Source of the DNA: Oscillospiraceae bacterium | GTDB lineage: Bacteria; Bacillota; Clostridia; Oscillospirales; Oscillospiraceae | NCBI GenBank assembly: GCA_017395085.1 | Contig: JAFPWF010000017.1 | Span: forward strand, 1 to 64,000 | Length of the DNA: 64,000 nucleotides | Reading direction: 5' to 3' | Shown here: positions 1 to 64,000 of the stretch, piece by piece | Layout: every line of letters starts with the position of its first letter | Position numbering within the stretch: position 1 is the first letter of the stretch | Position numbers and translations under genes: made by a program | The notes under the pieces: generated by a model | Databases searched by the model: none | What the model was told of the DNA's origin: nothing | The model's input: only the letters and a program-made list of their open reading frames with translations

Positions 1-712
1 GAAAAAGCTCTACGCCGAGGAGCTCGCCGTCATCATCCCCATCCCCGAGGCCGTGCTCGACGACTCGAACTACGACATCTGGGGCGAGGTGAAGCCCCGC
101 ATCGTCGAGGCCATGGGCCGCCGCATCGACGACGCCGTGCTATTCGGCAACGGCGCGCCGAGTACCTGGCGCGACAGCATTGTCGACACCGCCGTGAACG
201 CCGGCTGCAGCGTCACCCTCGGCACCGATCTCTTCCAGGACATCATGGGGGAGAACGGCCTCATTGCCAAGGCAGAGGAGAGCGGGTACCTGCCCACCGG
301 CATCATGAGCGCCGTCACCATGCGGGCGAAGCTCCGCGGTCTCACGGACCAGAACGGCCAGCCCATCTTCCTGTCGAACATGCAGGACGGTGCGAGGTAT
401 ACCCTTGACGGCATCCCCATGGACTTCCCGATGAACGGGGCCTGGGACGCGGACAGCTGCCTGATGATCGCGGGCGACTTCAGCCAGCTGGTATATTCCA
501 TCCGGCAGGATGTGACCTACAAGGTCCTGACCGAGGCCACCATCGTGGACCCCACCAGCCGCGAGGTTGTTTACTCCCTCGCCCAGCAGGACATGGTCGC
601 CCTGCGCGCGGTCATGCGCCTGGGCTGGGAGATCCCGAACCCCGTCAGCGCCTACCGCGCGAACCTCACGGACTACAGCCCCTTTGCGGTGCTGCTGCCC
701 GAGGAACCCTGA
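1..712 (+). CDS. phage major capsid protein, HK97-like (5' end lies upstream of the window)
   Basis: The open frame continues from position 2 (KKLYAEELAVIIPIPEAVLDDSNYD...). Length, composition and C-terminal motifs resemble HK97-fold capsid proteins. Tail, holin and lysin genes follow. Confidence 0.55.
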   Translation, partial: KKLYAEELAVIIPIPEAVLDDSNYDIWGEVKPRIVEAMGRRIDDAVLFGNGAPSTWRDSIVDTAVNAGCSVTLGTDLFQDIMGENGLIAKAEESGYLPTGIMSAVTMRAKLRGLTDQNGQPIFLSNMQDGARYTLDGIPMDFPMNGAWDADSCLMIAGDFSQLVYSIRQDVTYKVLTEATIVDPTSREVVYSLAQQDMVALRAVMRLGWEIPNPVSAYRANLTDYSPFAVLLPEEP

Positions 713-720
713 CACACGGA

Positions 721-750
721 AAAAGGAAGGCGGTTCACCCCGCCTTCCTA
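721..750. terminator. GC-rich hairpin after the capsid gene (ggaaggcgg-ttcac-ccgccttcc)
   Basis: Perfect 9-bp stem directly after the stop codon. No clear U-run on the + strand. Confidence 0.3.
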
Positions 751-812
751 ACCACTAACAACACTGTCATTGCGAAGCGGCTCCGCCGCTGTGGCAATCC
801 GTCCTGTTCATA

Positions 813-1199
813 ATGACTGATTATTCTTTTTACACCGATACCTACCACGGATCCCTCATCCCGGAGGAGGATTTCCCGTTCTGGCTCGGCAAGGCCGACG
901 CCAAACTGGAGGAGCTGACCTACGGTCACTGTTTCCATGAGGATCTCCCGGCTGCCGTACAGACGCGGGTCTCCCTTGCGGAGTGCGCCATCGCCGACAC
1001 GCTCTTTTCCTTCGACTCCGCATCCGCAGCACCCATAGCGGCCGCAACCATCTCGGAGGAAAAGGTCGGCTCCCATTCCGTCAAGTACAACGACGCGATC
1101 TCCGCCTCTCAGGCTCTTTCATCCCAGATCCGAAGCCTTGCCTCGGCCTATCTCCTCACCACCGGCCTGCTGAACCGGGCCTGCCGAATTCTAGATTAA
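813..1199 (+). CDS. phage head-tail connector/adaptor-like protein (hypothetical)
   Basis: 128-aa ORF directly downstream of the capsid gene in the structural module. Confidence 0.4.
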   Translation: MTDYSFYTDTYHGSLIPEEDFPFWLGKADAKLEELTYGHCFHEDLPAAVQTRVSLAECAIADTLFSFDSASAAPIAAATISEEKVGSHSVKYNDAISASQALSSQIRSLASAYLLTTGLLNRACRILD

Positions 1200-1336
1200 A
1201 TCACTTTCCATATTCCCTCGCTTCCTCGACGGAGAGCCCAGCGCAGCGGGTCTTCGCCGAAACGGCGACGAGCAACGGAATGGTCGAGCTTTCCTGACGC
1301 TACAGGGAAGCGAGTGATATGGAGTTTGCGAGGAAG
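1196..1336 (+). repeat. intergenic structured element, copy 1 of a 5-member family
   Basis: Conserved core GAGCCCAG..GGGTCTTC..CGAAA..GACGAGCA..GAGCTTTCC(YG)..(CR)GGGAAGCGA..GATA..GAG.TTG.GAGGA. Two hairpins show compensatory changes between copies. Confidence 0.6.
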
Positions 1337-1338
1337 CT

Positions 1339-1794
1339 ATGTACACGCCTCACACCGTTTCCCTCATCTCTTATCACTCCGGTACGCCTTACCTCACCAT
1401 CCTCCGCGGCGTGATGCTGCAGGGGCCGGACGGCAGGGCGGTGCTGCAGCGGGGTGAGCAGGTCTCGGACAACATCACCCTGTATATCCCGTTCTCCGTC
1501 CGTGCCGAAACCCCTTCCGGCGAAGCTGCGTCCTTCCTTTCTCCCAAAAACTATGCTGACGGCATAGATCCGGAAAAGCATTGGACGCTGCAGCCGGAGG
1601 GGGAGAGCGCGGGACGCTGCGGTTTCTTTGTCAAAGGCGAGCTTTCTGAACCGATTTCCCTGGAGGAAGCCTACGACCGGTATGACTTCGTCTATACCAT
1701 CGCCGGCTTCACCGTGCACGACTACGGCTCTGAACGACTTCAACACTTTGAAGTCGTAACTAAAGTAGCGTCTCGCTACTATCAGGATAGATAG
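1339..1794 (+). CDS. phage structural-module protein (hypothetical)
   Basis: 151-aa ORF. The start codon immediately follows copy 1 of the element, whose 3' tail supplies a GAGGAAG RBS. Confidence 0.5.
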   Translation: MYTPHTVSLISYHSGTPYLTILRGVMLQGPDGRAVLQRGEQVSDNITLYIPFSVRAETPSGEAASFLSPKNYADGIDPEKHWTLQPEGESAGRCGFFVKGELSEPISLEEAYDRYDFVYTIAGFTVHDYGSERLQHFEVVTKVASRYYQDR

Positions 1795-1795
1795 T

Positions 1796-1965
1796 TTTCC
1801 TTGTTCTTTCGTTACTCGACGAAGAGCCCAGTGCAACGGGTCTTCGTCGAAACAGCGACGAGCATCCCGACGCGCGGGAAGCGTGCGACGTACCAAGCTT
1901 GTCTCGGAATGAATGAGCTTTCGTGTTTACACGGAAGCGAACGATATAGAGCTTGTGAGGAGCAG
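1796..1965 (+). repeat. intergenic structured element, copy 3 (carries a ~50 nt internal insertion)
   Basis: Same conserved core as copies 1, 2, 4 and 5. The terminal hairpin has compensatory CGTG/CACG in place of CCTG/CAGG. Confidence 0.6.
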
Positions 1966-2073
1966 ATGCGGCACTACGAAGTCTTCACCATAGTAGCCCG
2001 TTACTACCAGTATTCTTAAACCTGTCATTGCGAGCCAGCCCGCAGGCTGGTGTGGCAATCCGTTTCTATTCCT

Positions 2074-2442
2074 ATGACGCTAAGAGACATTATTACCTGG
2101 CTTTCCGCCTGCCCCGTCTTTGCCGGCGAGGCTCTCGTCCCGAACTTCCTCCCATCCCATAAGGGGTGGAGCATCAGCACGGACAGGCAGTCCGTCCGCA
2201 CGGACATCCTCGGGAACCGCATCACCCAGCGCAGGGTGAAGATTACCCGGCGCGTCACAGTTCCGGACGCGGATACACGCCTCGCCGTGCTGGAGCAGCT
2301 GGAGGATCTTGCCGCCTGGGCGCGGGAGAACCCGCCCGCGGACGGCAGCATCCGCATGACCGGCTTGCCTGAGTTCCAGTCCCGCGCCTCTTCCGGCACG
2401 GAAGATTTCATCGTTTATCTCACCCTCGTCTCTGACGAGTAA
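2074..2442 (+). CDS. phage head-tail joining/structural protein (hypothetical)
   Basis: ORF in the structural module (MTLRDIITWLSACPVFAGE...). The track start at 2050 is GTG; the ATG at 2074 is preferred. Confidence 0.45.
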   Translation: MTLRDIITWLSACPVFAGEALVPNFLPSHKGWSISTDRQSVRTDILGNRITQRRVKITRRVTVPDADTRLAVLEQLEDLAAWARENPPADGSIRMTGLPEFQSRASSGTEDFIVYLTLVSDE

Positions 2443-2444
2443 AT

Positions 2445-2588
2445 TTAAAATACCTTTTCCATATTCCCTCGCTTCATCGAAGGAGAGCCCAGCAAAGCGG
2501 GTCTTCTTCGAAAGGTGACGAGCAACGGAATGGTCGAGCTTTCCTGTTGCCACAGGGAAGCGAGTGATATGGAGTTTGGGAGGAACCC
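2445..2588 (+). repeat. intergenic structured element, copy 2
   Basis: Near-identical to copy 1 (ttccatattccctcgcttc...gagtgatatggagtttgggagga). It ends at the start codon of the next gene. Confidence 0.6.
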
Positions 2589-3113
2589 ATGCCTGATTGC
2601 ACTTTCAATACCATTTCCGGCCGTACCATCGCCCGCGAGCAGGTCGTTGCCTATCTCAACACCGGCACGACTTCCAACCCCATCTGGGATCCGCTCGGCC
2701 GCCGCGTCCAGGACAGCTCCACCGAACTGGACTGGGAGAGCGACACCGTGCGCGACATCCTCGGCAACACCTACGGCATTATGAAGAAGCCGAAGATCAC
2801 CCAGACCTTCGACCCGTGGGACCTTGACGGCGGCGACGACGCCCAGCTGAAGGTCTGGAACCTCGCCGTGAACCGGCAGGATCCGCAGGCCCTCTCTGCG
2901 CAGGACATGCTGATTGTCCATTTCTATGCCGGGGACGTCTCCGCGCCCTTTGCCGAGCGCTACGCCTCCTGCATGGTCGAGGTCACGGGCCTCGGGGGCG
3001 AGGGCGGCGGCAACATCGGCATGCCGATCACCGTCACCTTCGGCGGAACCCGCACCCTCGGCACCGCCACGAAGGATGCCACCACCGGGGCGATTACCTT
3101 CACGCCGCAGTGA
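2589..3113 (+). CDS. phage major tail protein-like
   Basis: 174 aa with a Gly/Thr-rich C-terminus. It sits upstream of a chaperone-like gene and the tape-measure gene. Confidence 0.45.
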   Translation: MPDCTFNTISGRTIAREQVVAYLNTGTTSNPIWDPLGRRVQDSSTELDWESDTVRDILGNTYGIMKKPKITQTFDPWDLDGGDDAQLKVWNLAVNRQDPQALSAQDMLIVHFYAGDVSAPFAERYASCMVEVTGLGGEGGGNIGMPITVTFGGTRTLGTATKDATTGAITFTPQ

Positions 3114-3125
3114 GGAGCGTGACGC

Positions 3126-3542
3126 ATGAAAAACCTATCTTTCTCCGACGGCCTTGAGGAGTACTCCCTCAACGACCGCGTCACCGTCCGCTTCAACCCC
3201 ACCGACGCAAGCTTCCTCGAGCGGCTTGCCGAGCTCTTTTCCCGGCTCGACGCCCTGCAGGAGGAGGTCGCAGCCCTGCAGGAAACCACGCCGGAAGAGA
3301 AGGTCTTCCCGTTGGCCAGGTCCCTGGACGCCCGCATGCGGGACCTGCTGGACGGCTTCTTCGGCCAGCCGGTGTGCGAACAGCTCTTCGATTCCATGAA
3401 CCTCTTTGCCTCGGCGGGGGGACTCCCCGTGTGGGCAAACCTGCTCCTTGCCCTCACCGAGGAGGTCGAGTCCGCCATGCAGGGAGAGCTTTCAGCCCGC
3501 GAGGCCCGCATCGCAAAGTACACGGAGAAGTATAAAAAATAG
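3126..3542 (+). CDS. tail assembly chaperone-like protein
   Basis: 138-aa acidic, helical protein placed between the major tail and tape-measure genes. Confidence 0.4.
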   Translation: MKNLSFSDGLEEYSLNDRVTVRFNPTDASFLERLAELFSRLDALQEEVAALQETTPEEKVFPLARSLDARMRDLLDGFFGQPVCEQLFDSMNLFASAGGLPVWANLLLALTEEVESAMQGELSAREARIAKYTEKYKK

Positions 3543-3565
3543 CAGAGGAGGAAAGTTCTCCTCTG
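3530..3565 (-). terminator. intrinsic terminator (hairpin gcagaggag/ctcctctgc plus a U-run on the - strand)
   Basis: Perfect 9-bp stem followed, on the reverse strand, by TATTTTTTATA. It ends the antisense two-gene cassette. Confidence 0.45.
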
Positions 3566-3585
3566 CGGACGTAACGCTTTTCCTG

Positions 3586-3996
3586 TCAGCCTGTGTAGGC
3601 GTCCTCTGCCGTGTTTGTGAAATTTTGCCTCGCCAGCCACTCCCGCTCCTCTTCGTTTTCGGGGATGTCGATGCGCTCGATTTTGAAAATGACCGGCCTT
3701 GTGCCGTCATTGCAGCAGGCGATCATCATCCGGTCGTCGTTGGTCCAGCCCTGCATGATGGATCCGCCCTGAAGAGCCGTGTATACATATCTGCTGACGG
3801 CATCCCAGGCTTCCCCGCAGAACTTTCCATTCATCAGATGATAGAAATCATCCTGCGTCGGAGTACGCTTCAGCAGGAAGGTGTCGCCCGGCTTGAAGAA
3901 CGGGCAGGGGCCGGATTTCGGATCGGCCAGGTATTTCTCCTGCAGATCCGGAAAACACTTTGTCTCCAGTACGGTTATCCTGCATTCATGTTTCAT
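3586..3996 (-). CDS. hypothetical protein co-transcribed with the radical SAM gene
   Basis: 136-aa ORF. Its ATG overlaps the upstream stop (ATGA coupling) and it has a good coding pattern. Confidence 0.45.
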   Translation of the reverse strand: MKHECRITVLETKCFPDLQEKYLADPKSGPCPFFKPGDTFLLKRTPTQDDFYHLMNGKFCGEAWDAVSRYVYTALQGGSIMQGWTNDDRMMIACCNDGTRPVIFKIERIDIPENEEEREWLARQNFTNTAEDAYTG

Positions 3997-4877
3997 GTTT
4001 CTTTTCCCCTCTTCGCTGACTTAGTGATCTCCTCATGATAGAAGTAATTGCACACCACAGGCGGCTCACCGAAGTGCGCACGATGCTGGTCGTCGTCGCG
4101 GATATACAGCATGCCTTCCTTTGCTGTGTACTCCCTGATCTTCTGATCCAGATCCGTCCAGTAGGCGCGGCTTTTCTTCGTGTAGATCTCACGGTACAGC
4201 TCGTCCAATTCCGGATGATGCTTGTGAATCCAATCGAGGATGCGCTTCCTGTAGTCCCCGCGCAGGTTCAGGTTCTCCAGCCATACGAGGTTGCACTGAC
4301 CCTTTGCCCGCTCGATGATCTCGATCGGGTCCGTGATGCCGGGGAAGATCGGCGAGATGAAGCATGTGGACTGGATACCCGCTTCATAGAACTGACGCAT
4401 GGCCTCCAGCCTCCGCTCAATGCTGACCGCCCGGTCCATCTCTTTTCGGAAGCCCTCGTCCAGCGTGTTGATGGACCAGGATACGTGGGCGCTGGGAAAC
4501 TGCCTGATCAGGTCGAGATCCCGCAGGATCAGGTCGGACTTCGTGGAGATGCTGATGCTGATCCCGGTGTCCAGCAACTGTTCCAGCAGGGCGCGGGTTC
4601 GGCCGTACTTTGCCTCCAGCGGCTGATAGGGGTCGGTGACCGAGCAGAAAAAAGCTTCCTTCCCGGCATACTTCCCAGGCTTATGGATCTCCGGCCAGAC
4701 CTTGACATCCACGAACTCTCCCCAGGGCTCCGGGTGGTTGGTAAAGCGCTTCATGAACGATGCGTAGCAGTATTTGCAGGCATGTGTGCAGCCCACATAG
4801 GGATTGACAGCGTAATCCGACACCGGCAGATTCGTCTTTGTCATGATATCCTTGACTTCGATTTCTTTGATAACCAT
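3993..4877 (-). CDS. radical SAM protein, spore-photoproduct-lyase/'DNA repair photolyase' (COG1533-like) family
   Basis: N-terminal NPYVGCTHACKYCYA contains the CxxxCxxC radical-SAM cluster motif in the context typical of SplB-like enzymes. Length 294 aa. Confidence 0.65.
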   Translation of the reverse strand: MVIKEIEVKDIMTKTNLPVSDYAVNPYVGCTHACKYCYASFMKRFTNHPEPWGEFVDVKVWPEIHKPGKYAGKEAFFCSVTDPYQPLEAKYGRTRALLEQLLDTGISISISTKSDLILRDLDLIRQFPSAHVSWSINTLDEGFRKEMDRAVSIERRLEAMRQFYEAGIQSTCFISPIFPGITDPIEIIERAKGQCNLVWLENLNLRGDYRKRILDWIHKHHPELDELYREIYTKKSRAYWTDLDQKIREYTAKEGMLYIRDDDQHRAHFGEPPVVCNYFYHEEITKSAKRGKET

Positions 4878-4892
4878 CTATGCACCTCCGCA

Positions 4893-4925
4893 AATACCGA
4901 TTTGTCAGCGTGATTATACCATCTG
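4893..4925 (-). promoter_or_regulatory. putative promoter of the antisense radical-SAM cassette (extended -10 TGGTATAAT)
   Basis: The reverse complement reads ttcaat-N15-tggtataat, followed by a GGAGG RBS and the ATG. Confidence 0.3.
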
Positions 4926-4950
4926 CTCCGCATATTGAAAAGAAAGAATC

Positions 4951-5484
4951 ATGTTTTCTCTACCAACCACCGTCACCGTCTCCGGCACCGAATACCCCGT
5001 CCGCACGGACTTCCGGGTGATCCTGGAGATCTTTGTGATGCTCTCCGATCCCTCCCTCTCCGATGCCGACAAGACCGAGGCCCTGCTGAGGATGTTCTAT
5101 GAGGAGCGCCCCGCGGATATCCCCACGGCCCTGCAGGCCTTCCGGAGTTTTGTAGATCCCGGCTCCCCGTCGCAGAAGTCCTCCGGCCCGTCTCTCGTGA
5201 ACTGGGCCCATGACTTCCCGCTGCTGGTCGGGCCGGTCAACCACGTGCTGGGCGCCGAGTGCCGCAGCATGCCGTACCTGCACTGGCACACCTTCCTCGC
5301 GGCATACATGGAAATCTCGCCGGACAGCGTCTTCTCTCAGACGCTCCGCATCCGCGAAAAGCTCCGATCCGGCAAAAAACTCGAGAAGTGGGAGAGGGAG
5401 TTTTTCAGGCGCAACCCCGATCTGGTCAACCCGCCCGTTAAACTGACCGACGCCGAGAAGGAAATCCTCAAAGACTGGGCATAA
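4951..5484 (+). CDS. phage Gp15-like tail-module protein
   Basis: 177-aa ORF positioned immediately upstream of the tape-measure gene, resembling Gp15-family proteins of Firmicutes siphophages. Confidence 0.4.
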   Translation: MFSLPTTVTVSGTEYPVRTDFRVILEIFVMLSDPSLSDADKTEALLRMFYEERPADIPTALQAFRSFVDPGSPSQKSSGPSLVNWAHDFPLLVGPVNHVLGAECRSMPYLHWHTFLAAYMEISPDSVFSQTLRIREKLRSGKKLEKWEREFFRRNPDLVNPPVKLTDAEKEILKDWA

Positions 5485-5516
5485 AAAAACAGAGCAGCAC
5501 TCACTGCTCTGCTTGG
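5484..5516 (-). terminator. intrinsic terminator (cagagcag/ctgctctg hairpin with an A/U run)
   Basis: 8-bp stem. The reverse complement gives the hairpin followed by TTTTTTT. Confidence 0.45.
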
Positions 5517-5695
5517 ATTGGTTCAGAATCTCTAATAGGATGAAAATACTTGTAAAACTCAAATTCATCTGTAATCCAAATCTGTTTCCCATCTTGATAA
5601 ATTACCCAACCATCGAGACAAGGCGCACATTCGTATAATACGTCAAAAACAATTGGCGAGTTTTCCGGTGGGTTAAAACATCTGAATTTCTTCAT
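5501..5695 (-). CDS. small hypothetical protein (antisense moron in the tail module)
   Basis: 64-aa ORF with its own terminator. Weak support. Confidence 0.3.
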   Translation of the reverse strand: MKKFRCFNPPENSPIVFDVLYECAPCLDGWVIYQDGKQIWITDEFEFYKYFHPIRDSEPIQAEQ

Positions 5696-5759
5696 AATAC
5701 ATCACCTAATTCTTCTTCTAGTTCAGATTATACCATTACATCAATCTGGTGAAAACCCC

Positions 5760-7076
5760 ATGCCATCTATTACTTTTGAAACTGAAGCCGCAAATTACGA
5801 GGCTTCCGCCATCGCCCTCCGCTCGCTGACAAAGGAATACACCAAGCTCAACCGGGTCATCGTGCAGACCGAGAAGCAGCTTTTGAAGTTCGACGAGATC
5901 AACCGCCTCGTCGCTTATGCCGACAAACCCGCCTCAGCCGGCAGGACGTCCTCCGGTCGCAGCAGTTCCTCCAAGTCAGCCTCAAAGACTACCACGCCCA
6001 AGACGACAACCGGCACCGGCTCCGGGGAGAAAAAGCCCTACATGCCCTCCACGCGTGACACTTCCGCCTCGCTGCCGCTGCACCTCGCCATCAAGGACAT
6101 CTTCTTCGAGTGGGGCGACCTCAACTGGGAGGTCATCCTCATGAAGCTGATTGCCGGCGTGAACGCCATCGGCCTCGGGGTGATCGGCCTGGTCGCAGCG
6201 GGGCCCGCAGGCCTTGCCCTCGGCCTCACGGCGGGGCTCCTGTTCAGCATCCTTGCGGACGCCACCATCTTCAACTTTGACGGAAAGGTCCAGCCGGAGG
6301 AACTGCGCAAGGCGCTCTACGCGCTGCTGCCCGTGGCGGGGGCGGGGGTCGGCCTCATCGCCGGCGGGCCCGCCGGTGCGCTCATCGGGCTTGCGGTCGG
6401 CACCTTCCTGAGCCTGAAGCTCATCGGGCTCGACTGGAGCGAAGCCGAGCGGCAGCTTACGCAGTTCTTCACCGACCTGCACGACTTCTTCGACCTGCGC
6501 TTTCAGAGCGTCAGCAGGTTCTTCCATGAGAGCATCGACGGCCTCAAAACCTGGTGGTCAAACCTCAGCTTCCGGGGCTTCCACCTCAGCCTGCCGCACC
6601 TGCATGTACAGTGGGAGATGTTGAACGCCAATTCCGCGCTGGCCCGCTTCCTCGGCATCAGCGCCGTGCCGCACCTCAGCGTGCAGTGGTACGCGAGAGG
6701 CGGCATCGTGAACGGCGCCACCCTCATCGGCGCGGGGGAACAGGGGAAGGAGGCCGTCATCCCGCTGGAAAGGCATACCGAGTGGATCCGCCTGGTGGCG
6801 AGCGAGCTCCGCGCGCAGCTGGAGGCCCTCGGCCCCTCGCACACCTGGGCGCTCTATCCTCTGCCGGCGGCCGCAACCGGTTCCCTCATTCCGCCTTCCG
6901 CCCTGCAAAGCGAAAGCCGCCCATCTCTGGACGGCCTTGCCGATGCGATTGTCAGCGCAATCTCCACGCTGCAGGCGGTTTCTCCCGAGCCCGTGATCCG
7001 CGTCTACCTCGACGGAAAGCAGCTCTCCGACGCGGTCACCAGGTACCAGCGCCGGGACGCGAGAGCATCAGGCTGA
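5760..7076 (+). CDS. tail tape-measure-like protein
   Basis: N-terminal coiled coil, a Ser/Thr/Lys-rich linker, and a Gly-rich hydrophobic segment (GLGVIGLVAAGPAGLALGLTAGLL) typical of tape-measure proteins. At 438 aa it is short for that family. Confidence 0.5.
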   Translation: MPSITFETEAANYEASAIALRSLTKEYTKLNRVIVQTEKQLLKFDEINRLVAYADKPASAGRTSSGRSSSSKSASKTTTPKTTTGTGSGEKKPYMPSTRDTSASLPLHLAIKDIFFEWGDLNWEVILMKLIAGVNAIGLGVIGLVAAGPAGLALGLTAGLLFSILADATIFNFDGKVQPEELRKALYALLPVAGAGVGLIAGGPAGALIGLAVGTFLSLKLIGLDWSEAERQLTQFFTDLHDFFDLRFQSVSRFFHESIDGLKTWWSNLSFRGFHLSLPHLHVQWEMLNANSALARFLGISAVPHLSVQWYARGGIVNGATLIGAGEQGKEAVIPLERHTEWIRLVASELRAQLEALGPSHTWALYPLPAAATGSLIPPSALQSESRPSLDGLADAIVSAISTLQAVSPEPVIRVYLDGKQLSDAVTRYQRRDARASG

Positions 7077-7337
7077 TCGTCTGCCGAAGTATCCCGGGTT
7101 CACTTCTCCGTAAGTGCTGTGGATGTCTTTCAGCTCAAACAGCAGGTACGGGTCGCTTGCAAAATAGCTTCCAAGTCTGCAGCCTTGCATCGTGACGGAT
7201 CCGTCCCTGTCGACGGTAAAGATACGCAGCGTGTTTTCCGTTCTGCCGTCCTGATTCGTCAGGATGTATTCCTCCCGGTCTACCAGATAGTATAGCACTC
7301 TGGTGCTGGGCTTCAGTTTATAGTCAAGTTCTTTCAT
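7068..7337 (-). CDS. small hypothetical protein (antisense)
   Basis: 89-aa ORF between tail genes. It overlaps the tape-measure gene end by 9 nt. Confidence 0.25.
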   Translation of the reverse strand: MKELDYKLKPSTRVLYYLVDREEYILTNQDGRTENTLRIFTVDRDGSVTMQGCRLGSYFASDPYLLFELKDIHSTYGEVNPGYFGRRSA

Positions 7338-7363
7338 CTTTGGTCTCCAGTCTGTGAGGTATT

Positions 7364-7735
7364 ATGGCAAACTTTGTTTTCACCGTGAATAACGTCAATC
7401 TTCTGCCGTATATCGTCGAGGACGGGCTCAAATGGACCCGCTTCGACGTCGAGGCGCCGGACACCGGGCGTACGCTGGACGGAGTGATGCACCGGGGCAG
7501 GGTGGCCGTCAAGGTCCGGCTGGACGTGACCTGCCGCCCCCTCACGGCCGCGGAGACAGCCACCGTCCTGAACGCCATCGCGCCGGAGTTCGTCACTGTC
7601 CGCTACGAGGACCCGATGTTTGGATCCGTCACCAGGACGATGTACTCCAACAATATCCCGGCTCTCTGCGCCACCGTCTATCCTGACGGCACCGCCCGCT
7701 GGGAGGGGCTGGCTTTCCCATTGATCGAGCGCTGA
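7364..7735 (+). CDS. phage tail component (hypothetical)
   Basis: 123-aa ORF in the tail module. Confidence 0.4.
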   Translation: MANFVFTVNNVNLLPYIVEDGLKWTRFDVEAPDTGRTLDGVMHRGRVAVKVRLDVTCRPLTAAETATVLNAIAPEFVTVRYEDPMFGSVTRTMYSNNIPALCATVYPDGTARWEGLAFPLIER

Positions 7736-7793
7736 TCCTACCAGAGAAAGATGAAGGGGAACTGAATCTTCCATGAACAATTCGTGAATCCGT

Positions 7794-9458
7794 ATGATTT
7801 CTACTTCTGCCCTTTATAACCAGATCCTCTCCGGCCCGCACGCCAAAGAGGTCAAAATCAACATCGCCGGGGCCGATTACGGCATGGACGTGCTGACGTC
7901 CCTGCGCACTTCGCTCGCGCCCTTTGGGAGCGGCTCGCCAACGATCGGCCTCGCTCCTGCGGCGGAGATCACGGCCTCGCTGTACCTGGCCTCGTCCAAT
8001 GTGCCACGCATGGCGGCCTTAAGGCCTTATGTGCGGCTGGTCAACGACACCCAGCAGTCCGAATGGCTGCCGCAGGGCCTGTTCTATGTTGACACCCGGC
8101 AGCAGGATGAATCGGGACTCCTGACCCTGCACGGCTACGACGGCATGCTGAAGGCCGAGCGCCCCGCGCCGTATTCCACCCTGCAGTGGCCCGCGCTGGA
8201 CATGGATGTGGTCGCCGAGATCTGCAGCATCCTCGGCTTTTCCGTGGACGCGAGGACCACGGCGATTATGACTTCCGGGTTCCGTATTAATCTTCCGTCT
8301 CAGTACACCATGCGGGAGACGCTGAAGTATATTGCGGCGCTCTACGGCGGCAGCTTTGTCCTCACGGCCTCCAACACGCTGCGCCTGCTGCCTCTGTGGC
8401 AGCGGGGGAGTTCTGCCAATCACGACCTGACGGCCTCCGTGCAGTCCGTCTCCGTCAGCCCGGCCTTCCCGGCCTGCACGGGCATCCGCTTCCTGACGGA
8501 GGACAATGCGGAGTTCTTTGCCGGCAGCGAGACGGGCTACGTATATGAGATCGCTTCGCCCTTTGCCACGCAGGCCGCGGCCAATGCGCTCTTAAACCGC
8601 ATGCAGGGCTTTGTCTACCGGCCGTATTCCGCGGAGGGTGCAATCCTCAACCCGGCCGCCGAGCCGGGGGATACGGTGCTGATCCCCTCCGGCAATACCA
8701 CTGCGCTCTCGTCCCTCTTCACCCTCTCCCGCAGCTTCGACTCGCTCTTCCCGGCGGATTGCTCCGCCCCGGAGGACGAGGAGCTCGACCACGAGTACCC
8801 GTATGAGTCGACTGCGGACAGGGTATACGAGAGGAAACTGCAGAATATGCAGTCGGAGCTCAACGTCCAGGCGCAGGCCATCTCCGCCAAGGTCAGCCGC
8901 ACGGGCGGGGATTCCCGCAGCTTCGGCTGGTACCTGGACGCCGACCGCTTCTCTCTCTACTCCGACACGGTTGAAGTGATGCATGTGGATGATGAGGGGC
9001 TCACAGTCCGGGGTACGATCACAGCCGACGCCGGCTGTATCGGCGGCTGCGACATCGAAAACGGCACCCTGAAGATCGCGAACGCCAACATCGAGAACCT
9101 GAACGCCTCCAAGATCACCGCGGGAACCCTGAACGTGGACCGCATCGGCACCGGCTCGATCACCGGCGGGAAGATCGCCGACGAGACCATCGAGTCATAT
9201 AACCTGGACGACGGCTCCGTGGTGAACCGGGTACTGGGCTCGAGCTCCGTTTCCTACGGCAAGACGAGCTTCCAGACCACGCTGGACCAGGTGGGTACCA
9301 ACAAGGCGAACATCGACGTGCTGTACGGTTACTTCACGGGCTACGCGCACTTCAGCCAGCTGGAGATCGACAACGGCTTCTACTACGGGGGCAAAACAAT
9401 AGGCATCGCCACCGCAACCATCAGCGGAAGAACTCTACAATATTTGGGGTGGGTATAA
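7794..9458 (+). CDS. phage tail protein (tail tip/minor structural protein)
   Basis: 554-aa ORF following the tape-measure gene. Size and position are typical of a distal tail/tail-associated protein. Confidence 0.5.
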   Translation: MISTSALYNQILSGPHAKEVKINIAGADYGMDVLTSLRTSLAPFGSGSPTIGLAPAAEITASLYLASSNVPRMAALRPYVRLVNDTQQSEWLPQGLFYVDTRQQDESGLLTLHGYDGMLKAERPAPYSTLQWPALDMDVVAEICSILGFSVDARTTAIMTSGFRINLPSQYTMRETLKYIAALYGGSFVLTASNTLRLLPLWQRGSSANHDLTASVQSVSVSPAFPACTGIRFLTEDNAEFFAGSETGYVYEIASPFATQAAANALLNRMQGFVYRPYSAEGAILNPAAEPGDTVLIPSGNTTALSSLFTLSRSFDSLFPADCSAPEDEELDHEYPYESTADRVYERKLQNMQSELNVQAQAISAKVSRTGGDSRSFGWYLDADRFSLYSDTVEVMHVDDEGLTVRGTITADAGCIGGCDIENGTLKIANANIENLNASKITAGTLNVDRIGTGSITGGKIADETIESYNLDDGSVVNRVLGSSSVSYGKTSFQTTLDQVGTNKANIDVLYGYFTGYAHFSQLEIDNGFYYGGKTIGIATATISGRTLQYLGWV

Positions 9459-9721
9459 TTATGCTTCAATTAAAAACCGCGCAGGGTTTCACCCTGCCTA
9501 TTACATGGATCGGAGTCAGCGACTTTGACGGATCCCTCCGCTTCGAGACCCCGGAGACGGACCTTGCGACCCTGTTCTCTGTCTTCAGCGATCCTTCGCA
9601 CACATCCGCCCTGACCCGCATCTTCGATGAAGACGAAAAGACCTTCTCCGGCTTTACCGCCTTCAAAGGCATAGAAAAAATGGCCGGAGGCGCCATTGTA
9701 ATCCGTCTTCTTCCTGGTTAA
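9449..9721 (+). CDS. hypothetical phage protein
   Basis: 90-aa ORF overlapping the previous stop (ATGA-type coupling). Confidence 0.4.
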   Translation: MGIIMLQLKTAQGFTLPITWIGVSDFDGSLRFETPETDLATLFSVFSDPSHTSALTRIFDEDEKTFSGFTAFKGIEKMAGGAIVIRLLPG

Positions 9722-9845
9722 TCGAATAAGAGCCCAGTGTAACGGGTCTTATTCGAAAAAGGACGAGCAGCGTAGCGACTGAGCTTTCCTGACGCTTCAG
9801 GGAAGCGAATGGATACGAAGCTTGTGAGGACGCGGGAACGGGAAC
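9721..9845 (+). repeat. intergenic structured element, copy 4
   Basis: Same family (gagcccagtgtaacgggtctt...gagctttcctgacgcttcagggaagcgaatggatacgaagcttgtgaggacg). Confidence 0.6.
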
Positions 9846-9890
9846 TACGGTGATCCGGCTGATGCCCGCATAATCTTTTTGGAGGACAAA

Positions 9891-10352
9891 ATGAAAGAAT
9901 TCTGGACGATGATTCAAACCGCGTTTTTCGGCCTGGGCGCATGGCTCGGCTATTTCCTCGGCGGCTGCGACGGCCTGCTCTATGCCTTGGTGATCTTTGT
10001 CGCCGTCGACTACGTCACCGGCGTGATGTGCGCCGTGGCGGACAAGAAGCTCAGCTCCGCGGTGGGCTTCAAAGGCATCTGCCGCAAGGTGCTCATCTTC
10101 CTGCTGGTCGGACTTGCGCATATTCTGGATACGCAGATCCTGCATGAAACCGGCATTCTCCGCACCGCCGTCATCTTTTTCTTCCTGTCCAACGACGGGC
10201 TGAGCATCCTGGAGAACGCCGCGCACCTAGGCCTACCCATCCCGCAGGCGCTGAAGGATGTGCTGGAGCAGCTGCACAACCGAGCGGAGAAATCCGGTGA
10301 GCCGGAAACGGTTATTGCTGATTATGTAGGAGAACACGAATCCCATGAGTGA
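9891..10352 (+). CDS. phage holin (holin_4-like family)
   Basis: Small protein with transmembrane segments (FFGLGAWLGYFLGG..., LIFLLVGLAHIL). It overlaps the downstream lysin gene. Confidence 0.65.
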   Translation: MKEFWTMIQTAFFGLGAWLGYFLGGCDGLLYALVIFVAVDYVTGVMCAVADKKLSSAVGFKGICRKVLIFLLVGLAHILDTQILHETGILRTAVIFFFLSNDGLSILENAAHLGLPIPQALKDVLEQLHNRAEKSGEPETVIADYVGEHESHE

Positions 10353-11154
10353 AGCAGCCCAAAAGGTTATTGCCATCGCATTGGACGAGGTCGGCTACCG
10401 GGAGAAGGCTTCCAACGCTGCTCTCGACGATCCGCTGGCCAACGCCGGCAGCGGCAACTGGACCAAGTACGCGAGGGATCTTGCAGCCGCCGGCTACTAC
10501 AATGGTGACAAGAGCGCGTGTCCTTGGTGCGAAATTTTTACAGACTGGTGCTTCTGGAAGGCTTTCGGTCCGGACGGTCAGCGCATCCAGTGCCAGACCG
10601 GCGACCTGGGTGCTGCCTGCATCTACTCCATGCAGTATTACCGGCAGCAGGGGAGATGCGATCAGAATCCCAAAGAGGGGGATCAGGTCTTCTTTTATGG
10701 CGGCGGCACCGTCGGCCACACCGGCATCGTGGTTGAGGTATCCGAAAGCAGTATCACCGTGGTCGAGGGCAACAGCTCCGACCGGGTGCAGAAGCTGAGC
10801 TACCCCCGCAGCAGTTCCGTCATTGCCGGATACGGGCACCCTTGGTACAAAGAGAACGTTCCGGCAGAAGAAGAAATTGAGACGCTATCGGCTCCCATAG
10901 AGCAAACCTGTTCTGTTCTTCTTCCTCTCCTCAAACGCGGTGCCACCGGCACCGCCGTCGAGTCCGCCCAGGTCCTCCTGATCCACCGCGGCTATTACTG
11001 TGGAGGTCGTAAGAACCTCCTCGGCCGCGAGACGCCAGACGGCGACTTCGGCCCCGCAACCGAAAAAGCCGTCAGGGACTTCCAGACCCTGAAAAGTCTG
11101 GAGCCTGACGGCAAAATCGGGGCAGATAGCTGGACAGCGCTGATAACTGAATAG
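10345..11154 (+). CDS. endolysin: CHAP-domain peptidase with a C-terminal peptidoglycan-binding domain
   Basis: N-terminal Cys/His CHAP signature (CPWCEIF...VGHTGIVVEV). C-terminal PG_binding_1-like repeat (LKRGATGTAVESAQVLL...DGDFGPATEKAVRDFQ). Confidence 0.75.
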   Translation: MSEAAQKVIAIALDEVGYREKASNAALDDPLANAGSGNWTKYARDLAAAGYYNGDKSACPWCEIFTDWCFWKAFGPDGQRIQCQTGDLGAACIYSMQYYRQQGRCDQNPKEGDQVFFYGGGTVGHTGIVVEVSESSITVVEGNSSDRVQKLSYPRSSSVIAGYGHPWYKENVPAEEEIETLSAPIEQTCSVLLPLLKRGATGTAVESAQVLLIHRGYYCGGRKNLLGRETPDGDFGPATEKAVRDFQTLKSLEPDGKIGADSWTALITE

Positions 11155-11516
11155 AGATCACGCCGCTGCAGCGTCGTGCAACCCGCAACTCCAGTGCAAA
11201 TGCTTTTGCAACTGTACAGAGCTGCGGGTGTTTTTGTTCTGTATCGCGTTCGTGCAATATTACAATTTTTGGCAAATAAGCATATGACTTTCATCAGCAT
11301 GCCCCTTTGATGCATTCTTGAAATGATACTCACAGGGACACTGTCGTTTCGTTTTTCCACATCCCACATCTTGTGTTTTCTGACGAAAACTCCGGATGAA
11401 AGCAAAGACTTCTTGTTGCGTGTTGAATACATTTGTAGTAGTATAACATTGGTTTAATGGATCTTGACGAAACAACTACATATGTAATACAATAGTAAAT
11501 GAATTAGGAGCTGTCT

Positions 11517-11708
11517 ATGGCTGAATCAAAGTTTCAGATCACACCGAAAAAATACATTGGAGAATCGTCAGTGGTTTCCCTGCGCATGCCGAAGGACATG
11601 CTGCGGGACATTGATGAGATTGCGGCAAAAACAGGGCGTACGAGGAACGAGTTTATGCTGATGAGCTTGGAATTTGCCTTGGATCATCTTGAGATTGAAG
11701 AGAAATAA
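11517..11708 (+). CDS. ribbon-helix-helix (CopG/Arc-like) DNA-binding protein
   Basis: 63 aa. A beta-strand-like stretch followed by two helices (SLRMPKDMLRDIDEIAAKTGRTRNEFMLMSLEFAL). Confidence 0.45.
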   Translation: MAESKFQITPKKYIGESSVVSLRMPKDMLRDIDEIAAKTGRTRNEFMLMSLEFALDHLEIEEK

Positions 11709-11726
11709 CACGGGGAGTTGAGTATC

Positions 11727-14429
11727 ATGCCCATCATCAAATGCAAAATGTGCGGCGGCGATATAGACCTCGCTGCGGATAAGACTTTTGGAACCTGCGA
11801 ATACTGCGGCTCCACCATGACGCTGCCAAAGGTGTCGGACGAACAGAAGGCGGCCGCATTCAACCGCGGCAACCACTTCCGGAGGATCGGCGAGTTTGAC
11901 AAAGCTCTTGCCGTCTATGAGCGCATCGTCGCGGAGGACGACACCGATGCGGAGGCGCACTGGTGCTGCGCCCTCTGCCGCTTCGGCATCGAGTATGTGG
12001 AGGATCCCGCCACCTATGAATGGATGCCGACCTGCCACCGTGCAAGCTTCGACAGCTTCCTGGAGGATGTGGACTACCTTGCCGCGATAGAGAATTCAGA
12101 CGGTATAACGCGCCGTCAGTACCAGAAGGATGCCGCGAAGATTGCAGAGGTGCAGCGCGGCATTCTGGCGACCTCCCAGAACACGGAGCCGTATGACGTA
12201 TTTATCAGCTACAAGGAACTGGATGAAAACGGCAGCCGTACCCGCGACAGTATTTTGGCGCAGGAAATCTACTACCGGCTGACGGAAAAGGGCTGGCGGG
12301 TGTTCTTCTCACGCATATCCCTGGAGGACGTGCCCGGCACGCAGTATGAGCCGTACATCTTTGCTGCTCTGAATAGTGCAAAGGTGATGATTGTTGTTGG
12401 AACCAGCGCAGAAAATCTCAATGCGGTGTGGGTCAAGAACGAGTGGAGCCGCTTCCTATCCATGATGCGCAAGGATCGCTCGAAACTCCTGATTCCCTGC
12501 TACCGCGACATGGATCCTTATGATCTTCCGGAGCAGCTCGCGGTGCTGATGAGCTATGACATGGGGAAGATCGGTTTTGTGCAGGATCTGATCCGCGGCG
12601 TGGATAAAGTGTTGACCGCGGAGAAGAAGGAGCCGGTTAAAGAGACGGTGAAAGAAACCGTTGTCGTCCAGCAGCCCGGCGGCGGGCCGAATGTTACGGC
12701 GCTTCTCAAACGCGGCCAGCAGGCGCTTGAGGACAGCGAATGGGACAAGGCCAGAGAATACTATGATCAGGTTCTCAACATGGATGCTGAGAACGCAGAG
12801 GCGTTCCTCGGTCTGTTCCTGGCAGGCGAAAAGTGTGAAGAAGAGAACGCTTATATAGAGAGGGCCTGCACGAAGAAAGGCGCGACAGAGACCCTGAATG
12901 TTCCGTCCGCGGCTGACCGCATCAATGAGAATGCTGCAAAGTACAAGCTCGACCATTACCTATTCGATGGCGACATTCGAAAACTGTTCGATTATGATTT
13001 ACAATATCCAACCACACTCCGGACGCAAAAGCTTGTCGCAGAGCAGGAAAAAGCAAGCTTTCAGAATGATAGGAATCTCAACCGGGCATTTCGCTATGCA
13101 AAGGGCGATGTGGCAGCGAGACTGAACGCATTCAAAACGCAGTTGTTTGCCGGGTTGGACCGTAACGTCACACAAGCAGAGGAACAGGAAGAAGCAGCTA
13201 GAGAAGAGAAGAAAGCTGCATACGAGGTGTTCCTGGACAATGCGGAAAATCTTGCACAGGAGAAAAACGAGCAGGCACAGGCGAGGAAAGAAGAAGATTA
13301 TCAGGCACTTTGCCGCCGTATTTCAGAAGCGAAAACGATAAAAGAATTTGACGTTGCAAAATATAAGCTTTTCCCCTACTTCAATGACTATAAGGACAGT
13401 GCGGAGCAGTACAAGCGCATAGAAGAAGGAATTGCAAGGTTGGAAAAAGAGGCTGCAGAAGAAGCGGAAGCGGAACGCCTGCGCAAGGAAGTCGAAGCAA
13501 AAGCCGTCGCGGAAGAAGCTGAGCGTCAGGAGGAGCAGAAGCGTATTGCAGCAGAAAAGGCAGATAAGAAACGTAAAAAAACGATCGCAACTAACACGCT
13601 GATCATTGTTGCCTGCATTGTGTTTGTAACCGTGTTGAAGTTCGTGATCATTCCTAACCAGAGACTCAATAAATCAGTGGCAATGATTGATGCTGGCGAT
13701 TACAAGGCGGCATACCTTCTTCTAGATGGTATGGATTATAAAAATAGCAAGGAGCTTCAGGAAAGCATAAAATTGCAATACGAAAAAGAATGCATTTCTG
13801 AAGCGCAGGTCCGTTCATATGTTCCTTTTGGTTCTTATGAACAGGATAACGATTCCGAAAACGGGAAAGAAGACATAGAGTGGCTTGTGCTAGCAAAGAA
13901 AGATGATAGAATCCTAGTCATTAGCAGATATGCTCTAGACTGCCAGCGATTCAACACTTCAGCGACAAGTGTTACATGGGAAACCTGTTCAGTGCGTAAA
14001 TGGCTAAATGAAACATTTCTGAACAACGCTTTTTCCGAGGAAGAGCGTGCCATGATTCCCAATATGATTGTCACTGCGGACAATAACCCTGACTACAGCA
14101 TAAGTCCAGGAAAAAGCACGACGGATCAGATGTTCCTGTTTAGCATTAGAGAAGCGAATAACTATTTCAATACAAATAATGCACGGCAGTGTCAGGGAAC
14201 TCCTTACTGCTTTGCACAGGGGGCCTATAAAGACAACAGTGGTAATTGTTGGTGGTGGTTGCGGACCCCTGGATTTGATACCGAACACGCTGCGATCGTT
14301 CGTAGTGACGGCTCCATCTATTCCACCTCGGATATTAACGGGGATGGCTCTTTATATTCCAGCGGTTATGGAGTCACTCTCAAAGATGTAGCCGTCCGTC
14401 CTGCGATGTGGATAGATTTGACGACATAA
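11727..14429 (+). CDS. membrane-anchored TIR-domain protein with an N-terminal zinc ribbon + TPR module and a C-terminal extracytoplasmic domain
   Basis: CKMCGG..CEYCGS zinc ribbon. TIR motifs (YDVFISYKELD..., WVKNEWSRF with conserved Glu). Long coiled coil. Transmembrane helix (TLIIVACIVFVTVLKFVII). DUF6273-like C-terminus. Confidence 0.7.
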   Translation: MPIIKCKMCGGDIDLAADKTFGTCEYCGSTMTLPKVSDEQKAAAFNRGNHFRRIGEFDKALAVYERIVAEDDTDAEAHWCCALCRFGIEYVEDPATYEWMPTCHRASFDSFLEDVDYLAAIENSDGITRRQYQKDAAKIAEVQRGILATSQNTEPYDVFISYKELDENGSRTRDSILAQEIYYRLTEKGWRVFFSRISLEDVPGTQYEPYIFAALNSAKVMIVVGTSAENLNAVWVKNEWSRFLSMMRKDRSKLLIPCYRDMDPYDLPEQLAVLMSYDMGKIGFVQDLIRGVDKVLTAEKKEPVKETVKETVVVQQPGGGPNVTALLKRGQQALEDSEWDKAREYYDQVLNMDAENAEAFLGLFLAGEKCEEENAYIERACTKKGATETLNVPSAADRINENAAKYKLDHYLFDGDIRKLFDYDLQYPTTLRTQKLVAEQEKASFQNDRNLNRAFRYAKGDVAARLNAFKTQLFAGLDRNVTQAEEQEEAAREEKKAAYEVFLDNAENLAQEKNEQAQARKEEDYQALCRRISEAKTIKEFDVAKYKLFPYFNDYKDSAEQYKRIEEGIARLEKEAAEEAEAERLRKEVEAKAVAEEAERQEEQKRIAAEKADKKRKKTIATNTLIIVACIVFVTVLKFVIIPNQRLNKSVAMIDAGDYKAAYLLLDGMDYKNSKELQESIKLQYEKECISEAQVRSYVPFGSYEQDNDSENGKEDIEWLVLAKKDDRILVISRYALDCQRFNTSATSVTWETCSVRKWLNETFLNNAFSEEERAMIPNMIVTADNNPDYSISPGKSTTDQMFLFSIREANNYFNTNNARQCQGTPYCFAQGAYKDNSGNCWWWLRTPGFDTEHAAIVRSDGSIYSTSDINGDGSLYSSGYGVTLKDVAVRPAMWIDLTT

Positions 14430-14772
14430 TGTTCCAGTTTTCTGACTTCTGAACGAAATTGTTATGTAGGATAAGGTGTTCCTTCTGAGTCAACTTGAGG
14501 CAGAGAAATACTTTTCTTCTGACTATGAACGAAGGTGCGAGCCGACTAAATACGCTGAAGAGATGGGCTGTAGGACTCTTGTGTGGTAGAGCGACTGGTG
14601 GCTGCGAATACGAGGTATCGACTCGGTGTGGATTATATGGTCCACGTATGACGGCGAAGTAGGTGTTGCAGGAGCGATAGCCAATGCTGAAGGGGCTGTG
14701 GTGAGACCGATTTTATTGGTAGATTTTGAATCTTGATTCTTACAGGAATGGGAAAGAAAAGGAGTGCGTGCC

Positions 14773-15693
14773 ATGGATACTATGGCGTTGTCATCAGTTG
14801 AATTAAGAAAATACAATCCAAGTACTCCAGATGAATTTTACAAATTGGCCGCTAGGACAGCAAGCTTCTATTATCACACACGATTAGAGACGGCTATAAA
14901 GATTCTTTCTGGGGAAGAAATAGTGTTTTTTATCAGCCCGATAAGCAACATGAATGATGAAAACGAAATAATTCTTCACGAAAGAGAACAAAATTGCACC
15001 TATATACTTTGCTTTTCGCATATACAAACTGAAAGCATTCCCATGTGGTATTTGTATAGTGGGATAACAGGAGAGGGATCACGAATAGGATTCACGCCAG
15101 CAAGAATGAGAGATATTCTTGAAAGCGCTATTGAAGTATACCCTGTCTATCGGAGGCAGATAGATACTTCCAAATCGTTACACATCGACGATGACTACGC
15201 TGTTGAGTATGGTTGGGTATTCTATCGCAATAAAGAGGACAATTCTATCAAGTATAAAGGAGACAAGTGTATTATACGTGACTCAATGCATTCATTTGAA
15301 AAAGGCAATTTTTTTGTCAAAGACAGTGAATGGAGTTATGAAAAAGAATTTCGTATCGTATTTAAACTAAATCGCACCTTACCAGAGCAAATAGCACTCG
15401 TGCTAAATAAAAAGAAGATGATGGCAGATGATGGATTGAAAGTGACACTATCGCCAAGGATTAGTGAGGCAGATATGGAAATGATAAAAGCCAAAATGGG
15501 TTTACCGGCTAAGCACATTTCAACAAGTAAGATAAAAGCCAAAATGGATTTGCTTAGCCGAAATCGGCAGAGTATAGTGGAGCATTTTCCGGAGGTCGTT
15601 TCTGGACTAAATATGGATGAACTAGAGTCAATCATCAAGCAAGTTGAAGCCGAACTCATTGTGCAGAAAGAAAAGGAGTTAGCCCATGTCTAA
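14773..15693 (+). CDS. DUF2971-like hypothetical protein
   Basis: Low-GC gene. The SPISNMNDENE segment resembles the DUF2971 'FNDPxE' motif. Confidence 0.35.
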   Translation: MDTMALSSVELRKYNPSTPDEFYKLAARTASFYYHTRLETAIKILSGEEIVFFISPISNMNDENEIILHEREQNCTYILCFSHIQTESIPMWYLYSGITGEGSRIGFTPARMRDILESAIEVYPVYRRQIDTSKSLHIDDDYAVEYGWVFYRNKEDNSIKYKGDKCIIRDSMHSFEKGNFFVKDSEWSYEKEFRIVFKLNRTLPEQIALVLNKKKMMADDGLKVTLSPRISEADMEMIKAKMGLPAKHISTSKIKAKMDLLSRNRQSIVEHFPEVVSGLNMDELESIIKQVEAELIVQKEKELAHV

Positions 15694-17521
15694 ATTTGTA
15701 ATCGAATGTCCCAATTGTGGGAAATATGCGGAAGCGCGAACCGGCTTTTTCGCCCGCAAGAAGCTCGACTGTTCCTGCGGTTACACCATCAATGTCCGCA
15801 CAGATAAGCTTACTGGTCGGGAGTGTCCGCACTGTGGCAACATGGTCGTTTTCGACCAAAGTGAAGGTGAAAGGGCAAAATGTCCCGTTTGCGGTGAGCC
15901 GATCAACACCATGACCGAGCAGGACAAGATGGCAGAGTTTTCCTGCGCCCAGTGCGGCGTGCGCCTGCGCACGAATAAGAGCGCGGAGAAGTACGTCTGC
16001 CCGGTCTGCGACTTTGAGAATTTCATTCCCGAGCGGCTCATGAGCGAGCAGATCAAGAAGGACGGTCTCGCCAGCATCATCAAGTACGAGGGCGATAACG
16101 ACACCCTGGTCTGGAAGCATCCCATCGAGGACTTCAACTACGGCTCGCAGCTCATCGTCCATGAGAGCCAGGAGGCGATCTTCTTCCGGGACGGCCAGGC
16201 GCTTGATCTTTTCGGACCGGGCCGCTACACGCTGGAGACGCAGCAGCTCCCGCTCCTGGAGAAGGTTTATAAGCTTCCCACCGACACCGAGGGCACCTTC
16301 CACAGCGAAGTATACTTTATCAACAAGGCCGTGCAGATGGCCATCAAGTGGGGCACGCCCGAAAAGGTGCGCTTCATCGATCCGCTGACCGGCGTTCCGC
16401 TGGAACTCGGCGCGTCCGGGGAACTGAACCTGATGGTCTCCGACTCCCGCAGGCTGCTCCTGAAGCTGGTCGGAACCATGAAGGGCATTGCCTGGGGCGA
16501 CAGTGAGGGTTTCACCAAGTCCGTACAGGCCTCTTTTCGCCCCCTGATCACCACGGCGGTCAAGGCAAACCTCTCCAGCGTCATCAAGGACAACGCCATC
16601 GACCTGTTGGAAGTGGACGAGAAGCTGGAGATGATCTCCGAACACTTGCGTGAGAAACTGCTTCCCGGCTTTGAGGAATACGGTCTTACGATCCCGCAGT
16701 TTTATGTGACGAGCATCGTCCTGCCAGAGAACGATCCCAACTTCAAGCGCATCCGCGAACTGCACACCATCACCCTGCAGGCGAGAGCGTACCAGGCAGA
16801 AGCGACCGTCCTGACGGCGAAGGCGCAGAGCGAGGCGCAGTACCGCACGGCACAGGAGCAGAGCAAGGCAGCCATCGAGGCTGCCCGCCGCGGCGCCGTG
16901 CTGGAGCAGCAGACGACCGAGACCGAGATTGCCCGCCGTGAAGCGGAGCGGAGGGTTATTGCCGCCCAGGCGGATGCACAGGCGCAGCGCATGGCCGGTC
17001 TGACCGAAGCGGAAATCATGGCCGCCAAGGGTTACAGCCAGAAGGATGTACTGCAGGCCGAAGTGCAGAAAGCCTATGCCGAAGGCATCGGCAACATGGG
17101 ACCGGCCATCTCCGGCGGCGGCGGAAGCGGTATCCTTGGGGATATGCTCGGCCTCGGGGTCGGCATGGCTGCGGCAAGCACTGTCGCGCCGCAGATCGGA
17201 GAGATGATGCAGGGCTTTCGGGCTCCCGGGGCAGCAGCACCTGTTGCCGCGTCAGGCGGCTGGGACTGCCCGGGCTGCGGTACCAGGAATATCCAGAGCC
17301 GCTTCTGTCCGGAATGCGGCGCAAAGAAACCGTCGCCTGCGGCAGCACCCGCAACGGACTTTTGGGATTGCCCCTCCTGTGGAACTAAGGGCATCACGAG
17401 TAAGTTTTGCCCCGAGTGCGGTGCCAGAAGGCCTTCTCTGACCTGGACCTGCCCGGACTGCGGCACTGCGGATATCAGGAGCAAATTCTGCCCCAACTGC
17501 GGCAGAAAAAAGGATGAATAA
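15686..17521 (+). CDS. SPFH/band-7 (flotillin-like) protein with N-terminal zinc ribbons, a coiled coil and three C-terminal zinc-ribbon repeats
   Basis: Multiple CxxC pairs at the N-terminus. SPFH-like core. Ala/Gln-rich coiled coil. Three repeats of W(D/T)CPxCGT..I.S(R/K)FCPECGA at the C-terminus. Confidence 0.6.
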   Translation: MSKFVIECPNCGKYAEARTGFFARKKLDCSCGYTINVRTDKLTGRECPHCGNMVVFDQSEGERAKCPVCGEPINTMTEQDKMAEFSCAQCGVRLRTNKSAEKYVCPVCDFENFIPERLMSEQIKKDGLASIIKYEGDNDTLVWKHPIEDFNYGSQLIVHESQEAIFFRDGQALDLFGPGRYTLETQQLPLLEKVYKLPTDTEGTFHSEVYFINKAVQMAIKWGTPEKVRFIDPLTGVPLELGASGELNLMVSDSRRLLLKLVGTMKGIAWGDSEGFTKSVQASFRPLITTAVKANLSSVIKDNAIDLLEVDEKLEMISEHLREKLLPGFEEYGLTIPQFYVTSIVLPENDPNFKRIRELHTITLQARAYQAEATVLTAKAQSEAQYRTAQEQSKAAIEAARRGAVLEQQTTETEIARREAERRVIAAQADAQAQRMAGLTEAEIMAAKGYSQKDVLQAEVQKAYAEGIGNMGPAISGGGGSGILGDMLGLGVGMAAASTVAPQIGEMMQGFRAPGAAAPVAASGGWDCPGCGTRNIQSRFCPECGAKKPSPAAAPATDFWDCPSCGTKGITSKFCPECGARRPSLTWTCPDCGTADIRSKFCPNCGRKKDE

Positions 17522-17562
17522 ACTTGCAGGGGAATTGATAATAAGAGAAGGGATGGTTGAGC

Positions 17563-18261
17563 ATGGCGAACTGCGCTAATTGCGGAAGAAGAATTACAGC
17601 TTTTAACTCTGATCCTCACTTTAATTTCAGCGACCAAACGTTGTGTCAGAACTGTTCGGACACTTTTAATTCGTTGCTGATGGATAATAAAATGGGTTGG
17701 AACAGTGTAGGTATCACAAGAAGATTTATTAGACAGAATAAAGACAGACTCAGATTAAATGATTCAGGTATTGAGTTTCTGCTTTCGTATGCTGACTACA
17801 TCCAAAAAAACAATCCGGATGGGGCGGAAGATGAAGAAGATGAGGAAAAGTTAGAGGAGGAAGAACTTAAAAGAAAAGAGGAAGACTTGGAAAAAAGAAT
17901 CGCTCTGTCCAAGATGCTGATCTCTTCCGGGTTCAATTTTGAAGGATATCGTATCGTAAAATATTCGGGTTATATTTCGGGTGACGATGCCATTCAGATT
18001 CCCCGAAGTGGTATATTTGATCGGGGAAGGAATGGCGAAAACCTGACGGATGCTCTTGTTAAGATCAGGAGAAGAGCGCTGATCGAATTAAAAGAAGCTG
18101 CGTATGATCTCGGCTGCAATGCGGTAATCGGCGTAGACTTTGACTATCTTACGCTGGATCCGGAAACGGCGTCACTGACAGGCGGAACTGTCTACGAACC
18201 GTATGTCATCTGCGTTACCGCAAACGGCAACGCTGTGGTGATCGAGAAAATCGAGGATTAA
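17563..18261 (+). CDS. zinc-ribbon protein with a C-terminal YbjQ/UPF0145-like domain
   Basis: CANCGRR..CQNC at the N-terminus. The C-terminal GYRIVKYSGYISGD...LGCNAVIGVDFDY matches the UPF0145 pattern. Confidence 0.5.
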   Translation: MANCANCGRRITAFNSDPHFNFSDQTLCQNCSDTFNSLLMDNKMGWNSVGITRRFIRQNKDRLRLNDSGIEFLLSYADYIQKNNPDGAEDEEDEEKLEEEELKRKEEDLEKRIALSKMLISSGFNFEGYRIVKYSGYISGDDAIQIPRSGIFDRGRNGENLTDALVKIRRRALIELKEAAYDLGCNAVIGVDFDYLTLDPETASLTGGTVYEPYVICVTANGNAVVIEKIED

Positions 18262-18263
18262 AC

Positions 18264-18527
18264 ATGCTGGCAAATGCAATAAAATGCCCGATCTGCGGCG
18301 GGAAAGAATTTGAGGAAAACAAGGGGGTCCGGACCTGCCTCTATTGTGGTACACAGTTTCAGATTCCCAAAGAGGAACTGCCGAAAAAGAAATCGGAAAT
18401 TGCTCTGAACAGCGATGTGGAAAGACTCCTTGATAAGTGCAGAAAAGATCCGAAGAACGCACGAAAGTATGCGAATCTGATACTGGATATTGATCCTACA
18501 AATCGCGATGCCCTGAAGTATCTGTGA
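18264..18527 (+). CDS. small zinc-ribbon + TPR-like protein (resembles the TIR protein's N-terminal module)
   Basis: CPICGGKEFEE..CLYCGT followed by a helical TPR-like tail. Confidence 0.4.
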   Translation: MLANAIKCPICGGKEFEENKGVRTCLYCGTQFQIPKEELPKKKSEIALNSDVERLLDKCRKDPKNARKYANLILDIDPTNRDALKYL

Positions 18528-18553
18528 GCAGGATAGGAAAGAGAGGAAAAACC

Positions 18554-19240
18554 ATGAGTAAAAACAAGTTGCGTTTCTATGTCGCCATAGCGATCATTTT
18601 TGTGGTTCTTACCGTGATCGCATTTGCATTGCCACTTGCAAAAACAGCCACTTTTTGGATCAGCTACATCTTCGCTGTGATTGCCCTGGCAGTGCAGATT
18701 TATGCCTATCCCAAGGCGTTTGAGGGAGAGAGCGTTAAGAGCAAATTCTACGGGTTCCCGATCGCTCGGATCACCACAATCTATCTTATCGCCCAGCTTG
18801 TTCTCAGCCTGATTTGCATGCTGGCAGGGAAGTGGGTGCCGGTCTGGATTCCGCTGATCCTGTCTGTGGTGATGTTGGGGGCTGCCGCGGTCGGTTTCAT
18901 TGCTGCCGAAGGAATGCGCGATGAAGTGGAGCGGCAGGATGTGGTGCACAAAGCCAATGTAGGCACCATGCGTGCGCTGCAGTCAAAAGCCGTGTTTATA
19001 ACCAACCAGTGTGAGGATGCATCTACCAAGAAGGCACTTGATGCCTTTGCGGAAGCACTGCGTTTCTCTGATCCGGTCAGCAGCGATGCTCTTGCCGACA
19101 TAGAGGAAAACCTCACCGGCTTGGTGGAAGAACTGGGCAATGCCGTTCTTGACAAGGATTACTCCGCCGCTCAATCGCTCTGCACCAAAGCATCCACCAT
19201 CCTTGCCGACCGCAACCGCATGTGCAAGCTGAATAAATAA
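18554..19240 (+). CDS. integral membrane protein (hypothetical)
   Basis: Four predicted transmembrane helices. RBS GGAAAGAGAGG. Confidence 0.5.
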   Translation: MSKNKLRFYVAIAIIFVVLTVIAFALPLAKTATFWISYIFAVIALAVQIYAYPKAFEGESVKSKFYGFPIARITTIYLIAQLVLSLICMLAGKWVPVWIPLILSVVMLGAAAVGFIAAEGMRDEVERQDVVHKANVGTMRALQSKAVFITNQCEDASTKKALDAFAEALRFSDPVSSDALADIEENLTGLVEELGNAVLDKDYSAAQSLCTKASTILADRNRMCKLNK

Positions 19241-19285
19241 AACTGTATTTTGTCGATAATAAACCGGTTGATAGATTAGATAACA

Positions 19286-19320
19286 AAACCGAGAGGTTAA
19301 TCCCTCTCGGTTGTTTCTTA
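19286..19320. terminator. bidirectional intrinsic terminator (aaccgagagg-ttaatc-cctctcggtt)
   Basis: Perfect 10-bp stem flanked by A-run and T-run, between convergent genes. Confidence 0.55.
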
Positions 19321-19800
19321 TTGCTTGCCACCACAATATTTGCAAAATGTGCTATCCGCTTCAATTGTTTTACCGCAATGTCGGCAATACTTTTTACCTT
19401 CTGATAATACCGAAGATTTTGTATCATCGTATATTCTCGTTCCTCTTTCTTTGTACTCGTTGAGGCAGTTAGTTAATGTATCAAGAATTTCACCAAGTGT
19501 TCTCATGTTTTTGCTTGTGTAAGGAAAATCAAAAAAATTTGAACTTGGTGAGATCCCATTTGCACATAGTATACATTGTCTAACAAGATTGGAAGTATAA
19601 TCAAATAGGTAAAACTTTTTAATATCTCTATACCAAAATGTTGTATTGTATGGTACTTCTTTTTTGTTGATGACACCCTCCAACCAGACTTTTGTAATCG
19701 TAACTTGGTCATCATATATTTCTACTTTACCAGACACAAAACCTTTAAAAAAATCACAATTCTCTTTTGTGAGCAAATAGCTTTTCTTAAAGACGGACAT
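19318..19800 (-). CDS. hypothetical protein with a C-terminal zinc ribbon
   Basis: 160 aa, very low GC. CRHCGKT..CKYCGG at the C-terminus. AAGGAG RBS. Confidence 0.45.
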   Translation of the reverse strand: MSVFKKSYLLTKENCDFFKGFVSGKVEIYDDQVTITKVWLEGVINKKEVPYNTTFWYRDIKKFYLFDYTSNLVRQCILCANGISPSSNFFDFPYTSKNMRTLGEILDTLTNCLNEYKERGTRIYDDTKSSVLSEGKKYCRHCGKTIEADSTFCKYCGGKQ

Positions 19801-20093
19801 TTTTTGATCTACTCCTTTTTTTTTAGAGTTTTTTGGAAAGTAAGCACCCTAGGGGAGAGGGTGTTTTCCTTTGGTTGTCATCTTGGATTTCTTCTCATTA
19901 TATGGGCCGGTATAAACGGAATCGACAATTTGTTTTATTTCTCTGTTTGTGAAGCTCATTGTGTTATAAAAAGCGTTATTTGCTGCATATTTGGCGTTTA
20001 ATACAGTAAGAGTATAAATAATAGTCTACTATCTTGTCAACAAGCATTTTGATTAGAATTAGTCCCACTTGACACGCGTGGTATAATATGCCC

Positions 20094-20240
20094 GAACTCT
20101 CGAAAGAGAGCGGTAAGTAAACAGCCAGCCTATACGAGATGCGCGAGGGACAAGCCCGTTGACCGCACGGCAACCTCCCGGAGAGAAAGGTGCCAAAGCT
20201 TGAACGATAGGTATAATCCAGTCCCGCGACTGGTATTTTT
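20094..20240 (+). ncRNA. candidate small structured RNA / cis-regulatory leader (unidentified class)
   Basis: Extended -10 promoter TGgTATAAT (20079-20087). A ~145-nt GC-rich region with several internal helices. It ends in an intrinsic terminator (ccagtc-ccgc-gactgg + TATTTTT) about 55 nt before the next start codon. Confidence 0.35.
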
Positions 20241-20297
20241 GCACCTGTTTGTAGCAGAATCTGAGAGAAAAGGTATTTTAATTGAAAGAAGAAAGAG

Positions 20298-21182
20298 GTG
20301 TGTAAAGCTTTGCCAGGATTAACAATAGGAAACTTTATTTCACTACTTATTCCAGCAGTTATAATTAGTATCATCCCGCTTGGAATTATAAATTTCATTG
20401 CAGGAATAAGTGAGAATAAGTTTGCAACAAGTAACGCAGGAATGATAATCATAAATGGCGGTGGCGTATTATTAATTACATTTTTGTTATATCTTGGTAC
20501 ATATACTCCATGGAAGAATCAAAACACAGAGACAACGAATCAAATTGAGAATCAAATTGAGGTTGTGACTCCACCGGTCAGTTCCTATAGCATCGAGAAA
20601 AAAGTAGAAAAACAAATTGAAAAAGATGGTTTGAAATCCGATGGGAAGATCCATGTATACCTGGTAGGCAGCGGGGAGACTGTGAAAGCGAAAAAAAGCA
20701 GTTCCATCAAGAGCATGACATATTATGAGGAATCGGATCACCTGATTATCAATTTCAACGGAAAAGAATATGTATTTGCAAATGTCAGTTCGTCTCTCTG
20801 GAAATCCTTCAAGGAAGCTTCCTCATCTGATGCATTCTACGATAGTCATTTCAAAGGGAATAAGTCTTATTGGATCAATGACTATAACGGCAAAAACGGC
20901 GATAAAATAGTTATGGAACATGTGAGTTCGACCGCACAATCGTACAGCTCGTCGGACTATGGCTATTCAAGATCTTCAAGCAAGAGCATCGAATCAGAAT
21001 ATGCTGAATGTAAAGATTGTGGCAGAATATACAGCAAAGATGAGATGTGGGAATTAGGCGGATATTATATCTGTGAGAACTGCGTTGAGGATGGGGAGTA
21101 TATCTGGGATGAAGGTTCTGGAGAACTATATTATGAAGATGATTATTGGGATATGATGCATGAGCGGGAATTTGGTTATTAA
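20298..21182 (+). CDS. membrane protein with a KTSC domain and a C-terminal zinc ribbon
   Basis: N-terminal transmembrane helices. KTSC-like block (IKSMTYYEESDHLIINFNGKEYVFANVSSSLWKSFKEASS). CKDCGR..CENC. Confidence 0.45.
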   Translation: MCKALPGLTIGNFISLLIPAVIISIIPLGIINFIAGISENKFATSNAGMIIINGGGVLLITFLLYLGTYTPWKNQNTETTNQIENQIEVVTPPVSSYSIEKKVEKQIEKDGLKSDGKIHVYLVGSGETVKAKKSSSIKSMTYYEESDHLIINFNGKEYVFANVSSSLWKSFKEASSSDAFYDSHFKGNKSYWINDYNGKNGDKIVMEHVSSTAQSYSSSDYGYSRSSSKSIESEYAECKDCGRIYSKDEMWELGGYYICENCVEDGEYIWDEGSGELYYEDDYWDMMHEREFGY

Positions 21183-21221
21183 AATGATATAATACTTGAG
21201 ATTAGGAAATAGAGTGTTGTA

Positions 21222-21262
21222 ACAAACCGCTCCAGCTGTGTCAGTTGGAGCGGTTTTCTATT
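21222..21262. terminator. bidirectional intrinsic terminator (aaccgctccagctg / gttggagcggtttt)
   Basis: 11-bp stem with flanking A/T runs, between convergent genes. Confidence 0.55.
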
Positions 21263-21290
21263 GTTTTTGTTTGTGGCCGTCTTTTCGCGG

Positions 21291-21845
21291 TTAAGTGTTT
21301 TCTGCTTCAATAAGGGCAATCATCTCCGACTCGAGATTAGGCTGGGCGTCATATTCTTCTTTTGTTGCAATGCGTGTAATATATCTGGTTGGCGTTGCTA
21401 GGCCTGGCAAACCTTGTGCTCTGTAAATCCCACAGGATTGAACCTGCCCGATAATAGGCATGTCTCTGCTCCCAAAAGGAACTTCGACATAGGTGCAGGA
21501 GGGTATGTGCCCCATATTGCTGATATAGGGATATACTGACATGATATCTTCGAAGCCTACATCGCAGCACCAGTAACAGGGCGTTTCGTGAAAGATTGTG
21601 AAAGCTAAACTGGATAAAACTGGCATATCGATACTGTCGATGCATGCTGTTTCCAGATATATATTTTCTTTTCTTGCCGCGTCAAGCAGTGCATAGTGAA
21701 TCCAATTAATGTCTTCCTGCTCGAAGAATAGAAGCCCCAGTTCATTTATGAGGTCATCGGTGCGGGCAACCGCTCCGTTAGGCAGAGCGCGGATTCTTGT
21801 CATGAGCTGTTCTGTAATTGCTGGGATTTCTTTGTTTGTTTTCAT
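21291..21845 (-). CDS. hypothetical protein
   Basis: 184-aa ORF on the reverse strand with an RBS and a consistent coding pattern. Confidence 0.4.
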   Translation of the reverse strand: MKTNKEIPAITEQLMTRIRALPNGAVARTDDLINELGLLFFEQEDINWIHYALLDAARKENIYLETACIDSIDMPVLSSLAFTIFHETPCYWCCDVGFEDIMSVYPYISNMGHIPSCTYVEVPFGSRDMPIIGQVQSCGIYRAQGLPGLATPTRYITRIATKEEYDAQPNLESEMIALIEAENT

Positions 21846-22179
21846 TACGAGCCCCCGAAAATGTGTTCTGCAGATATTTGTTTAAAATCGTATCGATTAT
21901 ACCAGATGGAATGAGGTGTTGGTCAAGGCACAATCGATTGCTTCATATCTTTTCTTGTGCCCTCATTATACTCCGAATATTGTCATTATAATACGACAGG
22001 TTCATCAGAAGGGCTAGAAAATGCTGCAATACGAATCGTCAACATCATAAAAATGATCAAATAATACCTTAGGTGTTCTTAAACAGCGACAACACCTGGG
22101 CTTTTTTCTGTTGCGGGCATTATTAATGCAATGATATAATAAAAAACTAAGAATAACATGGTCTTTTAGGAGAAAAAAG

Positions 22180-23154
22180 ATGGCGAATATGAACCGTTCG
22201 AGAATCTTGTATATTCTGCAAATCCTCCAAGAGGGTTCCGATCAGGAGCATCCGGTCACGATAGTAGAGATTATCACACAGCTCCAGGAACGCTGGGGAA
22301 TTGAGGCATATCGCATCACTGTCCAGAATGATATCGAAGCGCTTGTGGAGGCCGGTTATCCGATTGGCGTTATCAGGTCTACACAGAATAAATACTTTAT
22401 CCAGGAACATCATTTCTCGTTGCCGGAATTGAAACTCTTGGTTGACGCTGTTGCCTCGGGCAAGTTTATAACTCAGAAGAAGAGCCAAGTGTTGACGGTA
22501 AAGTTAACATCGATGACAAGCGTCCATCAAGCTGGTGCTTTGAAGCGCAATATCAGTCTGACAGATCGCGTAAAAACGGAAAATGAGGCCGGCTATGAGA
22601 TTATGGATGCGCTGAACACGGCTATCAATGCCGGCGTCAAAGTTAGTTTTCATTATTATGAGTTTAGTGGTACAAAGCGGCGTAAATTAAAGAATGATGG
22701 GGATCCGTACATTCTCAGTCCGTATACGCTGACCTGGAATGGTGATTTCTATTATGTAGTGGGCTGGTCTGATAAACACGGCAAAGTGGCAGTTTTCCGT
22801 GTGGATCGTATAGATGATACTCCGGTACTTCTGGATGAGCCAGCAGTAAAAAAGCCTAAGGGATATAATATCGGTGCGTTTACAGTGAAGGCCTTTCGGA
22901 TGTTCGACAGCGACCATGTAATGGTATCGCTTCTTTGTGAGAACAGTGCGATGAATACTGTGATAGATCACTTTGGCACAAAGGTGAAACCCAAAGCCGT
23001 AGATGAGGATCACTTCCAGGTAAACGTCGAAGTGTCTGCAAGCCCGACATTTTTCTCTTGGATTTTTGAGTTTGGCGGCATGATAAAGATACTGGGACCC
23101 AACAAGGTTAGAGATCAATACCGGGACATGTTGTGGAGAGCGTTGAAAGACTAG
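22180..23154 (+). CDS. brxR: BrxR-like transcriptional regulator (wHTH + WYL + C-terminal extension)
   Basis: 324 aa with an N-terminal HTH (ILYILQILQEGSDQEHPVTIVEIITQL). Size and architecture match WYL-domain regulators. It sits immediately upstream of a BREX-like operon and has a paralog at 41878. Confidence 0.65.
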   Translation: MANMNRSRILYILQILQEGSDQEHPVTIVEIITQLQERWGIEAYRITVQNDIEALVEAGYPIGVIRSTQNKYFIQEHHFSLPELKLLVDAVASGKFITQKKSQVLTVKLTSMTSVHQAGALKRNISLTDRVKTENEAGYEIMDALNTAINAGVKVSFHYYEFSGTKRRKLKNDGDPYILSPYTLTWNGDFYYVVGWSDKHGKVAVFRVDRIDDTPVLLDEPAVKKPKGYNIGAFTVKAFRMFDSDHVMVSLLCENSAMNTVIDHFGTKVKPKAVDEDHFQVNVEVSASPTFFSWIFEFGGMIKILGPNKVRDQYRDMLWRALKD

Positions 23155-23242
23155 AAGTTTTGTTGCAATCCCACTGTTTTTATAGGTATATCTCATGATA
23201 AAACTTGTTAAACAGTTCTGTGTTTGATATAATATTCAATTA

Positions 23243-26200
23243 GTGTTTTTGAGACTGGATAATGTGAATAAATCCTGGAGAGGCGGGTGGAAGCAAGTGA
23301 AGACAAACAAAGAGCTTTTTGCCGATTGGCTGTCCGAAATAGTTTCATCTTCCCGTGTGCCCGCCTGTTTGAGCGCTATGGATCTGATCCAGGAAATAGG
23401 GCATAAGAAGCATGTTTTCCAGGGAAATATTTATGATATTAAAGATCCCGAGATATCAAGAAAGCTGTTTTATACGATTCTGGAAGATGGATATTTATCC
23501 TTAATGCATAGTGAGAGTAAAAGAACGGTTAAGGATGTTGCCACTCTTTTCCACAAGTATATAAGTGAGAAGAATCCGGCAAGTGAAAAAGAGAAGGCGG
23601 TAAAGGTTGACACTCCTGCCGAGCAAGTTGTACGGCGGGAGAGAACCTACGTTCATGAAGATGTCGAAGAGTTCTATTCCTGGCTCAGCAGGAATGATTC
23701 TCTTTCTGCTACTGAATGCAAATCATTAGTGTCGGCACTGAGAGTCGCGGAACTGTTTGCGCAGGAAAACATTTCCGAGGGACTGGCACTGTTTTCTGAT
23801 GATCCTGATGTTGTCAATAAGACAATAGATTTGCTGTCTCAGGATCCGAACTTTAAAAGGAAGAATGATGAGCGTAAGGGAAGATATTTCATAGCTCTTG
23901 GGATTCTTCGTGCGTTCAATAACAGTAAAGAGAGTAAGGGAAATATGCCTGCAGCATCGAAAGTAGCAGAGGGGCAAGAGCAAATGGAAGATCCACTGCT
24001 GGCTTTAGTGATTAGCAAGGGAATTGAGTATATAGATAATCGGGGTAAAGGCGGTCGCCTCTGGTTAATCGGAGATCTTTCTCTGCGTGATAAAATATTA
24101 GAAATACAGGAAAAGGGCTATCGTTCGTTTTATATAGAGAGAGGGTGCAAGACGACTGGTTTTCGCAGTGCATGGTATGTGGATGTAAAGCCTGGGAGCA
24201 TGTATAAGAAAACAAAGGCTAAAGCTTCCGGTGATGAAAGGAAGAAAAAGGAAGCATCCAAATTACAGAAGCCCGCAGTAGAAAAAACGGCGGAAAAGAA
24301 GCAAAAAAAAGATGTTCTGATTGAACTGCTGAAGAGCAAAGGACTCAAATTTATTGACGACCGAACGAACGGCGGTCCGGTTTGGCTCATAGGGGGATTA
24401 GAACTTCAGGATGTAATAAGAAATCTTCGTGATGAGGGCTATTCTTTCTACTACAGTGTTGCCGGTACCGCAGCTACTGAATATCAAAGCGGCTGGTTTC
24501 TCGTAGAAAAATCGAGTGGTTCAAAAACTGGTTCTAAGCCCGAGGTGGGGAAAAAAGAAGCAGCAAAAAAACAAGGTAAAAGTGCTGCGGCATCGGTTGC
24601 TGCCGGACAGGGTAAGGCGATAAAACCGCAAGTTGCTGAGCAGGCGAAACAGGCTGCTCCGGCTAAGGTGATGTCTCCGAACCTCTGTAAATTGCTTGCC
24701 GATGATGATATGGCCGAATTGCGGGAGGAACTGGCTCGGCAGGGCGTCATCACGATGGATCAGTTTAAGACCGTTTCTCTCTGGCCTTTCTTAAACCGAT
24801 ATACGAATTATAGTATCAGTAAGCGGCAGGATATTATAAAGCGCATCAACAAGCGGCTTTGTAATCCTGCGCCGGTTGATACCTCGACACAATACTGCAT
24901 TAAAACTACAAATGCCAGATATTATGGCAATACGCCAGCGGAAGCTTTCGTAAGTTTCTGCGAGTATCTTGCGCAAAAATACCCTTTGAAAATCCGCACC
25001 TTAATCGGCGCACAGTATAACGGTCAGGGTTCCGTTGTCCTTTACAGGGAAGACCAAAAAGGCAATTCGCCGAGATTGACAAATCCGGTAGCGTACGTAA
25101 ATTCTGATTTGACTGAGCAGGCTGCTTTCCATTATGGCAAGTGGCTCAGTGAAATGTGTGGGGATAAAGACTATCCGGTAGAAGTAAAAAAACCTCGGGT
25201 CATCCCGCAGTACAATGATGTGAATCGGGATGCCGTAAAACAGAGTTCGGCAGCCTCAAAGCAAAAGACCGAACAGCGTGCCGGTTCTGTGAGCAGTTCT
25301 GCTCAAAAAACAAAAGCGACGGGCTCAGCAGCTTCAGCTGTCGCTTCATCCGATCAGGGAACTCAAACGGTAAGCAAAGCCGATATTACCAAGGTGGATC
25401 GTGCTGTTTTAAAAGCTGATCTGTCCGGTATCACAGTTGAAAAACTGAGTGAGAAAACTCAGTTTTCAGTTGCTGCAACGAGAAGAATAGTCGCTGCGGA
25501 TCCGAAGATCGTTCAACTTGGCGACAAGCTGGTGCATGAAAATGCATTTGTCGATTGGGAAGATGGCGCGGACAAGCTGGAAGAGATACTGGAGAAGCTG
25601 CTGGACAGAAATGACGGTTATATATCAGCGGCGAAACTATATGAATATGCGCGCTCCGAGATGTATATGTTCCTGAACGATAACGACATGGACGATGAAG
25701 GGTCAGTTTATGAATTGGCCCGGCATCTTTTTGAAAAAGTCGGCTATCATGGGAAAAAGCTGGTCTTTCAATCTAAGACTCATATTTCCCGCAATGAAGC
25801 TGCAGTTACAAGCGTTGTAGATTTGATCCATAACTTTGCACAGCCGGATGGTGGCTTTTTCCGCGAATCTGAATTGATTGAGTACCTGCAGAGCGTGGGT
25901 GTAAAAACAGGTAATCTGCGCGGCGGTTTGATGAAGGTATACACAGAACCGAGTTTTTTGTTCTATGATGAAGGTGTATTTCTGGAAGCAAAGTGCATCA
26001 GGATGGACGATGCCTGGTTTTCAGAGGTGAAGTCGGCGTTAGATAATTTGTTTAATGATCTTGGCGATCACATTGTAATCCGTGATATCCAGCCCTGGTG
26101 GTTTTATCAGTTGCCTGGGCTTCCCGGGGGAAAACAATGGACTCCGGTTTTGCTCCAGAGTGTATTGTACTTCTTCGGCGACAAGGTCGGTGGGGCGCGG

Positions 26201-26479
26201 ACAATTAAAGGTTTAAGTGGCCAGAGCGGTGACACGATTCATGCGATGTTGGTCAGCAAGGATAGCGAAATACAGACTTTCCCGGATGCGGTAGTGGCAG
26301 TTATAGTTGATGAGGGAATTCAGCAGAGGGATTTTGAGACGGAAGAATTGCGTCAGATTCTGATCAAGCGTGGTATGGTAGCAGGGAACGAACTGCTATA
26401 TACGATGCCCAAGGCGTTGGCTGATGACGGCCGTTTTGCATGGGATGCCGCTGGTCAGCGTGTGGTTGTGAAGGTGTGA
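23243..26479 (+). CDS. large hypothetical protein (1078 aa) with a tandem internal ~65-aa repeat and Lys-rich linkers
   Basis: Repeats KGIEYIDNRGKGGRLWLIGDLSL..GYRSFYIERG and KGLKFIDDRTNGGPVWLIGGLEL..GYSFYYSVAG. No catalytic motif recognised. The start may be the GTG at 23297. Confidence 0.5.
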   Translation: MFLRLDNVNKSWRGGWKQVKTNKELFADWLSEIVSSSRVPACLSAMDLIQEIGHKKHVFQGNIYDIKDPEISRKLFYTILEDGYLSLMHSESKRTVKDVATLFHKYISEKNPASEKEKAVKVDTPAEQVVRRERTYVHEDVEEFYSWLSRNDSLSATECKSLVSALRVAELFAQENISEGLALFSDDPDVVNKTIDLLSQDPNFKRKNDERKGRYFIALGILRAFNNSKESKGNMPAASKVAEGQEQMEDPLLALVISKGIEYIDNRGKGGRLWLIGDLSLRDKILEIQEKGYRSFYIERGCKTTGFRSAWYVDVKPGSMYKKTKAKASGDERKKKEASKLQKPAVEKTAEKKQKKDVLIELLKSKGLKFIDDRTNGGPVWLIGGLELQDVIRNLRDEGYSFYYSVAGTAATEYQSGWFLVEKSSGSKTGSKPEVGKKEAAKKQGKSAAASVAAGQGKAIKPQVAEQAKQAAPAKVMSPNLCKLLADDDMAELREELARQGVITMDQFKTVSLWPFLNRYTNYSISKRQDIIKRINKRLCNPAPVDTSTQYCIKTTNARYYGNTPAEAFVSFCEYLAQKYPLKIRTLIGAQYNGQGSVVLYREDQKGNSPRLTNPVAYVNSDLTEQAAFHYGKWLSEMCGDKDYPVEVKKPRVIPQYNDVNRDAVKQSSAASKQKTEQRAGSVSSSAQKTKATGSAASAVASSDQGTQTVSKADITKVDRAVLKADLSGITVEKLSEKTQFSVAATRRIVAADPKIVQLGDKLVHENAFVDWEDGADKLEEILEKLLDRNDGYISAAKLYEYARSEMYMFLNDNDMDDEGSVYELARHLFEKVGYHGKKLVFQSKTHISRNEAAVTSVVDLIHNFAQPDGGFFRESELIEYLQSVGVKTGNLRGGLMKVYTEPSFLFYDEGVFLEAKCIRMDDAWFSEVKSALDNLFNDLGDHIVIRDIQPWWFYQLPGLPGGKQWTPVLLQSVLYFFGDKVGGARTIKGLSGQSGDTIHAMLVSKDSEIQTFPDAVVAVIVDEGIQQRDFETEELRQILIKRGMVAGNELLYTMPKALADDGRFAWDAAGQRVVVKV

Positions 26480-26482
26480 TCT

Positions 26483-27151
26483 ATGGCTAATGCTAGTTTT
26501 ACAAGAGATGAAGCTATTCTTGCATTAGATGTGCTATATCGTTCTAGTGGGCAACTCCCGTCTGCAAATTCAGAAGAGATCAAAGAGCTTTGCGGAGTAT
26601 TACAAGAACTTCCTATTCATCCGAAAGAGAATCGGAGAGTTGATTTTAGGAATGAGAGTGGTGTGAGAAATCAATTAGCTCTTTTCAAAAAAAGTTTTAA
26701 AAAAGGAGAAAAGGATCCTAACGTTGGAGCTGTCTTTTATTCAATAGCGATCGAATTCGAGAACAATTTGGAAGAATTACATCGAATTGCTAATGGTATT
26801 CGTAAAAACGTGACCTGTTTTAACAACCTGTTTGGTTCCGACTCTGAAGATGAGGGTTTTCCGGAAGGTGTTCTACTTGGTCATGCATATCGTGTGATTG
26901 AAAGAAGAGATGGGAAAAAGTGTAAGCTTGAACAAAGGTGTTCAATTTGCCAGATTGAACCAGATGTAATGTACCAGAAGGGAGATAGAATTCTTGAAGC
27001 TCATCTGATAGTAGATCCCTGTGATATAGTAGTCTCAAAAAAGTATTCAGCGCGTTGCTTTATTACAGTATGCCCAACATGCCACGCTGCATTACATAAG
27101 TATAGACCTTGGTTAAAGAAAAATGATTGTTCAATAATACTCCGCAGATAA
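26483..27151 (+). CDS. HNH-type nuclease domain protein
   Basis: C-terminal CSICQ...EAHLIVDPCD...CPTCHAALHKY matches the Cys-pair plus His HNH arrangement. Coupled to the upstream gene with a 3-nt gap. Confidence 0.45.
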   Translation: MANASFTRDEAILALDVLYRSSGQLPSANSEEIKELCGVLQELPIHPKENRRVDFRNESGVRNQLALFKKSFKKGEKDPNVGAVFYSIAIEFENNLEELHRIANGIRKNVTCFNNLFGSDSEDEGFPEGVLLGHAYRVIERRDGKKCKLEQRCSICQIEPDVMYQKGDRILEAHLIVDPCDIVVSKKYSARCFITVCPTCHAALHKYRPWLKKNDCSIILRR

Positions 27152-27165
27152 AGGAGTGATAACCT

Positions 27166-29487
27166 GTGTACGGATATGAGTGGACTGAAGAGTACGGAAT
27201 ATTCCGTTTAACAATAAATGCCAAAGTTCAGAAAGAGATAAGACCTGTCTTCCATGAGGAACTAGATTTCTTTGGCATGGATCAATTTTGGAATTATCCA
27301 AAAGACACAGCTGCTCCTTTGTTATGGGCAGAAGGTGTTCGTAGATATATTTATAATGGAGAATGTGTAGCGGAGGCACAGGGAGGCGGAATATATAATA
27401 AGCCTAAGATAGTCCGTTATACAGAGGAAAGGCTGCAGTTAAAGCCAGTTGATGTCAATAGACTTTATGAGATCAACGAGCCGTTTATGGTTAGCCTTGA
27501 ACAGAAAGCAATTCATTTTATTCAGGAGCAATATGAAAAGTATAGACTAAAGCAATATGCTTTTATATGTGCTTTCTCAGGTGGTAAAGATTCCATATTA
27601 CTATTAGATCTGATTTCAAAAGCGTTAGCGCCAAGCGACTTCTATGTGGTTTTCAGCAATACAGGAATGGAGCTTAGCGATACATTAGAAGCAATTCGAA
27701 GAGCGCGAATCCATTGGTCAGAGTTGCGCTTTGAAGAGGCAAAATGCCATATGGAACCGACCGAAACATGGAAAGAAATAGGTCCGCCTGCAAGCCATTT
27801 GCGTTGGTGTTGTTCTGTTCATAAATCCGTACCAACTGTGCTGCTGATTCAAAATCTGGTGGGCAGAAACAGTAAAGTAGTTGTTTTTGACGGGGTACGT
27901 GGTGAAGAGAGTATTCGGCGTTCAAGATATGAAGAAGTCGGGGAAGGCGTTAAGAATTCAATCCAAATCAATTGCCATGCAATTTTAAAGTGGTCTTCAG
28001 CTGAAGTATTTATTTATCTGTTAAAGAATCAATTACTTTTTAATGATGCTTATAGACGTGGTATTTATAGGGTTGGTTGCAAAATCTGCCCAATGTCTTC
28101 TAAATGGCAAGATGCTCTAATCGCTGCTAATTATCCAGATGAAGTTGCAGATTCAATTCAACAGTTGGAAGAGATTACGGTTTATGCTAAAGGTCGTCTT
28201 GATAAAAAATACATAGAAGATGGTGGTTGGCAGTCCAGGGTAGGAGGAAAAATACTAAAACAAGGCGAAAACAGGGTACAAGAGGAGATTGATGGAGAAA
28301 AGCTTATCTTCAACTTAGTTCATTCAAGACAGAACTGGTTGGATGTTCTTCCTGTTTTTGGGAATGTTGTCGAGAAAAAAGAAAATGAGTATATGCTTCA
28401 TACAAAACACGGCGTATTTGAAATGGAGTATAGTGATATTGAGGGAACACAGACAATAATAATATCACCGTTTTCAAAGCTAGATCGATATGCCATTGGG
28501 GCATTACGTTCGCTTACAAATAAAACCGCATATTGTATCGGCTGTAATTCTTGTATTCCGCAATGCCCAGTAGGTGCATTTCAAATAATCGACGGAAGAA
28601 TAAAAATAAGAGAGTCCGCATGTATCCATTGTTATAATTGTTGTTATGCAATAGATCGTGGGTGCATGGTTGCAAAGAGTCTACATGTAAAGGGTGATAA
28701 TGTGGCTAATCCAGATAAATACCGCAATTTCGGATTTAGACAGGCATTTTACAGTCATTTTTGTGATAATGGCATCCAATGTTTCGAAATGGAAGTGTTG
28801 GGTAAAGATCAGTATAAAGCACTCAAACAATGGCTTGCTGAAGCAGGTGTATTGAAGAGAACACAAAAAGGGAATAAAGAGATTATCAATGCTGAATTGA
28901 CAGAATTAGGCGATAAACTCATTAGTTTTGGTCCGTATAATCCGTTCCCGTGGTCAATTATGTGGGCTAATCTTGCTTATAATTCTATTGTTTCTCGTAG
29001 TTTTTGCCTTAACGTAGATGTTGGAGAGACCTTTGATAGCGGTTTTCTTGTAAATTGTCTGGATAAGGATGTCGATGAAAAGTATAGAAAACAAGCGGTT
29101 AATTCCTTGTTGTCCACATTTAGAGATTCCCCAATTGGTGGAGCGATAAATCAGGGAATTAGTATTGATAAGAACTTGTATCTTCGCGCTGGTTGGGAGT
29201 ATCCGCATGCGGTGGCTTTGCTTTATGCGTCGTATCTCTATGCGGAGCATACAGGGCGCAGGAGCTTTACATTTACTGAACTGGTGAATGCGAAGAAGAA
29301 CTTCGATGCGCCCGGTATCTCGCCGGCAGATATTTATGCGATTGATGTGAAAAAGTTCCGGGAGATTGTGCAAGGCCTGGCGCTACAGTTTCCGCAGTAT
29401 ATCAGAGTTTCATTTGTGGCAAATCTGGATAATATCATTCTTGAAAAATATAGCTCATTAGAGATACTGGATCTGGCGGAAGAGTAA
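27166..29487 (+). CDS. brxP: BrxP-like PAPS-reductase/PP-loop ATP-pyrophosphatase (DndC-like) fused to a 2x[4Fe-4S] ferredoxin-like domain
   Basis: PP-loop motif SGGKDS (FICAFSGGKDSILLLD). CIGCNSCIPQCP and CIHCYNCCYAIDRGC cluster motifs. 773 aa. GTG start with an AAAGGAG RBS. Confidence 0.7.
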   Translation: MYGYEWTEEYGIFRLTINAKVQKEIRPVFHEELDFFGMDQFWNYPKDTAAPLLWAEGVRRYIYNGECVAEAQGGGIYNKPKIVRYTEERLQLKPVDVNRLYEINEPFMVSLEQKAIHFIQEQYEKYRLKQYAFICAFSGGKDSILLLDLISKALAPSDFYVVFSNTGMELSDTLEAIRRARIHWSELRFEEAKCHMEPTETWKEIGPPASHLRWCCSVHKSVPTVLLIQNLVGRNSKVVVFDGVRGEESIRRSRYEEVGEGVKNSIQINCHAILKWSSAEVFIYLLKNQLLFNDAYRRGIYRVGCKICPMSSKWQDALIAANYPDEVADSIQQLEEITVYAKGRLDKKYIEDGGWQSRVGGKILKQGENRVQEEIDGEKLIFNLVHSRQNWLDVLPVFGNVVEKKENEYMLHTKHGVFEMEYSDIEGTQTIIISPFSKLDRYAIGALRSLTNKTAYCIGCNSCIPQCPVGAFQIIDGRIKIRESACIHCYNCCYAIDRGCMVAKSLHVKGDNVANPDKYRNFGFRQAFYSHFCDNGIQCFEMEVLGKDQYKALKQWLAEAGVLKRTQKGNKEIINAELTELGDKLISFGPYNPFPWSIMWANLAYNSIVSRSFCLNVDVGETFDSGFLVNCLDKDVDEKYRKQAVNSLLSTFRDSPIGGAINQGISIDKNLYLRAGWEYPHAVALLYASYLYAEHTGRRSFTFTELVNAKKNFDAPGISPADIYAIDVKKFREIVQGLALQFPQYIRVSFVANLDNIILEKYSSLEILDLAEE

Positions 29488-29506
29488 ATCGGAAGGAGCT
29501 CATAAA

Positions 29507-32500
29507 ATGCCTACTGAAAAATACAACAGTTATCTGGAAATCAATCCGGCATTTGAGTCTGTCGTTGATATTGATGCAGATAAGCGTAATGTCAATTTGT
29601 GGCGGGAGTATATCGTTGGCGATGATATGGTTACGCTGGTGGATTTCCTTTGCCAGTCATTAGGTAATGAAGCGCCGGATCTGCGCCGCTCGTTCTGGAT
29701 CCATGGTTCATATGGTACAGGTAAAAGCTATGCCGCCGTGTTCGTGAAGCATCTGATAGAAGAAAAGCCTGAAGTGATTGATGCTTTTCTTGCCGGTTCC
29801 AGCCGCTTGTCACAGTATAAAAACAGGTTTGCAAAATGCCGTCGTAACGGGGATTATCTTGTCGTTTGGAAAACAGGCTGCACTGGGATCCGTTCCGGGG
29901 ATATGATGTTGCTGGAAGCCGAAAAGGCAATTCAGGATGCTCTTCTCGAGAAGTTCGGTGAGGATGCGAATCTGGGCAGCAGTTCTTTGATGGATGCCGT
30001 TAAAGCAAAGCTTTCTGACCGTACGATCAATTGGGACGTCCTTCTTGAGACAACGGTGTTGGGAGAGGATTATTCCAGCGTGGAAGAACTCCGGCATCTG
30101 GTTGAAGTAGGGGATTTGTCTGCGTTGAAGGCAACTGCATCCGTCATCAGACAGAAAGGTATGGGACTGGTCAACAATCTTGAGACCTTCAAAGCCTGGG
30201 TCAGCGATGTCATTGATGCCAACAATCTTTCAAAGAGCGGTATCTTCTTTATCTGGGATGAATTCACGGAGTATGTAGCGCATAGCGATGATCATACAGT
30301 CATGCAGCAGTTGTCTGAGTTCTGCAAAGAAAAGCCGTTATTTATGTTCTTTGTTGTCCATCGCTCTCAGGAAATGCTGGATAGCATGGGGAATGATCGT
30401 TATCAGATGATTACGCATCGCTTCCATCAGGTTGAATTCCATGTCAGTTCGGATGCGGCATTTGATCTGATTGCCGGTTCTATTACCACGAGAAACGGAA
30501 TGGAAGAGGCATGGAAGGAAGATAGAAAACTGGTCATTAAGACGATCAAGCCCTTCCTGCCGGATATGTCCGGACTGGATGACAAAATCAGTGAACAAAT
30601 AGATACGCTTTGCCCGATGCACCCAATGACAATTCGTTTGTTGTCGCGTGTGGCGGAGAGTTTTGCCGCGGCGCAGAGAACAATGTTCCGTTTCATGAAG
30701 GACCGTTCGAGTAATGAGCATGGCTTCCTGGGCTATATCAACAAATATGGGCCCGACGATCAAGCGTGCTGGCTGACGCCGGATTGGCTCTGGGATTATT
30801 TCTTTACCAGAGAAAGCGATTTCAACGACAAGGATACCAAAGCGGCAGAATTCATCCATCATTATGAAGAGAACCGGCATTTGGTTCAAAATGATGAGAA
30901 TGCTCTCAGAGTTTTTAAGGTATCCATGCTTCTTTTGGCGGTAATGTCATCGACAAAGGGTGTTTATGGCGGCACGAAAACACAGGGCGGCATTTCCTCA
31001 ACCGTTGACTGCCTTGTTAACTGTCTTGCAGGCGTCATGTCTAAAGGTCAGGTGAAAGATCTTCTGGATACGTTGAGCGAGAGCAAGCTCATTCTGCAGG
31101 ATGAGGCCGCAAATGGAGTGGTGCGGCTGCAGCTTCCGTTCCGCGGCGGCAGCGATGATGAATACAAAGTGCGCTATGATGCCAATGATAAGAAGTATAC
31201 ACGGTATCAGATGTTTTCTAAGGACGGCGTTTTTGCCCAGGAGATTGAGAAAAAGTCCTGGGATGAAAATGATGCGGCGTATAAGCGCATGAAGATCTGT
31301 GCCTGCTGTGCAGAGACTAATTCCATCAAGACGAGGCTGGACGAAATTCAAAAGGACCTGGCCAAGTTCCAGTATAAACTTGGGCTTCTCATCGTTACCG
31401 TTCGGGATGAAGCACAGTACATGTCAATTCAGAGCGATCTGGCGCAGCGTTCGCGTGAAATGAATGAACCCCGTCTCATGATTGCTCTTGTCAAGCAGCC
31501 GTTTACGGAGGAGGCTCGGAAGAACTGGCTTAAGAGCCTGACAAAGCAGGAAATTGCTTATGCAAGAGGGCAGACAGCCTCTGGCGGTCAGTATAAACAG
31601 GAAGCGGCATCTGGTATTGCCAGGTGGGTTGGTAGTGCAGTTAGCGGCAGTAAGATTATTGCATGGCATGGCGAACAGGTGTTCAACAACCTGTATGGCA
31701 TGGCACATCTTCGCAAGACGGTCCATACGGCGGTTCTTGAAACGCTTTTCCCGTATGCGCCAGAGAGCGTAGTAGTTACGAATACCGCGTATAAGCCCTG
31801 CAACGATTCGGCACCCGCGGCAGGTATTACCCGTCAGACGAATAATGCCCAGTTGAAGAGCGTGCTGAACAGCCTGAAGACGGCGGGGCTCCTTGATCTT
31901 GTTTCAATAGATAAGATGGCTGAAGCTTCCGGGAGTAAAGCGGCAGATTCTGTCAGCCAGCTTGCGCGCATGATTCGCGATTCAATGCAGTCCGGTCAGA
32001 GGGTCGTTTTGGGCGACCTCTGGGAAAACCTGCAGAAGCCGCCGTTTGGTTATTACAACACCATTGCCTGCGGTGTGCTCCTCGGGTATGTGTTCTCATG
32101 TTACAAAGACAGCGCTTACAGTTGGACGGACAATGCCCAGAGTACGCATGTTTTGGGCGAGAATACACTGAAAACAATGGTCCTGAATATGTGCAAAGGG
32201 ACCATGACCACGGATTATCTGTCTGCCGGTTCCGTCACGTTCCAGAAGTTCCGCGAATATGTGAAAAGAATCCTTCATTTAACGGATGCACAGGTCGCAA
32301 ATGAAACGGAGTGCTGGCATAATATGCGTGAAGCGGTGACTAAAGCAGGCGCTCCGCTTTGGACACTGAAGTATTTGCCGGACATGGGTTACGGCGGGGC
32401 TAACTATAAAGATGCTGCAATGAAGATTATCGACAGCATGCAGCAGTTTATTGCCCAGGAAGGTGATCGCGAAGCTGCCATGAACAGCGTTTTGCAGGAG

Positions 32501-33712
32501 TTTAACGGCCGGGGTAAATTGAGATCATCGCTTGAAAAAGCGTTTCACGACAAGAATGTCATGAACACTGCATTCCGGACATTCCTGTTCACGGTATCTC
32601 CCGAACTGAATGAGATTGCCACAAGGCTTTCAGTACAGCCGGAAGAGTTGAGCGATAAGCTGCATATGGTCATGCAGAATGCGATCTACACATGGACAGA
32701 AGACCAGGTCAAAGAAAAACTACCCGATGTCGTAAGCGATTACAGTTATCTGGATACACTTAATGGAGTGATGGGCAAGGTTTATCACAGCACGGATAGT
32801 GCCAAGAGAGATCTTGTCAATGTGTTCAAATTCCTGCGCATATCGTTGGCAGCGATTAAGAAGACAAATGTTGCGTGGTATCCGGCGTTGGAAATCCTGC
32901 ACAGAGTGTCCCAGAAAGGCACTGCACAGATGACAGCCGAAGAGCGGTCTGCAGAGGTCGAAGTGCTGAAGCAGCATGGGCAAAAAGCATATGATTGCCT
33001 GAAAGATGCCAAGCCCGTTCTTGCGGAAGTGCTGGAGTCCGAGGGGATCGAGTGCACAAAACCGGAACTTGACTCGATTTATGCCAATTTGAAGGACATG
33101 CCCTGTGATGCAAGCCTTTCTCAGTTTGAGAAGGAACTGAAGTCTCAGATTAGTAAGATCAGTCACGCGAGAAATAGGGTACTTCTGAAAGAACGCTGGT
33201 TTATTCTTACAGGTGAAGACAGTGTCAAAAACTGGTGTAAAACTCACAGCGTCCCGCTTCTCTGGATTTTAGAACGCGATCAGCAGAAGGCGGTCAGAAC
33301 ATTGATAGAAGTGCAGAACGGGGAAAGAACTCTGGATCAGAACGTGCAGTTCGCTCTCGAAACTTTGGGCACAATGGATACTTCGATTCTTACAGATAAC
33401 GCCCGGATTGAAAAAGCGTTTATAGAAACTGTCGGTGAAGAGTATAGGAGTATTTACGAGGAAGAGCGTGATGTCCTGATTGCACAGGCGAAAATGAAGT
33501 TTGGCAATGATATGAGCGCCTGGAATATCAGTGATCTTGCGGTTCTTCAGAAAATGCTGAAACAGGCGCAGCAGGAAAAGGCCAAGAAAGAAAAACTGGC
33601 AAAGGCAAAAAGCTACGCGGAGGAAATGGATGCGTCCCTGTTGCGCAATCGTGTTGTTGCCTTCATGGAGAATCATCCGGAGTATTGTGACGACTTTACA
33701 AAAGAGCGGTAA
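29507..33712 (+). CDS. brxC: BrxC/PglY-like large P-loop ATPase
   Basis: Walker A GSYGTGKS near the N-terminus. Walker B-like IFFIWDEF. 1401 aa, typical of BrxC. Confidence 0.65.
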   Translation: MPTEKYNSYLEINPAFESVVDIDADKRNVNLWREYIVGDDMVTLVDFLCQSLGNEAPDLRRSFWIHGSYGTGKSYAAVFVKHLIEEKPEVIDAFLAGSSRLSQYKNRFAKCRRNGDYLVVWKTGCTGIRSGDMMLLEAEKAIQDALLEKFGEDANLGSSSLMDAVKAKLSDRTINWDVLLETTVLGEDYSSVEELRHLVEVGDLSALKATASVIRQKGMGLVNNLETFKAWVSDVIDANNLSKSGIFFIWDEFTEYVAHSDDHTVMQQLSEFCKEKPLFMFFVVHRSQEMLDSMGNDRYQMITHRFHQVEFHVSSDAAFDLIAGSITTRNGMEEAWKEDRKLVIKTIKPFLPDMSGLDDKISEQIDTLCPMHPMTIRLLSRVAESFAAAQRTMFRFMKDRSSNEHGFLGYINKYGPDDQACWLTPDWLWDYFFTRESDFNDKDTKAAEFIHHYEENRHLVQNDENALRVFKVSMLLLAVMSSTKGVYGGTKTQGGISSTVDCLVNCLAGVMSKGQVKDLLDTLSESKLILQDEAANGVVRLQLPFRGGSDDEYKVRYDANDKKYTRYQMFSKDGVFAQEIEKKSWDENDAAYKRMKICACCAETNSIKTRLDEIQKDLAKFQYKLGLLIVTVRDEAQYMSIQSDLAQRSREMNEPRLMIALVKQPFTEEARKNWLKSLTKQEIAYARGQTASGGQYKQEAASGIARWVGSAVSGSKIIAWHGEQVFNNLYGMAHLRKTVHTAVLETLFPYAPESVVVTNTAYKPCNDSAPAAGITRQTNNAQLKSVLNSLKTAGLLDLVSIDKMAEASGSKAADSVSQLARMIRDSMQSGQRVVLGDLWENLQKPPFGYYNTIACGVLLGYVFSCYKDSAYSWTDNAQSTHVLGENTLKTMVLNMCKGTMTTDYLSAGSVTFQKFREYVKRILHLTDAQVANETECWHNMREAVTKAGAPLWTLKYLPDMGYGGANYKDAAMKIIDSMQQFIAQEGDREAAMNSVLQEFNGRGKLRSSLEKAFHDKNVMNTAFRTFLFTVSPELNEIATRLSVQPEELSDKLHMVMQNAIYTWTEDQVKEKLPDVVSDYSYLDTLNGVMGKVYHSTDSAKRDLVNVFKFLRISLAAIKKTNVAWYPALEILHRVSQKGTAQMTAEERSAEVEVLKQHGQKAYDCLKDAKPVLAEVLESEGIECTKPELDSIYANLKDMPCDASLSQFEKELKSQISKISHARNRVLLKERWFILTGEDSVKNWCKTHSVPLLWILERDQQKAVRTLIEVQNGERTLDQNVQFALETLGTMDTSILTDNARIEKAFIETVGEEYRSIYEEERDVLIAQAKMKFGNDMSAWNISDLAVLQKMLKQAQQEKAKKEKLAKAKSYAEEMDASLLRNRVVAFMENHPEYCDDFTKER

Positions 33713-33744
33713 TTCTTATTCCATATTACGAGGGGCGTTTGAGC

Positions 33745-36096
33745 ATGACAGTTGATCAGGTAATTCAAGATTTGATGAAGGAAAAACAGCTCGGTGTTCC
33801 TTCACGTTTCCCTTGTCGGGCCATCATGGTCAAGAACATAGAGGATTATTCTGAGTTGCTTTCCAAACTGAACAGAATCCCGGATGTTTCATTTGTCCTT
33901 TCCGCCGATCTGTTTCCTTCTGCAGATGTTATGCCGCGCTTTGAAAAACTGAGGGATGAAAAATATCGCGATCAGTGGTTGATTCTGCCTGGTGTCAGTG
34001 AGTATCTGCGCCTGTTCAATAAAAGCGAAGCGGATACGCAGCGCTTTGCGAAACTGTGGAATGGCCAGGTGCCGGCAACCAGTAAAGGGAGAATTCTGAT
34101 TCCGTTATGGGGCTGCGAAGCTCAGTGGTATGATAAAGCGCTTCATCTTTGTGAAGATGAACGTCAGCTGGACTATTACTATGATTGCATAAACGAAAAC
34201 TCAGAGGAACAGCATCTCAATCTTACCGTGTTGTCCGGCGAATTCGAACAGTATGTTTTCCAGCTTTCTGCCAGAAACAGCAGTATTTGTTTTGGTTTGC
34301 AGGATTGGTACGATTATTGGGCGGAAGCGGACAGGATTCGTGAAGAGCAGATTTTGCTGACGAAACGGTATGCAACGATCCAGCCTACAAGCGGGAGTAT
34401 TCGGATCCGGGTAATCAGCGACAGCCTCTCGTTTATTCGTGAAAATATGCCTGGTGCAGAGATGCTGGATGATGAAGTGTGTCCAAAACAGGCGCAGGAT
34501 TTGCTGTTTGATTACGCACTTCATGACTGCACGCTGGATGATGCGATTCTGGCAATCCTGAATGCCAACAAGTTCGTGGGCAAAGAAGTTATGAGCAAAT
34601 GGAGCATCATGGGCCATGGAGAAAAGTATCTGGTAGTTCTTTGGCTGAAATTGCACGAAAAAGACGATTATCTTTGCCATTGTGTTTCAAAAGCAAAAAA
34701 TGTAGATGATATCCCGGAACATATCCTGCATGATGTTTTTGGTATGTATCGCACATATCCGAAATGGATCGCCGAGAGCCAGGAACTCGTCAATGCCATG
34801 GGCCTTGAAAGAGATGAGGATTACTTCAAAGCCCTGGATGAAATACCGGCATATGAAGACAGACTTCAGTTTCTTTCTGGGAAGGACAGGAACGACAGGA
34901 TATATTTGCTCAGACTTGTCGGCAAATGGCTCCGCTTGGATTCTGATCAGGTGTTTGCATCAAAGGAACTGGCCAGTATGTATCCGGCTCTTTTTGCCTA
35001 TCTTGATGAGTCCGCTTATGACAGCGATCTGAGCAGATATTTCTCGCTTTATAAGGCCCATAAGCTTGAGAATTCCCTTCCAGAAGATGAAGATTTGTAT
35101 TTCAGCGGTATACAGCCAGAGGATTATGATTTCCGATATGCTCAGCTGAGCAGCGAACTGACAGATGATTGCGTTATTCTCTGGGTCGATGCATTGGGCG
35201 CAGAATGGTTGCCGCTGCTTCTTTCAAAGCTGAAACAGGATAAAAAAGGAAAGATTAAGAAGTACGAGGTGGTACAGGCGACCCTGCCTACGGAAACCTG
35301 CTTCAATGATCAGTGGAATCAGATTGATGCACCGTATAAAAAACTGGATCTTCTGGACAAGTTGGCACATAAAGGCGTGATCGATGAGCCCGATTATTAT
35401 ACCTGTATCGAGGAGCAGCTTTCGTTTGTGTCCGGTATTCAGAGGAAAGTCGATGAGCTCCTGAAAGAATACCACCGTGTCATCATTACCGGCGATCACG
35501 GGACAAGCCGGTTGGCAGCACGCTTCTTCCATAAAAGGAGCGGTGCAAGTGTGCCTCATGGTGCAAAGGTTTGCAGTCATGGTCGCTACTGCCAGATACA
35601 GCCACAGACCGTTCTCACTCAGCCTGATATAGTCCTGGTTAAGGATAAAGCGGGAAATCAGTATGCTGTTTTCAATAATTATGATCATTTTATCCAGTCT
35701 GGTTTTGCAGCTGGTGCCGATGATGATAATGCGATTTACGGTGAAGTTCATGGTGGCGCAACGCCGGAGGAGATGCTGGTTCCGCTTATCGTGTTTGACA
35801 GCAATCAGGAGATTCCTCTAAAGGCTGAATGGCAAAGCAGCATGGTCAAGATCATGGCAAAAAAGGCGAAAGCGACGCTGAAGTTTAATCGCCCGGTAAA
35901 CAGTCTGAATGTTAGGATCGGCGCTGTCTTGGGTACAAGTTCGCAGACAGCCGACAGCAGGGTATGGACTGTTGAGTTCCGGGGGGTTGAACCCAAAACG
36001 CATAATGTCACTGTTGCAGCAAACGGAGCTCTTGTTCAGGTTGAGATGCTGACGATTAAACCGGCGTTGGGTGGCGGAGAAGGAGATCTCCCATGA
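33745..36096 (+). CDS. pglZ: PglZ-domain (alkaline-phosphatase superfamily) protein
   Basis: VILWVDALGAEWLPLL metal-site block and ITGDHGTSR motif, characteristic of PglZ/alkaline-phosphatase fold. 785 aa. Confidence 0.6.
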   Translation: MTVDQVIQDLMKEKQLGVPSRFPCRAIMVKNIEDYSELLSKLNRIPDVSFVLSADLFPSADVMPRFEKLRDEKYRDQWLILPGVSEYLRLFNKSEADTQRFAKLWNGQVPATSKGRILIPLWGCEAQWYDKALHLCEDERQLDYYYDCINENSEEQHLNLTVLSGEFEQYVFQLSARNSSICFGLQDWYDYWAEADRIREEQILLTKRYATIQPTSGSIRIRVISDSLSFIRENMPGAEMLDDEVCPKQAQDLLFDYALHDCTLDDAILAILNANKFVGKEVMSKWSIMGHGEKYLVVLWLKLHEKDDYLCHCVSKAKNVDDIPEHILHDVFGMYRTYPKWIAESQELVNAMGLERDEDYFKALDEIPAYEDRLQFLSGKDRNDRIYLLRLVGKWLRLDSDQVFASKELASMYPALFAYLDESAYDSDLSRYFSLYKAHKLENSLPEDEDLYFSGIQPEDYDFRYAQLSSELTDDCVILWVDALGAEWLPLLLSKLKQDKKGKIKKYEVVQATLPTETCFNDQWNQIDAPYKKLDLLDKLAHKGVIDEPDYYTCIEEQLSFVSGIQRKVDELLKEYHRVIITGDHGTSRLAARFFHKRSGASVPHGAKVCSHGRYCQIQPQTVLTQPDIVLVKDKAGNQYAVFNNYDHFIQSGFAAGADDDNAIYGEVHGGATPEEMLVPLIVFDSNQEIPLKAEWQSSMVKIMAKKAKATLKFNRPVNSLNVRIGAVLGTSSQTADSRVWTVEFRGVEPKTHNVTVAANGALVQVEMLTIKPALGGGEGDLP

Positions 36097-36293
36097 GCAG
36101 GAAAAAGGTATGCTGTGATTGCGGCAGGTCGTTAAAAAAAGATGAAGTTGCGCTGACGAAGAAGCTGATTGATATCGATTCGGAAGAATTCTATTGCTTG
36201 GATTGTATGGCCGATTTTATCGGTTGTTCGGTTCAGGATCTGAAAGAAAAAATTCAGGAATTCAAAGAGCAGGGTTGCACCCTGTTCCTGTGA
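36093..36293 (+). CDS. small zinc-ribbon protein, translationally coupled to pglZ
   Basis: 66 aa. CCDCGRS...YCLDCM. The start overlaps the pglZ stop. Confidence 0.4.
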   Translation: MSRKKVCCDCGRSLKKDEVALTKKLIDIDSEEFYCLDCMADFIGCSVQDLKEKIQEFKEQGCTLFL

Positions 36294-36305
36294 CGGAGGG
36301 CTAAT

Positions 36306-37766
36306 ATGCTGGAAGATAAAGTCAGGGAAGTATTTGCTGATATGATTGTTTTGAAAGACCCGCAACGCAGCGAGTATTTTTCAAATCTCAGTATTCCCTC
36401 ATATATGCGCGATTGGCTGGTCATGAAGTTTTCGGATGAAGACGGTTCGATTGACTACGACAGCGTTCGTCGTTATATCAAGCGGTACATTCCGAGTCGT
36501 GAGGACTTCGAGCAGTACAAGTTCCAGATGGTAAATGGTGAAATTGTTCAGTTTCTTGCCCGTGTTCGTGTTTCTGTCGATGTTAAGCGTGGTAAGACAA
36601 TGTTTGAACTGCCGGATTTCGGCGGTTCAAGAGGCGGTGCTGCCGGTGTCGTTGCTTATGATGTGGCTGAAGAGTGGCAGGAAACGCTGCTCCGCGAGAG
36701 CGAAAACTGGGGTATTGTCACATTATCCTGGGTTATGGAGGGGACACCATCCAATCCAAAGGGCGTTATCAGCATGGTAGATTACAGGCCGTTCTGCCCG
36801 TATTCAGTTGATCTGGAAGTTTATCGCGAAGCCCGGCGTGAATTTGACATTCATGAGTGGATTGATACGGTAATCCGGGCTGTGGATTATAATCCGGACG
36901 GTTACTGCGACAAGGATGGCAATGTGAGCGAGGAGACAAAGCTCTTCTTTCTGAGAAGGCTTCTGCCGTTTGTTGAGAAACGGGTTAACTTGATTGAGCT
37001 TGCTCCAAAAGGCACAGGCAAAAGCTACGTTTTTGAAAAAATCAGCAAACGCGGCTGGCTGATCAGCGGTGGTACTGTATCAAGGGCGTCTCTCATTTAT
37101 GATAATGCCAAGAAAACCGGCGGGTTGCTGACACGATTTGATTATGTCGGCTTTGATGAAGTGCAGTCCATCACATTTGAGCAGCCAGGTCAGATCCAAC
37201 AGGCGTTGAAACACTATATGGAATTTGGCGAGATTAAAGGCTTCGATGCCATGCTAACGGCGGATGCGGGCGTTATTGTTCTTGGCAACATTAACGCAGA
37301 TCGCTTTGATATCAATAAAAACATGGTTGAGCATATCAGTGATGTGTTTGGTGAATCTGCAACCTTGGACCGTTTCCACGGGTTTATCCCTGGATGGGAG
37401 ATCCCGAGAATGACTACGGGGATGATCGCCAAAGGCTGGGCGATTAATACGGAATATTTCGCAGAAGTGATGCATGCGCTTCGGGATGATCTGAGTTACG
37501 CGGCTATTGTGGATGAGCTGATTGATTATCCCTCAAACGCAGATAAACGCCATATGACCGCAATTAAACGTCTGTGCACTGCTTTTATGAAGCTTTTGTT
37601 CCCGCATGTTCAATCGGTAGAGGATATTGATAAGCAGGACTTTATCAAGTATTGTCTGAATCCCGCTATAGAGATGCGGTCGGTTATCTACAGGCAGCTC
37701 TGCATTATCGATCCGAAAGAATATAATGTGAAAAGCAAGCAGATACCTGAAGTTGTTTGTGTGTGA
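36306..37766 (+). CDS. brxL: BrxL-like AAA+ ATPase (N-domain + ATPase; appears to lack a Lon-protease-like C-terminal domain)
   Basis: N-terminal MLEDKVREVFADMIVLKD..YMRDWLVMKF resembles the BrxL N-terminus. Walker A APKGTGKS. Walker B YVGFDEVQS. Only 486 aa. Confidence 0.5.
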   Translation: MLEDKVREVFADMIVLKDPQRSEYFSNLSIPSYMRDWLVMKFSDEDGSIDYDSVRRYIKRYIPSREDFEQYKFQMVNGEIVQFLARVRVSVDVKRGKTMFELPDFGGSRGGAAGVVAYDVAEEWQETLLRESENWGIVTLSWVMEGTPSNPKGVISMVDYRPFCPYSVDLEVYREARREFDIHEWIDTVIRAVDYNPDGYCDKDGNVSEETKLFFLRRLLPFVEKRVNLIELAPKGTGKSYVFEKISKRGWLISGGTVSRASLIYDNAKKTGGLLTRFDYVGFDEVQSITFEQPGQIQQALKHYMEFGEIKGFDAMLTADAGVIVLGNINADRFDINKNMVEHISDVFGESATLDRFHGFIPGWEIPRMTTGMIAKGWAINTEYFAEVMHALRDDLSYAAIVDELIDYPSNADKRHMTAIKRLCTAFMKLLFPHVQSVEDIDKQDFIKYCLNPAIEMRSVIYRQLCIIDPKEYNVKSKQIPEVVCV

Positions 37767-37786
37767 TTGTTTAAGGGGAGTTCATT

Positions 37787-38902
37787 TTGATTTATGCTGA
37801 CAACGCGGCCACAACAAGAATGGATCTTGCCGCTTATCATGCTATGCAGTCCTGGCTTCAGGTAGAATACGGGAATGCATCGCAGCCGTATTCTTATGCC
37901 CGGAAACCGAAACAGGCGCTTGCAAATGCACGGGAGATCATAGCGGCTTGTATCAACGCTCAACCGGATGAGATATATTTCACTTCCGGTGGAACGGAAA
38001 GCGATAACTGGGTGATTAAAAGTTCGGCTTTCTCTGATCCGGATCATCGTGAGACAATAACGACAGCTTTCGAGCATCATGCTGTTTTGAATTCGTGCGC
38101 GGTGATTGAGCGGCTGGGGTATCCGGTTTCTTATCTTATGCCAGATGAAAGTGGCAAGGTGTTGCCGGAGGCTCTCAGGGCTAAAATCACAGACAGGACC
38201 AGACTTGTTTCCGTCATGTTCGCGAATAATGAGATCGGGAGCATTCAACCGATTCGCGAGTTGTGTTCCGTGGCGCATGAGCATGGCGCGTTGTTCCATA
38301 CCGATGCGGTGCAGGCTGTAGGGCATGTGAAGATTGATGTCAAAGAACTGGGAGTTGATTTTCTCTCTTCTTCCGCTCATAAATTCAATGGCCCGAAGGG
38401 AATAGGTTTTCTCTATATTCGCAACGGCGCTGATTTACTGCCCTACATGGACGGCGGTGCGCAGGAAAAGAAGCATCGTGCAGGGACAGAAAACATTGCT
38501 GCAATATCGGGTATGGCGGAAGCATTAAAGGGAAATTGTGAGTACATGGAGCAGAATGAGGAACACATACGCGGTCTGGAAACCATGATCCTTAATGCCC
38601 TCTCAGCTGCCGGCGTTCGGTTTCAACGCAACGGCGGGGATTATACTCTGCCGGGGTTGATGAGTTTGTCATTCCCCGGGTTTTCAGGTGAAGCGATTCT
38701 TCACAGGATGGATTTGATGGGGATTTGCATATCAACCGGGTCGGCTTGCGACAGTGTAAATACGGAGATTTCTCATGTACTGAGGGCCATTAATCTGGAA
38801 GACTCCCTGGCAACGGGGACAGTTCGAATCTCGCTGGGCAAGTTCAATACAGTTGAAGATGCTGCTAGGATTTCTGAGTCGCTGATCAGAATCGTAAAGT
38901 AA
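37787..38902 (+). CDS. cysteine desulfurase (class V aminotransferase, NifS/IscS/DndA-like)
   Basis: IYADNAATT..., FTSGGTESDN, PLP-lysine region SSAHKFNGPKGIGFLY, and active-site Cys region GSAC. 371 aa. Confidence 0.8.
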   Translation: MIYADNAATTRMDLAAYHAMQSWLQVEYGNASQPYSYARKPKQALANAREIIAACINAQPDEIYFTSGGTESDNWVIKSSAFSDPDHRETITTAFEHHAVLNSCAVIERLGYPVSYLMPDESGKVLPEALRAKITDRTRLVSVMFANNEIGSIQPIRELCSVAHEHGALFHTDAVQAVGHVKIDVKELGVDFLSSSAHKFNGPKGIGFLYIRNGADLLPYMDGGAQEKKHRAGTENIAAISGMAEALKGNCEYMEQNEEHIRGLETMILNALSAAGVRFQRNGGDYTLPGLMSLSFPGFSGEAILHRMDLMGICISTGSACDSVNTEISHVLRAINLEDSLATGTVRISLGKFNTVEDAARISESLIRIVK

Positions 38903-38924
38903 GTACCGGAAAGTTGGTTTTGCT

Positions 38925-40007
38925 ATGTCCATCATTTTTGAGGAAAGTTCTGAACCTGTAGTTTCCACTGCTTCTAAAGATAATTCCGGTAGAAGAAGTG
39001 CTTTTGCGCTTGATGCTATTCAAGGACAGTCTAAGGCAGTTGACTTATTGAAATCATACTGTCGTGAAGCAAAAGAAAAGAATATTCCTCTGGAGCATAT
39101 ATTGCTATCCGGTTCTAGCGGTTTAGGAAAAACAGTGCTTGCTGAAGCAATAGCAGGTGAGATGGATGCCGTTTTAAGAGAGTTTTCAGGCAGTTCCATC
39201 TCCTCCGATGCTGCTCTTGTTAAGGCATTGACCACTATCAATGAAGGCGATGTGCTGATAGTTAAAGATATCCACAAGTTGAATATCGTGAAAATGAAGT
39301 ATTTCAGCCAGCCTCTGAAGCGTTTCGAAATTGATTTGGATATTATGGATAGTACTATTCATCTTGAACTGCCACATTTCACGATGATTGCGACGACGAA
39401 TCAGCCTGATCTGCTCGCTGATGAAGTGAGAAATGCTTTTGATATCCAGCTTGAATTAGAGTCGAATGTGGTCGAAAACATTCACCTGAGGAAAGGCAAC
39501 AGGGTTTGTTTTAACTCGTTGCCTTTTGTCTCTCTATATATTGCAAATGTCATCGGTTATTATGATGCTCAAGGAAATGCTTTTTTTGTATCTGATCGGA
39601 ACATGGATGCAGATTTCAAAGACGATATAGTTTTGATCAAGAAATCTTCTGCTCTGGATAGTGTTTTTAAGAATGTTTCAGAGTTTACTATTTCGCCCTG
39701 CCTTTGCGTGGGAAGGAAGCGAGGCGTTTATTATGTACAACCTTCGGAGACGGTTGAGTTATTATTAGAAAGAGATGTTGAGAGAAAAGCGAAAAAAGTC
39801 AATGCCCCTTTTCTGCCGTCGCATCCCTTAACTGTGGAATGCAGAGTTGAAAAACAGGACCCATGGCTGTTGGAAGCCAGAATAATCAATGTATCTGCAG
39901 ATACTTCAATTCTTGATGACGAAGGGAACATTGATCCAACGGCGCTGTTTCATGAGTTGATGTATCTTCGAATGGGTGATTATCAAGAGAATGAAGCATT
40001 AGAGTAA
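38925..40007 (+). CDS. RuvB-like AAA+ ATPase paralog with a degenerate Walker B
   Basis: Collinear similarity to the RuvB N-domain: [23 protein letters not shown] ~ [33 protein letters not shown] aligns to RuvB VLFIDEIHRL, so D-E is replaced by K-D. The C-terminal 150 aa are unrelated. Confidence 0.6.
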   Translation: [360 protein letters not shown]

Positions 40008-41401
40008 TGATGAGGTTTAATGAGAAGTTAAAAGAGAATATATCCGAAATAGTTGTAACAGTCCGCAAAATAGAGAAGATCCTGACTGAGAAACAGGTAT
40101 TGCAGGAGTCTGTAATTAATCAGATCGCACACACATGCACGAGACTGGCGCTGCTGGCAATGGCAGCCTCAGATGAACTTGAGGTTGCAGGTGCTGTTGA
40201 AGACCGTCTGGTTCAAAGAGAGGTTGCGACTGCTCTATGGCAGATGGCACTCCATTTTATTGATATCCAGCAGGGCTGTAAGCTTGATGAGTTGCGTTAT
40301 CATTTCAAGCTGATAGGGAAACACAGTAACAGTGTTTTACAGCTGCTCGGTCTGCCTGAGCCGTTGTTTGTGGATAGTGGTGTTGTAGAGGGGAAGCCCT
40401 CTAATGATTCTGTGATTACCCGTGCGCAACCAATGGCATCTCCGCAAGATGATGGTAATGGTGTGTTTTCGGCCGGTTCTTCAATTGCTGTTCCCTTGAA
40501 TAATGTAAATGAAGAAGAGCGGCTGAGACGCGAAGTAAAGTCTTTGCGAGAGATCCTTTCTTCTTTGCTTCTGAAACGCGACCATCTTCTGCTGGTAGAA
40601 AGCAAGGAATTGGAAGCGTGGTATCTGAGGGAACTCGGCAATCTTGAGATTGAGGTCTTTTATGAAGAAAGCAATGCCAGATATTTGCAGCGGAAATATG
40701 AGCTTCTGGTGGCGGCGGTTAATCGCAGCGAGAAGATATCCAGGGAAGAGGTAGAGAACAAACTCAAGGAACAGGCAGAAACCTTCCGTAAAGCTTATGA
40801 GGAATATATGCGTCACGCGCAGGAGACCAACGATACGGTTCGGCAGCGTCGCGAAAACGTGAAAAATGCTGCCAATAAAAACGGACAGGAAGAAAAAAGG
40901 AATGAGGATGCTGTTGAGGCTGATGATGTAAGCAACGTCAAAGATCAAAGATCTGAGGAAGAGCCGCCAGAGGGAGAGAAGCGCCTGAAGCAACTCTACC
41001 GGAAACTCGTTAAGGCAATGCATCCGGACCTGCATCCCGATCAGGATGATAAAACGAAAGAACTGTTTAAGAGAGTGATTCATGCCTACGAGACGGGCGA
41101 TCTTCAGACGCTTGAAGAAATAGACAGCATAATCAACGGATTTGTTCCGGAAGAAAGCGGAAATCCATATGGTGCGCTTCTAGTAGAAAAGCAACGACTC
41201 CTGCAAATGATTCAGAGCATCCGTGCTCAGATTTTTATGATTCTTGGTCGTTTCCCCTTTACAAAACGAGAGCTGTTAAATGACCCCGCAAGATTGAAGT
41301 TAGAGCGTGAAAAACTGGAGGATCGTTTGATAAAGGCAAAAGAAAAGGCAAGAGCCTACAATGAGCGTATTATCGAGATTGAAAGGCAGCAAAATGGATG
41401 A
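40007..41401 (+). CDS. coiled-coil protein with a C-terminal J-domain (DnaJ-like)
   Basis: LYRKLVKAMHPDLHPDQ...ELFKRVIHAYE shows the helix II/III spacing with the HPD tripeptide. Long N-terminal coiled coil. The start overlaps the upstream stop (TAATG). Confidence 0.55.
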   Translation: MMRFNEKLKENISEIVVTVRKIEKILTEKQVLQESVINQIAHTCTRLALLAMAASDELEVAGAVEDRLVQREVATALWQMALHFIDIQQGCKLDELRYHFKLIGKHSNSVLQLLGLPEPLFVDSGVVEGKPSNDSVITRAQPMASPQDDGNGVFSAGSSIAVPLNNVNEEERLRREVKSLREILSSLLLKRDHLLLVESKELEAWYLRELGNLEIEVFYEESNARYLQRKYELLVAAVNRSEKISREEVENKLKEQAETFRKAYEEYMRHAQETNDTVRQRRENVKNAANKNGQEEKRNEDAVEADDVSNVKDQRSEEEPPEGEKRLKQLYRKLVKAMHPDLHPDQDDKTKELFKRVIHAYETGDLQTLEEIDSIINGFVPEESGNPYGALLVEKQRLLQMIQSIRAQIFMILGRFPFTKRELLNDPARLKLEREKLEDRLIKAKEKARAYNERIIEIERQQNG

Positions 41402-41843
41402 TTTAATTCTGAAACCTGCAGATGCCGAACTGGTTTCAATGCTCGACAGCTGGAAAGCTTTGAGCATGCCAATGCCTTATGAACGCGATATTTATCTTTT
41501 AGCTGTTCCGGTTGCAGGTACAAGTTATAAAGAGAATATCGGCGAGCTGGCAGAGCATCTGTCAGAAGGAGATCTGGTAACGCTGATCCGTGAGCCGGAG
41601 AATCCATACGATGAATTTGCCATCAGAATGGATGTGGATCTGGATGGCGTTCCGGGCATTGGTCCGGGTGAAGGGGATAAAAACAATCTGACTAGGAAGA
41701 TGGGTTATATTCCGCGGGCGACAAATAAAGTGTTTGCCCGCCTGATGGATGCTGGAAAACTGCTGTTTGGCGTGATTAGAAGTGTAGATATGATAACGGA
41801 TGATTATTACCGTATCATGGTAAAAATCTACATGCGTGATTAA
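41394..41843 (+). CDS. HIRAN-domain protein
   Basis: VAGTSY...GDLVTLIREPENPYDEFAIRMDV...GYIPRATNKVFARLMD matches the HIRAN consensus. ATGGATGA overlap with the upstream gene. Confidence 0.6.
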   Translation: MDDLILKPADAELVSMLDSWKALSMPMPYERDIYLLAVPVAGTSYKENIGELAEHLSEGDLVTLIREPENPYDEFAIRMDVDLDGVPGIGPGEGDKNNLTRKMGYIPRATNKVFARLMDAGKLLFGVIRSVDMITDDYYRIMVKIYMRD

Positions 41844-41877
41844 AGAACCGTTATCGTAAGTGCCGGGGGGTGCTTTT

Positions 41878-42801
41878 GTGGCGAAGGACAACAGACAGAA
41901 GATTAAGCTTTTGTATCTCATGGAGATGCTGCGGCAGGATACGGACGAGCAGCACCCGCTGACTACCAGTGAGATCTGCAGGCGGCTGGGGGTGAAGGGC
42001 ATCACCTGCGAGCGGCGCACCGTCGGCATGGATATGAAGGTGCTGAATGATTTCGGATACGAGGTCATGTCCTGCACGGTCGGGCATGAAAAGGCCTACT
42101 ATGTGGACGACCGCAGTTTTTCCGTACCGGAGATCAAGATTCTCATGGACGCGGTGCAGGCGGCAAAGTTCATCACGCCGGGAAAGAGTGATGCGCTGGT
42201 TTCAAAACTCGCCGCACTGGGCGGCAGCCATCAGGCGGAGATCCTGAAGAGCAACATCGTCTGTTTCAACACGCGCAAGCACACCAACGAGATGATTTTC
42301 TATAATGTTCAGGCGTTGGAGGATGCGATCCGGGAGCGGAAAAAGGCTTCGTTTCTGTACTTCGACCTGAATGAGAAGCGGGAGCGGGTATACCGCAGGG
42401 ACGGCGCGAGGTACGTGGTGGATCCCATGGCGCTCGTGTACGACGAGGACAATTATTATCTCCTGTGCTACAATCTGAAGCACGAAAACGTGACCACCTA
42501 CAGGGTAGATCGGATGGAACGGGTTTGCGTGGAAGAGGAGGATGTCTGCCCGCAGGCAATTGTGGAAAGGGACATCCACGGCTACACTTCGCAGGTCTTC
42601 AAGATGTTCAACGGCGAAGCGAAGGAGTTTACCATCGTGTTTGACGAGTCCCTGCTCGGAGCGGTTTATGACCGGTTTGGGGAAGAGGTCGAAGTCCGGC
42701 GGGTCGGGGAGAAGCTCTGCAGCATTACGGTCACCGTGCAGGACAGCCCGGTGTTCCGTGGCTGGCTTGCGCAGTTCGGCGATCTGGTTAACATCGCATA
42801 A
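41878..42801 (+). CDS. second WYL-domain transcriptional regulator (paralog of the gene at 22180; high-GC copy)
   Basis: N-terminus KIKLLYLMEMLRQDTDEQHPLTTSEICRRL parallels RILYILQILQEGSDQEHPVTIVEIITQL. About 300 aa. Confidence 0.6.
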   Translation: MAKDNRQKIKLLYLMEMLRQDTDEQHPLTTSEICRRLGVKGITCERRTVGMDMKVLNDFGYEVMSCTVGHEKAYYVDDRSFSVPEIKILMDAVQAAKFITPGKSDALVSKLAALGGSHQAEILKSNIVCFNTRKHTNEMIFYNVQALEDAIRERKKASFLYFDLNEKRERVYRRDGARYVVDPMALVYDEDNYYLLCYNLKHENVTTYRVDRMERVCVEEEDVCPQAIVERDIHGYTSQVFKMFNGEAKEFTIVFDESLLGAVYDRFGEEVEVRRVGEKLCSITVTVQDSPVFRGWLAQFGDLVNIA

Positions 42802-42836
42802 AAATCGACAGTTAAAGCGCGTCCCGTTTTTCCCTC

Positions 42837-42891
42837 TTGACGGGGAGACCGGGCGCGTTTATAATGCAGTCAAACAGAAATAATTATTTCT
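42837..42891 (+). promoter_or_regulatory. putative lexA promoter (TTGACG-N17-TATAAT) with a 16-bp perfect palindrome AGAAATAATTATTTCT just downstream
   Basis: -35 at 42837-42842, -10 at 42860-42865. Palindrome at 42876-42891, about 25 nt upstream of the lexA ATG. Confidence 0.35.
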
Positions 42892-42914
42892 TTTTGAGAA
42901 GCAGAGGTGTCTGT

Positions 42915-43517
42915 ATGCAGTACAAGAAGCCGGAGTATTTTGCCGGGATCGAGCGTTTCATCGATGAATACAAGGATATGAACGGGGGAGCCTCCCCGTC
43001 CATGAAGGTGATCGCCCGGGGCGTCGGCCTTTCGGAAGGCACCGTGTGCAAGTATCTCAAGGTGATGCGGGAGAAGGGGATTGTCGAGTGCGAGGGCCAC
43101 AGGCACATCACGACCCGCCGGTCGCGGGGTGACGCGCAGGGGTCCTTCCAGGCGCCCGTCGTCGGCACGATCGCCTGCGGGCTCCCGATTCTCGCGGAAG
43201 AGAACATCGAGGAGTATGTGCAGCTCCCCGTGTCGCTCTTCGGGAAAGGGGAGTTCTATGTTCTCCGGGCGAAGGGCGACTCGATGATCGACGCCGGCAT
43301 TGACGACAGGGACCTGGTTGTGGTAAGGCAGCAGAACACAGCGGACTATAATCAGATTGTGGTGGCGCTCATTGAGGACGAGGCCACCCTGAAGCGGTAC
43401 CGTCCTGAGGCGGACCGGGTCATCCTGCATGCGGAGAATCCGGAGTTTGAGGATATCATTGTGGATTCCTGTGCCATTCAGGGTGTGGCCGTCAAGGTGA
43501 TCAAGGATCTCACCTGA
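42915..43517 (+). CDS. lexA: LexA-family repressor (S24 peptidase)
   Basis: N-terminal wHTH. Ser-Lys dyad context (GDSMIDAGI...; ...EATLKRY) and a VVALIEDEATLKR-type C-terminal domain. Confidence 0.7.
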   Translation: MQYKKPEYFAGIERFIDEYKDMNGGASPSMKVIARGVGLSEGTVCKYLKVMREKGIVECEGHRHITTRRSRGDAQGSFQAPVVGTIACGLPILAEENIEEYVQLPVSLFGKGEFYVLRAKGDSMIDAGIDDRDLVVVRQQNTADYNQIVVALIEDEATLKRYRPEADRVILHAENPEFEDIIVDSCAIQGVAVKVIKDLT

Positions 43518-43540
43518 ATTGTTTCTTTTTACAATTGCCT

Positions 43541-43590
43541 CTTGACATCCGGCGATCTTTCTGTTATCTTATTACGCAGAACGGCGTAAT
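43541..43590 (+). promoter_or_regulatory. putative promoter/operator of the XRE-ImmA operon (TTGACA plus inverted repeat ATTACGC-N6-GCGTAAT)
   Basis: TTGACA at 43541. 7-bp inverted-repeat arms at 43569-43588. Confidence 0.3.
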
Positions 43591-43652
43591 ATGCGGATTT
43601 TGCGGAAGGAAGCCTGTTGCCGGCCTCGTGCGGGCCGTATGGAGGTATTTGT

Positions 43653-44051
43653 ATGAGAGAAGAGAATATGCGTTTTGGCCAGTTCATCCGCGCCAAACGC
43701 CTTGCCGACCGGCGGGAGCTGACACAGAAGGACGTCGCCGACCGGTTGGGGATCTCGCTGACCCTTCTCAGTGATATTGAGAAGAACCGCAGAAAGCCCT
43801 TTGACAGTGAGAAGATTGAAGCTTTCTGCGCTTTTCTGGAACTGTCAGACGCCGACCGCAGCCGCATGTACGACCTTGCCGCGCGGGAGACCGGTGAAGT
43901 TCCTTCGGATATTGACGACACCTTTATGTACTCCGATATCGGGGACATGGCGCGGCACGCCCTGCGCCTGTCAAATGCCGGTGTGATCGGGGAAGAGGAC
44001 TGGCGGGCCTTTATCCGCCAAATTGAGGAAAAACGGGGGAAACCGGATTGA
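43653..44051 (+). CDS. XRE-family HTH transcriptional regulator (ImmR-like)
   Basis: HTH_3 motif (LTQKDVADRLGISLTLLSDIEKNRRKP). Confidence 0.65.
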   Translation: MREENMRFGQFIRAKRLADRRELTQKDVADRLGISLTLLSDIEKNRRKPFDSEKIEAFCAFLELSDADRSRMYDLAARETGEVPSDIDDTFMYSDIGDMARHALRLSNAGVIGEEDWRAFIRQIEEKRGKPD

Positions 44052-44863
44052 TTCCTTTCCGCTGGCGCATACGGGATAAGACCCGCACGCCGATCATTCG
44101 CAATGAAGACATCTGGGAATATGCCGAGATGCTGGTCGGGGACTACCGGCCGTCCCTGCTGCGGGAGCCGGGCCCCATTCCCGTGGAGCATTTTCTGGAG
44201 AGCTATCTCGGCGCGTCTCTGGACTACCAGGATATTTACTTTGAACGGGGCGCGCAGCCCATTGCCGGCGCGACGGTTTTTAACGATGAGAGGATACGGG
44301 TGTTCGACCGCGAGGGCCAGTGTACACGGGTCATCGAAGTGTCGGCCAACACCATCATCATCGACAACTCAACTGTGGCAGCCGGAAACAGAGGGTTCGC
44401 GGCGTTTACCGGTTTGCACGAAGGCGGGCACTTTACCATGCATCCCGAAGTGTATCAGCTGAACCCGAATCAGTTCTGTCTATTTGAACCGCAGAAAGAC
44501 GGATCGGGCGCGGTCTGCTGCCGCAGGAGTTCTCTGAGCAAACGCTGGTGCGGCAAACTGACCCCCGAGCAGTACCGGGAGCACCAGGCGAACACCTTCG
44601 CCGCATTCACCGCCATGCCCAGGCAGACCTTTATCCCGCTCGCCGGGGAGCTCATCCGGAAGGCCGGATACAGGGACGGCATCTTCGTGGATGTGGAGAC
44701 AGACTGGGAGTGCGAGTCTTATCTGGAGAAGATCTGCAATGAGCTTGCCGGAGTCTACGGCATGTCCTTCACCGCGGTGAAGATTCACCTCCGGGAATTG
44801 GGCCTGCTGATGAATCTCCCTCAGTATCTGGATTATAAGGACCAGCTTGCGGTATCATTCTGA
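44048..44863 (+). CDS. ImmA/IrrE-family zinc metallopeptidase
   Basis: HEGGH zinc-binding motif (FTGLHEGGHFTMHPE). Overlaps the upstream XRE gene in the classical ImmR/ImmA arrangement. Confidence 0.65.
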   Translation: MIPFRWRIRDKTRTPIIRNEDIWEYAEMLVGDYRPSLLREPGPIPVEHFLESYLGASLDYQDIYFERGAQPIAGATVFNDERIRVFDREGQCTRVIEVSANTIIIDNSTVAAGNRGFAAFTGLHEGGHFTMHPEVYQLNPNQFCLFEPQKDGSGAVCCRRSSLSKRWCGKLTPEQYREHQANTFAAFTAMPRQTFIPLAGELIRKAGYRDGIFVDVETDWECESYLEKICNELAGVYGMSFTAVKIHLRELGLLMNLPQYLDYKDQLAVSF

Positions 44864-44971
44864 TTTGGTATTCACCGGCGGCCTGCCCGGCTACAGGTGC
44901 GGACCGCCGTATTTTTATCATGTGAAATTACGCAATTTTGCGGAATTTGCGGAAACAAGGAGGACTGTTGT

Positions 44972-45154
44972 ATGAATGAGATGAAGTACCACCTGAAGTG
45001 TCCCTGCTGCAGGAAAGGGGAGACGCTGTCGGACGGGAGGGCAAAAGTCACCCTCTCGGTCCGCTGCGAAAAGTGCCACCAGTTTTATCTGGCGGATCTG
45101 GACAGTTTAATCACCAGGCGCGCCCTGCCGCAGCGCAGGCGGGGACGTCCGTAA
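44972..45154 (+). CDS. small zinc-ribbon protein
   Basis: 60 aa (KCPCCRKG...CEKCHQ). AAGGAGG RBS. Confidence 0.35.
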   Translation: MNEMKYHLKCPCCRKGETLSDGRAKVTLSVRCEKCHQFYLADLDSLITRRALPQRRRGRP

Positions 45155-45195
45155 CCACTGCTGACTGACCACCGGGGCTGTGTACAGCCACCACT

Positions 45196-45250
45196 AAGGC
45201 CGGAGCAATGCGGGTATGAACCATACCTGCACTGTTCCGGCCTTTTCCTT
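45196..45250 (+). terminator. intrinsic terminator (ggccgga...tccggcc + TTTTCCTTTT)
   Basis: Long hairpin with 7-bp GC-rich outer stem followed by a T-rich tract. Confidence 0.4.
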
Positions 45251-45459
45251 TTGCATCACCCGGCGATAACGGCCGGTTGATCATAATCTTCGGTTGCTGC
45301 GGCAGGCCGCTCCTGCCGACCCTACGGTTCCCGAAGATGACAAATTCATAAGACGGCAGCGCTTAGGGTGCGCTGACCAACACCGAGACGGAGGGATCTC
45401 GATGGTCAGCTGCGCCCTTTTTCGTTGGGGTTCCTCCGAACATTTTTGGAGGGATTTCA

Positions 45460-46050
45460 ATGAATTATCAGGAGATTATTGCAAAAGTCGGCATTTCCTT
45501 GGCTCCCATGGAAATTGAAAGCGTCGAAGATATGGAGTTCATGCCGATTGACCAGGGCTTTGTGACCAGGATTCTGGTTGGCAAACGATGGGTGAAGGTC
45601 TTGCTGGTTGAGGCTGAACCCGAGGTCTGCAGCCTGATGCTGGCGGATCTGAAGAAAAAGTACAACAGTTTTTATCGGCAGCATCGCTGCCTGGTGCCCG
45701 GGGTTCGCAAGGACTGGATTCGTTGCCCGGAAACCAATCACTGCGCTTCCTGTCCATACGGCAGGGAACCGGAGCAGTACGACCCGGGACTCGTAAGTCT
45801 TGAGGGAATGTTCGAAGCGGAGGAGGACGTCCCGGATCCGGGGTTTTCCGTGGAAAGGATCATGGAATGGAGGGAGATGTTCAACGCGCTGGAAGAAGTG
45901 AGCCCTGAGGCAGTTCGGGCGATAAAGCTGAAGATAGCCGGCTTCACCCTTCGTGAGATTGCGGACAGCATGGGCAAATCGGTTGCGGCAGTTAACCGCC
46001 TGATTGAGAAGGCACGGGCGTTTTTCGAGGATTATCTGGCGCAAAAATGA
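45460..46050 (+). CDS. sigma-70 region-4-type HTH protein (ECF/phage sigma-like)
   Basis: C-terminal IKLKIAGFTLREIADSMGKSVAAVNRLIEKARAFF matches the sigma region 4.2 HTH. Confidence 0.45.
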   Translation: MNYQEIIAKVGISLAPMEIESVEDMEFMPIDQGFVTRILVGKRWVKVLLVEAEPEVCSLMLADLKKKYNSFYRQHRCLVPGVRKDWIRCPETNHCASCPYGREPEQYDPGLVSLEGMFEAEEDVPDPGFSVERIMEWREMFNALEEVSPEAVRAIKLKIAGFTLREIADSMGKSVAAVNRLIEKARAFFEDYLAQK

Positions 46051-46109
46051 AAGGTCAGCAATAACAAAAGGAGGAGCCGGCGCAGGGCTCCTCCCTTCCT
46101 TTATGGTAT

Positions 46110-47024
46110 TTACAGGAATTCTCGCAGGGCATCGCTCCGGCTGGGATGACGCAGTTTCCGGATGGCTGTCGCCTCAATCTGGCGGATGCGTTCACGCGTC
46201 AGGCCATACGCCTGCCCGACTTCCTCGAGTGTTTTCGGTACGCCGTCGTCAAACCCGTAGCGCAGTTCCAGGATCTTCCGCTCGCGCGGCGCCAGGGTAT
46301 CCAGAGCCCTGCGGATCTCTTCTTTCATCCGGGCTTCCATGGTGATCTCTTCCGGGTCGGCGGCATTTTCGTCAGGGATCACGTCAAGCAGGGTGCTGCT
46401 GTCGTCTTCCGGGCAGAGCGCCGCGTCCAGGCTCAGCGGCTCCAGAGTGTACATCCGGAGTTCCCGCACGGTCTTTAAAGGCAATGCAGCTGCCGCGGCA
46501 ATTTCCTCCTCGCCGGGCTCGCGTCCGAGCTTCTGCCGCAGCTCGTCTGTGGTTCGGATCAGCCGCCTGCAGTGTTCCGCAATATGCTCCGGGAGCCTGA
46601 TCACGCGGCTCTGTTCGGCGGCGGCCCGCTGGACAGCCTGCCGGATCCACCAGACTGCGTAGGTGGAAAAGCGGGTACCGCGGCCGGGGTCATACTTTTC
46701 CACGGCTCTCATCAGCCCGAGGTTGCCCTCCTGGATCAGGTCCTCCAGAGGGAGATCAACCCTCTGGAAGCGCTTGGCGACGTAGACCACGAGGCGCAGG
46801 TTTGCTTCGGCCATTTTACGCTTTGCCTGCTCGTCTCCGCCGGCTGCGGCTTCCGCCAGCTCTTTTTCTTCCTCCGGCGAAAGCAGGGAGTATTCCCCGA
46901 TTTCTTTCAGGTACCGGTTTAGACTGTCATCGGCAGGGGAGTCATCGGGCTCTTGGTCCGGAATTTCGTCTCCCTCTTCCGGGTAGATCTCCGCGTCATA
47001 CCGGAGAACCGGGTCAAACATCAC
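46110..47024 (-). CDS. RNA polymerase sigma factor, sigma-70 family (regions 2-4)
   Basis: Region 2 ([11 protein letters not shown]..., [36 protein letters not shown]) and region 4 ([18 protein letters not shown]). Confidence 0.7.
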
Positions 47025-47037
47025 GGTTTCCTCCTTG

Positions 47038-49026
47038 CTATTCCTTCCGGTACGTCCGGCAGGTGTAACCGTCGGCGCGCAGCTTCAGCCCGGGCAGCCA
47101 GTCCGGCGTCTGCCCCATCAGCCGACAGATTTCCTCCACGTCGTCCGATTCGATGATCACTTCGTCATGCACATGCCCGACGACCGGGTACCGCCACAGG
47201 CGTTTCATGGCATCCGCCAGCAGGTCGCGGCTGATGGCCTGGACAATGTTTTCCGTCAGCTTCGGCCCGTAGGTTTCGATGCGGCTCCAGTGCCTGGCGG
47301 CGTCGAGACCGTCATAGGTGATGACCTCGCTGCCGTAACGGCCTTCCTCGATTTTGGCTCTCAGATAGCAGAGCTCCCGTCCGGAGGGAATGGCAACCCG
47401 CAGCATCTGATTCTTATACTCAAAGCTAAGCGGTCCGGCCACGGCAGTCATCCTCTCGGTGACGGCCTGTTTTGCGGCGCGGTCCACGTCCCACCAGAAT
47501 TTCACGATCCTGGGGTTTGCCTCCCGCCAGGAACTGACCAGTTCGTCCAGTTCCTCTTCCGGCGCGCCCATCTCGAGAGCGCCCATGCTTTTCAGCGCCC
47601 CGGTGCTGCCGCCGTAACCCAGCGCCAGTTCGGCGATCTTGCCTTTCTGGCGGAGCTCTCCGTTGATGCCGTGCTTTACCACGGGTACGCCAAACATTTT
47701 GCTGGCGCTTGCGGCGTATATGTCTCCGCCCTCATCGAATACCCGTTCCCTCCAGCGTTCACCGGCAAGGTGCGCGAGCACTCTGGCTTCAATGGCGCTG
47801 AAATCCGCCACTGTGAATTTCTTCCCACTGCTGGGAATGAATGCGGTTCTCACCAGTTCGGAGAGTACGGCAGGTACTTCGCCGTAGAGGAGCGCTACGG
47901 TTTCCTCATCGCCGGCCTTTACCAGCGCCCTCGCCACATCCAGATCCGGGAGTTTGTTCTGCGGCAGGTTTTGCAGCTGGACCATCCGCCCGGCCCAGCG
48001 GCCGCTTCTGCTTGCTCCGTAGAATTGGAACATGCCGCGGCATCTGCCGTCGCTGCAGACGCAGTTCAGCATCGCCTCGTATTTCCGTACGCTGCTTTTG
48101 GCTGCCTGCAGCCGCAGCGAGAGGACTTCCTGTATCAGAGGGTCTGTGCTTTCTTTCATCAGGGCTTTGGCTTCCTTCCTGCCGAGGCTGTCCGCTTTCA
48201 GTCCGCGGCCCTGCAGCCACTCTTTCAGTTGAAGGACTGAGTTCGGGTTTTCCAGCCCCGTCAGGTCCCTCATGCATCTCGTGAGTTTCGCCCTGGCGCC
48301 GGCGTCCATCTTCACGGCCTGCTGCACGAAGTCCGTGTCGATCCGGATGCCCCGGTCGTTAATTTCCTGATCGAGGGCATATTCCTCCCAGACCCGGTCG
48401 GGAACGGGGAAGTTCTTCAGCTTTTCCTGTATCTGCAGTTCCGCATCCACGTCCCGCCTGTTGTAGGCAAGGAAGCGCTCCCATTCCAGCGGCGCATCCG
48501 CCGGACGCGTAAAACGCCGTTCCGCAAACAGCGTCTGCTGGCTGTCATTGCCTTCAGCCTCCTTCGTCATGGTCGGTACGCAGAACTTCCGGATCAGCTC
48601 TTTCCCTTCGCTCAGTTTCTGCTTTTCCAGCCCGAGCACGGCGCCGGTCATTGCCAGCCCCGGGGGCAGCCCGTTGTAGGCGCTCAGCACCATGCTGCAT
48701 CGCCAACCGGCGGGGTCGAGGAAGGGGAGACCGTGGTAGCCCGGTACCAGTTCCGGTTTGATTCTGTTCAGCCAGCGGCTCAGGCAGACGCGCTCGAAGC
48801 CTGCGTTGTAAGCCCATTTCAGCACGCGTCCGTCATTCAGCGCTTCCAGGATCTCTTCCGGCGGCAGCTGTCCGCCGGCCACGTCGTATACAAGCGGCTC
48901 CGCGCCGTCCACGCTGACGCCGAAGAGCAGGATGTCGAAATCCGGGTCTTCTGCGTAGCGGTACACGCCGCATTTGGAGATGTCCGCCCCGCTGCGGGTT
49001 TCCAGGTCAATGCTCAGGGTTTTCAT
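47038..49026 (-). CDS. family-A DNA polymerase with an N-terminal 3'-5' exonuclease domain (phage type)
   Basis: Exo I motif LSIDLETRS. Pol A palm motifs (e.g. [28 protein letters not shown]). Confidence 0.7.
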
Positions 49027-49523
49027 GCCGTGCACCATCCGTATCTCTTCCCGTTCCGGATGCGGTTGATCATGCTGATATCCACGTCAAAGTTCCAGGC
49101 AAGCTGCCTGTCCGTGTGCCCTGCGAGCATGCCGAAGCGGATGCCTTCTACATCCGCAAGGTCCAGTTTGCAGCGCTTCCCGCCCTGAAGGTAGATGTCG
49201 TGGTTGTTTTCCGCGGCATTGCCAAAGCGCAGGTTTTCGGGCCGGTTGTCCGTGGGATCTCCGTTGTTGTGCAGCACCATCATGCCTTCCGGGCAGGGGC
49301 CGAGAAAAGCGGCGGCGACCATGCGGTGCACCTGCTCCTCTTTGTTGTGGTGAATGTAAAATGACAGATGTCCGCTCCGGTCGCGCACCCGGGGCCGGAT
49401 GATGTTGTTTTCATCCAGTCTCCTGCGGCGTCCGCAGTCATGGCAGCGGATTCTTCCCGCCGTACTGGCCTGCAGGATGCCTTCGTAACCGGGAACATCT
49501 TTCCATGTTTCAGGTTCCATCAT
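49023..49523 (-). CDS. HNH homing-type endonuclease
   Basis: HNNGDPTDNRPENLRFG..NNH is an HNH_3-type motif. 166 aa. Confidence 0.6.
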   Translation of the reverse strand: MMEPETWKDVPGYEGILQASTAGRIRCHDCGRRRRLDENNIIRPRVRDRSGHLSFYIHHNKEEQVHRMVAAAFLGPCPEGMMVLHNNGDPTDNRPENLRFGNAAENNHDIYLQGGKRCKLDLADVEGIRFGMLAGHTDRQLAWNFDVDISMINRIRNGKRYGWCTA

Positions 49524-49654
49524 GTTCTCCCAAATAAAAGATTCTCCTACTCACTCCTGCCGCACACAGGCGGCAGGAGCTTTCGGCGTTTCAGACGTTA
49601 TCGGGGCGGGGGAGAAAGGAGAAAGCCCCTTGCCCCGTCCGGTTAAATCCGTAT

Positions 49655-49790
49655 CCCTCGTCCCCTCGAAGAAGAGCCCAACGCAGTGGGTCTTCATCGA
49701 AAAAGGACGAGCAGCGTAGTGACTGAGCTTTCCCGTTACGCCGGGGAAGCGAATGGATACGCAGCTTGTGAGGACGTCATCCGAGAAAGT
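49655..49790 (+). repeat. intergenic structured element, copy 5 (in the replication module, antisense to flanking genes)
   Basis: Same conserved core. Hairpins carry compensatory variants (cccaac..gtggg; gctttcccg..cggggaagc). Confidence 0.6.
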
Positions 49791-50328
49791 CGTCCTCGTC
49801 ATCGTCGTACCCGGCAAAATCAACGTCGGGGGAGGCGCTGAAGCCGAGCGGGGTACCGTCGCGCAGCTTCTTCAGGCAGCGCAGGCCGCAGCCGATTCCT
49901 TTGTTTACGCCCATGTTGTACGCGTAAAAGTTGACGCTCGCTCTCCCGATCACACCGGGGTAGAAGTCCGCCGGGTCGATAATTTCCTGTTTGTCCCGTC
50001 CAATGAGCCTGGGCCTGGCAACGCTGGAAGCGTCCAGGTAGTAGGCGTTCCTGTAGGCAGGATCCTGATCCTTCCGGGTATCGCCGTCTTTCAGGGGGTT
50101 GTTTACGTCCTTGAAATCCGCCTTCAGGAATCCGGCGTTTTCCTCGTAGCAGTGCCGGATCGCTTCGCGGAGTTTCTGGACGGTCTGCGTGTCGCTCTTC
50201 GGGACGATCAGGCAGGCTCTGTATTTCGGCTTGCCGCCGGAGACGGGAGCATACGGCTCAAAGAGGTGAGGGTAAGCGAAAACCGTGTCGGGTCCGGTAA
50301 CTACTACTTCAATTTCTTTTTTAGGCAT
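49777..50328 (-). CDS. DUF2815-like phage protein
   Basis: 183-aa ORF in the phage replication module with an acidic C-terminus. Confidence 0.45.
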   Translation of the reverse strand: MPKKEIEVVVTGPDTVFAYPHLFEPYAPVSGGKPKYRACLIVPKSDTQTVQKLREAIRHCYEENAGFLKADFKDVNNPLKDGDTRKDQDPAYRNAYYLDASSVARPRLIGRDKQEIIDPADFYPGVIGRASVNFYAYNMGVNKGIGCGLRCLKKLRDGTPLGFSASPDVDFAGYDDDEDDFLG

Positions 50329-51466
50329 TTTCTAAATCCTCCAGTTCATAATCTTTAAAATCTTCCGCCGCCGCGTTCCAACCGGGGCGTTTGTCGCTCT
50401 CCGGTACAAGTACCGGCTTTCCGGGTGGTTTCACCACATAGTCGCTCAGCAGTTCTTCAAACTTCTTCCTGCCGAGCTGCCTGGTCAGCGCGGTGATGCC
50501 GCGCAGCTTTTTTTCATACGGGTCGTAGCCGGCTTCCGCCACGATGGCGGCAACCGTCGGTTCATTCCGGAACCGTCTGGTACTTCGCCCTTCCGCGAGC
50601 TTCCATCCGGGGTAGGTGACGCCTTTCAGCGCCTGCTTCAGGGCGAAAGCTTTCAGGTCATCCGCCCAGCTGACAAGGGTTTCCACCCTGGGCAGCAGTT
50701 CGCTGATTTCCTCCGGCGTCAGCTTCGCCGGTTCCTTCAGTTCCTCTTTCGCCAGTTCCAGTGCATACTCCGAACGCGCCCGGCAGCTGGCCTTTACCTT
50801 GCAGAACACACAGTGCGCACCGGCGTGGAATTCGCCGTCTCCGGCGTAGGCCAGTTTTGCAGCGGGTTTCAGCACTTCTTCCGCCCATTTCAGCAGCTCG
50901 TCCACCCCGGTTTCCCAGGTGTCCACGTTGTCCCTTCTGGGCTGATAGATGCTCATCTTCACTCTGCGGATCTCGTACAGGTCGCCGAAGGTGTCCAGGG
51001 CTCCCAGGGCGTAGCACATCAGCTGGCTGTTTTCTTCCGCCTGTACCAGAACCCCGATCCCGTATTTCAGGTCGATGATGTGCAGCGTGCCGTCGGCCAC
51101 AATGACGCAGTCGCCGGTGCCGAATCCGTGCTCCACCCATTTCGAGAAGTCCAGCGTCTGTTCCACGCAGACCAGCGGGTCTTTGCAGGTTTTCTTCGCT
51201 TCCGCGATCTGTTCCAGTACAAAGTCCCGGTAGCCCTCGGCGGCTTCCTGCATCTCCCCGTCGTAGTAGGAGAGGTTCTCCGTGGGATCCTGACAGGGCC
51301 GGCCGAGCGCTTTCTCCAGCAGGTACTGCGCCAGCTCATGGGCGCAGGTGCCCTGCATGGCGTATTCGCTGCCGTAGTCCGGTTCCTCGGCGCAGAGCCT
51401 CGCGCTCGGCGGACAGAGCAGCCAGCGGTGGCTGGCACTGGCGCTCAGGTAGGCGTGTTTTGCCAT
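50321..51466 (-). CDS. DUF2800-like phage protein (PD-(D/E)XK nuclease-like)
   Basis: N-terminal AYLSASASHRWLLCP motif. 381 aa. Confidence 0.45.
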   Translation of the reverse strand: MAKHAYLSASASHRWLLCPPSARLCAEEPDYGSEYAMQGTCAHELAQYLLEKALGRPCQDPTENLSYYDGEMQEAAEGYRDFVLEQIAEAKKTCKDPLVCVEQTLDFSKWVEHGFGTGDCVIVADGTLHIIDLKYGIGVLVQAEENSQLMCYALGALDTFGDLYEIRRVKMSIYQPRRDNVDTWETGVDELLKWAEEVLKPAAKLAYAGDGEFHAGAHCVFCKVKASCRARSEYALELAKEELKEPAKLTPEEISELLPRVETLVSWADDLKAFALKQALKGVTYPGWKLAEGRSTRRFRNEPTVAAIVAEAGYDPYEKKLRGITALTRQLGRKKFEELLSDYVVKPPGKPVLVPESDKRPGWNAAAEDFKDYELEDLENA

Positions 51467-51936
51467 CAGCTTTTCTCCTCCGGCATGTTCAGCTCAATGC
51501 CGTTTTTCCGTATGAACTCTTCCACTTCGGCATCCAGTTCAGCCAGGACGGCGGGATCAGTCAGCTGCGTCAGGGCAGTGGCGCCGCGCTTTACGATCAT
51601 GTCCCGCATTTCCTCCCGGTAACCCATGGATTTCAGCGCTGCCATTCGCTGCCGGACTTCCACCGTGGTAACAACGTGCACAGGTTCCGGCTCCCGTGTC
51701 GGGGCCTCCTGCCGCTCAGGCTGTTCCGGCTCGTCTCCGTCTTCCTTCTTTAGTTCCGGCGGTACGGCACTCGGATCCTGCAGCGGCTCTCTTTCGCCCT
51801 TCTGACCGCTCCGGCGTTCTAGTAAATAAAAGAATGCTTCCAGGTCGTTCAGGGCTTCCCGCGTGCTTGCGATCATTTTGTATCCCATCGTGATCAGATC
51901 GCTCAGCGTAACCGCGGTTTCACTCATAACGCTCAT
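51466..51936 (-). CDS. hypothetical phage protein
   Basis: ORF with an AAAGGAA RBS upstream of the ATG at 51936. Overlaps the next gene by 1 nt. Confidence 0.4.
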   Translation of the reverse strand: MSVMSETAVTLSDLITMGYKMIASTREALNDLEAFFYLLERRSGQKGEREPLQDPSAVPPELKKEDGDEPEQPERQEAPTREPEPVHVVTTVEVRQRMAALKSMGYREEMRDMIVKRGATALTQLTDPAVLAELDAEVEEFIRKNGIELNMPEEKS

Positions 51937-52048
51937 ATAAAGATTGTTCCTTTCCGAGGTGAGTCTCACCGTCGGCCTTCGTATCCGGTTTCGCATTGCT
52001 GCAGTCAATGCGGCGCGGGTCCGCCGGCCTTCGGTGGAATTTGTCCCT

Positions 52049-52153
52049 CTACTTATAGAACCCCAATTACGGCCCGTTTTTTTCGCTGCGCGGTGAAAAA
52101 CATTTTGAATGTCCACCGAAAAATCTGCCCTCTGTCTGGGGTTCTATAAGTAG
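52049..52153. promoter_or_regulatory. 16-bp perfect inverted repeat pair (CTACTTATAGAACCCC / GGGGTTCTATAAGTAG) in a divergent intergenic region
   Basis: Arms at 52049-52064 and 52138-52153, between divergently transcribed replication genes. Confidence 0.35.
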
Positions 52154-52383
52154 GAGGAGTTTTTATGCTCCCGCCGGTCGCACGCGCGTTTCTTTTTCAT
52201 CCGTGTGCGCGGAAAAGCCGCGGCATCCGGCACGGTGCAGCTCGGTGAAGGGCGTTTCCGGTATTTGCCCAATGCATCGTGATTTTCTTCCAGTGGAAAG
52301 TCCCTGCAGCGAGGTACACCGACATTCATCCTCACAGGCTCTATCGGGTTTTGCCGGGAGCCCTATCTTTGAAAGGAGTTTCC

Positions 52384-54633
52384 ATGAACTTTACCCTTTA
52401 CACCGCCGACTGTACCGGCGACCGCAGGAACTGCCTGTATCCCCATAAGACCCCGATCCACTCCGCGGAGGATCTTGCCGCAGCCGCGGCGTCAGATCAT
52501 GTGGCTGCCGCCTACGCCGGCAATTACCGCAGCGTCCAGAACTTTCTGTCCTCCGATGTCGTCGTCATGGATGTGGACAACGAGGGCACGGATGATCCGT
52601 CAGTCTGGGTTTCGCCGGAAGATCTCTTCCAGGAGTTTTCGGACATCTGCTATGCCATCGTACCTTCCCGCAATCATATGAAAGAAAAAGCGGGCAGGTC
52701 CGCCCGCCCGCGTTTCCATGTGTATTTTCCCATCCGCCCCTGTACCGACGCGACGGCCTATGCCGCCGTCAAGCGGGAGATCCGGAAGCAGTATGCCTTC
52801 TTCGATCCCAACTGCCTGGATGCAGGCCGCTTTCTCTTCGGTGCGCCTGCCGCAGCGGAGCAGATCCTCTTTCATTCTGGTCCCTCGACCATTGACGAGG
52901 TCCTTGCCGCCATGACTGCCTCCGCCTCCGATTCCATTCAGGAGGGCCGCCGGAATGCCACGCTTTCCCGTATCGCCGGCAGGCTGGTGAAGCGTTACGG
53001 CGTGACAGAGGATTCCTACAGGCTGTTCCTGGAGCAGGCGGAGCGCTGCAGTCCGCCCCTCAATGATGCGGAGCTCTCCACCATCTGGGGCAGCGCCCGC
53101 CGCTTTGCGGCGAAAGTGCAGGCCCAGCCGGGGTACATCCCGCCGGAGGCTTACAGCCCTGCGGCCCAGGAGTCGCTCCGCCCCGCGGACTATACGGATA
53201 TGGGCCAGGCGAAAGTCCTCTGCATGGATGCGGCAGGGGAACTGGCCTACACCGCGGCCTCCGGGTTCCTCTGCTATAACGGCAGGTACTGGGAGGAATC
53301 CGACGTCAAGGCCGACGGCCTCGCCATGCGCTTCCTGGACCGCCAGCTGGAGGATGCTGCCGCGAACCTTTCCGCCACCCGGGAAGCCCTCCTGGCTTCC
53401 GGCGTCAGCGAGCTTGCCATCCGTTCCGGAGGCAAGACGCTGGAGCGGCAGATCGGCCTCTCCCAGCTTCCTCTGTACAACGCTTTCGGTTCCGCCCTGG
53501 AGTACCACAAATTCGTGCTGCAGCGCCGCAATATGAAGTACGTCAAGTCTGCCCTGGACGCCGCGAAGCCCATGCTGGAGATGGCGCCCACCGACTTCGA
53601 CGCCGATGAAAATCTACTCAACACCCCCGAAGGCACATGGAATCTGCGGACAGGGGAACGCCATGATCACGATCCTTCGGATTACCTCACCCGCATGACC
53701 GCCTTCGCCCCCGGCGAGGAAGGCAGTGCGGTCTGGCAGGCTGCCCTGAACACCTTCTTCCGCAATGACGCGGATCTCATCCGCTATGTCCAGCAGATTG
53801 TCGGTCTGGCCGCAATCGGAGCGGTGTACCAGGAAGCGATGATCATCGCATACGGGGACGGCAGCAACGGCAAGTCCACCTTCTGGAACACGGTCTCCGC
53901 CGCACTGGGGAATTATTCCGGCCTGATCTCCGCCGATGCCCTTACCGTCGGCTGCCGGCGCAATGTGCGTCCGGAACTCGCGGAAGTCATGGGCAAGCGT
54001 CTGCTCATCGCCTCAGAGCTGGAAGAGGGGACCCGCCTCTCCACTTCCGTGGTGAAGCAGCTGTGCAGCACCGATGAGATTTCCGCGGAAAAGAAGTACC
54101 GGGATCCGTTCCGCTTCCGTCCGACCCACACGCTGGTGCTGTATACGAATCATCTGCCGAAGGTCGGTGCGTCCGATCGCGGGATCTGGCGCCGCCTGAT
54201 CGTCATCCCATTTGACGCCGTCATCACAGGGAAGGGGGATATCAAGAACTACAGCAAGCATCTGCTGGAGCATGCCGGTCCCGCAATCGTTCAGTGGATC
54301 ATTGACGGAGCGAAAGCGGTCATTGAGGCAAATTATGTGCCCGCAGCACCGCCCTGCGTCCGGGAGGCGATAGAGGCGTACCGCGGTGAGAATGACTGGC
54401 TCTCCCACTTCCTGGATGAATGCTGTGACACCGGTGAGCCGTTCAGCGAGAAGTCCGGAGAACTCTATGCTGCGTACCGTGCTTTCTGCGCAAGAACAGG
54501 GGAGTATACCCGTTCCACGACCGATTTCTACAAGGCGCTGGATCAGCGCGGTTTCGACCGCAGCCGCAAGAAAAACGGCGTTACCGTGTACGGCCTGCGC
54601 CTGCGGAATGCTGAAGATGACCTTCCGCTTTAA
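52384..54633 (+). CDS. primase-helicase (prim-pol N-domain + D5_N/P4-type SF3 helicase)
   Basis: Walker A AYGDGSNGKSTF and Walker B LIASELEEG in the C-terminal half. N-terminal primase-like domain. AAAGGAG RBS. Confidence 0.65.
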   Translation: MNFTLYTADCTGDRRNCLYPHKTPIHSAEDLAAAAASDHVAAAYAGNYRSVQNFLSSDVVVMDVDNEGTDDPSVWVSPEDLFQEFSDICYAIVPSRNHMKEKAGRSARPRFHVYFPIRPCTDATAYAAVKREIRKQYAFFDPNCLDAGRFLFGAPAAAEQILFHSGPSTIDEVLAAMTASASDSIQEGRRNATLSRIAGRLVKRYGVTEDSYRLFLEQAERCSPPLNDAELSTIWGSARRFAAKVQAQPGYIPPEAYSPAAQESLRPADYTDMGQAKVLCMDAAGELAYTAASGFLCYNGRYWEESDVKADGLAMRFLDRQLEDAAANLSATREALLASGVSELAIRSGGKTLERQIGLSQLPLYNAFGSALEYHKFVLQRRNMKYVKSALDAAKPMLEMAPTDFDADENLLNTPEGTWNLRTGERHDHDPSDYLTRMTAFAPGEEGSAVWQAALNTFFRNDADLIRYVQQIVGLAAIGAVYQEAMIIAYGDGSNGKSTFWNTVSAALGNYSGLISADALTVGCRRNVRPELAEVMGKRLLIASELEEGTRLSTSVVKQLCSTDEISAEKKYRDPFRFRPTHTLVLYTNHLPKVGASDRGIWRRLIVIPFDAVITGKGDIKNYSKHLLEHAGPAIVQWIIDGAKAVIEANYVPAAPPCVREAIEAYRGENDWLSHFLDECCDTGEPFSEKSGELYAAYRAFCARTGEYTRSTTDFYKALDQRGFDRSRKKNGVTVYGLRLRNAEDDLPL

Positions 54634-54663
54634 TACTATGTAAACCGAAAGGAGATTGTATTT

Positions 54664-54993
54664 ATGCTCGAAAGATTTATTGAACAGAAGCTAGTCGCCC
54701 GTGTTCGGCGCGAAGGCGGGCTTTGCCCCAAGTTTGTCAGCCCCGGCTCAGACGGCTGGCCGGATCGTCTGGTATTGATGCCCGGCGGAAAGATTGCCTT
54801 TGTCGAACTCAAGGCTACGGGTGTAAAGCCACGTCCGCTGCAGCTGCAGCGTCACGCACAGCTGAGGGATCTTGGCTTCTCCGTATTTGTCGTGGACGAT
54901 CCCGCGCAGATCTCTGATGTGATAGCCCTGCTCACAGCGAAAAACCGCCGCAAAAAAACAGCTGCCGAGCCCAATTCGGAAGCCCGTCCATGA
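54664..54993 (+). CDS. VRR-NUC domain nuclease
   Basis: GWPDRLVLMPGGKIAFVELKATG matches the VRR-NUC PD-(D/E)XK core. Confidence 0.55.
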   Translation: MLERFIEQKLVARVRREGGLCPKFVSPGSDGWPDRLVLMPGGKIAFVELKATGVKPRPLQLQRHAQLRDLGFSVFVVDDPAQISDVIALLTAKNRRKKTAAEPNSEARP

Positions 54994-56570
54994 GTATTCC
55001 GGTTCAGCGCATCTCGCACCCTTCGGGCACTCGGGTCGCATCACCGGCACAAAAACCGATAGAATTCATTCCTCACGCTTATCAGCAGTTTGCCATTGAC
55101 TTCATCCTGTCTCATCCTGTTTCCGCAGTTCTTTTGGATATGGGCCTTGGCAAATCGGTGATTTGCCTGACCGCTATTGAGCAGCTCATCTATGACCGGT
55201 TTGAAGTGAATCATGTGCTGGTTGTCGCGCCGCTGCGTGTGGCGACCATGACGTGGCCGAATGAGCTCCGCAAATGGGTTCACTTATCTTCGCTCACATT
55301 TTCTGTTGCCACTGGAACTCCGTCGGAGCGCCGTGCGGCCATTCTGGAGCGCTCGGATATCACCATCATCAACCGTGAGAATCTGTCTTGGCTTGTCTCC
55401 TCCGGCCTTTCCCTCGACTATGACATGCTGGTCATTGACGAGCTCAGCAGTTTCAAAAACCATCAGTCCCAGCGCTTCAAGGCCTTCATGAAGCTCAGGC
55501 CGCATGCCGCCCGGGTGGTCGGCCTCACCGGTACGCCGTCCTCGAACGGCCTCATGGATCTGTTCGCAGAGTACCGCTGCCTGGACATGGGTCAGCGTCT
55601 CGGGAGGTTTATCGGGCAGTACCGGGAGCTGTACTTTACCCCGGACCGCCGGAACGGGAACATCATCTATTCCTACCGGCCCCGTCCGGGTGCACAGGAA
55701 CAGATCTACAACAGGATCCGGGATATTACCGTATCCATGAGGGCAATGGATCATCTTCCCATGCCTGAGCTGATTTTCAACACCTGTCCCGTCCGGTTCT
55801 CCGCTTCCGAGCGGGAACAGTACAACACCCTGCGCGCGGACCTGCTTGTTCCCCTGCAAACCGATGAGTCCGGCAGACACATGATCACCGCCGCCTCGTC
55901 CTCACAAGTTCCGCATCCATTCGCTTCCGCCACTGGAGTGCCGAAAGCTCAGTCGCTCCACTGCTCGTCCTCTTCACGTCAAACCCGCTCCGCTGGGCTT
56001 TGCCGTGATAATACCAGTGTAGTGACTGCGGCAAATGCCGCAGCGCTTTCAAATAAACTCTGTCAGCTTGCCAACGGCTGTGTCTATTCCGATGACGGGA
56101 AAGCGGTTGCGTTCCACTCCCGGAAACTGGACATATTGGAGGATCTCCTTGAATCCGCGACGTCACCGGTTCTGGTGGCTTACTGGTACCGGCATGACCT
56201 TGCCCGCATCAGGGAGCGTCTTTCCTCACTTGGGATCAGCTTTGCCGAGCTGACCACACCTGCTGCAATCCGTGAATGGAATGCAGGGAATCTGCAGGTC
56301 GGCCTGATCCACCCGGCATCCGCCGGCCACGGCCTGAACCTTCAGCAGGGGGGTCATCATCTCATCTGGTACAGCCTGTCATGGTCATTGGAGCTCTATG
56401 AGCAGGTGAATGCGCGTCTGTGGCGGCAGGGGCAGCAGTCCCGTACCGTCATCATCACGCACATCATAGCGGAGGGAACAATTGACGAGCACATCCTCTC
56501 AGCCCTTGCCGCAAAGTCAAGCACACAGAACGCGCTCATCTACGCCGTCCGCGCAGTATTGCCGTCATAG
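54990..56570 (+). CDS. SNF2-family helicase
   Basis: Motif I/II region (LDMGLGKS; LVIDELSSFKN) and a helicase-C-like C-terminus. Confidence 0.6.
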   Translation: MSIPVQRISHPSGTRVASPAQKPIEFIPHAYQQFAIDFILSHPVSAVLLDMGLGKSVICLTAIEQLIYDRFEVNHVLVVAPLRVATMTWPNELRKWVHLSSLTFSVATGTPSERRAAILERSDITIINRENLSWLVSSGLSLDYDMLVIDELSSFKNHQSQRFKAFMKLRPHAARVVGLTGTPSSNGLMDLFAEYRCLDMGQRLGRFIGQYRELYFTPDRRNGNIIYSYRPRPGAQEQIYNRIRDITVSMRAMDHLPMPELIFNTCPVRFSASEREQYNTLRADLLVPLQTDESGRHMITAASSSQVPHPFASATGVPKAQSLHCSSSSRQTRSAGLCRDNTSVVTAANAAALSNKLCQLANGCVYSDDGKAVAFHSRKLDILEDLLESATSPVLVAYWYRHDLARIRERLSSLGISFAELTTPAAIREWNAGNLQVGLIHPASAGHGLNLQQGGHHLIWYSLSWSLELYEQVNARLWRQGQQSRTVIITHIIAEGTIDEHILSALAAKSSTQNALIYAVRAVLPS

Positions 56571-56581
56571 AGTCATGTCCC

Positions 56582-56883
56582 ATATGAACAAAGGAGTTGA
56601 CGCCTTGTACTTAATCGATACCGACTATGTCCCGGAGCAGAGCGCCTTCCGCGGCCGCCCGCAGAAGCCCCTGCTGATCCTGATGGAGTTTCTCCGCCGG
56701 GACAGGAAAGTCATGGAGATCTGCTTTACCCGTTATGAATATAAGGACGCGGCAAGCTGCCGCTCCACATTTGCCAAGACCATCAAGTATTACCATCTGG
56801 ACGGCCAGGTTGCCGTCCGTCTGGCCGGAAAGCAGGTATATCTGATCCGGCTCGACCCGGAAGGAGAGGAGGAATGTCCGTGA
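56582..56883 (+). CDS. hypothetical phage protein
   Basis: 100-aa ORF overlapping the next gene. Confidence 0.35.
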
Positions 56884-57272
56884 ATAAAAAGGATGAAATT
56901 CTCAGCATCCTGAGGAATCTGGAACTGGACCGCACGGCAGTCACGCTGATGCAGGAAGATATTGCCCGTATCGCGGAGGACCAGAAAAGGGAAGGGCTCC
57001 CCGCCCTGCAGCGGGAAGCTCTGGAAAAAGAAAGGTTGGAGCTGCTCTCCTGTATGGTTGCCACGGAGAATCACATCCGTCGCGTGGAACGGCTGTTGGC
57101 CCTTCTCGCGCCGGAGGAGCGTGAGGTGCTGGTGAAGACGCTCATCTGTCCGTATCCGGAAGCGGTCTTTGATCTTGCGTCAGATTTCAAATGCGAGACC
57201 ACACGCATCTACCGCCTCCGCGCCCGCGCCATCAGCAAGCTCGTCCGCCTGCGTTTCGGCGCGGGGGAGTGA
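56874..57272 (+). CDS. ArpU/RinA-like phage late transcriptional regulator (sigma-70 region-4-like)
   Basis: 132 aa with a C-terminal HTH (TTRIYRLRARAISKLVRL). Confidence 0.35.
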   Translation: MSVNKKDEILSILRNLELDRTAVTLMQEDIARIAEDQKREGLPALQREALEKERLELLSCMVATENHIRRVERLLALLAPEEREVLVKTLICPYPEAVFDLASDFKCETTRIYRLRARAISKLVRLRFGAGE

Positions 57273-57287
57273 GAAAGGAGTTTTCGT

Positions 57288-57485
57288 ATGAAGTATGAAG
57301 TTCCCATCTGGCTGAAAGCCAACCTGACACTCGAAGAGGCCGCAGCCTACTTCGGGATCGGTATCAACAAGCTGCGGGAGATTACGGAAAGCGACCACTG
57401 CCCCTGTGTTCTCTGGGTAGGTTCCAAGAGACTGATCAAAAGAAAAAACATGGAAGAATATCTGTCCCGATTGTACTCAATTTAA
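57288..57485 (+). CDS. excisionase-family DNA-binding protein
   Basis: 65-aa HTH protein (LTLEEAAAYFGIGINKLREI) immediately upstream of the integrase. Confidence 0.5.
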   Translation: MKYEVPIWLKANLTLEEAAAYFGIGINKLREITESDHCPCVLWVGSKRLIKRKNMEEYLSRLYSI

Positions 57486-57592
57486 CAGAAAACAGACATT
57501 TTTTCATAAAAAACATGGACGAAGAGTTCATTCTGTGGTATAATAATATTGTGCAGCATAACTCTTTGCCCATAAGAAAGGAGACTTATCTT

Positions 57593-58849
57593 ATGGCAGT
57601 AGAGAGACGCAAAGACAACAGTCGTAAAGTATTGAAGGAGGGTGAATACCAGAGGGCAAACGGCACTTACGAATACAGGTGGACTGATTACAAAGGGGTG
57701 CGGCATTCCCTTTATGCCAAGACGCTCAAAGAGCTCCGGGTGCTGGAAGATCAGCAGATCCATGACAGTGTGGAAGGCCTTGAGGTTTGCAGAAAAGATC
57801 TTACCATAAACGATCTTTATGAGCTCTGGATCAGAATCAAACGGGGTCTGAAAGATAATACGTTTCAGAACTACAAGTACATGTACACACAGTTTGTACA
57901 GGACGGTTTCGGTAAACGTAAAATCTGGAACCTCAAAAGGACGGATGTCCGGGCGTTCTACAACACTCTTGCGGATGAAAAAGGCCTGAAGCCAGCCACG
58001 ATTGACAGTATACACTCGGTTCTTCATCAGGTCCTGGAGCTTGCGGTCGAGGATGAATATCTCCGGTACAATCCTGCAGACAAGGCGCTTAAGGAACTGA
58101 AAAAGGCTCACGCCGATGTTTCGGAAAAAAAGCGGTCGCTGACCGTTGAGGAGCAGGAACTTTTTGAGTCGTTTCTGAAGAACAGTGAGGAGTACGGCAA
58201 ATGGTGGCCCATCTTCACAGTCATGCTCTGGACGGGCATGCGTGTCGGGGAAATCACCGGTCTGAGATGGTCTGACGTTGATTTTGATGCCGGCATCATC
58301 CATGTCAATCATACACTTGTATATTACGATAAGGGCAAAAAAGCCGGTATGACATTTGCAATCAACACACCGAAATCAAAGGCAGGTCAGCGCACAATCC
58401 CCATGCTGCCCATCGTCAGGGAAGCCCTGGAACAGGAAAGAAAAAATCAGGCAGAGTCCGGGATCTGTTGCAAGGTAACCGTTGATGCTTATACGGACTT
58501 CATTTTTGTCAACCGTTACGGCGGCGTTCAGCATCAGGGGACACTGAACAAGGCACTTGCGCGGATTATCCGTGACTGCAACTATGAGCAGCTGGACAGC
58601 CATCAGGGAAAGGAGAATGTTCTTCTGCTCCCTCACTTCTCCAATCACTCCCTGCGGCATACCTTTACCACAAGGATGTGTGAGGCAAATGTCAACGTAA
58701 AAGCCATGCAGGCGATTCTCGGCCACGCAGACGCAGTGACAACTTTGGATATTTATGCGGATGCAACGGATCACCTGAAGCAGGCTGAGCTCATCCATTT
58801 TGCAGATTACTTCCAGAAGAGACAGCCGGTAAAAACAGGGGTTTGCTGA
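57593..58849 (+). CDS. int: tyrosine-type site-specific integrase
   Basis: N-terminal SAM-like and core-binding domains. Catalytic box residues (R...HSLRHTF..., LGHADAVTTLDIYAD with the tyrosine). Confidence 0.8.
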   Translation: MAVERRKDNSRKVLKEGEYQRANGTYEYRWTDYKGVRHSLYAKTLKELRVLEDQQIHDSVEGLEVCRKDLTINDLYELWIRIKRGLKDNTFQNYKYMYTQFVQDGFGKRKIWNLKRTDVRAFYNTLADEKGLKPATIDSIHSVLHQVLELAVEDEYLRYNPADKALKELKKAHADVSEKKRSLTVEEQELFESFLKNSEEYGKWWPIFTVMLWTGMRVGEITGLRWSDVDFDAGIIHVNHTLVYYDKGKKAGMTFAINTPKSKAGQRTIPMLPIVREALEQERKNQAESGICCKVTVDAYTDFIFVNRYGGVQHQGTLNKALARIIRDCNYEQLDSHQGKENVLLLPHFSNHSLRHTFTTRMCEANVNVKAMQAILGHADAVTTLDIYADATDHLKQAELIHFADYFQKRQPVKTGVC

Positions 58850-58870
58850 CCGATATCTTTACGACAGAAT

Positions 58871-58899
58871 TACCACAAGCATACCACAATCGTACCACA
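58871..58899 (+). promoter_or_regulatory. three direct TACCACA repeats at an exact 11-bp period; candidate integrase arm-type binding sites (att region)
   Basis: TACCACA at 58871, 58882 and 58893, immediately downstream of int. Confidence 0.35.
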
Positions 58900-59032
58900 A
58901 AAAACGCTGTTTTATGTAGAGCAGCAAAGAGTTGCAAAGGCTGAATAAGTTTCGGATTTCTCCAATAGTGCCCAATAAAGACTTTTAAAGGCCTAAAAAG
59001 TTCTGTAAATTGGGCAATTGGAAATCCCGACC

Positions 59033-59512
59033 ATGAAGCCGTTGGATCTGCCGAAAAAGGATGCGCAGGAAACTGTTGCAAAAGCTGCGGCGTCTTCAAC
59101 TGCAGTTCCGCAAGAATCTGTGGCGGAAGAAAAGATCGACTTTTCCAGCGTCGTAATTGAACCTCTGTTCCGGGATCAGGTTGATTTTGAGACCTTCTCC
59201 AGGTCTGACTTCCGTGCAGTCAAAGTGCTTGCCTGTAAAGCGGTTCCGAAATCCAAGAAGCTTCTGCAGTTTACTTTGGACGACGGAAGCGGCGAAGATA
59301 GGACCATCCTGAGTGGAATTCACCCCTACTATGAACCGGAAGAACTGATCGGAAAGACATGCATTGCCATCACGAATCTTCCTCCGCGCAAGATGATGGG
59401 CATCGACTCCTGCGGTATGCTGATCAGCGCAGTGCACCATGAGGGCGAAGAGGAAAAACTTCACCTGCTGATGGTCGATCCTCACATCCCGGCAGGGGCA
59501 AAACTGTACTGA
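59033..59512 (+). CDS. tRNA-binding protein (Myf/EMAP/CsaA-type OB fold)
   Basis: RAVKVLACKAVPKSKKLLQFTLDDGSG...GMLISAV matches the tRNA-binding OB-domain pattern. Confidence 0.55.
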   Translation: MKPLDLPKKDAQETVAKAAASSTAVPQESVAEEKIDFSSVVIEPLFRDQVDFETFSRSDFRAVKVLACKAVPKSKKLLQFTLDDGSGEDRTILSGIHPYYEPEELIGKTCIAITNLPPRKMMGIDSCGMLISAVHHEGEEEKLHLLMVDPHIPAGAKLY

Positions 59513-59565
59513 TTCAGATCTGCCGTTGATAAGTTATACTTAATAGTGAAATCTGGAAGATATTC

Positions 59566-59603
59566 AAGGCATAAAACCACCTAAGAAGGTGGTTTTATGC
59601 CTT
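59566..59603 (+). terminator. intrinsic terminator (aaggcataaaaccacc-taag-aaggtggttttatgcctt)
   Basis: 16-bp near-perfect stem. Confidence 0.5.
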
Positions 59604-59811
59604 GTGTGTATTTATATTCAGAATACAACAAACCGTTATTTGCGATAAAAATTCGGTTTTCGTTAGCGCTAAGAAGCCAGAGGAATCTGCTGCCTTTACG
59701 AAAAATCACTTTACAATCAGAAAGCATAGCTGTATAATTGCATACAATCACACAGCTATTATCTGCGTACTACTGTTATGCTGTTTGTTAAGAATCAAAG
59801 GAGAAACCGTT

Positions 59812-61191
59812 ATGTTGGAACTGTCACCGAAAACCAATCTGTTGGAAGAGAACGACTACCGCTATTCACTTCAGGATGTTAAAAACCCGGTTCTTTACCG
59901 GGATGTCTATAACTATGATGAGATACCGAAGGTTGCGTTCAACCATCGGCGTGTGCCGATGAGCATGCCTGAGGATATTTGGATAACCGATACTTCCTTC
60001 CGTGACGGGCAGCAGGCATTTCGCCCGTACACGCCCGAACAGATTGAAACATTGTTCAAACTGATGTCGCGCCTGGGGGGGCCTTATGGACTCATCCGGC
60101 AAACGGAATTCTTCATCTACTCCAAACGCGACCGCGAAGCGATTGAACGCTGCATGTCGTTGGGGCTTCGTTTTCCGGAGATTACGACCTGGATTCGGGC
60201 TAGTCGCGAAGACTTTCGCATGGTTCGGGATCTTGGCATCCGGGAGACAGGCATTCTGGTTTCCTGCAGCGATTACCACATTTTTAAAAAGCTGCAGATG
60301 ACTCGAAGACAGGCAATGGACATGTATCTTGCAACGGTAAAGGATGCATTTGAAGCTGGAGTGATGCCGCGCTGCCATCTGGAGGATATCACCCGCGCGG
60401 ACTTCTACGGTTTTGTAGTTCCTTTCGTGAATGAACTCATGAAACTTTCCGATGAAGCCGGGATTCCGGTACGCATCCGTGCCTGCGATACTATGGGATA
60501 CGGTGTTCCGTATACTGAGGTTGCTCTGCCGCGAAGTGTTCCTGGAATTATTTACGGCCTTCAGCATTATTCCGGTGTTGAGAGTGAGAATCTGGAATGG
60601 CATGGCCACAACGATTTCTATAAAGCAGTTGCCAATGCGGCAACCGCCTGGCTGTACGGTGCCAGTGGAGTCAACTGCACGCTTCTCGGAATCGGGGAAC
60701 GTACGGGAAATGTACCGCTGGAAGCGATGGTATTGGAATACGCCTCGCTTCGCGGTTCTCTGGATGGCATGGATACAACTGTCATCACCGAAATTGCGGA
60801 GTACTACCAGAAGGAAATCGGATATAACGTTCCGCCGATGACTCCCTTTGTAGGCAGGAACTTTAATGTGACGAGGGCCGGTATTCATGCCGACGGTCTT
60901 CTGAAGGATGAGGAAATTTACAACATCTTCAATACGGATAAACTTTTGCATCGCCCCGCGGGTGTAGCCGTCAGCAAAAATTCCGGCCTGGCTGGAATCG
61001 CTTACTGGATGAACCGTACATACGGCCTGAAAGGGAAAAAACAGTTGACAAAACACAGCTCCCTGGTTCAGGATTTAAAGGCATGGGTCGACACGCAGTA
61101 TGAGGACGGGCGCACGGCTTCTCTTTCGGATGCAGAACTGGAAGAAAAGGTCAGTGAACTGACCGACGGCAGCATGAAGCCGCAGATATAA
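59812..61191 (+). CDS. HMGL-like/pyruvate carboxyltransferase-family synthase (isopropylmalate/homocitrate/Re-citrate synthase family)
   Basis: DTSFRDGQQA motif in a TIM-barrel and HxH metal site (WHGHND). AAAGGAG RBS. Confidence 0.55.
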   Translation: MLELSPKTNLLEENDYRYSLQDVKNPVLYRDVYNYDEIPKVAFNHRRVPMSMPEDIWITDTSFRDGQQAFRPYTPEQIETLFKLMSRLGGPYGLIRQTEFFIYSKRDREAIERCMSLGLRFPEITTWIRASREDFRMVRDLGIRETGILVSCSDYHIFKKLQMTRRQAMDMYLATVKDAFEAGVMPRCHLEDITRADFYGFVVPFVNELMKLSDEAGIPVRIRACDTMGYGVPYTEVALPRSVPGIIYGLQHYSGVESENLEWHGHNDFYKAVANAATAWLYGASGVNCTLLGIGERTGNVPLEAMVLEYASLRGSLDGMDTTVITEIAEYYQKEIGYNVPPMTPFVGRNFNVTRAGIHADGLLKDEEIYNIFNTDKLLHRPAGVAVSKNSGLAGIAYWMNRTYGLKGKKQLTKHSSLVQDLKAWVDTQYEDGRTASLSDAELEEKVSELTDGSMKPQI

Positions 61192-61240
61192 CTAAATGAT
61201 GTAAACTTGTGTGGCAGTTGCATGACAGAAAGGAAATGAC

Positions 61241-62080
61241 ATGAGTAACCAAGGCCCACTGAGACCTGAAGAGTATCTGGAGCCCGATTGTCCTCTTTGC
61301 GGAAATCCCTATGAATCTCAACATCCGGTAAGACCGGTTCCTCAGCAGCGGATTCTGAACAAACTGGATGACTATATGAGCCGCCGGGATTACGATGGCG
61401 CGGAGCGACATCTGCTCTACTGGCTGAAAGAAGCGGAACAGGGAAGAGATCTTCGCGGGCAGCTGCTGGTATGCAATGAGCTGATTGGGCATTATCGAAA
61501 GACAGGCAGCAGGGAGAATGCTTTCTGCTATGCGGAACTGGCACTTTCGCTTTTGGAAGAGATGGATTTTGAAGGCAGCATCAGTGCCGGCACAACATAT
61601 GTAAACGCCGCGACAGCATACAGCGCTTTTGGTGACAACCAGCGCGCATTAGAACTGTTCGAACGTGCAAAAGCACTATATGAATCCACACCGCATACCC
61701 AGGCGCATCTGTTGGGCGGGTTATATAACAACATGGCCCTTGTCCTGCAGACGCTGGGCAGATTCCCGGAAGCGTTTGAGCTTTATAACAAAGCCATGAA
61801 AACGATGGAGACAGTTCCCGGTGGCGTACTGGAACAGGCGATTACCTGCTTGAATATGGCGGACGCCGTTGCGGCACAGTTTGGCCAGGAAGAGGGAGAA
61901 GCGCGCATTTTTGAACTATTGGATCGTGCTGATGAGCTGCTTCACGACAAATCTGCGCCTCATAACGGGTATTATGCGTTCGTCTGTGAAAAATGCTCGC
62001 CCACTTTCTCCTACTACGGATACTTCGCCGTGGCGGAGGAACTGCAGCGTGAGGCTAAAGAGATCTATGAAAGGGCTTGA
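61241..62080 (+). CDS. TPR-repeat protein
   Basis: Repeated A/L/Y-rich helical hairpins (ALSLLEEM..., AATAYSAFGDNQRALELFERA..., LYNNMALVLQTLGRFPEAFELYNKA). Confidence 0.45.
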   Translation: MSNQGPLRPEEYLEPDCPLCGNPYESQHPVRPVPQQRILNKLDDYMSRRDYDGAERHLLYWLKEAEQGRDLRGQLLVCNELIGHYRKTGSRENAFCYAELALSLLEEMDFEGSISAGTTYVNAATAYSAFGDNQRALELFERAKALYESTPHTQAHLLGGLYNNMALVLQTLGRFPEAFELYNKAMKTMETVPGGVLEQAITCLNMADAVAAQFGQEEGEARIFELLDRADELLHDKSAPHNGYYAFVCEKCSPTFSYYGYFAVAEELQREAKEIYERA

Positions 62081-63008
62081 ACTTTCACAGGCTTTTTTCG
62101 AGGAGCATGGAAGACCGATGCTGGAGACACAGTTTCCGGAGCTTCTGCCTTTTCTCGCGGTTGGGCTGTTTGGAAGCGGATCCGAATGCTTCGGTTATGA
62201 CGATGTGACTTCTCAGGATCATGACTTTGAGCCTGGTTTCTGTATCTTCCTCCCGGGAGAAGACGTGGTGAGCCGGCGGGACGCTTTTCTTCTGGAACGC
62301 GCATATGCAAAGCTGCCCCGTAGTTTCATGGGTTATAAACGCAGTGTTCTCTCTCCGGTGGGAGGCAACCGCCACGGTGTACTGAGGACTGCAGAGTTCT
62401 TTAACCGCACAGTCGGTTCAGTTGATGGAACTCTGGACCTGATGCAGTGGCTTTCGCTGCCGGAGCAGGCCTTGGCGGAGGCCACAAACGGGAAACTCTT
62501 CTTCGACCGGTATGGAGAAGTGTCAGATATCCGCGAGAAACTCCGCTGTTTTCCGGAAGGTATCAGGCGAAAACGCTTGGCAGGTCATTTACTGCTGATG
62601 GCGCAGGCCGGGCAATACAACTATACCCGCTGCCTGAAACACGGAGAGACTGCCGCTGCGCAGCTTGCAGCGGTGGAATATGTCAAAAGCACGCTCTCAG
62701 TGCTGTTTTTGTTAAACCGCAGGTATCAGCCTTATTACAAATGGGTGTTCCGGGCACTGAGGGAACTCCCGGAAGGTGAAAAGTATGCGAAGATTCTGGA
62801 AGAACTTTTAACCACAGGCAATACAGAAACAGAGGCAAAGCAGAAGGCCGAAACCATTGAAAATCTTTCCGCATCCATCAGTTCCATGCTGAACGACCAG
62901 GACCTGACTGCACGCCGCGGAGATGATCTGGAACGGTTGGCGTATTCGGTAAATGACGGAATCCAGGACGGCGAACTGCGCAACATGCATGTGCTTGCTG
63001 CAGTCTGA
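62067..63008 (+). CDS. DUF4037-like nucleotidyltransferase-fold protein
   Basis: GLFGSGSECFGYDD..DHD motif near the N-terminus. Overlaps the upstream gene by 14 nt. Confidence 0.4.
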   Translation: MKGLELSQAFFEEHGRPMLETQFPELLPFLAVGLFGSGSECFGYDDVTSQDHDFEPGFCIFLPGEDVVSRRDAFLLERAYAKLPRSFMGYKRSVLSPVGGNRHGVLRTAEFFNRTVGSVDGTLDLMQWLSLPEQALAEATNGKLFFDRYGEVSDIREKLRCFPEGIRRKRLAGHLLLMAQAGQYNYTRCLKHGETAAAQLAAVEYVKSTLSVLFLLNRRYQPYYKWVFRALRELPEGEKYAKILEELLTTGNTETEAKQKAETIENLSASISSMLNDQDLTARRGDDLERLAYSVNDGIQDGELRNMHVLAAV

Positions 63009-63096
63009 ACTGTCGGTAAACTTGCTTTTTCAACCTTTCCATGCTACACTGTAACAAATCCGTAAAGATGCGGGTGCAGAACTGGAGGAATCGACT

Positions 63097-63858
63097 TTGG
63101 AAACCCGATACACTTTGTGGTACAGCCCGGCTCTCGGTCGGGATATGGCGTGCAAATCGTGGGGTCACGGCGGCAGGCCGGTGCTTTACATTCCCTGCCA
63201 GGACGGGCATTATTATGACTTTGAAAACTTCGGTATGGCGGATGTCTGGGCGCCGTTTATTGACAGCGGCCGAGTAACCGTTTTTGCGATTGATACCATG
63301 GATTCCGAGACCTGGTCTGCCAAGTCGGGGAATCCGTACTTGCGTATTCGGCGGCATGAGCAGTGGATCCGCTATATCACGGATGAAGTGGTTCCCTATA
63401 TCCGTACGGTTTGCCGGGAGCGCGGCTGGGAAACCGACCCGGGCGTGATGGCATTCGGCGCAAGTCTCGGTGCCACACACGCGGTCAATCTGTTCTTCCG
63501 TTTTCCGAAGCTGTTTGATTCGCTTCTTGCCCTCAGCGGACTATACAATGCCGACTACGGATTTGACGGTTATATGGACGATCTGGTTTACTTGAACTCA
63601 CCGCTGCACTATCTGCCGAATATGCCGCTGAACCACGAGTATATCTCCCTGTATAATCAGCATCACGGTGTGGTCTGCACAGGCCAGGGACCATGGGAGA
63701 TTCCTGATTCTACCCGCGCTCTTCACCAGGCGCTCAGCGACCGGGGCATCGAAGTCTGGGTGGATTATTGGGGGTATGATGTGGCGCATGACTGGGATTG
63801 GTGGTTTAAGCAGGTCCAGTACTTTGTCCCGCAGCTGCTCGAGGCAGAGGGCAGATAA
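63097..63858 (+). CDS. alpha/beta-hydrolase esterase (putative esterase family)
   Basis: GASLGATHA nucleophile elbow (GxSxG). About 250 aa. Confidence 0.55.
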   Translation: METRYTLWYSPALGRDMACKSWGHGGRPVLYIPCQDGHYYDFENFGMADVWAPFIDSGRVTVFAIDTMDSETWSAKSGNPYLRIRRHEQWIRYITDEVVPYIRTVCRERGWETDPGVMAFGASLGATHAVNLFFRFPKLFDSLLALSGLYNADYGFDGYMDDLVYLNSPLHYLPNMPLNHEYISLYNQHHGVVCTGQGPWEIPDSTRALHQALSDRGIEVWVDYWGYDVAHDWDWWFKQVQYFVPQLLEAEGR

Positions 63859-63875
63859 AGAAAAGAGAGATTAGA

Positions 63876-64000
63876 TGAAAAACGTTGTATTTATTTCTCC
63901 GAATTTTCCGACTAACTATTGGCATTTCTGCCAGGAACTGAAGAATGACGGGGTAAATGTACTCGGGATCGGAGATCAGCCATACCATGAATTGAGCTGG
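63876..64000 (+). CDS. hypothetical protein (3' end beyond the window)
   Basis: ORF starts MKNVVFISPNFPTNYWHFC... after a plausible RBS. Confidence 0.3.

Follow-up and report, generated by a model that had tools for sequence, protein, structure and literature searches.

A covarying, ~110-nt intergenic repeat of Oscillospiraceae and their phages, probably a non-autonomous mobile element

Copies in the window

Recurrent intergenic sequences that share one fold and stand between phage late genes raise the question of whether they form a functional RNA belonging to those genes or a repeat that moves. Five such sequences had been described by a first-pass annotation of the window (the whole 64,000-nt stretch of DNA analysed here), which argued from their base changes for a functional RNA (or DNA hairpin) rather than neutral repeats. 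All five are present on the + strand, with cores, from P1 through the GAGGA tail, at 1226-1334, 1816-1961, 2477-2584, 9722-9832, and 49666-49776 (copies 1-5), and the exact pattern GAGCCCA-N7-GGGTCTT occurs five times in the window. A covariance model (R1), run over the window with filters off, gave six hits (E ~4e-26 to 6e-8), with copy 2 split in two, and a best match beyond these at E = 0.22. Since the runner-up is so weak and R1 finds no match in related phage DNA, the window copies are far beyond chance. The original count missed one copy, which has diverged further than the other five and lies on the minus strand (56008..55897). The covariance model is also a clean marker of the host clade of a phage: it hits this window six times and 567 kb of related phage sequence not once.

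Copy 1 (1200..1338, + strand; covariance hit of 105 bits) occupies the entire gap between the head-tail adaptor stop TAA (1197-1199) and the ATG at 1339. Its parts, all on the + strand, are a leader (1200-1225), the P1 hairpin (1226-1260; bulged G 1236 and A 1240, triloop 1243-1245), a linker (1261-1271), the P2a/P2b/P3 rod (1272-1329), and a GAGGA tail (1330-1334) that would serve as a Shine-Dalgarno (SD) sequence. Copy 2 (1795..1965, +; core 1816-1961, split covariance hits 1803-1897 and 1905-1951, GAGGA tail 1957-1961) is longer because of a ~40-nt internal insertion (1865-1904), which repeats part of the element's own 3' half. Copy 2 is flanked by a target duplication whose left member (1744..1794, +) encodes the functional C-terminus of gene 1339-1794 (HFEVVTKVASRYYQDR and stop), while the displaced right member (1966..2019, +) carries the same gene end, now a 17-codon remnant ORF (MRHYEVFTIVARYYQYS and stop) opened by the copy 2 tail and the ATG at 1966. 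Copy 3 (2443..2588, +; leader 2443-2476, core 2477-2584; 101.9 bits) has its GAGGA (2580-2584) 4 nt ahead of the ATG at 2589, the tail being fused to the native SD context found in the empty junctions of the syntenic phages L019 and L001.

Copy 4 consists of the core only (9722..9832, +; 109.8 bits; tail GAGGACG at 9826-9832) and begins directly after the stop codon of gene 9449-9721. By-eye comparison identifies a target duplication formed by the present C-terminus of that gene (9683..9721, +; AGGAIVIRLLPG and stop) and a displaced right member (9833..9873, +; AGTGTTVIRLMPA and stop), which begins 1 nt past the tail. The native GGAGG and the holin start codon (ATG 9891) come next, and in the ORF list the holin ORF is extended to TTG 9879. 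Copy 5 (49640..49776, +; core 49666-49776; 106.3 bits) is antisense to its neighbours, its 3' end abutting the stop codon of a Gp2.5-like SSB gene (49777-50328, minus), and its leader (49640-49665) complements the 3' strands of both P3 and P2b. Copy 6 (core 55897..56008, minus; 110.7 bits) lies antisense and in frame within an SNF2-type DNA helicase gene (54990-56570), whose extra segment relative to homologs covers ~aa 294-343 (~nt 55869-56018), an insert carried by 0 of >80 homologs. The right flanking repeat of copy 6 (ggcggcggtgat; 55884..55895, minus) begins 2 nt past GAGGACG, its partner (tgccgcagtcac) is at 56022-56033, and in the helicase frame the two read ITAA and VTAA.

The 3' tails had been credited with supplying the ribosome-binding site for four copies. 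This applies to copies 1 and 3 (GAGGA, 4 nt, then ATG 1339 or 2589) and not to copies 2 and 4, the holin after copy 4 having its own GGAGG 46 nt further on. The GAGGA-4 nt-ATG/GTG arrangement recurs in ~14 of 143 copies, copies 1 and 3 included, and SD donation is indicated by this position.

A covarying two-domain fold

The element folds into two domains, namely P1, a 15-bp hairpin with an invariant bulged G and A and a GNA triloop, and a rod of P2a, P2b, and P3 broken by purine-rich loops (GRA/GRA, tandem G·A); the unpaired purines are invariant. Two copies of GAGGACGA bracket the rod in antiparallel arrangement and can form tandem sheared G·A pairs, and their juxtaposition is supported by phage L123, where Watson-Crick pairs (CAGGCA/UGCCUG) replace the tandem G·A beside P2a. 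In the alignment of 138 sequences (A5), 96.3% of cells form standard pairs and 29 of the 33 pairs show compensatory (double) changes, values reached by none of 500 shuffles, and slid controls yield 32-46% standard pairs against 96% for the two-domain fold. The 66-sequence alignment (A4) gives 95.3% of cells paired (slid controls, 31-45%) and compensatory changes in 25 of 33 pairs. Moreover, G·U and U·G together number 360, against 45 for A·C and C·A (8 to 1), and this excess indicates that a single strand folds. Thus, the conserved secondary structure with compensatory changes on one strand, first drawn from five copies, holds in the larger homolog set, and the family, its fold, and the folding strand are demonstrated here; the folded molecule itself is probably RNA rather than single-stranded DNA (ssDNA). 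The details read from the window copies needed partial correction. Covariation of the first hairpin is real, with the variants of the inner P1 pairs reassigned among copies (GC/GC in copies 1 and 3, GT/AC in 2 and 4, AC/GT in 5), and, in the second hairpin, GCTTTCCCG/CGGGGAAGC does occur in copy 5, whereas GCTTTCGTG/CACGGAAGC belongs to copy 2 and not to copy 3.

In copies of the window's subfamily, the 5' leader offers an alternative partner for the P3 and P2b 3' strands, with a computed pairing energy of -15 to -20 kcal/mol. This alternative pairing was not found as a property of the family (-10.1 kcal/mol within a copy versus -9.7 between copies), the leader-to-P3 pairing being confined to some subfamilies. 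Rfam 15 scans over copies 1-3 (E up to 10) and over nine canonical loci (E up to 0.1) gave no match on the element to any family, be it riboswitch, ribozyme, phage RNA, HEARO, or IS605-orfB, in agreement with the earlier statement that it resembles no known ribozyme or riboswitch. A gathering-threshold Rfam scan of the window has a SAM riboswitch, away from the element, as its sole match.

Distribution, ends, and flanking duplications

The covariance model recovered 138 further copies in Oscillospiraceae genomes and phage contigs, at >118 genomic loci among the matches listed, almost all of them Oscillospiraceae (Intestinimonas, Flavonifractor, Pseudoflavonifractor, Lawsonibacter, Oscillibacter, Faecousia, and rumen MAGs). 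From these sequence matches, the family appears to live in one gut and rumen clade of Oscillospiraceae and to spill into phages infecting its members. It is a large and apparently undescribed family of ~110-nt mobile repeats, with a core of ~107-113 nt and, in some copies, a leader of 1-37 nt. At least seven contigs begin inside an element, a multi-copy dispersed repeat that breaks assemblies; single genomes hold near-identical subfamilies, and local density reaches 5-6 copies per 8-13 kb. Syntenic phages (the window, L019, L001, L123, L112, and L042) differ in which junctions are occupied, in both orientations, and an unrelated myovirus-like module (L028) has four sense copies between tail genes. 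Covariance searches found no copies in PV036438, a complete related phage, or in 518 kb from 80 phages with a homologous helicase (518 kb plus 49 kb of related DNA searched). The opposition of functional RNA to repeats is not supported by these data, as the element is multi-copy, occurs in both orientations and in frame, and is variably present among phages. Nor is it a device specific to late genes, since the family is spread over chromosomes and phages and other phages of the same order have no copies.

Relative to their neighbours, 54 copies lie in the same orientation as both, 30 opposite to both, 17 between convergent genes, and 10 between divergent genes; this bias to sense (54 versus 30) counts against a mobile element. 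Several genera share element junctions at the rubrerythrin 3' end and at smc-ftsY, which could reflect retained function rather than repeated insertion. In-frame insertions occur in three genes, namely the helicase gene, carA, where the insertion is in a linker and the product exceeds E. coli CarA by ~79 aa, and a head-tail adaptor gene, where it is in sense orientation. The antisense frames are stop-poor, being open in 0.91, 0.70, and 0.67 of copies against 0.48 of shuffles. Sequence comparison thus indicates mobility and in-frame tolerance.

The element has a sharp 3' end and flanking duplications. Direct repeats scoring at least 12 flank 14% of copies versus 0.3% of controls, and the target duplications vary from 12 to 75 nt, the right repeat starting at +1 or +2 past GAGGACG. 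Between left and right versions of the duplicated gene ends there are 56 synonymous and four non-synonymous codon differences, and this near-synonymous-only divergence, which is not predicted by a plain transposition footprint with neutral decay, also counts against a mobile element. No family-wide terminal inverted repeats were found, complementarity between the 5' flank and the 3' end being equal within and between copies (p = 0.32), and no promoter or terminator was found inside the elements. Crude clustering of genes within 8 kb of 118 loci detected no recurrent transposase, reverse transcriptase, or HUH gene. No match emerged to a known IS or MITE end, which the first-pass annotation had named as grounds for refuting its view; the behaviour is nonetheless that of a mobile repeat.

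Candidate explanations and meaning

The reading that accounts best for these data, to which we assign a probability of about 0.6, is a non-autonomous mobile element that operons can tolerate because of its fold and GAGGA tail. The fold may be the handle recognised by a mobilising activity, probably host-encoded, which would account for a fold retained in every subfamily despite drift of the stems. Usually co-transcribed with its neighbours, a compact fold with a single-stranded 3' GAGGA could render insertions at gene junctions nearly harmless, as the upstream gene would keep its stop codon through the duplicated gene end or a stop-rich leader and the downstream gene would gain an SD sequence 4-10 nt before its start. 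Copies would thus pile up between the tightly packed late genes of this prophage.

The element has the MITE traits of small size, non-coding sequence, many copies, and presence/absence polymorphism, but neither terminal inverted repeats nor short target-site duplications of fixed length. REP/BIME sequences are 20-40-nt hairpins headed on the 5' side by a conserved GTAG-type tetranucleotide, with REPs on either side of a RAYT gene; the present fold has two domains over 107 nt, with no GTAG-type head in the consensus and no recurrent HUH gene nearby. Thus, lacking inverted ends and having long, variable duplications with near-synonymous gene-end differences, it fits no classical MITE or REP. PATEs derived from IS200/IS605 have similar subterminal hairpins and a fixed target oligonucleotide 5' of the left end, without duplication, whereas P1 and P3 are unrelated in sequence and shape, the 5' flanks vary, and duplications are present. 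By inspection, the consensus lacks the RYYYAAC and GTTRRRY ends of integron attC sites, which have R''-L''...L'-R' boxes, crossover at GTTRRRY, and a single bottom-strand hairpin with extrahelical bases, and it has two separate domains.

A dedicated cis-regulatory RNA is unlikely, whether as a leader that binds a protein or ligand or as a translational operator in which the GAGGA is masked or freed; many loci would then have acquired it, and its copies would have multiplied within late operons. Such a role would suit the sense orientation of copies 1-4 and of the four L028 copies, the conserved tail 4 nt from a start codon in ~10% of copies, the invariant unpaired purines, the recurrence after rubrerythrin and smc in several genera, and the switch-like alternative fold of the leader with P3 and P2b in the window's subfamily. 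However, that pairing is not family-wide, the downstream genes are unrelated and the neighbours show no functional coherence, orientation is mixed, with ~40% of copies antisense or between convergent or divergent genes, some copies lie inside ORFs, and related phages manage without the element.

It is likewise improbable that the family represents a new kind of bacterial mobile RNA, be it a SINE-like retroposon or a mobile element with a new self-processing RNA motif. In the retroposon case, a host reverse transcriptase or nuclease would recognise the element by its conserved fold. In either case, spread between orthologous genes of different species with the donor gene end carried along would account for three features, namely the sharp 3' end, the long duplications of variable length, and the synonymous-only gene-end differences.

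An RNA-processing signal seems quite unlikely, be it a site cut by RNase III or by a different endonuclease or a self-cleaving ribozyme of a new type. Cutting of polycistronic mRNA between genes would leave stabilising hairpins and an SD-proximal 5' end, as in T7, whose RNase III sites are related structured elements of ~60-100 nt between genes of polycistronic mRNAs, with irregular hairpins and internal loops, but are phage-specific, immobile, and not known from host chromosomes or ORFs. The intercistronic position in late operons with neither promoter nor terminator, the sharp 3' boundary, and the P2a-P2b-P3 rod, with ~18 Watson-Crick pairs, tandem G·A, and conserved internal loops, fit such a site, cleavage itself being putative. 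Correia/NEMIS of Neisseria, mobile repeats just upstream of genes that alter expression signals, offer a precedent, being cleaved by RNase III when transcribed (PMC10969869). Correia elements are bounded by 26-bp terminal inverted repeats and a TA duplication and carry promoters and an IHF site, whereas the present element would donate an SD sequence and not a promoter. Against processing, no Rfam 15 ribozyme model matches copies 1-3, even at E = 10, and antisense and intragenic copies keep the fold where cutting would serve no purpose or do damage.

The strand asymmetry is equally compatible with ssDNA and RNA, and the bulged bases of P1 recall hairpins recognised by HUH enzymes; an ssDNA hairpin element moved by an HUH (Y1) or DDE enzyme, related to REP/RAYT, IS200/IS605 PATEs, or IS1634-like MITEs, is nevertheless decidedly improbable. 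Long, variable direct repeats of 8-514 bp do arise on insertion of IS1549 and IS1634, of the IS1634 family (PMC2266710). These are 1.5-2-kb DDE elements with inverted ends, and neither such ends nor, by crude clustering within 8 kb of copies, such a transposase gene was seen here. Moreover, long-range helices such as P2a and P2b, accompanied by G·A-rich loops, are commoner in RNA than in DNA, P1 is unlike P3, whereas the LE and RE hairpins of IS200/605 are alike, and there is no GTAG-type REP signature. Least probable is a SINE-like retroposon. In this scheme, reverse transcription would start at the 3' end of a transcript that ends in ...GAGGACG(A), would in some cases take in part of the gene upstream, and would be followed by integration. 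The fold on the transcribed strand, the defined 3' end, variable 5' extent, long variable-length target duplications, master-copy-like subfamilies, and absence of terminal inverted repeats suit it, but no reverse-transcriptase gene was seen within 8 kb of copies (crude clustering), there is no A-rich or other tail, the gene ends differ synonymously as if from diverged alleles, which simple retroposition in one genome does not explain, and we know of no bacterial precedent.

Among known repeats, the SAS/ESAS of Cluster K mycobacteriophages resemble the non-autonomous element proposed here in being conserved, RBS-containing repeats upstream of many phage genes, but SAS spans only 13 bp, lacks a large covarying fold, and, to our knowledge, is not found in host chromosomes or in frame in genes. 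The bcr1 repeat of the Bacillus cereus group is a transcribed intergenic repeat with traits like those of ERIC/IRU in Enterobacteria. ERIC/IRU are ~125-155-nt intergenic repeats, present in many copies, co-transcribed, with an RNA fold, occasionally intragenic, and clade-restricted in copy number (PMC10969869). The likeness lies in multi-copy, transcribed, folded, and clade-restricted intergenic repeats; however, ERIC/IRU and bcr1 are single long imperfect palindromes with terminal inverted repeats and short fixed target duplications, whereas the present element has two unlike domains, purine loops, no inverted ends, a defined 3' end, and 12-75-nt duplications, and colonises phage operons too. 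Rickettsia palindromic elements, of ~100-150 nt, lie in frame in unrelated protein genes and are tolerated in the product (PMC10969869). The copies in the helicase, CarA, and head-tail adaptor genes appear to be read through in the same way, but taxon and sequence differ, most copies here are intergenic, and the fold is not a simple palindrome.

Gut and rumen harbour abundant but little-studied Oscillospiraceae, and the family affects the quality and annotation of their MAGs through assembly breaks, spurious ORFs on the stop-poor antisense strand, and in-frame insertions in essential genes. It would also represent a selfish sequence that persists inside compact phage operons by folding away and supplying translation signals, and thus a possible route by which a new intergenic regulatory RNA arises. 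Its covarying fold, lack of inverted ends, precise 3' end, and long, near-synonymous-only duplications fit no known prokaryotic transposition footprint, and identification of the mobilising activity could reveal a new mechanism.

Copies of the element in the prophage

The window looks like one large prophage, in which late genes (capsid end, head-tail adaptor, tail completion, tape measure, tail proteins, holin, and endolysin; 1-11.2 kb) are accompanied by a 30-kb island that has lower GC3 and carries defence-type genes, by genes for an S24 repressor, two sigma factors, a DNA polymerase, an HNH protein, a Gp2.5-like SSB, an exonuclease, a primase-helicase, and an SNF2 helicase, and by an integrase gene at 57.5-58.8 kb. 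The element, a structured repeat of ~110 nt, was searched for with a covariance model, R1, built from 66 homologs and run on the window with filters off. A covariance model had been proposed in the first-pass annotation. R1 finds exactly six copies in the 64-kb window, the next best match having an E-value of 0.22; it also matches loci taken from IMG/VR and from Oscillospiraceae genomes. Five copies had been reported before, correctly placed and all on the + strand (copies 1 to 5: 1200..1338, 1795..1965, 2443..2588, 9722..9832, and 49640..49776), and a 3-mismatch scan of the window with the P1 core adds the more divergent copy 6 on the minus strand (56008..55897). R1 scores are ~102-111 bits for five window copies, and the match to copy 2 is broken into 42 + 38 bits by an internal insertion. 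These internal ~40 nt (1865-1904) partly repeat the P3 and 3' strand of the element itself (GGGAAGCG...AAGCTTGT), which points to recombination between copies.

Copies 1-3 occupy three successive head-tail gene junctions, copy 4 precedes the lysis genes, copy 5, in antisense orientation, adjoins the stop codon of the SSB gene, and copy 6, likewise antisense, lies within the gene for the helicase. None of the six coincides with a promoter-like or terminator-like site. The prophage has two convergent sigma-factor genes (45460-46050, +, and 46110-47024, -; window 45460-47024) and, therefore, late transcription is probably driven by a phage sigma factor rather than by the repeats. A free-standing HNH endonuclease gene (49023-49523, -), which shares 16 nt with the beginning of the DNA polymerase gene (47038-49038, -), lies ~140 nt from copy 5, and no HNH-element linkage was found in other loci. 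The low-GC3 island (~30 kb, 11500-41500), which separates the lysis genes from the repressor, is probably a defence island carried by the phage and encodes a TIR-TPR-DUF6273 protein (11718-14429), an SPFH protein with zinc ribbons (15686-17521), two WYL/WCX regulators (22180-23154 and 41860-42801), a BrxL Lon-like ATPase (36306-37766), and two large proteins without a Pfam match (29507-33712, 1401 aa; 33739-36096, 785 aa).

A conserved two-domain fold

A two-domain fold was derived from 135 unique sequences. The hairpin P1 (10 + 3 + 2 bp), with two invariant bulged bases (G and A) and a GNA triloop, is followed by the linker AGAGGACGA and a rod, which consists of the long-range helix P2a (GCA-NN with NN-(U)-UGC), a symmetric GRA/GRA loop, P2b (NNG with UNN), tandem G·A plus one covarying pair, and P3, a variable hairpin that closes the rod; the 3' tail reads GAGGACGA. 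In a MAFFT alignment, which is not structure-fitted, standard pairs make up 95.3% of cells, against 31-45% with the partners slid, and 25 of the 33 pairs show double changes. For 138 sequences in an alignment fitted to the model, 96.3% of cells are paired and 29/33 pairs are doubly changed, values reached by none of 500 shuffles. P2a occurs as GC/GC, AG/CU, AC/GU, CC/GG, and UC/GA, and is lengthened to 10 bp in L132, one of the homolog-bearing loci (L-numbers) from Oscillospiraceae genomes and phage contigs. Moreover, G·U and U·G together number 360 versus 45 for A·C and C·A, thus the strand shown is the folding strand, as RNA or as ssDNA of that strand.

Neutral repeats without structure are excluded, as the first-pass annotation had argued. 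The compensatory changes on which it relied are real, and the error lay in the copy numbers attached to them: copies 1 and 3 have GC/GC as inner P1 pairs, copies 2 and 4 have GU/AC, and copy 5 has AC/GU, and the GCUUUCGUG/CACGGAAGC variant belongs to copy 2. The rod is flanked by two GAGGACGA segments, which in antiparallel reading give G·A, A·G, G:C, G·A, A·G, C:G, G·A, A·G. L123 has Watson-Crick pairs (CAGGCA/UGCCUG) in place of the tandem G·A beside P2a, which supports a predicted juxtaposition of the two segments. A 5'-leader/P3 'switch' was rejected as a family-wide feature, since within-copy energies equal between-copy energies; this pairing is real only for the window's subfamily.

Host range and searches for a known identity

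The pattern AGCCCA-N7-GGGT-N(8-22)-GACGAGCA gave ~20 true homologs in IMG/VR, and a longer pattern found at least 118 stretches in species-representative genomes. Among the matches listed, all were from Oscillospiraceae or unclassified Clostridia, save a few chance matches (Prevotella, Methylacidiphilales, and Brevundimonas, for example) rejected by R1; the carriers among them include Intestinimonas, Flavonifractor, Pseudoflavonifractor, Lawsonibacter, Oscillibacter, Faecousia, Sporobacter, and many rumen and gut MAGs. Two cultured strains that carry it are Pseudoflavonifractor intestinihominis CLA-AP-H29 and Intestinimonas aquisgranensis CLA-AA-H199. R1 yielded at least 126 + 61 matches on the fetched loci, often several per 8 kb, and near-identical copies form subfamilies within one genome. 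At least seven contigs start inside an element, thus it breaks assemblies. R1 had no match in a complete phage genome (49 kb) from the same candidate order, nor in 518 kb from 80 helicase-sharing phages. The element tracks the host clade rather than the phage lineage.

Tandem arrays also occur. L104 (3757-4010, -) holds 2.2 units of 117 nt, the tail GGAGUUU of one unit pairing with the leader AAACUCC of the next, and in L065 (2277-2729, -) a 75-nt segment with the lepA start is duplicated around two copies, with a third copy after. A second, unrelated repeat family (GTCATTGCGAG-hairpin-GGCAATCCG, window 2025-2065; Intestinimonas form GTCATTCTGAGC...GAAGAATCCG) adjoins copy 2 and many copies elsewhere (flanks of L130, L034, L047, L114, and L150), and several such modules make up the mosaic intergenic regions of Pseudoflavonifractor.

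The earlier failure to match a known ribozyme or riboswitch is borne out by Rfam 15, in which the element went unmatched in a whole-window scan at the gathering threshold, in an E-value scan of copies 1-3 up to E = 10, and, up to E = 0.1, in a second such scan, which took nine canonical members found in other genomes. Sequence resemblance had suggested hammerhead, HDV, twister, pistol, hatchet, and hairpin ribozymes, HEARO/omega-RNA, and attC as candidates; all were dropped after these scans and inspection. The literature searched does not describe the element, and a search of 50,697 phage records with copy 4 by blastn, a method too insensitive for a 120-nt structured element, gave 0 matches. 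The sole Rfam match in the window lies elsewhere, a SAM-I riboswitch aptamer (20127-20213, +; 47.8 bits versus a gathering score of 44.4; P4 missing) inside the prophage's low-GC3 island and upstream of ORF 20298-21182 (294 aa, membrane-like N-terminus), which shows no obvious connection with sulfur or SAM metabolism. The setting is unusual for an S-box.

Insertion, flanking duplications, and the nature of the element

Several observations show that the element is mobile. The helicase has ~50 extra residues exactly at copy 6, absent from two annotated Ca. Heliusvirales homologs and from all 80 IMG/VR homologs. In L062, an element with accessory modules lies in-frame and antisense in the carA interdomain linker, CarA being ~79 residues longer than that of E. 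coli, and L123 has a sense, in-frame element within a head-tail adaptor gene (151 aa versus ~120-128 in relatives). Among phages syntenic with window 1-3.5 kb, as established by tblastn among the fetched loci, both the occupied junctions and the element orientation vary: the sites of copies 1 and 2 are overlapping ATGA stop/starts in L019 and L123, that of copy 3 is a plain GGAGG spacer in L019 and L001, and the copy 2 junction holds a sense copy in L112 and an antisense one in L042. The gene at 1339-1794 has only one relative in IMG/VR, at a contig end. The four sense copies between the tape-measure, gpD-like, gpU, gp25, and gpJ genes of L028, an unrelated myovirus-like tail module, are an independent colonisation. 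By crude gene calls, orientation relative to the neighbours is same/same in 54 cases, opposite/opposite in 30, convergent in 17, and divergent in 10. The antisense frames of the element are unusually stop-poor, which explains the tolerance of antisense in-frame insertions; 'ORFs spanning the element' are mostly spurious N-terminal extensions.

Flanking direct repeats with a local-alignment score of at least 12 accompany 14% of 112 copies, versus 0.3% of mismatched flank pairs. The downstream repeat starts 1-2 nt past GAGGACG in nearly every case and the upstream one stops 1-37 nt before P1, thus the 3' boundary is sharply defined, and at the 5' end there is a leader specific to the subfamily. 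What is duplicated is usually the last coding stretch of the gene upstream, stop codon included, and measures 23-70 nt at smc (five species), 21-31 nt at rubrerythrin (four to five species), ~50 nt at copy 2, and ~40 nt at copy 4; at lepA loci, a divergent gene has its start region duplicated (33-35 nt), and copy 6 has a duplicate of 12-15 nt (ITAA/VTAA). No flanking duplicate accompanies copies 1 and 3, whose tail is fused to the native context just before ATG.

Between left and right (displaced) gene-end copies, 56 codons differ synonymously and only 4 non-synonymously, and the displaced one is in no obvious ORF. Stop-codon readthrough or bypass joining the two was rejected because their period is not restricted to multiples of 3, with 0, 1, and 2 mod 3 all seen. 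Such synonymous-biased divergence outside an ORF is not expected of a decaying transposition footprint. Possibly, gene end and element were imported together from a diverged allele by homology-facilitated illegitimate recombination; the displaced copy might also be continually refreshed through recombination with empty alleles, or have some use of its own. At rubrerythrin 3' ends (L041, L046, L086, and L116), the left, functional C-terminus is recoded with AT-rich synonymous codons and forms a hairpin, CUUGAAA-GAUA-UUUCAAG, in which a G:C pair is now A:U in L116, with both sides changed; the right copy retains native GC-rich codons.

These observations fit a non-autonomous mobile element whose fold is selected in every subfamily. 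GAGGA stands 4 nt ahead of ATG/GTG in ~14/143 copies, copies 1 and 3 included. A dedicated translational regulator is unlikely. A processing site, RNase III-type or self-cleaving, is also considered improbable. Similarly doubtful is mobilisation as an ssDNA hairpin element by an HUH or IS1634-like enzyme: IS1549 and IS1634 are known to have long variable direct repeats (PMC2266710), but neither such a gene nor such ends were seen with the element, and clustering of 1,713 ORFs neighbouring the copies gave no linked transposase, RT, or HUH gene. A SINE-like retroposon is the least probable reading.

The element resembles bcr1, a transcribed structured repeat, in the way it works. It likewise resembles ERIC and Correia, also transcribed structured repeats, and is like RPEs in its in-frame insertions (PMC10969869). 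The first-pass annotation had asked whether the copies match IS or MITE ends; no known element was matched, and the behaviour is mobile, yet terminal inverted repeats are not supported and a short fixed duplication is lacking, so that both defining tests of a MITE fail, as do the definitions of REP/RAYT, PATE, and attC. It is therefore classed with the dispersed structured repeats, a known kind, but in no named family.

Loops, bulges, and geometry are fixed while the stems drift, thus the fold is probably the target recognised by a trans-acting activity, which would be specific to the host clade. Insertions at gene junctions may be nearly neutral through the compact fold, a stop-containing leader or duplicated gene end, and the 3' GAGGA, and we infer that this near-neutrality would explain the build-up of copies between late genes.

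Follow-up and report, generated by a model that had tools for sequence, protein, structure and literature searches.

Two genes in the late region of a prophage of an Oscillospiraceae bacterium each appear to end twice, first at the stop codon in use and again on the far side of a repeated element of ~130 nt, and the question that this locus raises is which of the two ends is the resident one and how a second came to lie beside it. The window, by which we mean the whole 64,000-nt stretch of DNA analysed, carries that late region at positions 1 to ~11,200 (capsid end, adaptor, connector proteins, major tail protein, chaperone, tape measure, tail proteins, holin and CHAP/PG_binding lysin, in that order) and a second prophage-like replication module at ~45-59 kb. 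A megablast of the first prophage against INPHARED did not find a close phage, and the nearest database phages come from Oscillospiraceae and Acutalibacter. Six copies of the element lie in the window, four in the first prophage region and two in the second. A preliminary description had noted that copies 3 and 4 are followed by decayed duplicates, here called echoes, of the upstream gene's 3' end, and had offered three origins for them: insertion with target duplication, recombination joining modules of related phages, and a bypass- or intron-like arrangement. The features of the two loci are as follows, with C-terminal peptides quoted here and below up to the stop codon.

1339-1794, forward strand: 151-aa gene of the head-tail connector region (phrog_3366), ending in TAG (1792-1794)
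1731-1794, forward strand: tail in use of the 151-aa gene (..ERLQHFEVVTKVASRYYQDR), a foreign allele that came with copy 3
1795-1965, forward strand: element copy 3, comprising 5' arm, P2 hairpin, 3' domain and a Shine-Dalgarno-like end, GAGGAG
1864-1903, forward strand: hairpin mini-element of ~39 nt nested in copy 3, core GACGCGCGGGAAGCGTGCGAC at 1869-1889, placed from alignments
1966-2019, forward strand: echo 3, the native 3' end of the 151-aa gene in its displaced position, a 17-codon ORF, MRHYEVFTIVARYYQYS
2020-2073, forward strand: mini-element of a second kind, TGTCATTGCGA-hairpin-GTGGCAATCCGT, between the stop codon of echo 3 and the ATG of the next gene, placed from pattern matches
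2074-2442, forward strand: 122-aa tail-completion-like gene, downstream of the 151-aa gene
9461-9721, forward strand: 86-aa gene, listed as a 90-aa ORF from GTG 9449, ending ..KMAGGAIVIRLLPG
9680-9721, forward strand: tail in use of the 86-aa gene, a rare allele that travels with copy 4, its last codons overlapping the modelled 5' arm
9699-9833, forward strand: element copy 4, its P2 hairpin from 9722, directly 3' of the TAA stop, and its conserved 3' end, GAGGACG, at 9826-9832
9835-9873, forward strand: echo 4, the native 3' end of the 86-aa gene in its displaced position, GTGTTVIRLMPA, stop codon at 9871-9873
9891-10352, forward strand: holin gene, 3' of echo 4 and likewise 3' of the intact gene end in empty-site relatives

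Native and replacement ends of two prophage genes

The short ORF reported after copy 3 is present, and its resemblance to the end of the 151-aa gene is confirmed: the two align over 45 columns with 73% nucleotide identity, a value as high being reached by 1 of 2000 dinucleotide shuffles, and both halves of the 151-aa C-terminus find their best non-self match at 1963-2019 among ~128,000 six-frame window positions. In global alignment, 35 of 57 positions agree between echo and used tail. A related locus, L159, which encodes a protein (P0003) 90% identical to the 151-aa protein, lacks the element here: its gene end overlaps the start of the next gene (TCATGATG), and the mini-element of 2020-2073 is missing there too; L017 likewise lacks copy 3 at the junction. 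Against L159, the window is 92.1% identical across the gene body (1339-1730), whereas the tail in use (1731-1794) matches the L159 tail at 33 of 64 positions (51.6%) and echo 3, which is colinear with L159 1072-1125, matches at 44 of 54 (81.5%), the last 24 nt being identical. Past the echo, the alignment goes on at 94% into the next genes. "Decayed" overstates the condition of this echo, which is only slightly degraded, with a K to I change and 84% identity as compared to 92-94% in its flanks.

Homologous proteins tell the same two tails apart. Echo 3 agrees at 14 of 17 residues with natural tails such as MRHYEVTSKVARYYQYS; among 120 clusters of 151-aa homologues, 34 end in YYQYS and 11 in VARYYQYS, the one-codon-shorter form that echo 3 also has, whereas the used ending, ..YYQDR, occurs in P0001 alone. 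A scan of IMG/VR for relatives of the 151-aa protein returned one partial locus, and a back-translated IMG/VR search with HFEVVTKVA for the donor of the copy-3 tail gave no match.

At copy 4, the reported duplicate holds at the protein level, and its coordinates become 9835-9873 instead of 9846-9878. Nucleotide identity between echo 4 and the used tail (21/39) is not significant, so that comparison with shuffled controls supports the similarity in DNA at copy 3 and only in protein at copy 4, where GTTVIRLMPA and AGTGTTVIRLMPA are the best non-self protein matches in the window (z = 5.2 vs shuffles). Echo 4 is an intact native tail rather than a decayed duplicate of the tail in use: of 120 homologue clusters, 10 end in the very same residues (12/12 identical) and 50 contain GTGTTVIRL; the used ending, ..IVIRLLPG, is confined among these clusters to P0121 and P0131, both of which are element-bearing. 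The locus L162 provides the empty site for copy 4: there the gene ends ..cgtatgGGAACGGGAACAACAGTGATAAGACTGATGCCTGCATAA and is followed by a spacer and the holin gene, and the sequence matches echo 4 together with its downstream spacer. The gene itself, described as encoding 90 aa, most likely starts at ATG 9461, as its homologues do, and would then encode 86 aa. No relatives of the 86-aa protein were obtained in the IMG/VR scan.

The comparison of homologue tails, a check that the preliminary description had proposed, is decisive: the echoes correspond to natural C-termini and the tails in use are rare (P0001 at copy 3, P0121 and P0131 at copy 4), and both loci without the element, L159 and L162, show gene ends of the echo type. 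By these sequence comparisons, it is the echoes that are native to the 151-aa and 86-aa genes, and the tails in use are, by the same measure, foreign alleles. For annotation this carries a warning: the C-terminal 15-25 residues of a predicted protein next to such an element may be foreign, and mini-ORFs that follow elements may be relics.

The element, its copies and their surroundings

The remaining four copies in the window differ in how they sit among genes.

1204-1334, forward strand: element copy 1, lying cleanly between a stop and a start codon, supplying a Shine-Dalgarno sequence, with no echo
2455-2584, forward strand: element copy 2, cleanly inserted between genes, without an echo, and found in L159 as well
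49645-49774, forward strand: element copy 5, in the second prophage, antisense to its neighbours, between a Gp2.5-like SSB gene and an HNH_3/NUMOD4 endonuclease gene
55899-56028, reverse strand: element copy 6, antisense and in frame within a helicase ORF (54990-56570)

All window copies fold better than their own shuffles (z = -2.4 to -4.3). A covariance model trained on five of them scored copy 3 at 118.8 bits (1795-1961; fold z = -3.7) and copy 4 at 133.4 bits (fold z = -4.2), and found ~150 significant matches in viral contigs, GTDB genomes and metagenome contigs, a few of these loci being one contig taken from two collections. Nearly all GTDB matches come from MAGs of Oscillospiraceae, Ruminococcaceae or Clostridiales, frequently at the ends of contigs. 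Across 53 copies, 93.9% of cells of the modelled structure were paired, vs 36-45% in slid controls, and 33 of 37 modelled pairs showed two-sided changes; as modelled, the element is thus a genuine conserved structure with strong covariation support. Its core consists of a hairpin whose 10-bp stem covaries freely and whose loop, AGAGCCCAGCGAAGCGGGTCT, is almost invariant, a domain closed by ACGAGC/GCUUGU, and an inner hairpin, GCUUUCG..CGGAAGC. Because conserved G.U and U.G pairs occur in it, the fold is strand-specific. The 3' end is sharp: it reads ..CTTGTGAGGACG here, and other subfamilies have ..GACGAC. The 20 nt that precede the first hairpin are unconserved across the family, and no terminal inverted repeats are conserved across it.

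Rfam 15 gave no match to the element with the whole window at gathering thresholds, with positions 700-2700 at E up to 10, or with seven related loci at E up to 1, and a literature search on MITEs in phages did not find a description of the family, which is apparently undescribed as well as absent from Rfam. An abundant structured element family of a dominant gut-bacterial group, with strong covariation, has thereby come to light.

Copies occupy several kinds of position. Sense copies between genes supply a Shine-Dalgarno sequence (copies 1 and 2, and L107); others are antisense (copy 5, and an L017 copy between terminase and portal), lie between tRNA genes, or are inserted in frame within genes, as is copy 6 in the helicase and as are those of L044 and L164 in the CHAP-PG_binding linker of endolysins. 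No homing endonuclease of the LAGLIDADG or GIY-YIG type is encoded in the element, and the only ORF of at least 30 aa within copies 3 and 4 is the open frame continuing from p151. An HNH gene neighbours the element only at copy 5 and at the L066 copy, in differing gene order; a general link to HNH genes was dropped when tblastn found L066 to be the only one to share such a gene among the loci collected to that point. Other ideas were also set aside. The hairpin-only pairs of L061 and L069 were considered as termini of some larger transposon, but they flank ordinary host genes. Fossils of the 86-aa gene's tail were sought in the 5' arms of copies 1, 2, 3 and 5, where the resemblance is not significant as compared to shuffles, copy 5 being marginal (p ~0.04); and gene orientation taken from the longest ORFs proved unreliable in GC-rich DNA. 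The insert nested in copy 3 recurs in L186 (in the P2 loop), L049 and L108.

Sites without the element exist for several copies. In addition to those described above, the copy 1 site is empty in L160 (TAAacATG) and in L017, and, when the window is aligned to L160, identity shifts from 86% on the left side of copy 1 to 95.8% on its right. The tail and element of the 86-aa gene are, in turn, common to three diverged phages at one identical junction: the window, L161 (P0121) and L262 (P0131) share the used tail and the element, and in each GAGGACG[C/A] is joined directly to GGG[A/T]AC. What follows differs among them. The L161 echo reads RLLPGGVSN (GTGTTVIRLLPGGVSN) and overlaps the holin start, whereas that of L262 is a second nucleotide version of ..RLMPA, followed by a spacer of the L162 type; the RLMPA echoes of window and L262 thus differ in nucleotide version and in downstream spacer, and all three echoes are natural alleles. 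Pairwise identities among the three are 74-79% in the gene body, 86-95% in tail plus element and 62-88% in the echo. Part of the high value for the block is due to conservation, as the stretch 9610-9680 is also conserved where the site is empty and the element is under constraint. A block that meets three different resident tails at a single junction cannot result from one insertion with subsequent descent, nor from duplication of a resident target.

The architecture recurs at other genes, chromosomal ones included. A flank-vs-flank similarity scan covered ~130 element copies, of which ~8 show an echo and most have no flanking duplication, so that the echo arrangement is an occasional outcome and not an obligatory product of element movement. 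There are five further echo cases, three of them chromosomal (L097, L101 and L220), with L161 and L262, described above, counted as one. The scaffold gene of L017 ends MNKILRGQ and has the echo MNRLIRGQ (24/32 nt). In L101, a chromosomal biotinyl-domain gene ends GELLMTIKVKD and the echo ends ..KE (34/36 nt), a difference of 2 in 36 nt that, going by the sequence, fits a fresh local duplication as well as it fits allelic replacement. L097 holds a repeat of ~72 nt in which the stop codon of the echo overlaps the next gene's ATG, the native arrangement. In L220, the nusA tail IKPESEA is echoed by IKPESEV, and the use of AGC for serine in one copy but TCT in the other indicates that the two diverged under coding constraint and not by decay. 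Duplicated lengths are 24, 32, 36, 39, 54 and ~72 nt; gene and element are without exception in the same (sense) orientation, and each echo begins within a few nt of the element's 3' end. Other similarities between the flanks of element copies are tRNAs, tandem element copies or another hairpin repeat.

Origin of the displaced gene ends

We have good confidence that the finding is real and that it is explained at the evolutionary level. The reading that we favour, at a probability of roughly 0.6, is that the element spreads by homing-like recombination that carries a replacement gene tail along, with a nuclease and a route of repair that we infer. The sequences themselves show that an imported allele completes each gene, that the resident tail is kept just beyond the element's fixed 3' boundary and that the block is traded between diverged genomes. 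The incoming block would combine the gene's tail in a foreign allelic form, complete with stop codon, with the ~130-nt structured non-coding element; arriving by recombination from another phage, it would push the resident 3' end downstream. Because such a block brings a complete replacement tail, the gene would stay intact, and the old tail would be left as a harmless remnant abutting the element's fixed 3' end. The process may begin with a break or nick in the empty allele, a few dozen nt before the stop codon and near the future junction, which in the 86-aa gene is predicted to fall near the boundary between ATG and GGAACGGG. A block-carrying genome would serve as repair template, with the gene body as left homology and with a right join made either through the donor's echo and downstream homology or by end-joining at the element boundary, and a variable stretch of the gene end would be co-converted. 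Homing-like repair at the block junction would let each recipient's own tail survive as the echo, and the divergent replacement tail would make the filled allele resistant to a nuclease recognising the native junction. The founding tail-element-tail arrangement may have been a local duplication, such as those of L101 and L097 that look recent, or a sloppy join.

Such a process retains the recombination between modules of related phages that had been entertained at the outset, and this suggestion has fared best: the echoes match homologue C-termini, empty sites are found in L159, L162, L160 and L017, and one block of tail and element is common to three diverged phages, each of which has another echo allele. 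If the reading is correct, a tiny non-coding element could spread among gut phages without breaking genes, and some mosaic boundaries of gut phage genomes would have a molecular account.

Alternatively, one could envision the echo as the untrimmed remnant of a mosaic joint left by sloppy illegitimate recombination between related phages, with the element there by chance. Phage mosaicism through illegitimate recombination and subsequent selection for function is established, sequence identity does shift at element sites, and several other mini-elements and morons are found at the same junctions. However, the left-hand breakpoint falls at the conserved 3' end of the element, within a few nt, in 8 of 8 cases, and the 86-aa junction is identical in three phages whose right-hand partners differ. 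The same architecture is met in the bacterial chromosomes of L097, L101 and L220, and mirror-image remnants, in the form of echoes of a downstream gene's 5' end, number 0 among the ~130 copies. We regard a chance association of this kind as unlikely.

Transposition with a long target-site duplication, in which a staggered cut of 24-72 nt would yield two resident copies that later diverged, is the more literal form of the insertion with target duplication first proposed. The near-identical repeats of L101 (34/36) and L097 do resemble fresh direct duplications around an element, and a duplication of this type may found the tail-element-tail arrangement at a site that is newly occupied. As a general explanation it is distinctly improbable, because at copies 3 and 4 the upstream tail is a non-resident allele: at copy 3 it is 51.6% identical to the tail of L159, as compared to 81.5% for the echo and 92.1% for the gene body. 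Among the three phages that share the block, upstream copies agree at 86-95%, whereas each echo goes with the lineage of its own phage. The AGC/TCT serine of L220 also points to divergence under coding constraint, duplications vary in length, flanking repeats are missing from most copies, and terminal inverted repeats are not conserved.

The fixed 3' end and variable 5' extent of the element, the sense orientation of all echo cases and the strand-specific structure to which the conserved G.U/U.G pairs point would also suit copying through RNA, whereby a read-through transcript of tail and element, the element marking the 3' end of the RNA, is reverse-transcribed and integrated. We consider this very improbable. 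No reverse transcriptase is seen among the 40 window proteins scanned, which represent part of the ORFs of a window that excludes the prophage's left half; element copies are also found antisense to genes or within them in frame; and no ribozyme or retroelement RNA model matches. A diversity-generating retroelement with the usual VR/TR pair was rejected as well, since among the 16 mismatches of the copy-3 alignment, A stands in the echo at 2 and in the used tail at 6.

Least credible of all is a functional arrangement in which splicing, ribosome bypass or read-through of TAG makes the echo an alternative, real C-terminus: echo 3 does lie in the frame of its gene, with the element open throughout and only the TAG at 1792-1794 between, and the GAGGAG of copy 3 stands 3 nt before the echo's ATG, a spacing that is short for ribosome binding. 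However, echo 4 is not in the frame of its gene, the two stop codons being 152 nt apart with other stops between them, and the L017 element is closed by TAG. No model of a group I/II intron or a ribozyme matches, each used tail is a complete end of natural type, both kinds of tail serve as ordinary gene ends elsewhere, and antisense copies exist. The gaps to be crossed, 171 nt at copy 3 and 113 nt at copy 4, compare with the ~50 nt of known bypass, in T4 gene 60. The bypass- or intron-like proposal is accordingly not supported.

Comparison with known systems

In phage 21 and e14, which integrate in icd, and in integration into tRNA genes, the mobile element likewise supplies a substitute gene end and leaves the original end on its far side. 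There the mobile unit is an entire prophage or island that brings its integrase and uses a single fixed target, whereas here 130 nt are found at many genes with gene-specific tails; rebuilding of a 3' end of the integrase type was rejected for an element that is non-coding, 130 nt long and present at many unrelated genes.

Short multi-copy intergenic hairpins of 35-150 nt, their mobility mostly unknown, form the REP/BIME families, the Rickettsia palindromic elements and the GC clusters or double-hairpin elements of mitochondria, and the Rickettsia elements are sometimes found in frame within protein genes. The element described here resembles the latter in its in-frame copies (the helicase of copy 6 and the endolysin linkers of L044 and L164) and in its nested insertions, a resemblance that is functional only. 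It differs from these small repeats in having three helices, strong covariation and highly conserved loops, which in the modelled structure suggest a function beyond that of a hairpin. To our knowledge, replacement gene tails carried by any of these families have not been described.

TnpB-guide-RNA homing of IS200/IS605 elements and homology-facilitated illegitimate recombination provide precedents for a precise 3' end that abuts empty-allele sequence and for one-sided homology. The element shares with the former an RNA-like structure and a precise 3' end next to empty-allele sequence, and differs in that TnpB, IscB and Y1 transposase are not seen, that no common motif, target-adjacent or other, was seen at six native junction sites, and that Rfam guide-RNA models do not match. 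It is nevertheless conceivable, and in our view a doubtful extension of the reading favoured above, that this is a new class of non-autonomous homing element of Oscillospiraceae and their phages, whose structured RNA or ssDNA would direct or exploit cleavage of the empty allele and which would protect both itself and its host gene by means of a cleavage-resistant replacement tail. It might then act as a guide scaffold that takes its specificity from the adjacent echo, in the manner of TnpB systems, or as a self-processing RNA copied into DNA.

Intronless homing by the seg and mob genes of T-even phages proceeds by break repair with co-conversion of flanking markers, involves insertion at gene junctions and carries resistant flanking polymorphisms along. 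The element described here also sits at gene junctions and is proposed to spread between related phages by break repair, in a block that, unlike those of seg and mob, has no endonuclease gene. We know of no displaced duplicate tail as a standard feature of seg or mob insertions.

The closest likeness in layout is to the mORFs of fungal mitochondria (Allomyces macrogynus atp6; Glomus sp. atp6, atp9, cox2 and nad3), in which a foreign C-terminal has been inserted and the native C*-terminal lies downstream (PMC3630166). In Glomus atp6, the native tail is 91% and the inserted tail 63.5% identical to close relatives (PMC3630166); the corresponding values at copy 3 are 81.5% and 51.6%, and the order of parts is likewise gene body, foreign C-terminal, mobile element and native C*-terminal. 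The mORFs owe their mobility to a LAGLIDADG or GIY-YIG endonuclease of their own, whereas the element here is ~130 nt, non-coding and structured, and its hosts are phages and bacterial chromosomes rather than mitochondria; the likeness, drawn by analogy, is thus one of way of working and not of family membership. The finding indicates that very small non-coding elements, besides endonuclease genes, can move between related phages as tail-swapping cassettes, and the empty and filled alleles found here make the function and mobility of this element directly testable questions.

Reading frames through the ~130-nt element

Apart from the TAG that ends the 151-aa gene, no stop codon separates the gene from echo 3, its displaced native 3′ end beyond copy 3 of the element (window 1792-2019), and copy 3 itself is wholly open in the frame of the 151-aa gene (ORF 1801-2019), so that read-through or recoding of the TAG would yield a 226-residue fusion. 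Because the same is not true at copy 4 or in the related locus L017, we regard the open frame at copy 3 as probably a coincidence. Copies of the element also lie in frame within protein-coding genes in three cases, and the ORF stays open through the element in all three:

Copies of the ~130-nt element within genes
Window 55899-56028 (-): copy 6, antisense in a SNF2-like helicase ORF (54990-56570)
L044 3578-3702: sense, in an endolysin linker, CHAP to PG_binding domain
L164 2385-2518: sense, in an endolysin linker, CHAP to PG_binding domain

Several contigs carry copies between tRNA genes (L153 3076-3197; L184/L223; L206/L208).

Smaller hairpin repeats

A ~38-nt hairpin, GACGCGCGGGAAGCGTGCGAC..CCAAGCTTG, is nested in copies of the ~130-nt element at an internal position that varies, and is missing from the sister locus L216; it is apparently a mobile mini-element, one that landed inside another mobile element.

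Copies of the ~38-nt nested hairpin
Window 1864-1903 (core 1869-1889): copy 3, within helix P3
L186 2020-2040: within the loop of helix P2
L049 7918-7938
L108 643-663 and 1409-1429

The second mini-element family, of ~55 nt, has the architecture TGTCATTGCGA-[GC hairpin]-GTGGCAATCCGT. Two of the window's ATG start codons, neither of which has a Shine-Dalgarno sequence, carry it immediately upstream, and the polA region of L066 contains two copies. Given that the close relatives L160 and L159 lack it at the corresponding junctions, this mini-element is gained and lost as well.

Copies of the ~55-nt mini-element
Window 765-799 and 2023-2060
L163 1424-1461, 1763-1797 and 2882-2919
Further loci: L164, L165, L021, L033, L066, L116

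The third hairpin repeat, GGGGACCACGAAGTGGTGGAGGGG, likewise has a GNA triloop; it borders one copy of the ~130-nt element in L224 (around 4411-4535), and in L166 (1462-1510) it comes after the 86-aa gene.

Other genes and RNAs in the window

Two genes inside the tail-gene cluster run on the reverse strand (3586-4877), one a radical-SAM gene of 294 aa and the other of 136 aa; the pair looks like a moron. Downstream of the lysin, 11517-18261 holds possible defence genes: a ribbon-helix-helix gene and genes for a 903-aa protein that combines TPR, TIR and DUF6273 domains, a DUF2971 protein and an SPFH/zinc-ribbon protein. The sole Rfam match in the window is a SAM riboswitch (20127-20213).

Endonuclease gene and the flanks of copies 1 and 5

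Between the genes for SSB (ssDNA-binding protein) and polA, an HNH_3/NUMOD4 homing-endonuclease gene adjoins the ~130-nt element. The gene order differs, being SSB-element-HNH-polA in the window versus HNH-element-polA in L066, where the element falls within a single antisense ORF of 802 codons.

HNH genes and adjoining elements
Window 49023-49523 (-): HNH_3/NUMOD4 gene, adjoining copy 5 (49645-49774)
L066 7034-7162: element
L066 7160-7681: HNH gene

AATCCGT and GGTTAA occur both in the sequence flanking copy 5 on its 5′ side (GGTTAAATCCGTATCCC; compared over 49634-49660) and in the 86-aa gene's tail, which makes up copy 4's 5′ arm (9699-9724). With a p of about 0.04 against shuffles, this likeness may mark the flank as a relic of an earlier site brought along by the element, or may be due to chance.

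At copy 1, substitutions relative to L160 (1060-1090) are dense in short patches immediately on either side of the element (window 1183-1200 and 1339-1350): in the adaptor gene they affect the final four codons, and in the 151-aa gene codons 2-4. Overall identity to L160 is 86% to the left of the copy and 95.8% to its right. These patches and the identity shift resemble co-conversion at a clean insertion.

Follow-up and report, generated by a model that had tools for sequence, protein, structure and literature searches.

What does a radical SAM enzyme do in the tail module of a prophage, and does the small protein encoded beside it share that function? The question is raised by the window (the whole 64,000-nucleotide stretch of DNA analysed here, from an Oscillospiraceae bacterium), in which two minus-strand genes stand among plus-strand phage genes. 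A sequence-only reading had taken them for a phage-borne cassette with its own promoter and terminator, encoding a repair enzyme similar to spore photoproduct lyase (SPL) and a coupled 136-aa partner, suited to a sporulating host. We asked what the cassette is, to which family the enzyme belongs, whether the two genes form a pair, and on what substrate the enzyme may act.

A two-gene antisense cassette in a prophage tail module

The cassette consists of a gene for a 294-aa radical SAM protein (rSAM; positions 3993–4877, minus strand), an open reading frame with the cluster motif CTHACKYC, and a gene for a 136-aa protein of the TIGR04076 family (p136; 3586–3996, minus strand), whose start codon overlaps the rSAM stop codon in the sequence ATGA. 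A GGAGG read from the sequence lies 7 nt 5′ of the rSAM ATG. Some 30 nt ahead of the rSAM start codon, a scan predicted a σ70-type promoter-like site (TTTTCA-17-TGGTATAAT; 4941–4913, minus strand) in which TGGTATAAT, the reverse complement of positions 4913–4921, follows the extended −10 pattern TGnTATAAT; a similar ACTGGTAnTATAAT is found upstream of some chromosomal rSAM relatives. Scanning also predicted an intrinsic-terminator-like hairpin with a 9-bp stem (6 GC pairs) followed by the T-run TATTTTTTAT (3566–3542, minus strand), situated in the 43-nt gap that separates p136 from a convergent gene for a 138-aa protein. The antisense arrangement and the extended −10 promoter and terminator proposed for it were thus recovered, the latter two as predicted sites. 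No RNA element was found by Rfam in positions 3000–6000. The GC content of the cassette is 0.52–0.59, as against 0.62–0.66 in its flanks. Database searches returned more than 8000 homologues of rSAM and 2976 of p136, and dN/dS values were low (0.04–0.10 for rSAM and 0.01–0.08 for p136), indicating that both open reading frames are real genes rather than chance occurrences. Both are under strong purifying selection.

The surrounding phage genes all lie on the plus strand. They include a capsid gene (53–712), a tail gene matching phrog_3099 (2589–3113), the gene for the 138-aa protein on the left flank (3126–3542; phrog_11299), a gene of the Phage_Gp15 family on the right flank (PF06854; 4951–5484), a gene for a 438-aa tape-measure-like protein matching tape-measure PHROGs (5760–7076), and genes for a DUF6711 protein, a 554-aa tail protein, a holin and a CHAP endolysin. 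The 138-aa protein had been described as tail-chaperone-like; its gene does belong to the tail module, but the chaperone label derives from position only. In eight related IMG/VR phages (L007–L014), whose tail proteins are 45–56% identical at the amino-acid level, the counterparts of the 138-aa and Gp15 genes are directly adjacent or overlap, indicating that the cassette is an insertion and that it does interrupt a normally contiguous tail block. At least 7 metagenome assemblies contained the same prophage, on 18–20 contigs in all; its rSAM and Gp15 proteins were identical and the cassette was intact. The cassette is not pseudogenised; its absence or loss of function in all relatives had been named in advance as an outcome that would refute the first reading. 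The empty junction in related phages, the cassette's own promoter-like site and terminator, and its deviating GC content are the marks of a phage moron, and the cassette is most likely a moron in a temperate siphovirus-like prophage of a gut or rumen Oscillospiraceae bacterium.

Homology detected by blastn to other loci ended at the boundaries of the coding sequences (3580–4877), with no sign of shared flanks, repeats or attC-like ends. When IMG/VR was scanned with the rSAM protein alone, nothing matched; an alignment-based scan recovered only the canonical A–B pairs described below and distant rSAMs, and a scan with p136 recovered only 50–53% relatives. INPHARED contained no close relative, and no phage with this pair was present in either collection. 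Phage carriage of this exact pair thus seems limited to the present prophage. A known anti-phage defence system was rejected, since no PADLOC model matched significantly: rSAM reached no more than 17 bits, against the candidates PDC-M41B and PDC-M30B and through its cluster motif, and p136 matched none.

Placement of the enzyme beside mobile pair protein B

The rSAM protein matched PF04055 (Radical_SAM) with 67.3 bits (cut-off 29.5) and contains the CxxxCxxC motif, which makes it a member of the superfamily. Its initial description as a COG1533-type (SplB-like) radical SAM protein was borne out. The best NCBIfam match was TIGR04470, radical SAM mobile pair protein B, to which it aligned end to end with 409.2 bits (E = 9e-123), missing the cut-off of 410 by 0.8 bits; the PA0069 family model (130 bits, cut-off 360) and Rv2578c (115 bits, cut-off 430) came second and third. 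Relatives of the window enzyme scored 404 (L001) and 420.9 (L005), and canonical B proteins, which are 53–58% identical to it, scored 599–606. The clade to which the window enzyme belongs therefore straddles the TIGR04470 cut-off (404–421 bits). Over 8000 proteins in the database belong to it, the majority from metagenomes of the rumen and gut; the top 120 are at least 77% identical to the window enzyme.

The radical SAM mobile pair was named by HMM curators and consists of protein B (TIGR04470), protein A (TIGR04471) and a MarR-type regulator (TIGR04472). On viral contigs, we found canonical pairs as a MarR-type regulator, a DUF5131-like protein A of 222–229 aa and protein B, with A directly upstream of B wherever the upstream sequence was covered (about 30 of 33 loci, L016–L048 and L050). 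A MarR-type gene was seen in L022, L026 and L028; the regulator of L022, the only one tested, scored 208.5 bits, below the TIGR04472 cut-off of 240. No homologue of protein A was found in the window cassette or in the loci L159–L238, and no MarR-type gene lies beside the window rSAM, upstream of which is the Gp15 gene on the other strand. Combined with the identity of 53–58% and a clade that straddles the cut-off, the lack of A and MarR neighbours places the enzyme, as judged from sequence, in a sister clade of protein B rather than among its canonical members.

An SPL-like fold that lacks key features of SP lyase

The reading of the enzyme as an SP lyase was not upheld. The SPL models TIGR04070 and TIGR03886 gave 15.8 and 16.6 bits, far below their cut-offs of 400 and 437.55, and aligned to residues 12–47 only. 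No SPL chain was found among PDB sequences, either by phmmer with the protein or by hmmsearch with a profile. The relationship to SPL became visible only in fold searches and in a local hhalign match (E = 0.0012): the best whole-chain Foldseek match, and hence the nearest solved structure, was SPL, with a TM score of 0.55 over about 320 columns, and all other structures scored at most 0.41. Of the profile and structure comparisons with SplB called for earlier, the structural one placed SPL closest and the curated profiles scored far below their cut-offs.

In a MAFFT alignment with two SPL proteins, that of B. subtilis (validated by its 571-bit match to 4FHC) and that of G. thermodenitrificans, rSAM was collinear with SPL from about SPL residue 62 to the C-terminus, and the proteins had in common the features CxxxCxYCY, TK, S-IN, R-x-x-A..AG and PI(F/Y). 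The residues C30-C34-Y36-C37-Y38 were invariant in 29 sequences, Tyr36 and Tyr38 corresponding to Tyr97 and Tyr99 of SPL. By contrast, the catalytic Cys141 of B. subtilis SPL (Cys140 in G. thermodenitrificans) aligned to Val80 according to MAFFT, or to Ser79 according to motif offset, both placements being by sequence alignment rather than by structural superposition. The only cysteine near this position, Cys78, is replaced by Ser or Gly in close relatives. Moreover, the cluster motif starts at residue 30 in rSAM and at residue 91 in SPL, so that about 60 N-terminal residues of SPL are absent and the N-terminal stretch of about 85 residues that precedes the motif in SPL members is not found. 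Loss of the conserved cysteine or tyrosines outside the cluster had been named in advance as grounds for giving up the SP-lyase reading. The tyrosines are conserved, but an equivalent of the catalytic cysteine is lacking, and on that point the reading is refuted. With HMM scores of about 16 bits, no match among PDB sequences and both the Cys141 equivalent and the N-terminal region missing, we rejected SP lyase identity; the SPL-like fold is supported.

The argument from a sporulating host fared no better. The family Oscillospiraceae includes spore formers, but the families with names that stand closest are those of non-sporulating bacteria (canonical protein B in Bacteroides-type elements, PA0069 in Pseudomonas and Rv2578c in Mycobacterium), which leaves this argument without support.

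A widely conserved small protein

The p136 protein matched TIGR04076 with 111.9 bits (cut-off 33) over residues 2–110, and had no sequence match in Pfam or the PDB. Its cysteines C31, C60 and C94–C95 (in ACCNDGxRPV) are conserved across diverse TIGR04076 members, and a 26-residue C-terminal tail ending in AYTG is specific to the p136 subfamily. It is probably a small Cys4 protein, putatively binding a metal or an Fe-S cluster. Copies at least 83% identical at the amino-acid level are encoded by no fewer than 592 species in at least 7 phyla, among them members of Bacillota, Bacteroidota, Planctomycetota, Pseudomonadota, Actinomycetota, Lentisphaerota and Desulfovibrio. Synonymous sites between them are saturated (dS from 1.1 to more than 4), which, combined with a dN/dS of 0.01–0.03, points to extreme purifying selection and not just recent transfer; the saturation weakens the idea of recent cross-phylum horizontal transfer as an explanation of this distribution.

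Neighbouring genes of p136 (n = 116) had no dominant partner; the recurrent ones were FMN_red (5), Flavodoxin_2 (5, possibly overlapping with the former), nitroreductases (5), GNAT (4) and MatE (3). The idea that p136 donates electrons specifically to radical SAM enzymes was unsupported by these neighbourhoods and by those of generic TIGR04076 genes.

The pairing of the two genes is facultative

The small protein had been called a coupled partner of the enzyme. The coupling is physically real, given the ATGA overlap, but the association is facultative. Among 70 metagenome loci of window-type rSAMs with room downstream, p136 followed directly in 5, after a 369-bp spacer in 1 and as a remnant in 1, and 61 lacked it; rSAM lay upstream of p136 in 2 of 69 p136-centred genome loci, the other 67 having none. 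These counts led us to reject an obligate pair, and most relatives of each gene are solitary chromosomal genes.

In a neighbour-joining tree, all paired rSAMs fell into one subclade (at least 85% identity to the window protein), interspersed with solitary ones. This confinement suggests that the pair is an inherited unit, which probably arose once and was then lost repeatedly. It can also be argued that the genes have no function in common: independent accessory genes would have come to lie side by side in a single lineage and been picked up jointly, with adjacency as their only link. We regard this alternative as a strong contender, if somewhat short of an even chance. It agrees with the large majority of loci in which either gene stands without the other, with the finding that the window p136 is closer to solitary copies in other taxa (93% identical) than to other paired copies (84–88%), and with the generic TIGR04076 genes, which are solitary in unrelated contexts and have no radical SAM neighbours. 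On the other hand, a pair with a junction of 0–5 nt has been kept across rSAM dS values of 0.5–0.9 in at least 9 loci. In L099, p136 lies 63 bp from a canonical A–B pair, and in L100 it follows a window-type rSAM on a contig that has a canonical A gene at a distance of about 7 kb; these placements hint at a weak affinity of p136 for B-type enzymes. A B-type rSAM was present within 10 kb in about 4 of the 69 p136 loci, a frequency above chance by estimate rather than by computation.

Possible substrates and a proposed role

Across many phyla, homologues of COG1533 "splB" are under LexA control (PMC4951493, PMC8565304), and SplB-like radical SAM genes share operons with SOS-linked ImuB-C domain genes in some genomes and have been reported to be associated with DUF4130 (PMC3765255). 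Both PA0069 and Rv2578c, the nearest named families after the mobile pair, occur in SOS regulons. The SPL-like protein gp53 of Pseudomonas phage M6, a distant tblastn hit of rSAM, also acts on DNA (PMC8989533). Among the neighbours of window-type rSAM genes (n = 112), the most recurrent were DUF5131 (5) and DUF4130 (3); the rest were varied and included flavodoxins, GNAT proteins and methyltransferases. Considering the SPL-like whole-chain fold and the links of neighbouring families to SOS and DNA metabolism, the most probable substrate of the enzyme would be a damaged or modified base in DNA.

We propose that the prophage acquired a self-transcribed unit from the pool of accessory genes on the chromosomes of gut and rumen Clostridia, inserted antisense between two of its tail genes. 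The rSAM enzyme would work without the A (DUF5131-type) and MarR partners of the mobile pair. The [4Fe-4S] cluster held by its CxxxCxxC motif would reductively cleave SAM to a 5′-deoxyadenosyl radical, and this radical would abstract a hydrogen atom from the substrate base. Tyr36 and Tyr38, the equivalents of SPL Tyr97 and Tyr99, would be available for a radical relay; since an SPL-type hydrogen-donor cysteine is lacking, the chemistry is expected to differ from that of SPL. The p136 protein, translationally coupled here and normally acting alone, would be at most an optional helper. Finally, a σ70-type promoter and a terminator of the cassette's own, opposite to the late genes, predict expression in the lysogen, probably as a function of benefit to the host. 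We therefore favor, tentatively, a lysogeny-expressed moron with a DNA-directed, non-SPL radical SAM enzyme, to which p136, as a Cys4 metal-binding protein, would be an optional companion.

The main rival to a DNA-directed enzyme is one that acts on another substrate (a small molecule, xenobiotic, cofactor, RNA or protein) and belongs to the redox and detoxification gene pool of gut anaerobes, with p136 as a redox or metal partner. We consider this possible, with a clear minority of our confidence. The canonical mobile pair stands under a MarR-type regulator, and regulators of this type usually sense small molecules. Around both genes, the neighbours are a mixed set that tends to redox and detoxification functions (FMN reductases, nitroreductases, GNAT, MatE) rather than repair, the flavodoxins and methyltransferases near rSAM and the four conserved cysteines of p136 being in keeping with such a role. 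The Firmicute LexA (Cheo) box was found in none of 81 upstream regions of relatives, nor in the window promoter. In Bilophila, a TIGR04076 gene lies near a glycyl-radical activase cluster (PMC8667426). Against this alternative stand the whole-chain fold, which is closest to that of a DNA enzyme, the SOS regulons that contain the nearest named families and the associations with DUF4130 and DUF5131; furthermore, no single non-DNA pathway was enriched in the neighbourhoods. A search of the literature on the mobile-pair families (TIGR04470/TIGR04471), TIGR04076 and PA0069 found nothing functional.

A more ambitious version of the DNA-directed reading, which we think improbable, holds that this SPL-fold radical SAM branch edits or repairs another DNA lesion or base, so protecting or marking the DNA of the lysogen, and that p136 substitutes for the A partner. 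If true, the cassette would be a second, alternative two-component version of the mobile pair, with p136 as a new kind of Cys4 metalloprotein.

Two further readings have very little in their favor. The gp53 protein of Pseudomonas phage M6 is SPL-like and isomerises modified thymidine in DNA (PMC8989533). A distant tblastn match of rSAM to the "DNA repair photolyase" gene of M6-like phages (23.6% identity, E = 2e-6) might suggest a similar isomerase serving anti-restriction DNA hypermodification, which appears very unlikely, because genes for a 5-hmdU kinase, an aGPT-Pplase and a PLP decarboxylase are all absent nearby, rSAM is placed antisense among late tail genes instead of in a replication module, and its closest relatives are solitary chromosomal genes. 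Equally far-fetched is a genuine SplB orthologue repairing 5-thyminyl-5,6-dihydrothymine in germinating lysogen spores, for which the SPL-like fold, the two tyrosines and the spore-forming members of the host family weigh little against the profile scores, the missing cysteine and N-terminal region, and sister clades in non-sporulating taxa.

Significance and comparison with known systems

To our knowledge, action on DNA has so far been demonstrated for only two kinds of radical SAM enzyme, namely SPL and the M6 gp53 isomerase, and gp53 is the only SPL-like enzyme other than SPL that has been studied. The SplB-like superfamily that includes PA0069, Rv2578c and mobile pair protein B is very large and biochemically blank, with links to the SOS response across many phyla. 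A compact phage-borne copy, intact across many samples, would be a handy entry to the substrate of this superfamily. The conservation of p136 (at least 83% identity in at least 592 species in the face of saturated synonymous sites) merits attention by itself. Should the cassette turn out to be ordinary accessory cargo, a tempting but wrong annotation as a "phage SP lyase" would still have been removed.

The known system closest to the cassette is the radical SAM mobile pair. The window rSAM has the same length and motifs as protein B, is 53–58% identical to it and aligns end to end, and both systems are mobile and can occupy prophage moron sites, as does the canonical pair of L022 between tail-fibre and lysis genes. 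By contrast, the window enzyme scores 409 bits where canonical B proteins score about 600, it has no adjacent A or MarR gene, and its relatives are mostly solitary chromosomal genes, followed in one subclade by a TIGR04076 gene instead. The PA0069 and Rv2578c proteins belong to the same COG1533 SplB-like superfamily (130 and 115 bits, far below the cut-offs), and their genes are LexA-regulated in several phyla according to the literature, whereas no LexA box lies upstream of the window gene or of 81 relatives. SPL itself (SplB; TIGR04070; 4FHC/4FHD) is about 15% identical to the window enzyme, whose clade is not tied to spore formers. M6 gp53, a detectable distant homologue (23.6% identity), resembles it as a phage-borne SPL-like radical SAM enzyme that acts on DNA, but is encoded in a multi-gene modification cluster that is absent around the window rSAM. 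In the TIGR04076 family generally, coupling to a radical SAM enzyme is unusual, whereas p136 is translationally coupled to one here. Entries from an Oscillospiraceae metagenome-assembled genome in GenBank already carry the generic annotations "radical SAM protein" (MBQ3756384.1) and "TIGR04076 family protein" (MBQ3756383.1), and the nearest family has a name, so that nothing categorically new is at hand. The novelty lies in the variant, in which a B-like enzyme has neither A nor MarR beside it, is coupled to a TIGR04076 protein and is encoded antisense in a tail module.

Conservation of the TIGR04076 protein and of the region upstream of the radical SAM gene

The 136-aa TIGR04076 family protein encoded in the cassette (p136) is an unusually constrained protein: members of its subfamily share 83–93% amino-acid identity across genomes of at least 592 species and at least seven phyla, with dN/dS values of 0.01–0.03 and saturated dS. 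Analysis of the p136-centred comparison loci (L079–L158), where p136 lies at approximately 10001–10408 in most loci, revealed a solitary gene in nearly all of them.

Upstream of the radical SAM gene (rSAM), the close chromosomal relatives L159, L160 and L100 conserve the element ACTGGTAnTATAAT, located approximately 110 nt 5′ of the rSAM start, and have in common a leader of approximately 85 nt with a GCCGC-TTGC-GCGGC hairpin. Together, the element and the leader may constitute a candidate regulatory leader, of which only TGGTATAAT is retained upstream of rSAM in the window.

Antisense insertions in the tail module and cargo at the prophage end

A second antisense mini-cassette (5487–5755, minus strand) was found between the Gp15 and tape-measure genes, where GC content dips sharply to 0.40. 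It comprises a 64-aa ORF (5501..5695, minus strand), a promoter of the same type as that of the rSAM–p136 cassette (TTTTCA-17-TGnTATAAT; 5755..5727, minus strand) and a terminator-like hairpin (5514..5487, minus strand). Searches of Pfam, PHROG and PADLOC with the 64-aa ORF gave no match. A further antisense ORF of 89 aa (7068–7337, minus strand), for which no family match was found, is situated between the tape-measure and DUF6711 tail genes. It coincides with another GC dip (0.52) and is called as a gene in every prophage copy (L239–L249). As this is the third antisense ORF, the tail module of the window carries three antisense insertions.

Directly 3′ of the lysis genes, the run at 11517–17521 encodes an RHH (CopG) protein, a 903-aa protein combining TIR, TPR and DUF6273, a DUF2971 protein and a zinc-ribbon-containing SPFH/Band-7 protein. 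Located at the end of the prophage, these genes resemble cargo for defence or abortive infection; a PADLOC search of them returned zero matches. Farther along, a 666-aa protein (47038–49038, minus strand), whose 90% cluster from GenBank Oscillospiraceae MAGs is named 'DNA polymerase', suggests that the window holds another element, mobile or viral.

Relation to the canonical mobile pair

In L099 (10001–12941), p136 and a canonical mobile pair (regulator, A and B) converge, with 63 bp between them, and in L100 a single contig bears both a canonical A gene (1782–2468) and a window-type rSAM–p136 pair (9121–10411). In the IMG/VR phage contig L022, a canonical MarR–A–B mobile pair (6869–8888) is located between tail-fibre-like and holin/endolysin genes, on the same strand; B-type radical SAM units have therefore been acquired repeatedly by phages, at differing moron sites.

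Follow-up and report, generated by a model that had tools for sequence, protein, structure and literature searches.

The DNA between positions 11155 and ~41850 of the window (the whole stretch of 64,000 nucleotides that was analysed) is most probably, with a likelihood that we put at about three in four, the cargo region of a single integrated siphovirus-type temperate prophage of ~72.5 kb, situated in the 3′ part of lysS of an Oscillospiraceae/Acutalibacteraceae-like gut host. Here, we document the anatomy of this 30.7-kb island, both of its junctions, the attachment ends of the element, how the slot varies among relatives, and the families to which the genes are assigned. The pattern itself, cargo beside lysis genes, is already well known, and the result is confirmatory rather than surprising; the slot is of a known kind, its load here unusually large.

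Layout of the window and limits of the island

The window opens in a phage late arm (Table 1) that is 99.9% identical to contigs L215 and L216, both of which run on leftward into scaffold, portal, and terminase genes. The endolysin stop codon is the left junction of the island. A hairpin with a T-run directly after it, which was read by eye (the scan tool made no call), is likely the late-operon terminator; relatives L042 and L127 have a different hairpin at the matching place.

Composition sets the island apart from the backbone. GC content is 0.53–0.66 in the late arm (1–11 kb), 0.37–0.54 from 11 to 42 kb (with a single spike at the SPFH gene), and 0.54–0.64 again across 42–57 kb. Per-gene GC3 is 0.60–0.92 in the late arm (0.68 or more save in two small ORFs) and 0.59–0.77 in the early arm (41860–58849), compared with 0.27–0.61 in the island (SPFH gene, 0.75) and 0.54–0.65 in the chromosome flank. 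The preliminary description had placed a lower-GC mosaic with TIR, zinc-ribbon, ncRNA, and BREX-4-like cargo between the lysis and lysogeny genes, and GC content, Pfam, Rfam, and PADLOC bear this out. The genes brxP, brxC/pglY, pglZ, and brxL follow one another directly in this order, which places the core (27166–37766) within BREX type 4 as defined in PMC12914056. Predicted from these matches, BREX type 4 is the sole confidently recognised defence system of the island. PADLOC returned no match for the RHH and TIR_2 proteins (11517..14429), and NCBIfam none for the 22180..27151 block. From the cysteine desulfurase onward (37787..41843), the genes are closely packed all the way to WYL2. Neither a recombinase nor a transposase was found among the island ORFs scanned, and no repeats flank the island.

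Table 1. Features of the window, with coordinates, strand, and basis of assignment.
Feature	Position	Strand	Basis
Phage late arm	1..11154	+	ORFs; precomputed Pfam on identical contigs
Major capsid gene 3′ end, then head-tail and tail genes (Gp15-like, 438-aa tape measure, 554-aa tail protein)	in 1..11154
Repeat copy 1	1215..1338	+
Three further late-arm repeat copies	1805–1965, 2466–2588, 9711–9834	+
Minus-strand morons, incl. radical SAM	3993–4877	-
Holin	9879–10352	+	Precomputed Pfam
Endolysin, CHAP + PG_binding_1, preceded by holin	10345–11154	+	Precomputed Pfam
Hairpin + T-run	11181..11236	+	By-eye reading
Accessory island, 30.7 kb, mosaic, lower GC	11155..~41850	+
RHH protein	11517–11708	+	Weak RHH match
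903-aa zinc-ribbon/TPR/TIR_2/DUF6273 protein	11718–14429	+	Pfam; TIR_2 E 3.9e-11
Mixed gene block	14764..21845	both	Pfam
DUF2971 protein	in 14764..21845		Pfam; weak PADLOC PDC-S31 match
SPFH + multiple zinc ribbons	15686–17521		Pfam
YbjQ-domain protein, small and membrane ORFs	in 14764..21845		Pfam
Zinc-ribbon ORF	19318–19800	-	Pfam
SAM riboswitch	20127–20213		Rfam RF00162, 47.8 bits (gathering score 44.4)
KTSC-domain protein, 3′ of riboswitch	20298–21182		Pfam
184-aa ORF	in 14764..21845	-
WYL/WCX regulator, BrxR-like	22180–23154	+	Pfam; PADLOC WYL match
1078-aa protein (no confident family) and 222-aa protein, upstream of brxP	in 22180..27151	+	Weak ZorC 'EH' PADLOC match in block
BrxP	27166–29487	+	PADLOC E 7e-207; Pfam PAPS_reduct
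BrxC/PglY	29507–33712	+	PADLOC E 2e-62
PglZ	33739–36096	+	PADLOC E 9e-28
BrxL	36306–37766	+	PADLOC E 1e-186; Pfam BrxL_N, BrxL_ATPase
DndA/SspA-like cysteine desulfurase	37787–38902	+	PADLOC DndA E 2e-123
RuvB-like AAA ATPase, DnaJ-motif protein, HIRAN-domain protein	in 37787..41843	+	Pfam, NCBIfam
Lysogeny-control block, phage backbone	41860..46050	+	Pfam, gene calls
WYL2	41860–42801	+
LexA-like S24 repressor	42837/42915–43517	+
XRE ImmR-like	43617–44051	+
M78 ImmA-like	44048–44863	+
Small sigma-like protein	45460–46050	+
Replication arm	46110..56570	both	Pfam
RpoD-like sigma, PolA, HNH, DUF2815 ssDNA-binding protein, DUF2800 nuclease, 216-aa ORF	in replication arm	-
D5-type primase, 109-aa ORF, SNF2 helicase	in replication arm	+
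Repeat copy 5, within replication arm	49655–49778	+
Repeat copy 6, in frame inside SNF2 gene	55895–56019	-
Excisionase-like ORF	57288–57485	+	NCBIfam TIGR01764, 27.3 bits, below cut-off of 28.8
Tyrosine integrase, Tn916-type arm-binding N-terminus	57515–58849	+	Pfam Phage_integrase + Integrase_DNA
Three TACCACAA arm-type repeats, 11-nt spacing, attR arm	58871..58900	+
Displaced lysS 3′ fragment (linker + tRNA-binding domain)	59024..59512	+
HMGL-like synthase, chromosome past lysS fragment	59602–61191

At the right junction, the window becomes homologous to sister phages ~15 nt ahead of the WYL2 start codon; WYL2 and LexA are 83 and 82% identical to those of sister prophage L227, and 82 and 70% to those of L278. 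The preliminary description had given the span 11155–44900. Its left end stands, but its right end moves back to ~41850, and 41860–44863 belongs to the phage backbone. The native WYL promoter/operator, present in L227 and L278, is missing in the window element. Co-transcription of WYL2 with the island is a possibility, and is kept at that because a promoter/terminator scan performed no better than shuffled controls.

Integration into lysS and competing readings

The att-site search that the preliminary description had proposed located both ends of the element. The right end (excisionase-like ORF, integrase, three copies of TACCACAA, and lysS fragment) lies in the window; the left end lies outside it, ~13.5 kb to the left, and is known from other metagenomic contigs of the same population, which carry intact lysS, arm repeats, cargo, terminase, portal, and capsid genes, with a late arm 99.9% identical to that of the window. 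In L233, CTTACCACAA, the same arm repeats, follows the lysS stop codon, and the continuity of this end with a window-type late arm is seen on scaffold_60 (L233/L215). Both scaffold_60 and the 146-kb island-bearing scaffold_180 continue for exactly 134,677 nt past the endolysin on its right. The lysS fragment aligns with the 3′ part of the intact lysS of L233 (3815–5797; a LysRS of 660 aa) at 79% amino acid and 78% nucleotide identity (~390 nt); its PDB matches are aminoacyl-tRNA synthetase C-terminal domains, and the flank beyond it has chromosomal relatives. An exact look-up of this tRNA-binding ORF returned no record, and its reading as a metG fragment was ruled out by the left-flank contigs, which identify it as the lysS 3′ copy. 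An intact lysS at one end, a diverged copy of its 3′ end at the other, and arm repeats at both thus indicate integration somewhere in the 3′ end of lysS, and the island is flanked on both sides by one att-delimited phage backbone.

Both arms are alike in GC3 and share a lineage-restricted family of structured repeats, neither trait being found in the island or the chromosome. The preliminary description had counted five copies and taken them to argue for one element or very close relatives. The sharing of the family by both arms and the one-element reading hold; the count is six in the window, with a seventh upstream, between portal and scaffold. As single-element evidence, the repeats alone are weaker than claimed because their behaviour is that of small mobile insertions; as an insertion in the SNF2 gene, copy 6 is missing from three homologues. 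A covariance model (R1) scores the copies at 106–133 bits, with compensatory pairs present, and no Rfam family matches them up to E 1. A spread through the host chromosome, named beforehand as grounds for dropping the argument, is not what we see: the family is restricted to phage backbone DNA, with no copy in the island, the chromosome flanks, or ~60 chromosomal loci of related Clostridia searched.

The other objection foreseen was that the contig might hold two elements with their own att sites, the island being ordinary chromosome, but we find one integrase, no internal att site, and the lysS/lysS′ pair outermost. A variant in which the endolysin marks the end of the prophage, and 11.2–58.9 kb forms an independent integrative element (satellite/PICI-like, or a defence island with its own replication genes and integrase), gains something from close relatives L042, L125, and L277, where the lysis cassette is the prophage end and chromosome comes next, from a right arm with int, regulators, and replication genes yet no structural genes, and from an integrase gene lower in GC than the replication genes. 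We nevertheless regard it as very improbable. The island junctions bear no flanking repeat, second integrase, or serine-recombinase remnant, and neither there (near 11.2 kb on the left) nor anywhere left of the right arm did we find an att-like site, an arm-repeat cluster, or a piece of lysS. A search of the window for att-like direct repeats, which also compared the two ends of the island, turned up none; the right arm lacks the att pair of its own that marks a PICI, its att partner lying beyond the structural genes. Moreover, the late arm on scaffold_60 comes without lysogeny or replication genes, and late genes and WYL/LexA are contiguous in L278/L279. Nor does the region resemble a conjugative element: relaxase, coupling protein, and type IV secretion genes are absent among the ORFs of at least 100 aa scanned with Pfam, small ORFs being partly covered. 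That the island is plain chromosome between two prophage remnants is scarcely credible. Some island genes do have host-like GC3 (TIR, 0.58; BrxC, 0.55) and some relatives have chromosome-like genes after lysis, but several island genes, at GC3 0.27–0.38, are much lower than the host flank, housekeeping genes did not turn up in the island (its content is defence-type or without known family), and one att pair brackets the region.

A hybrid of two sister prophages is unlikely, although it has more to recommend it. On this view, homologous recombination, by inversion or deletion within the scaffold/capsid region that the two have in common, would have brought together two right halves: the late arm from a serine-recombinase prophage (recombinase, WYL, LexA, sigma-like genes, terminase-488, capsid, lysis), and the island, early arm, and int from a lysS prophage. 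Lysis and lysogeny genes would flank the island as before, but the whole would have ceased to be a single phage able to excise. The closest match to positions 1–11199, the 171-kb MEGAHIT contig L216 (99.99% identical), has the terminase-488 left side; L227 carries that side on to the serine recombinase, WYL (83%), and LexA (82%), beside chromosomal genes; and in the sample of L216, the lysS-terminase-537 contig L232 runs into a different capsid/tail variant. A chimeric join in L216 is, however, plausible because it is a k-mer assembly from a sample in which both types of prophage occur and because this exact spot, inside the capsid gene, is where many assemblies break. Against the hybrid, too, are two scaffold-named contigs from other samples (L215/L233 and L217/L234) that join lysS/terminase-537 to a window-type late arm, and the lysS/lysS′ pair, which demands the lysS arrangement at least ancestrally.

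The slot in relatives and in known systems

Comparison with related prophages, also proposed beforehand, turned up a near-empty site. In L278/L279, two contigs of a close relative from two samples, tail, holin, and lysin genes (72–85% amino acid identity) are followed on one contig by 4.4 kb of unrelated low-GC cargo and then by WYL (82%) and LexA (70%). Other relatives diverge at the first base past the endolysin stop, and what follows is particular to each, low-GC cargo of another kind in the case of L127. In relatives, the slot holds either an integration module or a few kilobases of unrelated genes; the junctions are the same and the content differs. In wider searches, the two arms had tiny matches only among GenBank phages by megablast; IMG/VR scans with the endolysin and LexA found just mosaic relatives with single modules in common; a search with a partial serpin gave no candidate; and a metagenome scan with WYL2 found homologues in many unrelated contexts, some beside BrxP-like genes, and no closer junction relative. 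The chromosomal HMGL gene has its best match (88%) in Ruminococcaceae/Acutalibacteraceae MAGs, which places the host family, and this search of genome contigs gave no empty site because synteny is not conserved. Matches to the phage sigma factor were dominated by host RpoD proteins, since the gene is a captured rpoD-like copy.

In the window element, late genes lie solely to the left and early genes solely to the right, a circular order shared with phi-m46.1, NatCom_43819, and Acutalibacter phage Fontainebleau. The phi-m46.1 group (phi-m46.1, phi-1207.3, and phi-SsUD.1 of Streptococcus, with mef(A)/tet(O)) comprises functional temperate phages with cargo (PMC9927172, PMC4288039, PMC4260502). 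As in the window, PolA, DUF2815, and DUF2800 genes are divergent from the primase, a small ORF, and SNF2 in these phages, and the replication module matches that of phi-m46.1 at 46–57% amino acid identity with order and strands alike. Judged by sequence, the likeness is kinship at the level of the module only because the structural genes are unrelated. We had considered the minus-strand PolA block as an inversion of a canonical co-linear order, which the native divergent layout of phi-m46.1 rules out. On the circular map of phi-m46.1, too, accessory cargo lies between the lysis/att end and the repressor region. The streptococcal phages differ in having serine recombinases after the lysin and rum as target, whereas the window element has tyrosine int/xis after SNF2 and targets lysS; they carry a few kilobases of resistance genes in genomes of 52–58 kb, compared with 30.7 kb of defence-type cargo in ~72.5 kb here. 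Fontainebleau (ON453893.1, 39.2 kb), from a related host family, has the same replication set (42–46% amino acid identity) and a 56% identical capsid protein. It serves as a cargo-free comparator: the lysin is its last gene, int and regulators are its first, the integrase sits at the lysis/lysogeny junction, and its 39 kb is close to the 41.8 kb of the window element minus the island.

Hotspots of P2/P4 (PMC9122126) are likewise fixed slots bounded by conserved phage genes, with varying content rich in anti-phage systems, but they span a few kilobases and differ in phage family, host phylum, and slot position from the 30.7 kb described here, of which the BREX core takes ~10.6 kb. Gut BREX type 4/phosphorothioation systems (PMC12914056) have the same adjacent brxP, brxC, brxZ (pglZ), and brxL, in that order, with a WYL (BrxR-like) gene upstream. 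The window system differs by the 1078-aa and 222-aa genes between regulator and brxP and by a dedicated DndA/SspA-like cysteine desulfurase directly after brxL, where that study relied on host SufS/IscS; it also lies inside a prophage, a setting that PMC12914056 leaves unmentioned (no occurrence of 'prophage'). As for the integration site, an intact target gene on one side and a diverged copy of its 3′ segment on the other recall lambdoid phage 21 and e14 in icd, which belong to the phages that insert at the 3′ terminus of a protein-coding gene and thereby duplicate that terminus. The target here differs: it is lysS, and the LysRS that it encodes ends in a tRNA-binding domain.

Origin, size, and possible consequences of the cargo

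Under the single-prophage reading, the tyrosine integrase would have inserted the phage into the 3′ part of lysS, giving the order lysS, attL, ~9 kb of minor cargo, terminase-to-lysis genes, the 30.7-kb island, WYL2/LexA/ImmR-ImmA, replication module, xis-int, attR, and lysS fragment. On the circular phage map, the lysis–repressor junction would be where the end of the late operon meets the start of lysogeny control. The slot would accumulate foreign genes because insertions there should break no essential operon, and several lower-GC donors may have filled it, one contribution being a self-sufficient BREX type 4/phosphorothioation module with its dedicated cysteine desulfurase. Expressed from the prophage, the cargo would presumably shield the lysogen from other phages; this expression and defence activity are inferences, as are the route of acquisition and any remaining ability to leave the chromosome and enter capsids.

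It is doubtful that the element could be packaged whole, because its 72.5 kb exceeds the genomes of phages with a homologous capsid protein (30.7–52.4 kb among the top matches listed). This excess, together with the missing native WYL promoter/operator, means that the element may be defective and that the island may have grown in place after integration. A stronger version, which we consider improbable, holds that this is an oversized 'defence prophage' and no longer an ordinary phage: ~40 kb of cargo would outweigh ~32 kb of backbone, the island would have replaced an ancestral recombinase/attP module along with the WYL promoter/operator, WYL2 (perhaps also LexA) would stand at the end of the brxL-dndA-AAA-DnaJ-HIRAN string, and the phage machinery would mainly spread the island. 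This arrangement would link prophage control to the BREX-4 island. No pac site was found; if packaging began near the terminase and ran rightward, a headful would take in the late genes and most of the island, favouring a lateral-transduction-like spread of the island over that of the phage.

The size mismatch with the capsid family makes this element a test case of whether a large defence load grounds a prophage or partial packaging moves the load. That a phage backbone carries a complete BREX type 4/phosphorothioation system, along with a cysteine desulfurase dedicated to it, suggests a route of transfer for such systems among gut bacteria, and the element adds a boundary-resolved case from the poorly studied gut Oscillospirales of a slot that swaps its cargo, from 4.4 kb in a relative to 30.7 kb here.

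The island and its boundaries

We read the island as cargo of a single phage, occupying a variable slot that separates lysis from lysogeny control (probability about 0.75). The preliminary description had placed an accessory island at this position, and that observation is confirmed once its boundaries and repeat count are corrected. Alignment with three relatives shows homology spanning the endolysin gene and ending at its stop codon, and on the right the sister prophage (L227) and a comparison locus (L278) become homologous approximately 15 nt before the GTG start codon of WYL2, the WYL gene at 41860. A promoter/operator-like stretch upstream of WYL is common to L227 and L278 and absent from the window, where the HIRAN stop codon and the WYL2 start are 16 nt apart. 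These junctions give an island of 30.7 kb ending at approximately 41850; the right boundary previously drawn at 44900 does not hold, the final 3 kb of that interval being phage backbone.

GC content is 0.53-0.66 across 1-11 kb, 0.37-0.54 across 11-42 kb (with a single spike at the SPFH gene), 0.54-0.64 across 42-57 kb, and 0.45-0.53 from 57 kb onward. GC3 per gene gives the same division (late arm 0.60-0.92, island 0.27-0.61 with SPFH at 0.75, early arm 0.59-0.77, integrase 0.57, chromosome flank 0.54-0.65). Chromosomal genes begin at approximately 59 kb and have their best relatives in Ruminococcaceae/Acutalibacteraceae MAGs.

By PADLOC profiles, the four BREX type 4 core genes are full length and in canonical order, and the desulfurase is assigned to DndA/SspA. 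The gene set fits the published definition of BREX type 4, namely brxPCZL plus the brxR regulator, with phosphorothioation requiring a cysteine desulfurase (PMC12914056). No other defence system was confidently recognised in the island, its scanned ORFs showed no recombinase or transposase, and neither direct nor inverted repeats were found bordering it.

The SAM riboswitch sits upstream of an ORF (20298-21182) encoding a membrane-anchored KTSC-domain protein with no assigned function, which is an unusual target for such a riboswitch and not a methionine/SAM metabolism gene. In one sample, the TIR gene of locus L004 (2374-5076, corresponding to window 11727-14429) has two nonsense mutations in its TIR domain, one replacing E and one replacing W within ...SAENLNAVWVKNEW..., the remainder of the 11.8-kb locus being 99.5% identical; this suggests that the TIR protein has been inactivated in that strain.

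Features of the prophage and its island (window positions unless a comparison contig is named)
Feature	Position	Strand	Content
Late arm	1-11154	+	Capsid 3' end through lysis genes: head-tail genes, Gp15-like protein, 438-aa tape measure, 554-aa tail protein, holin
Endolysin	end 11154	+	CHAP/PG_binding_1; last late-arm gene
Island, 5' part			RHH protein; 903-aa zinc-ribbon/TPR/TIR_2/DUF6273 protein
Island, middle			DUF2971, SPFH + zinc ribbons, YbjQ, small/membrane ORFs
SAM riboswitch	20127-20213	+	RF00162, 47.8 bits, exceeds gathering score; bona fide match
Upstream of BREX core			WYL/WCX regulator; two unassigned proteins (1078 aa, 222 aa)
BREX type 4 core			BrxP, BrxC/PglY, PglZ, BrxL
After BrxL			DndA/SspA-like cysteine desulfurase, RuvB-like AAA ATPase, DnaJ-motif protein, HIRAN protein
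Early arm, regulators			WYL2, LexA-like S24 repressor, XRE/M78 (ImmR/ImmA-like) pair, small sigma-like protein
Early arm, minus-strand genes		-	RpoD-like sigma factor, PolA, HNH, DUF2815 ssDNA-binding protein, DUF2800 nuclease
Early arm, plus-strand genes		+	D5-type primase, SNF2 helicase
Early arm, integration genes			Excisionase-like ORF; tyrosine integrase with Tn916-type N-terminus
Repeat copies 1-4	1215-1338, 1805-1965, 2466-2588, 9711-9834	+	Late arm
Repeat copy 5	49655-49778	+	Covariance model
Repeat copy 6	55895-56019	-	Covariance model; in SNF2
Repeat copy 7	L233 17883-18005		Between portal and scaffold
Repeat copies elsewhere	L227 18005-18122; L125 937-1060, 2387-2508, 7592-7710		Sister prophage (L227); comparison locus (L125)

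Prophage ends, sister prophage and shared repeats

Contigs of the same population provide the decisive evidence on one element versus two; an exact-match search with the first complete late gene identified those that extend leftward. On scaffold_60 (197.5 kb), FtsX, S41 peptidase, GreA, and an intact 660-aa lysyl-tRNA synthetase (C-terminal tRNA-binding domain present) come in that order, with CTTACCACAA repeats immediately 3' of the lysS stop codon. Approximately 9 kb of minor cargo follow (AAA_15 ATPase, serpin, small ORFs, ADP-ribosylglycohydrolase, RHH protein), then terminase, portal, scaffold, and capsid, running into a window-type late arm at 99.9% identity. In the window, three TACCACAA repeats with 11-nt spacing come directly after the integrase, and the next ORF (lysS') is 79% identical (DNA 78%) to the final ~160 residues of the scaffold_60 synthetase. 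Arm repeats plus a lysS 3' copy are the hallmark of an element integrated in the 3' part of lysS. Exactly 134,677 nt lie right of the endolysin in both scaffold_60 and the island-bearing 146-kb scaffold_180, which therefore share the same right side. Elsewhere in the window there is no second arm-repeat cluster, lysS fragment, integrase, or serine-recombinase remnant. The att-delimited unit of ~72.5 kb contains a single late-gene set and a single early-gene set. The earlier proposal that both arms belong to one element is thus supported by the left end on scaffold_60 together with the single int/attR/lysS' in the window. Just inside attL, between the arm repeats and the AAA_15 gene, lies a ~1.2-kb CT-rich repetitive tract (L233, part of scaffold_60, ~6100-7300; GC 0.65-0.71) with recurring CTCCGC and GCAGATTG motifs.

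The main rival to a single phage comes from L227, a second prophage in the same samples (scaffold_150 6434-20321; also L228-L231). Its order is chromosome, serine recombinase, WYL (83%), LexA (82%), sigma-like genes, UmuDC-like pair, Phd/ParE, terminase-488, portal, and capsid (94%), with no replication module in the stretch seen between repressor and terminase; recombinase to lysis would span only ~24 kb if its tail/lysis region equals the window's in length. One MEGAHIT contig (L216) joins an L227-type left half to a window-type late arm, as a real recombinant between the two prophages would, and we consider this unlikely. The contig may instead be an assembly chimera: many assemblies break within the capsid gene, and the near-identical capsid-region sequence of L227 and the lysS prophage probably causes such breaks. 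Two scaffolds from other samples join a lysS/terminase-537 left half to the window-type late arm, and, whether L216 is recombinant or chimera, the lysS/lysS' pair makes the lysS arrangement at least ancestral.

A structured repeat (~124 nt, stems with compensatory base-pair changes, no Rfam match) had been reported on both sides of the island in five copies; both sides stand, and a covariance model derived from these copies detects six in the window and no more, none of them in its island or chromosome, and none in ~60 chromosomal loci searched. Copies also occur in L125/L126 and a handful of IMG/VR phages, one (L211) related to the window phage and the others with no similarity at the protein level to genes of the window. 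In SNF2, copy 6 forms an in-frame insertion of ~46 aa, missing from three homologues and bordered by a duplicated ITAA(S/N) motif, and copy 1 occupies a site empty in L232; the family thus behaves like a small mobile structured element that is confined to phage backbones. Its presence in both arms supports their kinship, but taken alone would fall short of proving a single element. At the end of the late-arm copies is an RBS-like GAGGA, placed shortly before the start codon of the next gene in copies 1 and 3. A separate ~60-nt intergenic repeat has one late-arm site in the window (2019-2077) and two intergenic sites in L278 (2052-2111 and 3795-3838; 90-93% identical).

The slot in related phages

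Comparison with relatives for empty or alternative cargo, as the preliminary description had proposed, yields a near-empty alternative in L278 and L279 (two samples): genes for tape measure, tail, holin, and lysin share 72-85% identity with those of the window and are followed by only 4.4 kb of unrelated lower-GC genes (228-aa protein, S41 peptidase, PepSY protein), then WYL (82%), a DUF4352 protein, and LexA (70%). L127 has different low-GC cargo, at least 10 kb long, after the lysin (Tox-GHH, TraG-like protein, zinc ribbon, VWA, PP2C, kinase). Chromosome-type genes follow lysis in L042 (82-94% identity in the structural genes, 73% in the endolysin), L125/L126, and L277, so lysis is the prophage end there. 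Acutalibacter phage Fontainebleau (39.2 kb; capsid protein 56% identical) has the window's replication module set, with lysin as last gene and int/regulators first; NatCom_43819 has ~8 kb of hypothetical genes 3' of its endolysin; and in Streptococcus phage phi-m46.1, whose replication genes have the divergent layout seen here (46-57% identity), the mef(A) cargo lies between att end and repressor. These gene orders show that the circular order lysis, att and/or cargo, repressor is conserved. In the window phage the integration module instead follows SNF2, so that the slot lies inside the prophage.

Without the island the element measures 41.8 kb, near Fontainebleau's size, compared with 72.5 kb in full and 30.7-52.4 kb for phages with a homologous capsid protein (among the matches listed). 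From this excess size and the lost WYL promoter/operator, the prophage is likely defective or only partially packaged. Features of this kind are already well known; this one stands out for the size of its load, for a phage backbone that carries a complete BREX type 4/phosphorothioation module together with a dedicated desulfurase, and for an integration module that has apparently been relocated.

The phage sigma factor (46110-47024, minus strand) is an RpoD-like primary sigma sharing 51-56% identity with host RpoD proteins. Regions 1.2 to 4 are present and region 1.1 is missing, so it appears to be a host-type housekeeping sigma acquired by capture, not one of the small sigmas typical of phages; a 5.8-billion-protein collection contains only three close relatives (90-98%). 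Minus-strand morons lie between the tail genes at 3586-4877 and 7068-7337 (a radical SAM protein and a 136-aa ORF) and in L042 at 1215-1796, 3642-5423, and 6817-7155 (metallo-beta-lactamase-fold protein, carboxylesterase, PCC-domain protein, YgbA_NO protein). Their content varies between close relatives, and they are a second set of variable slots, within the late operon.
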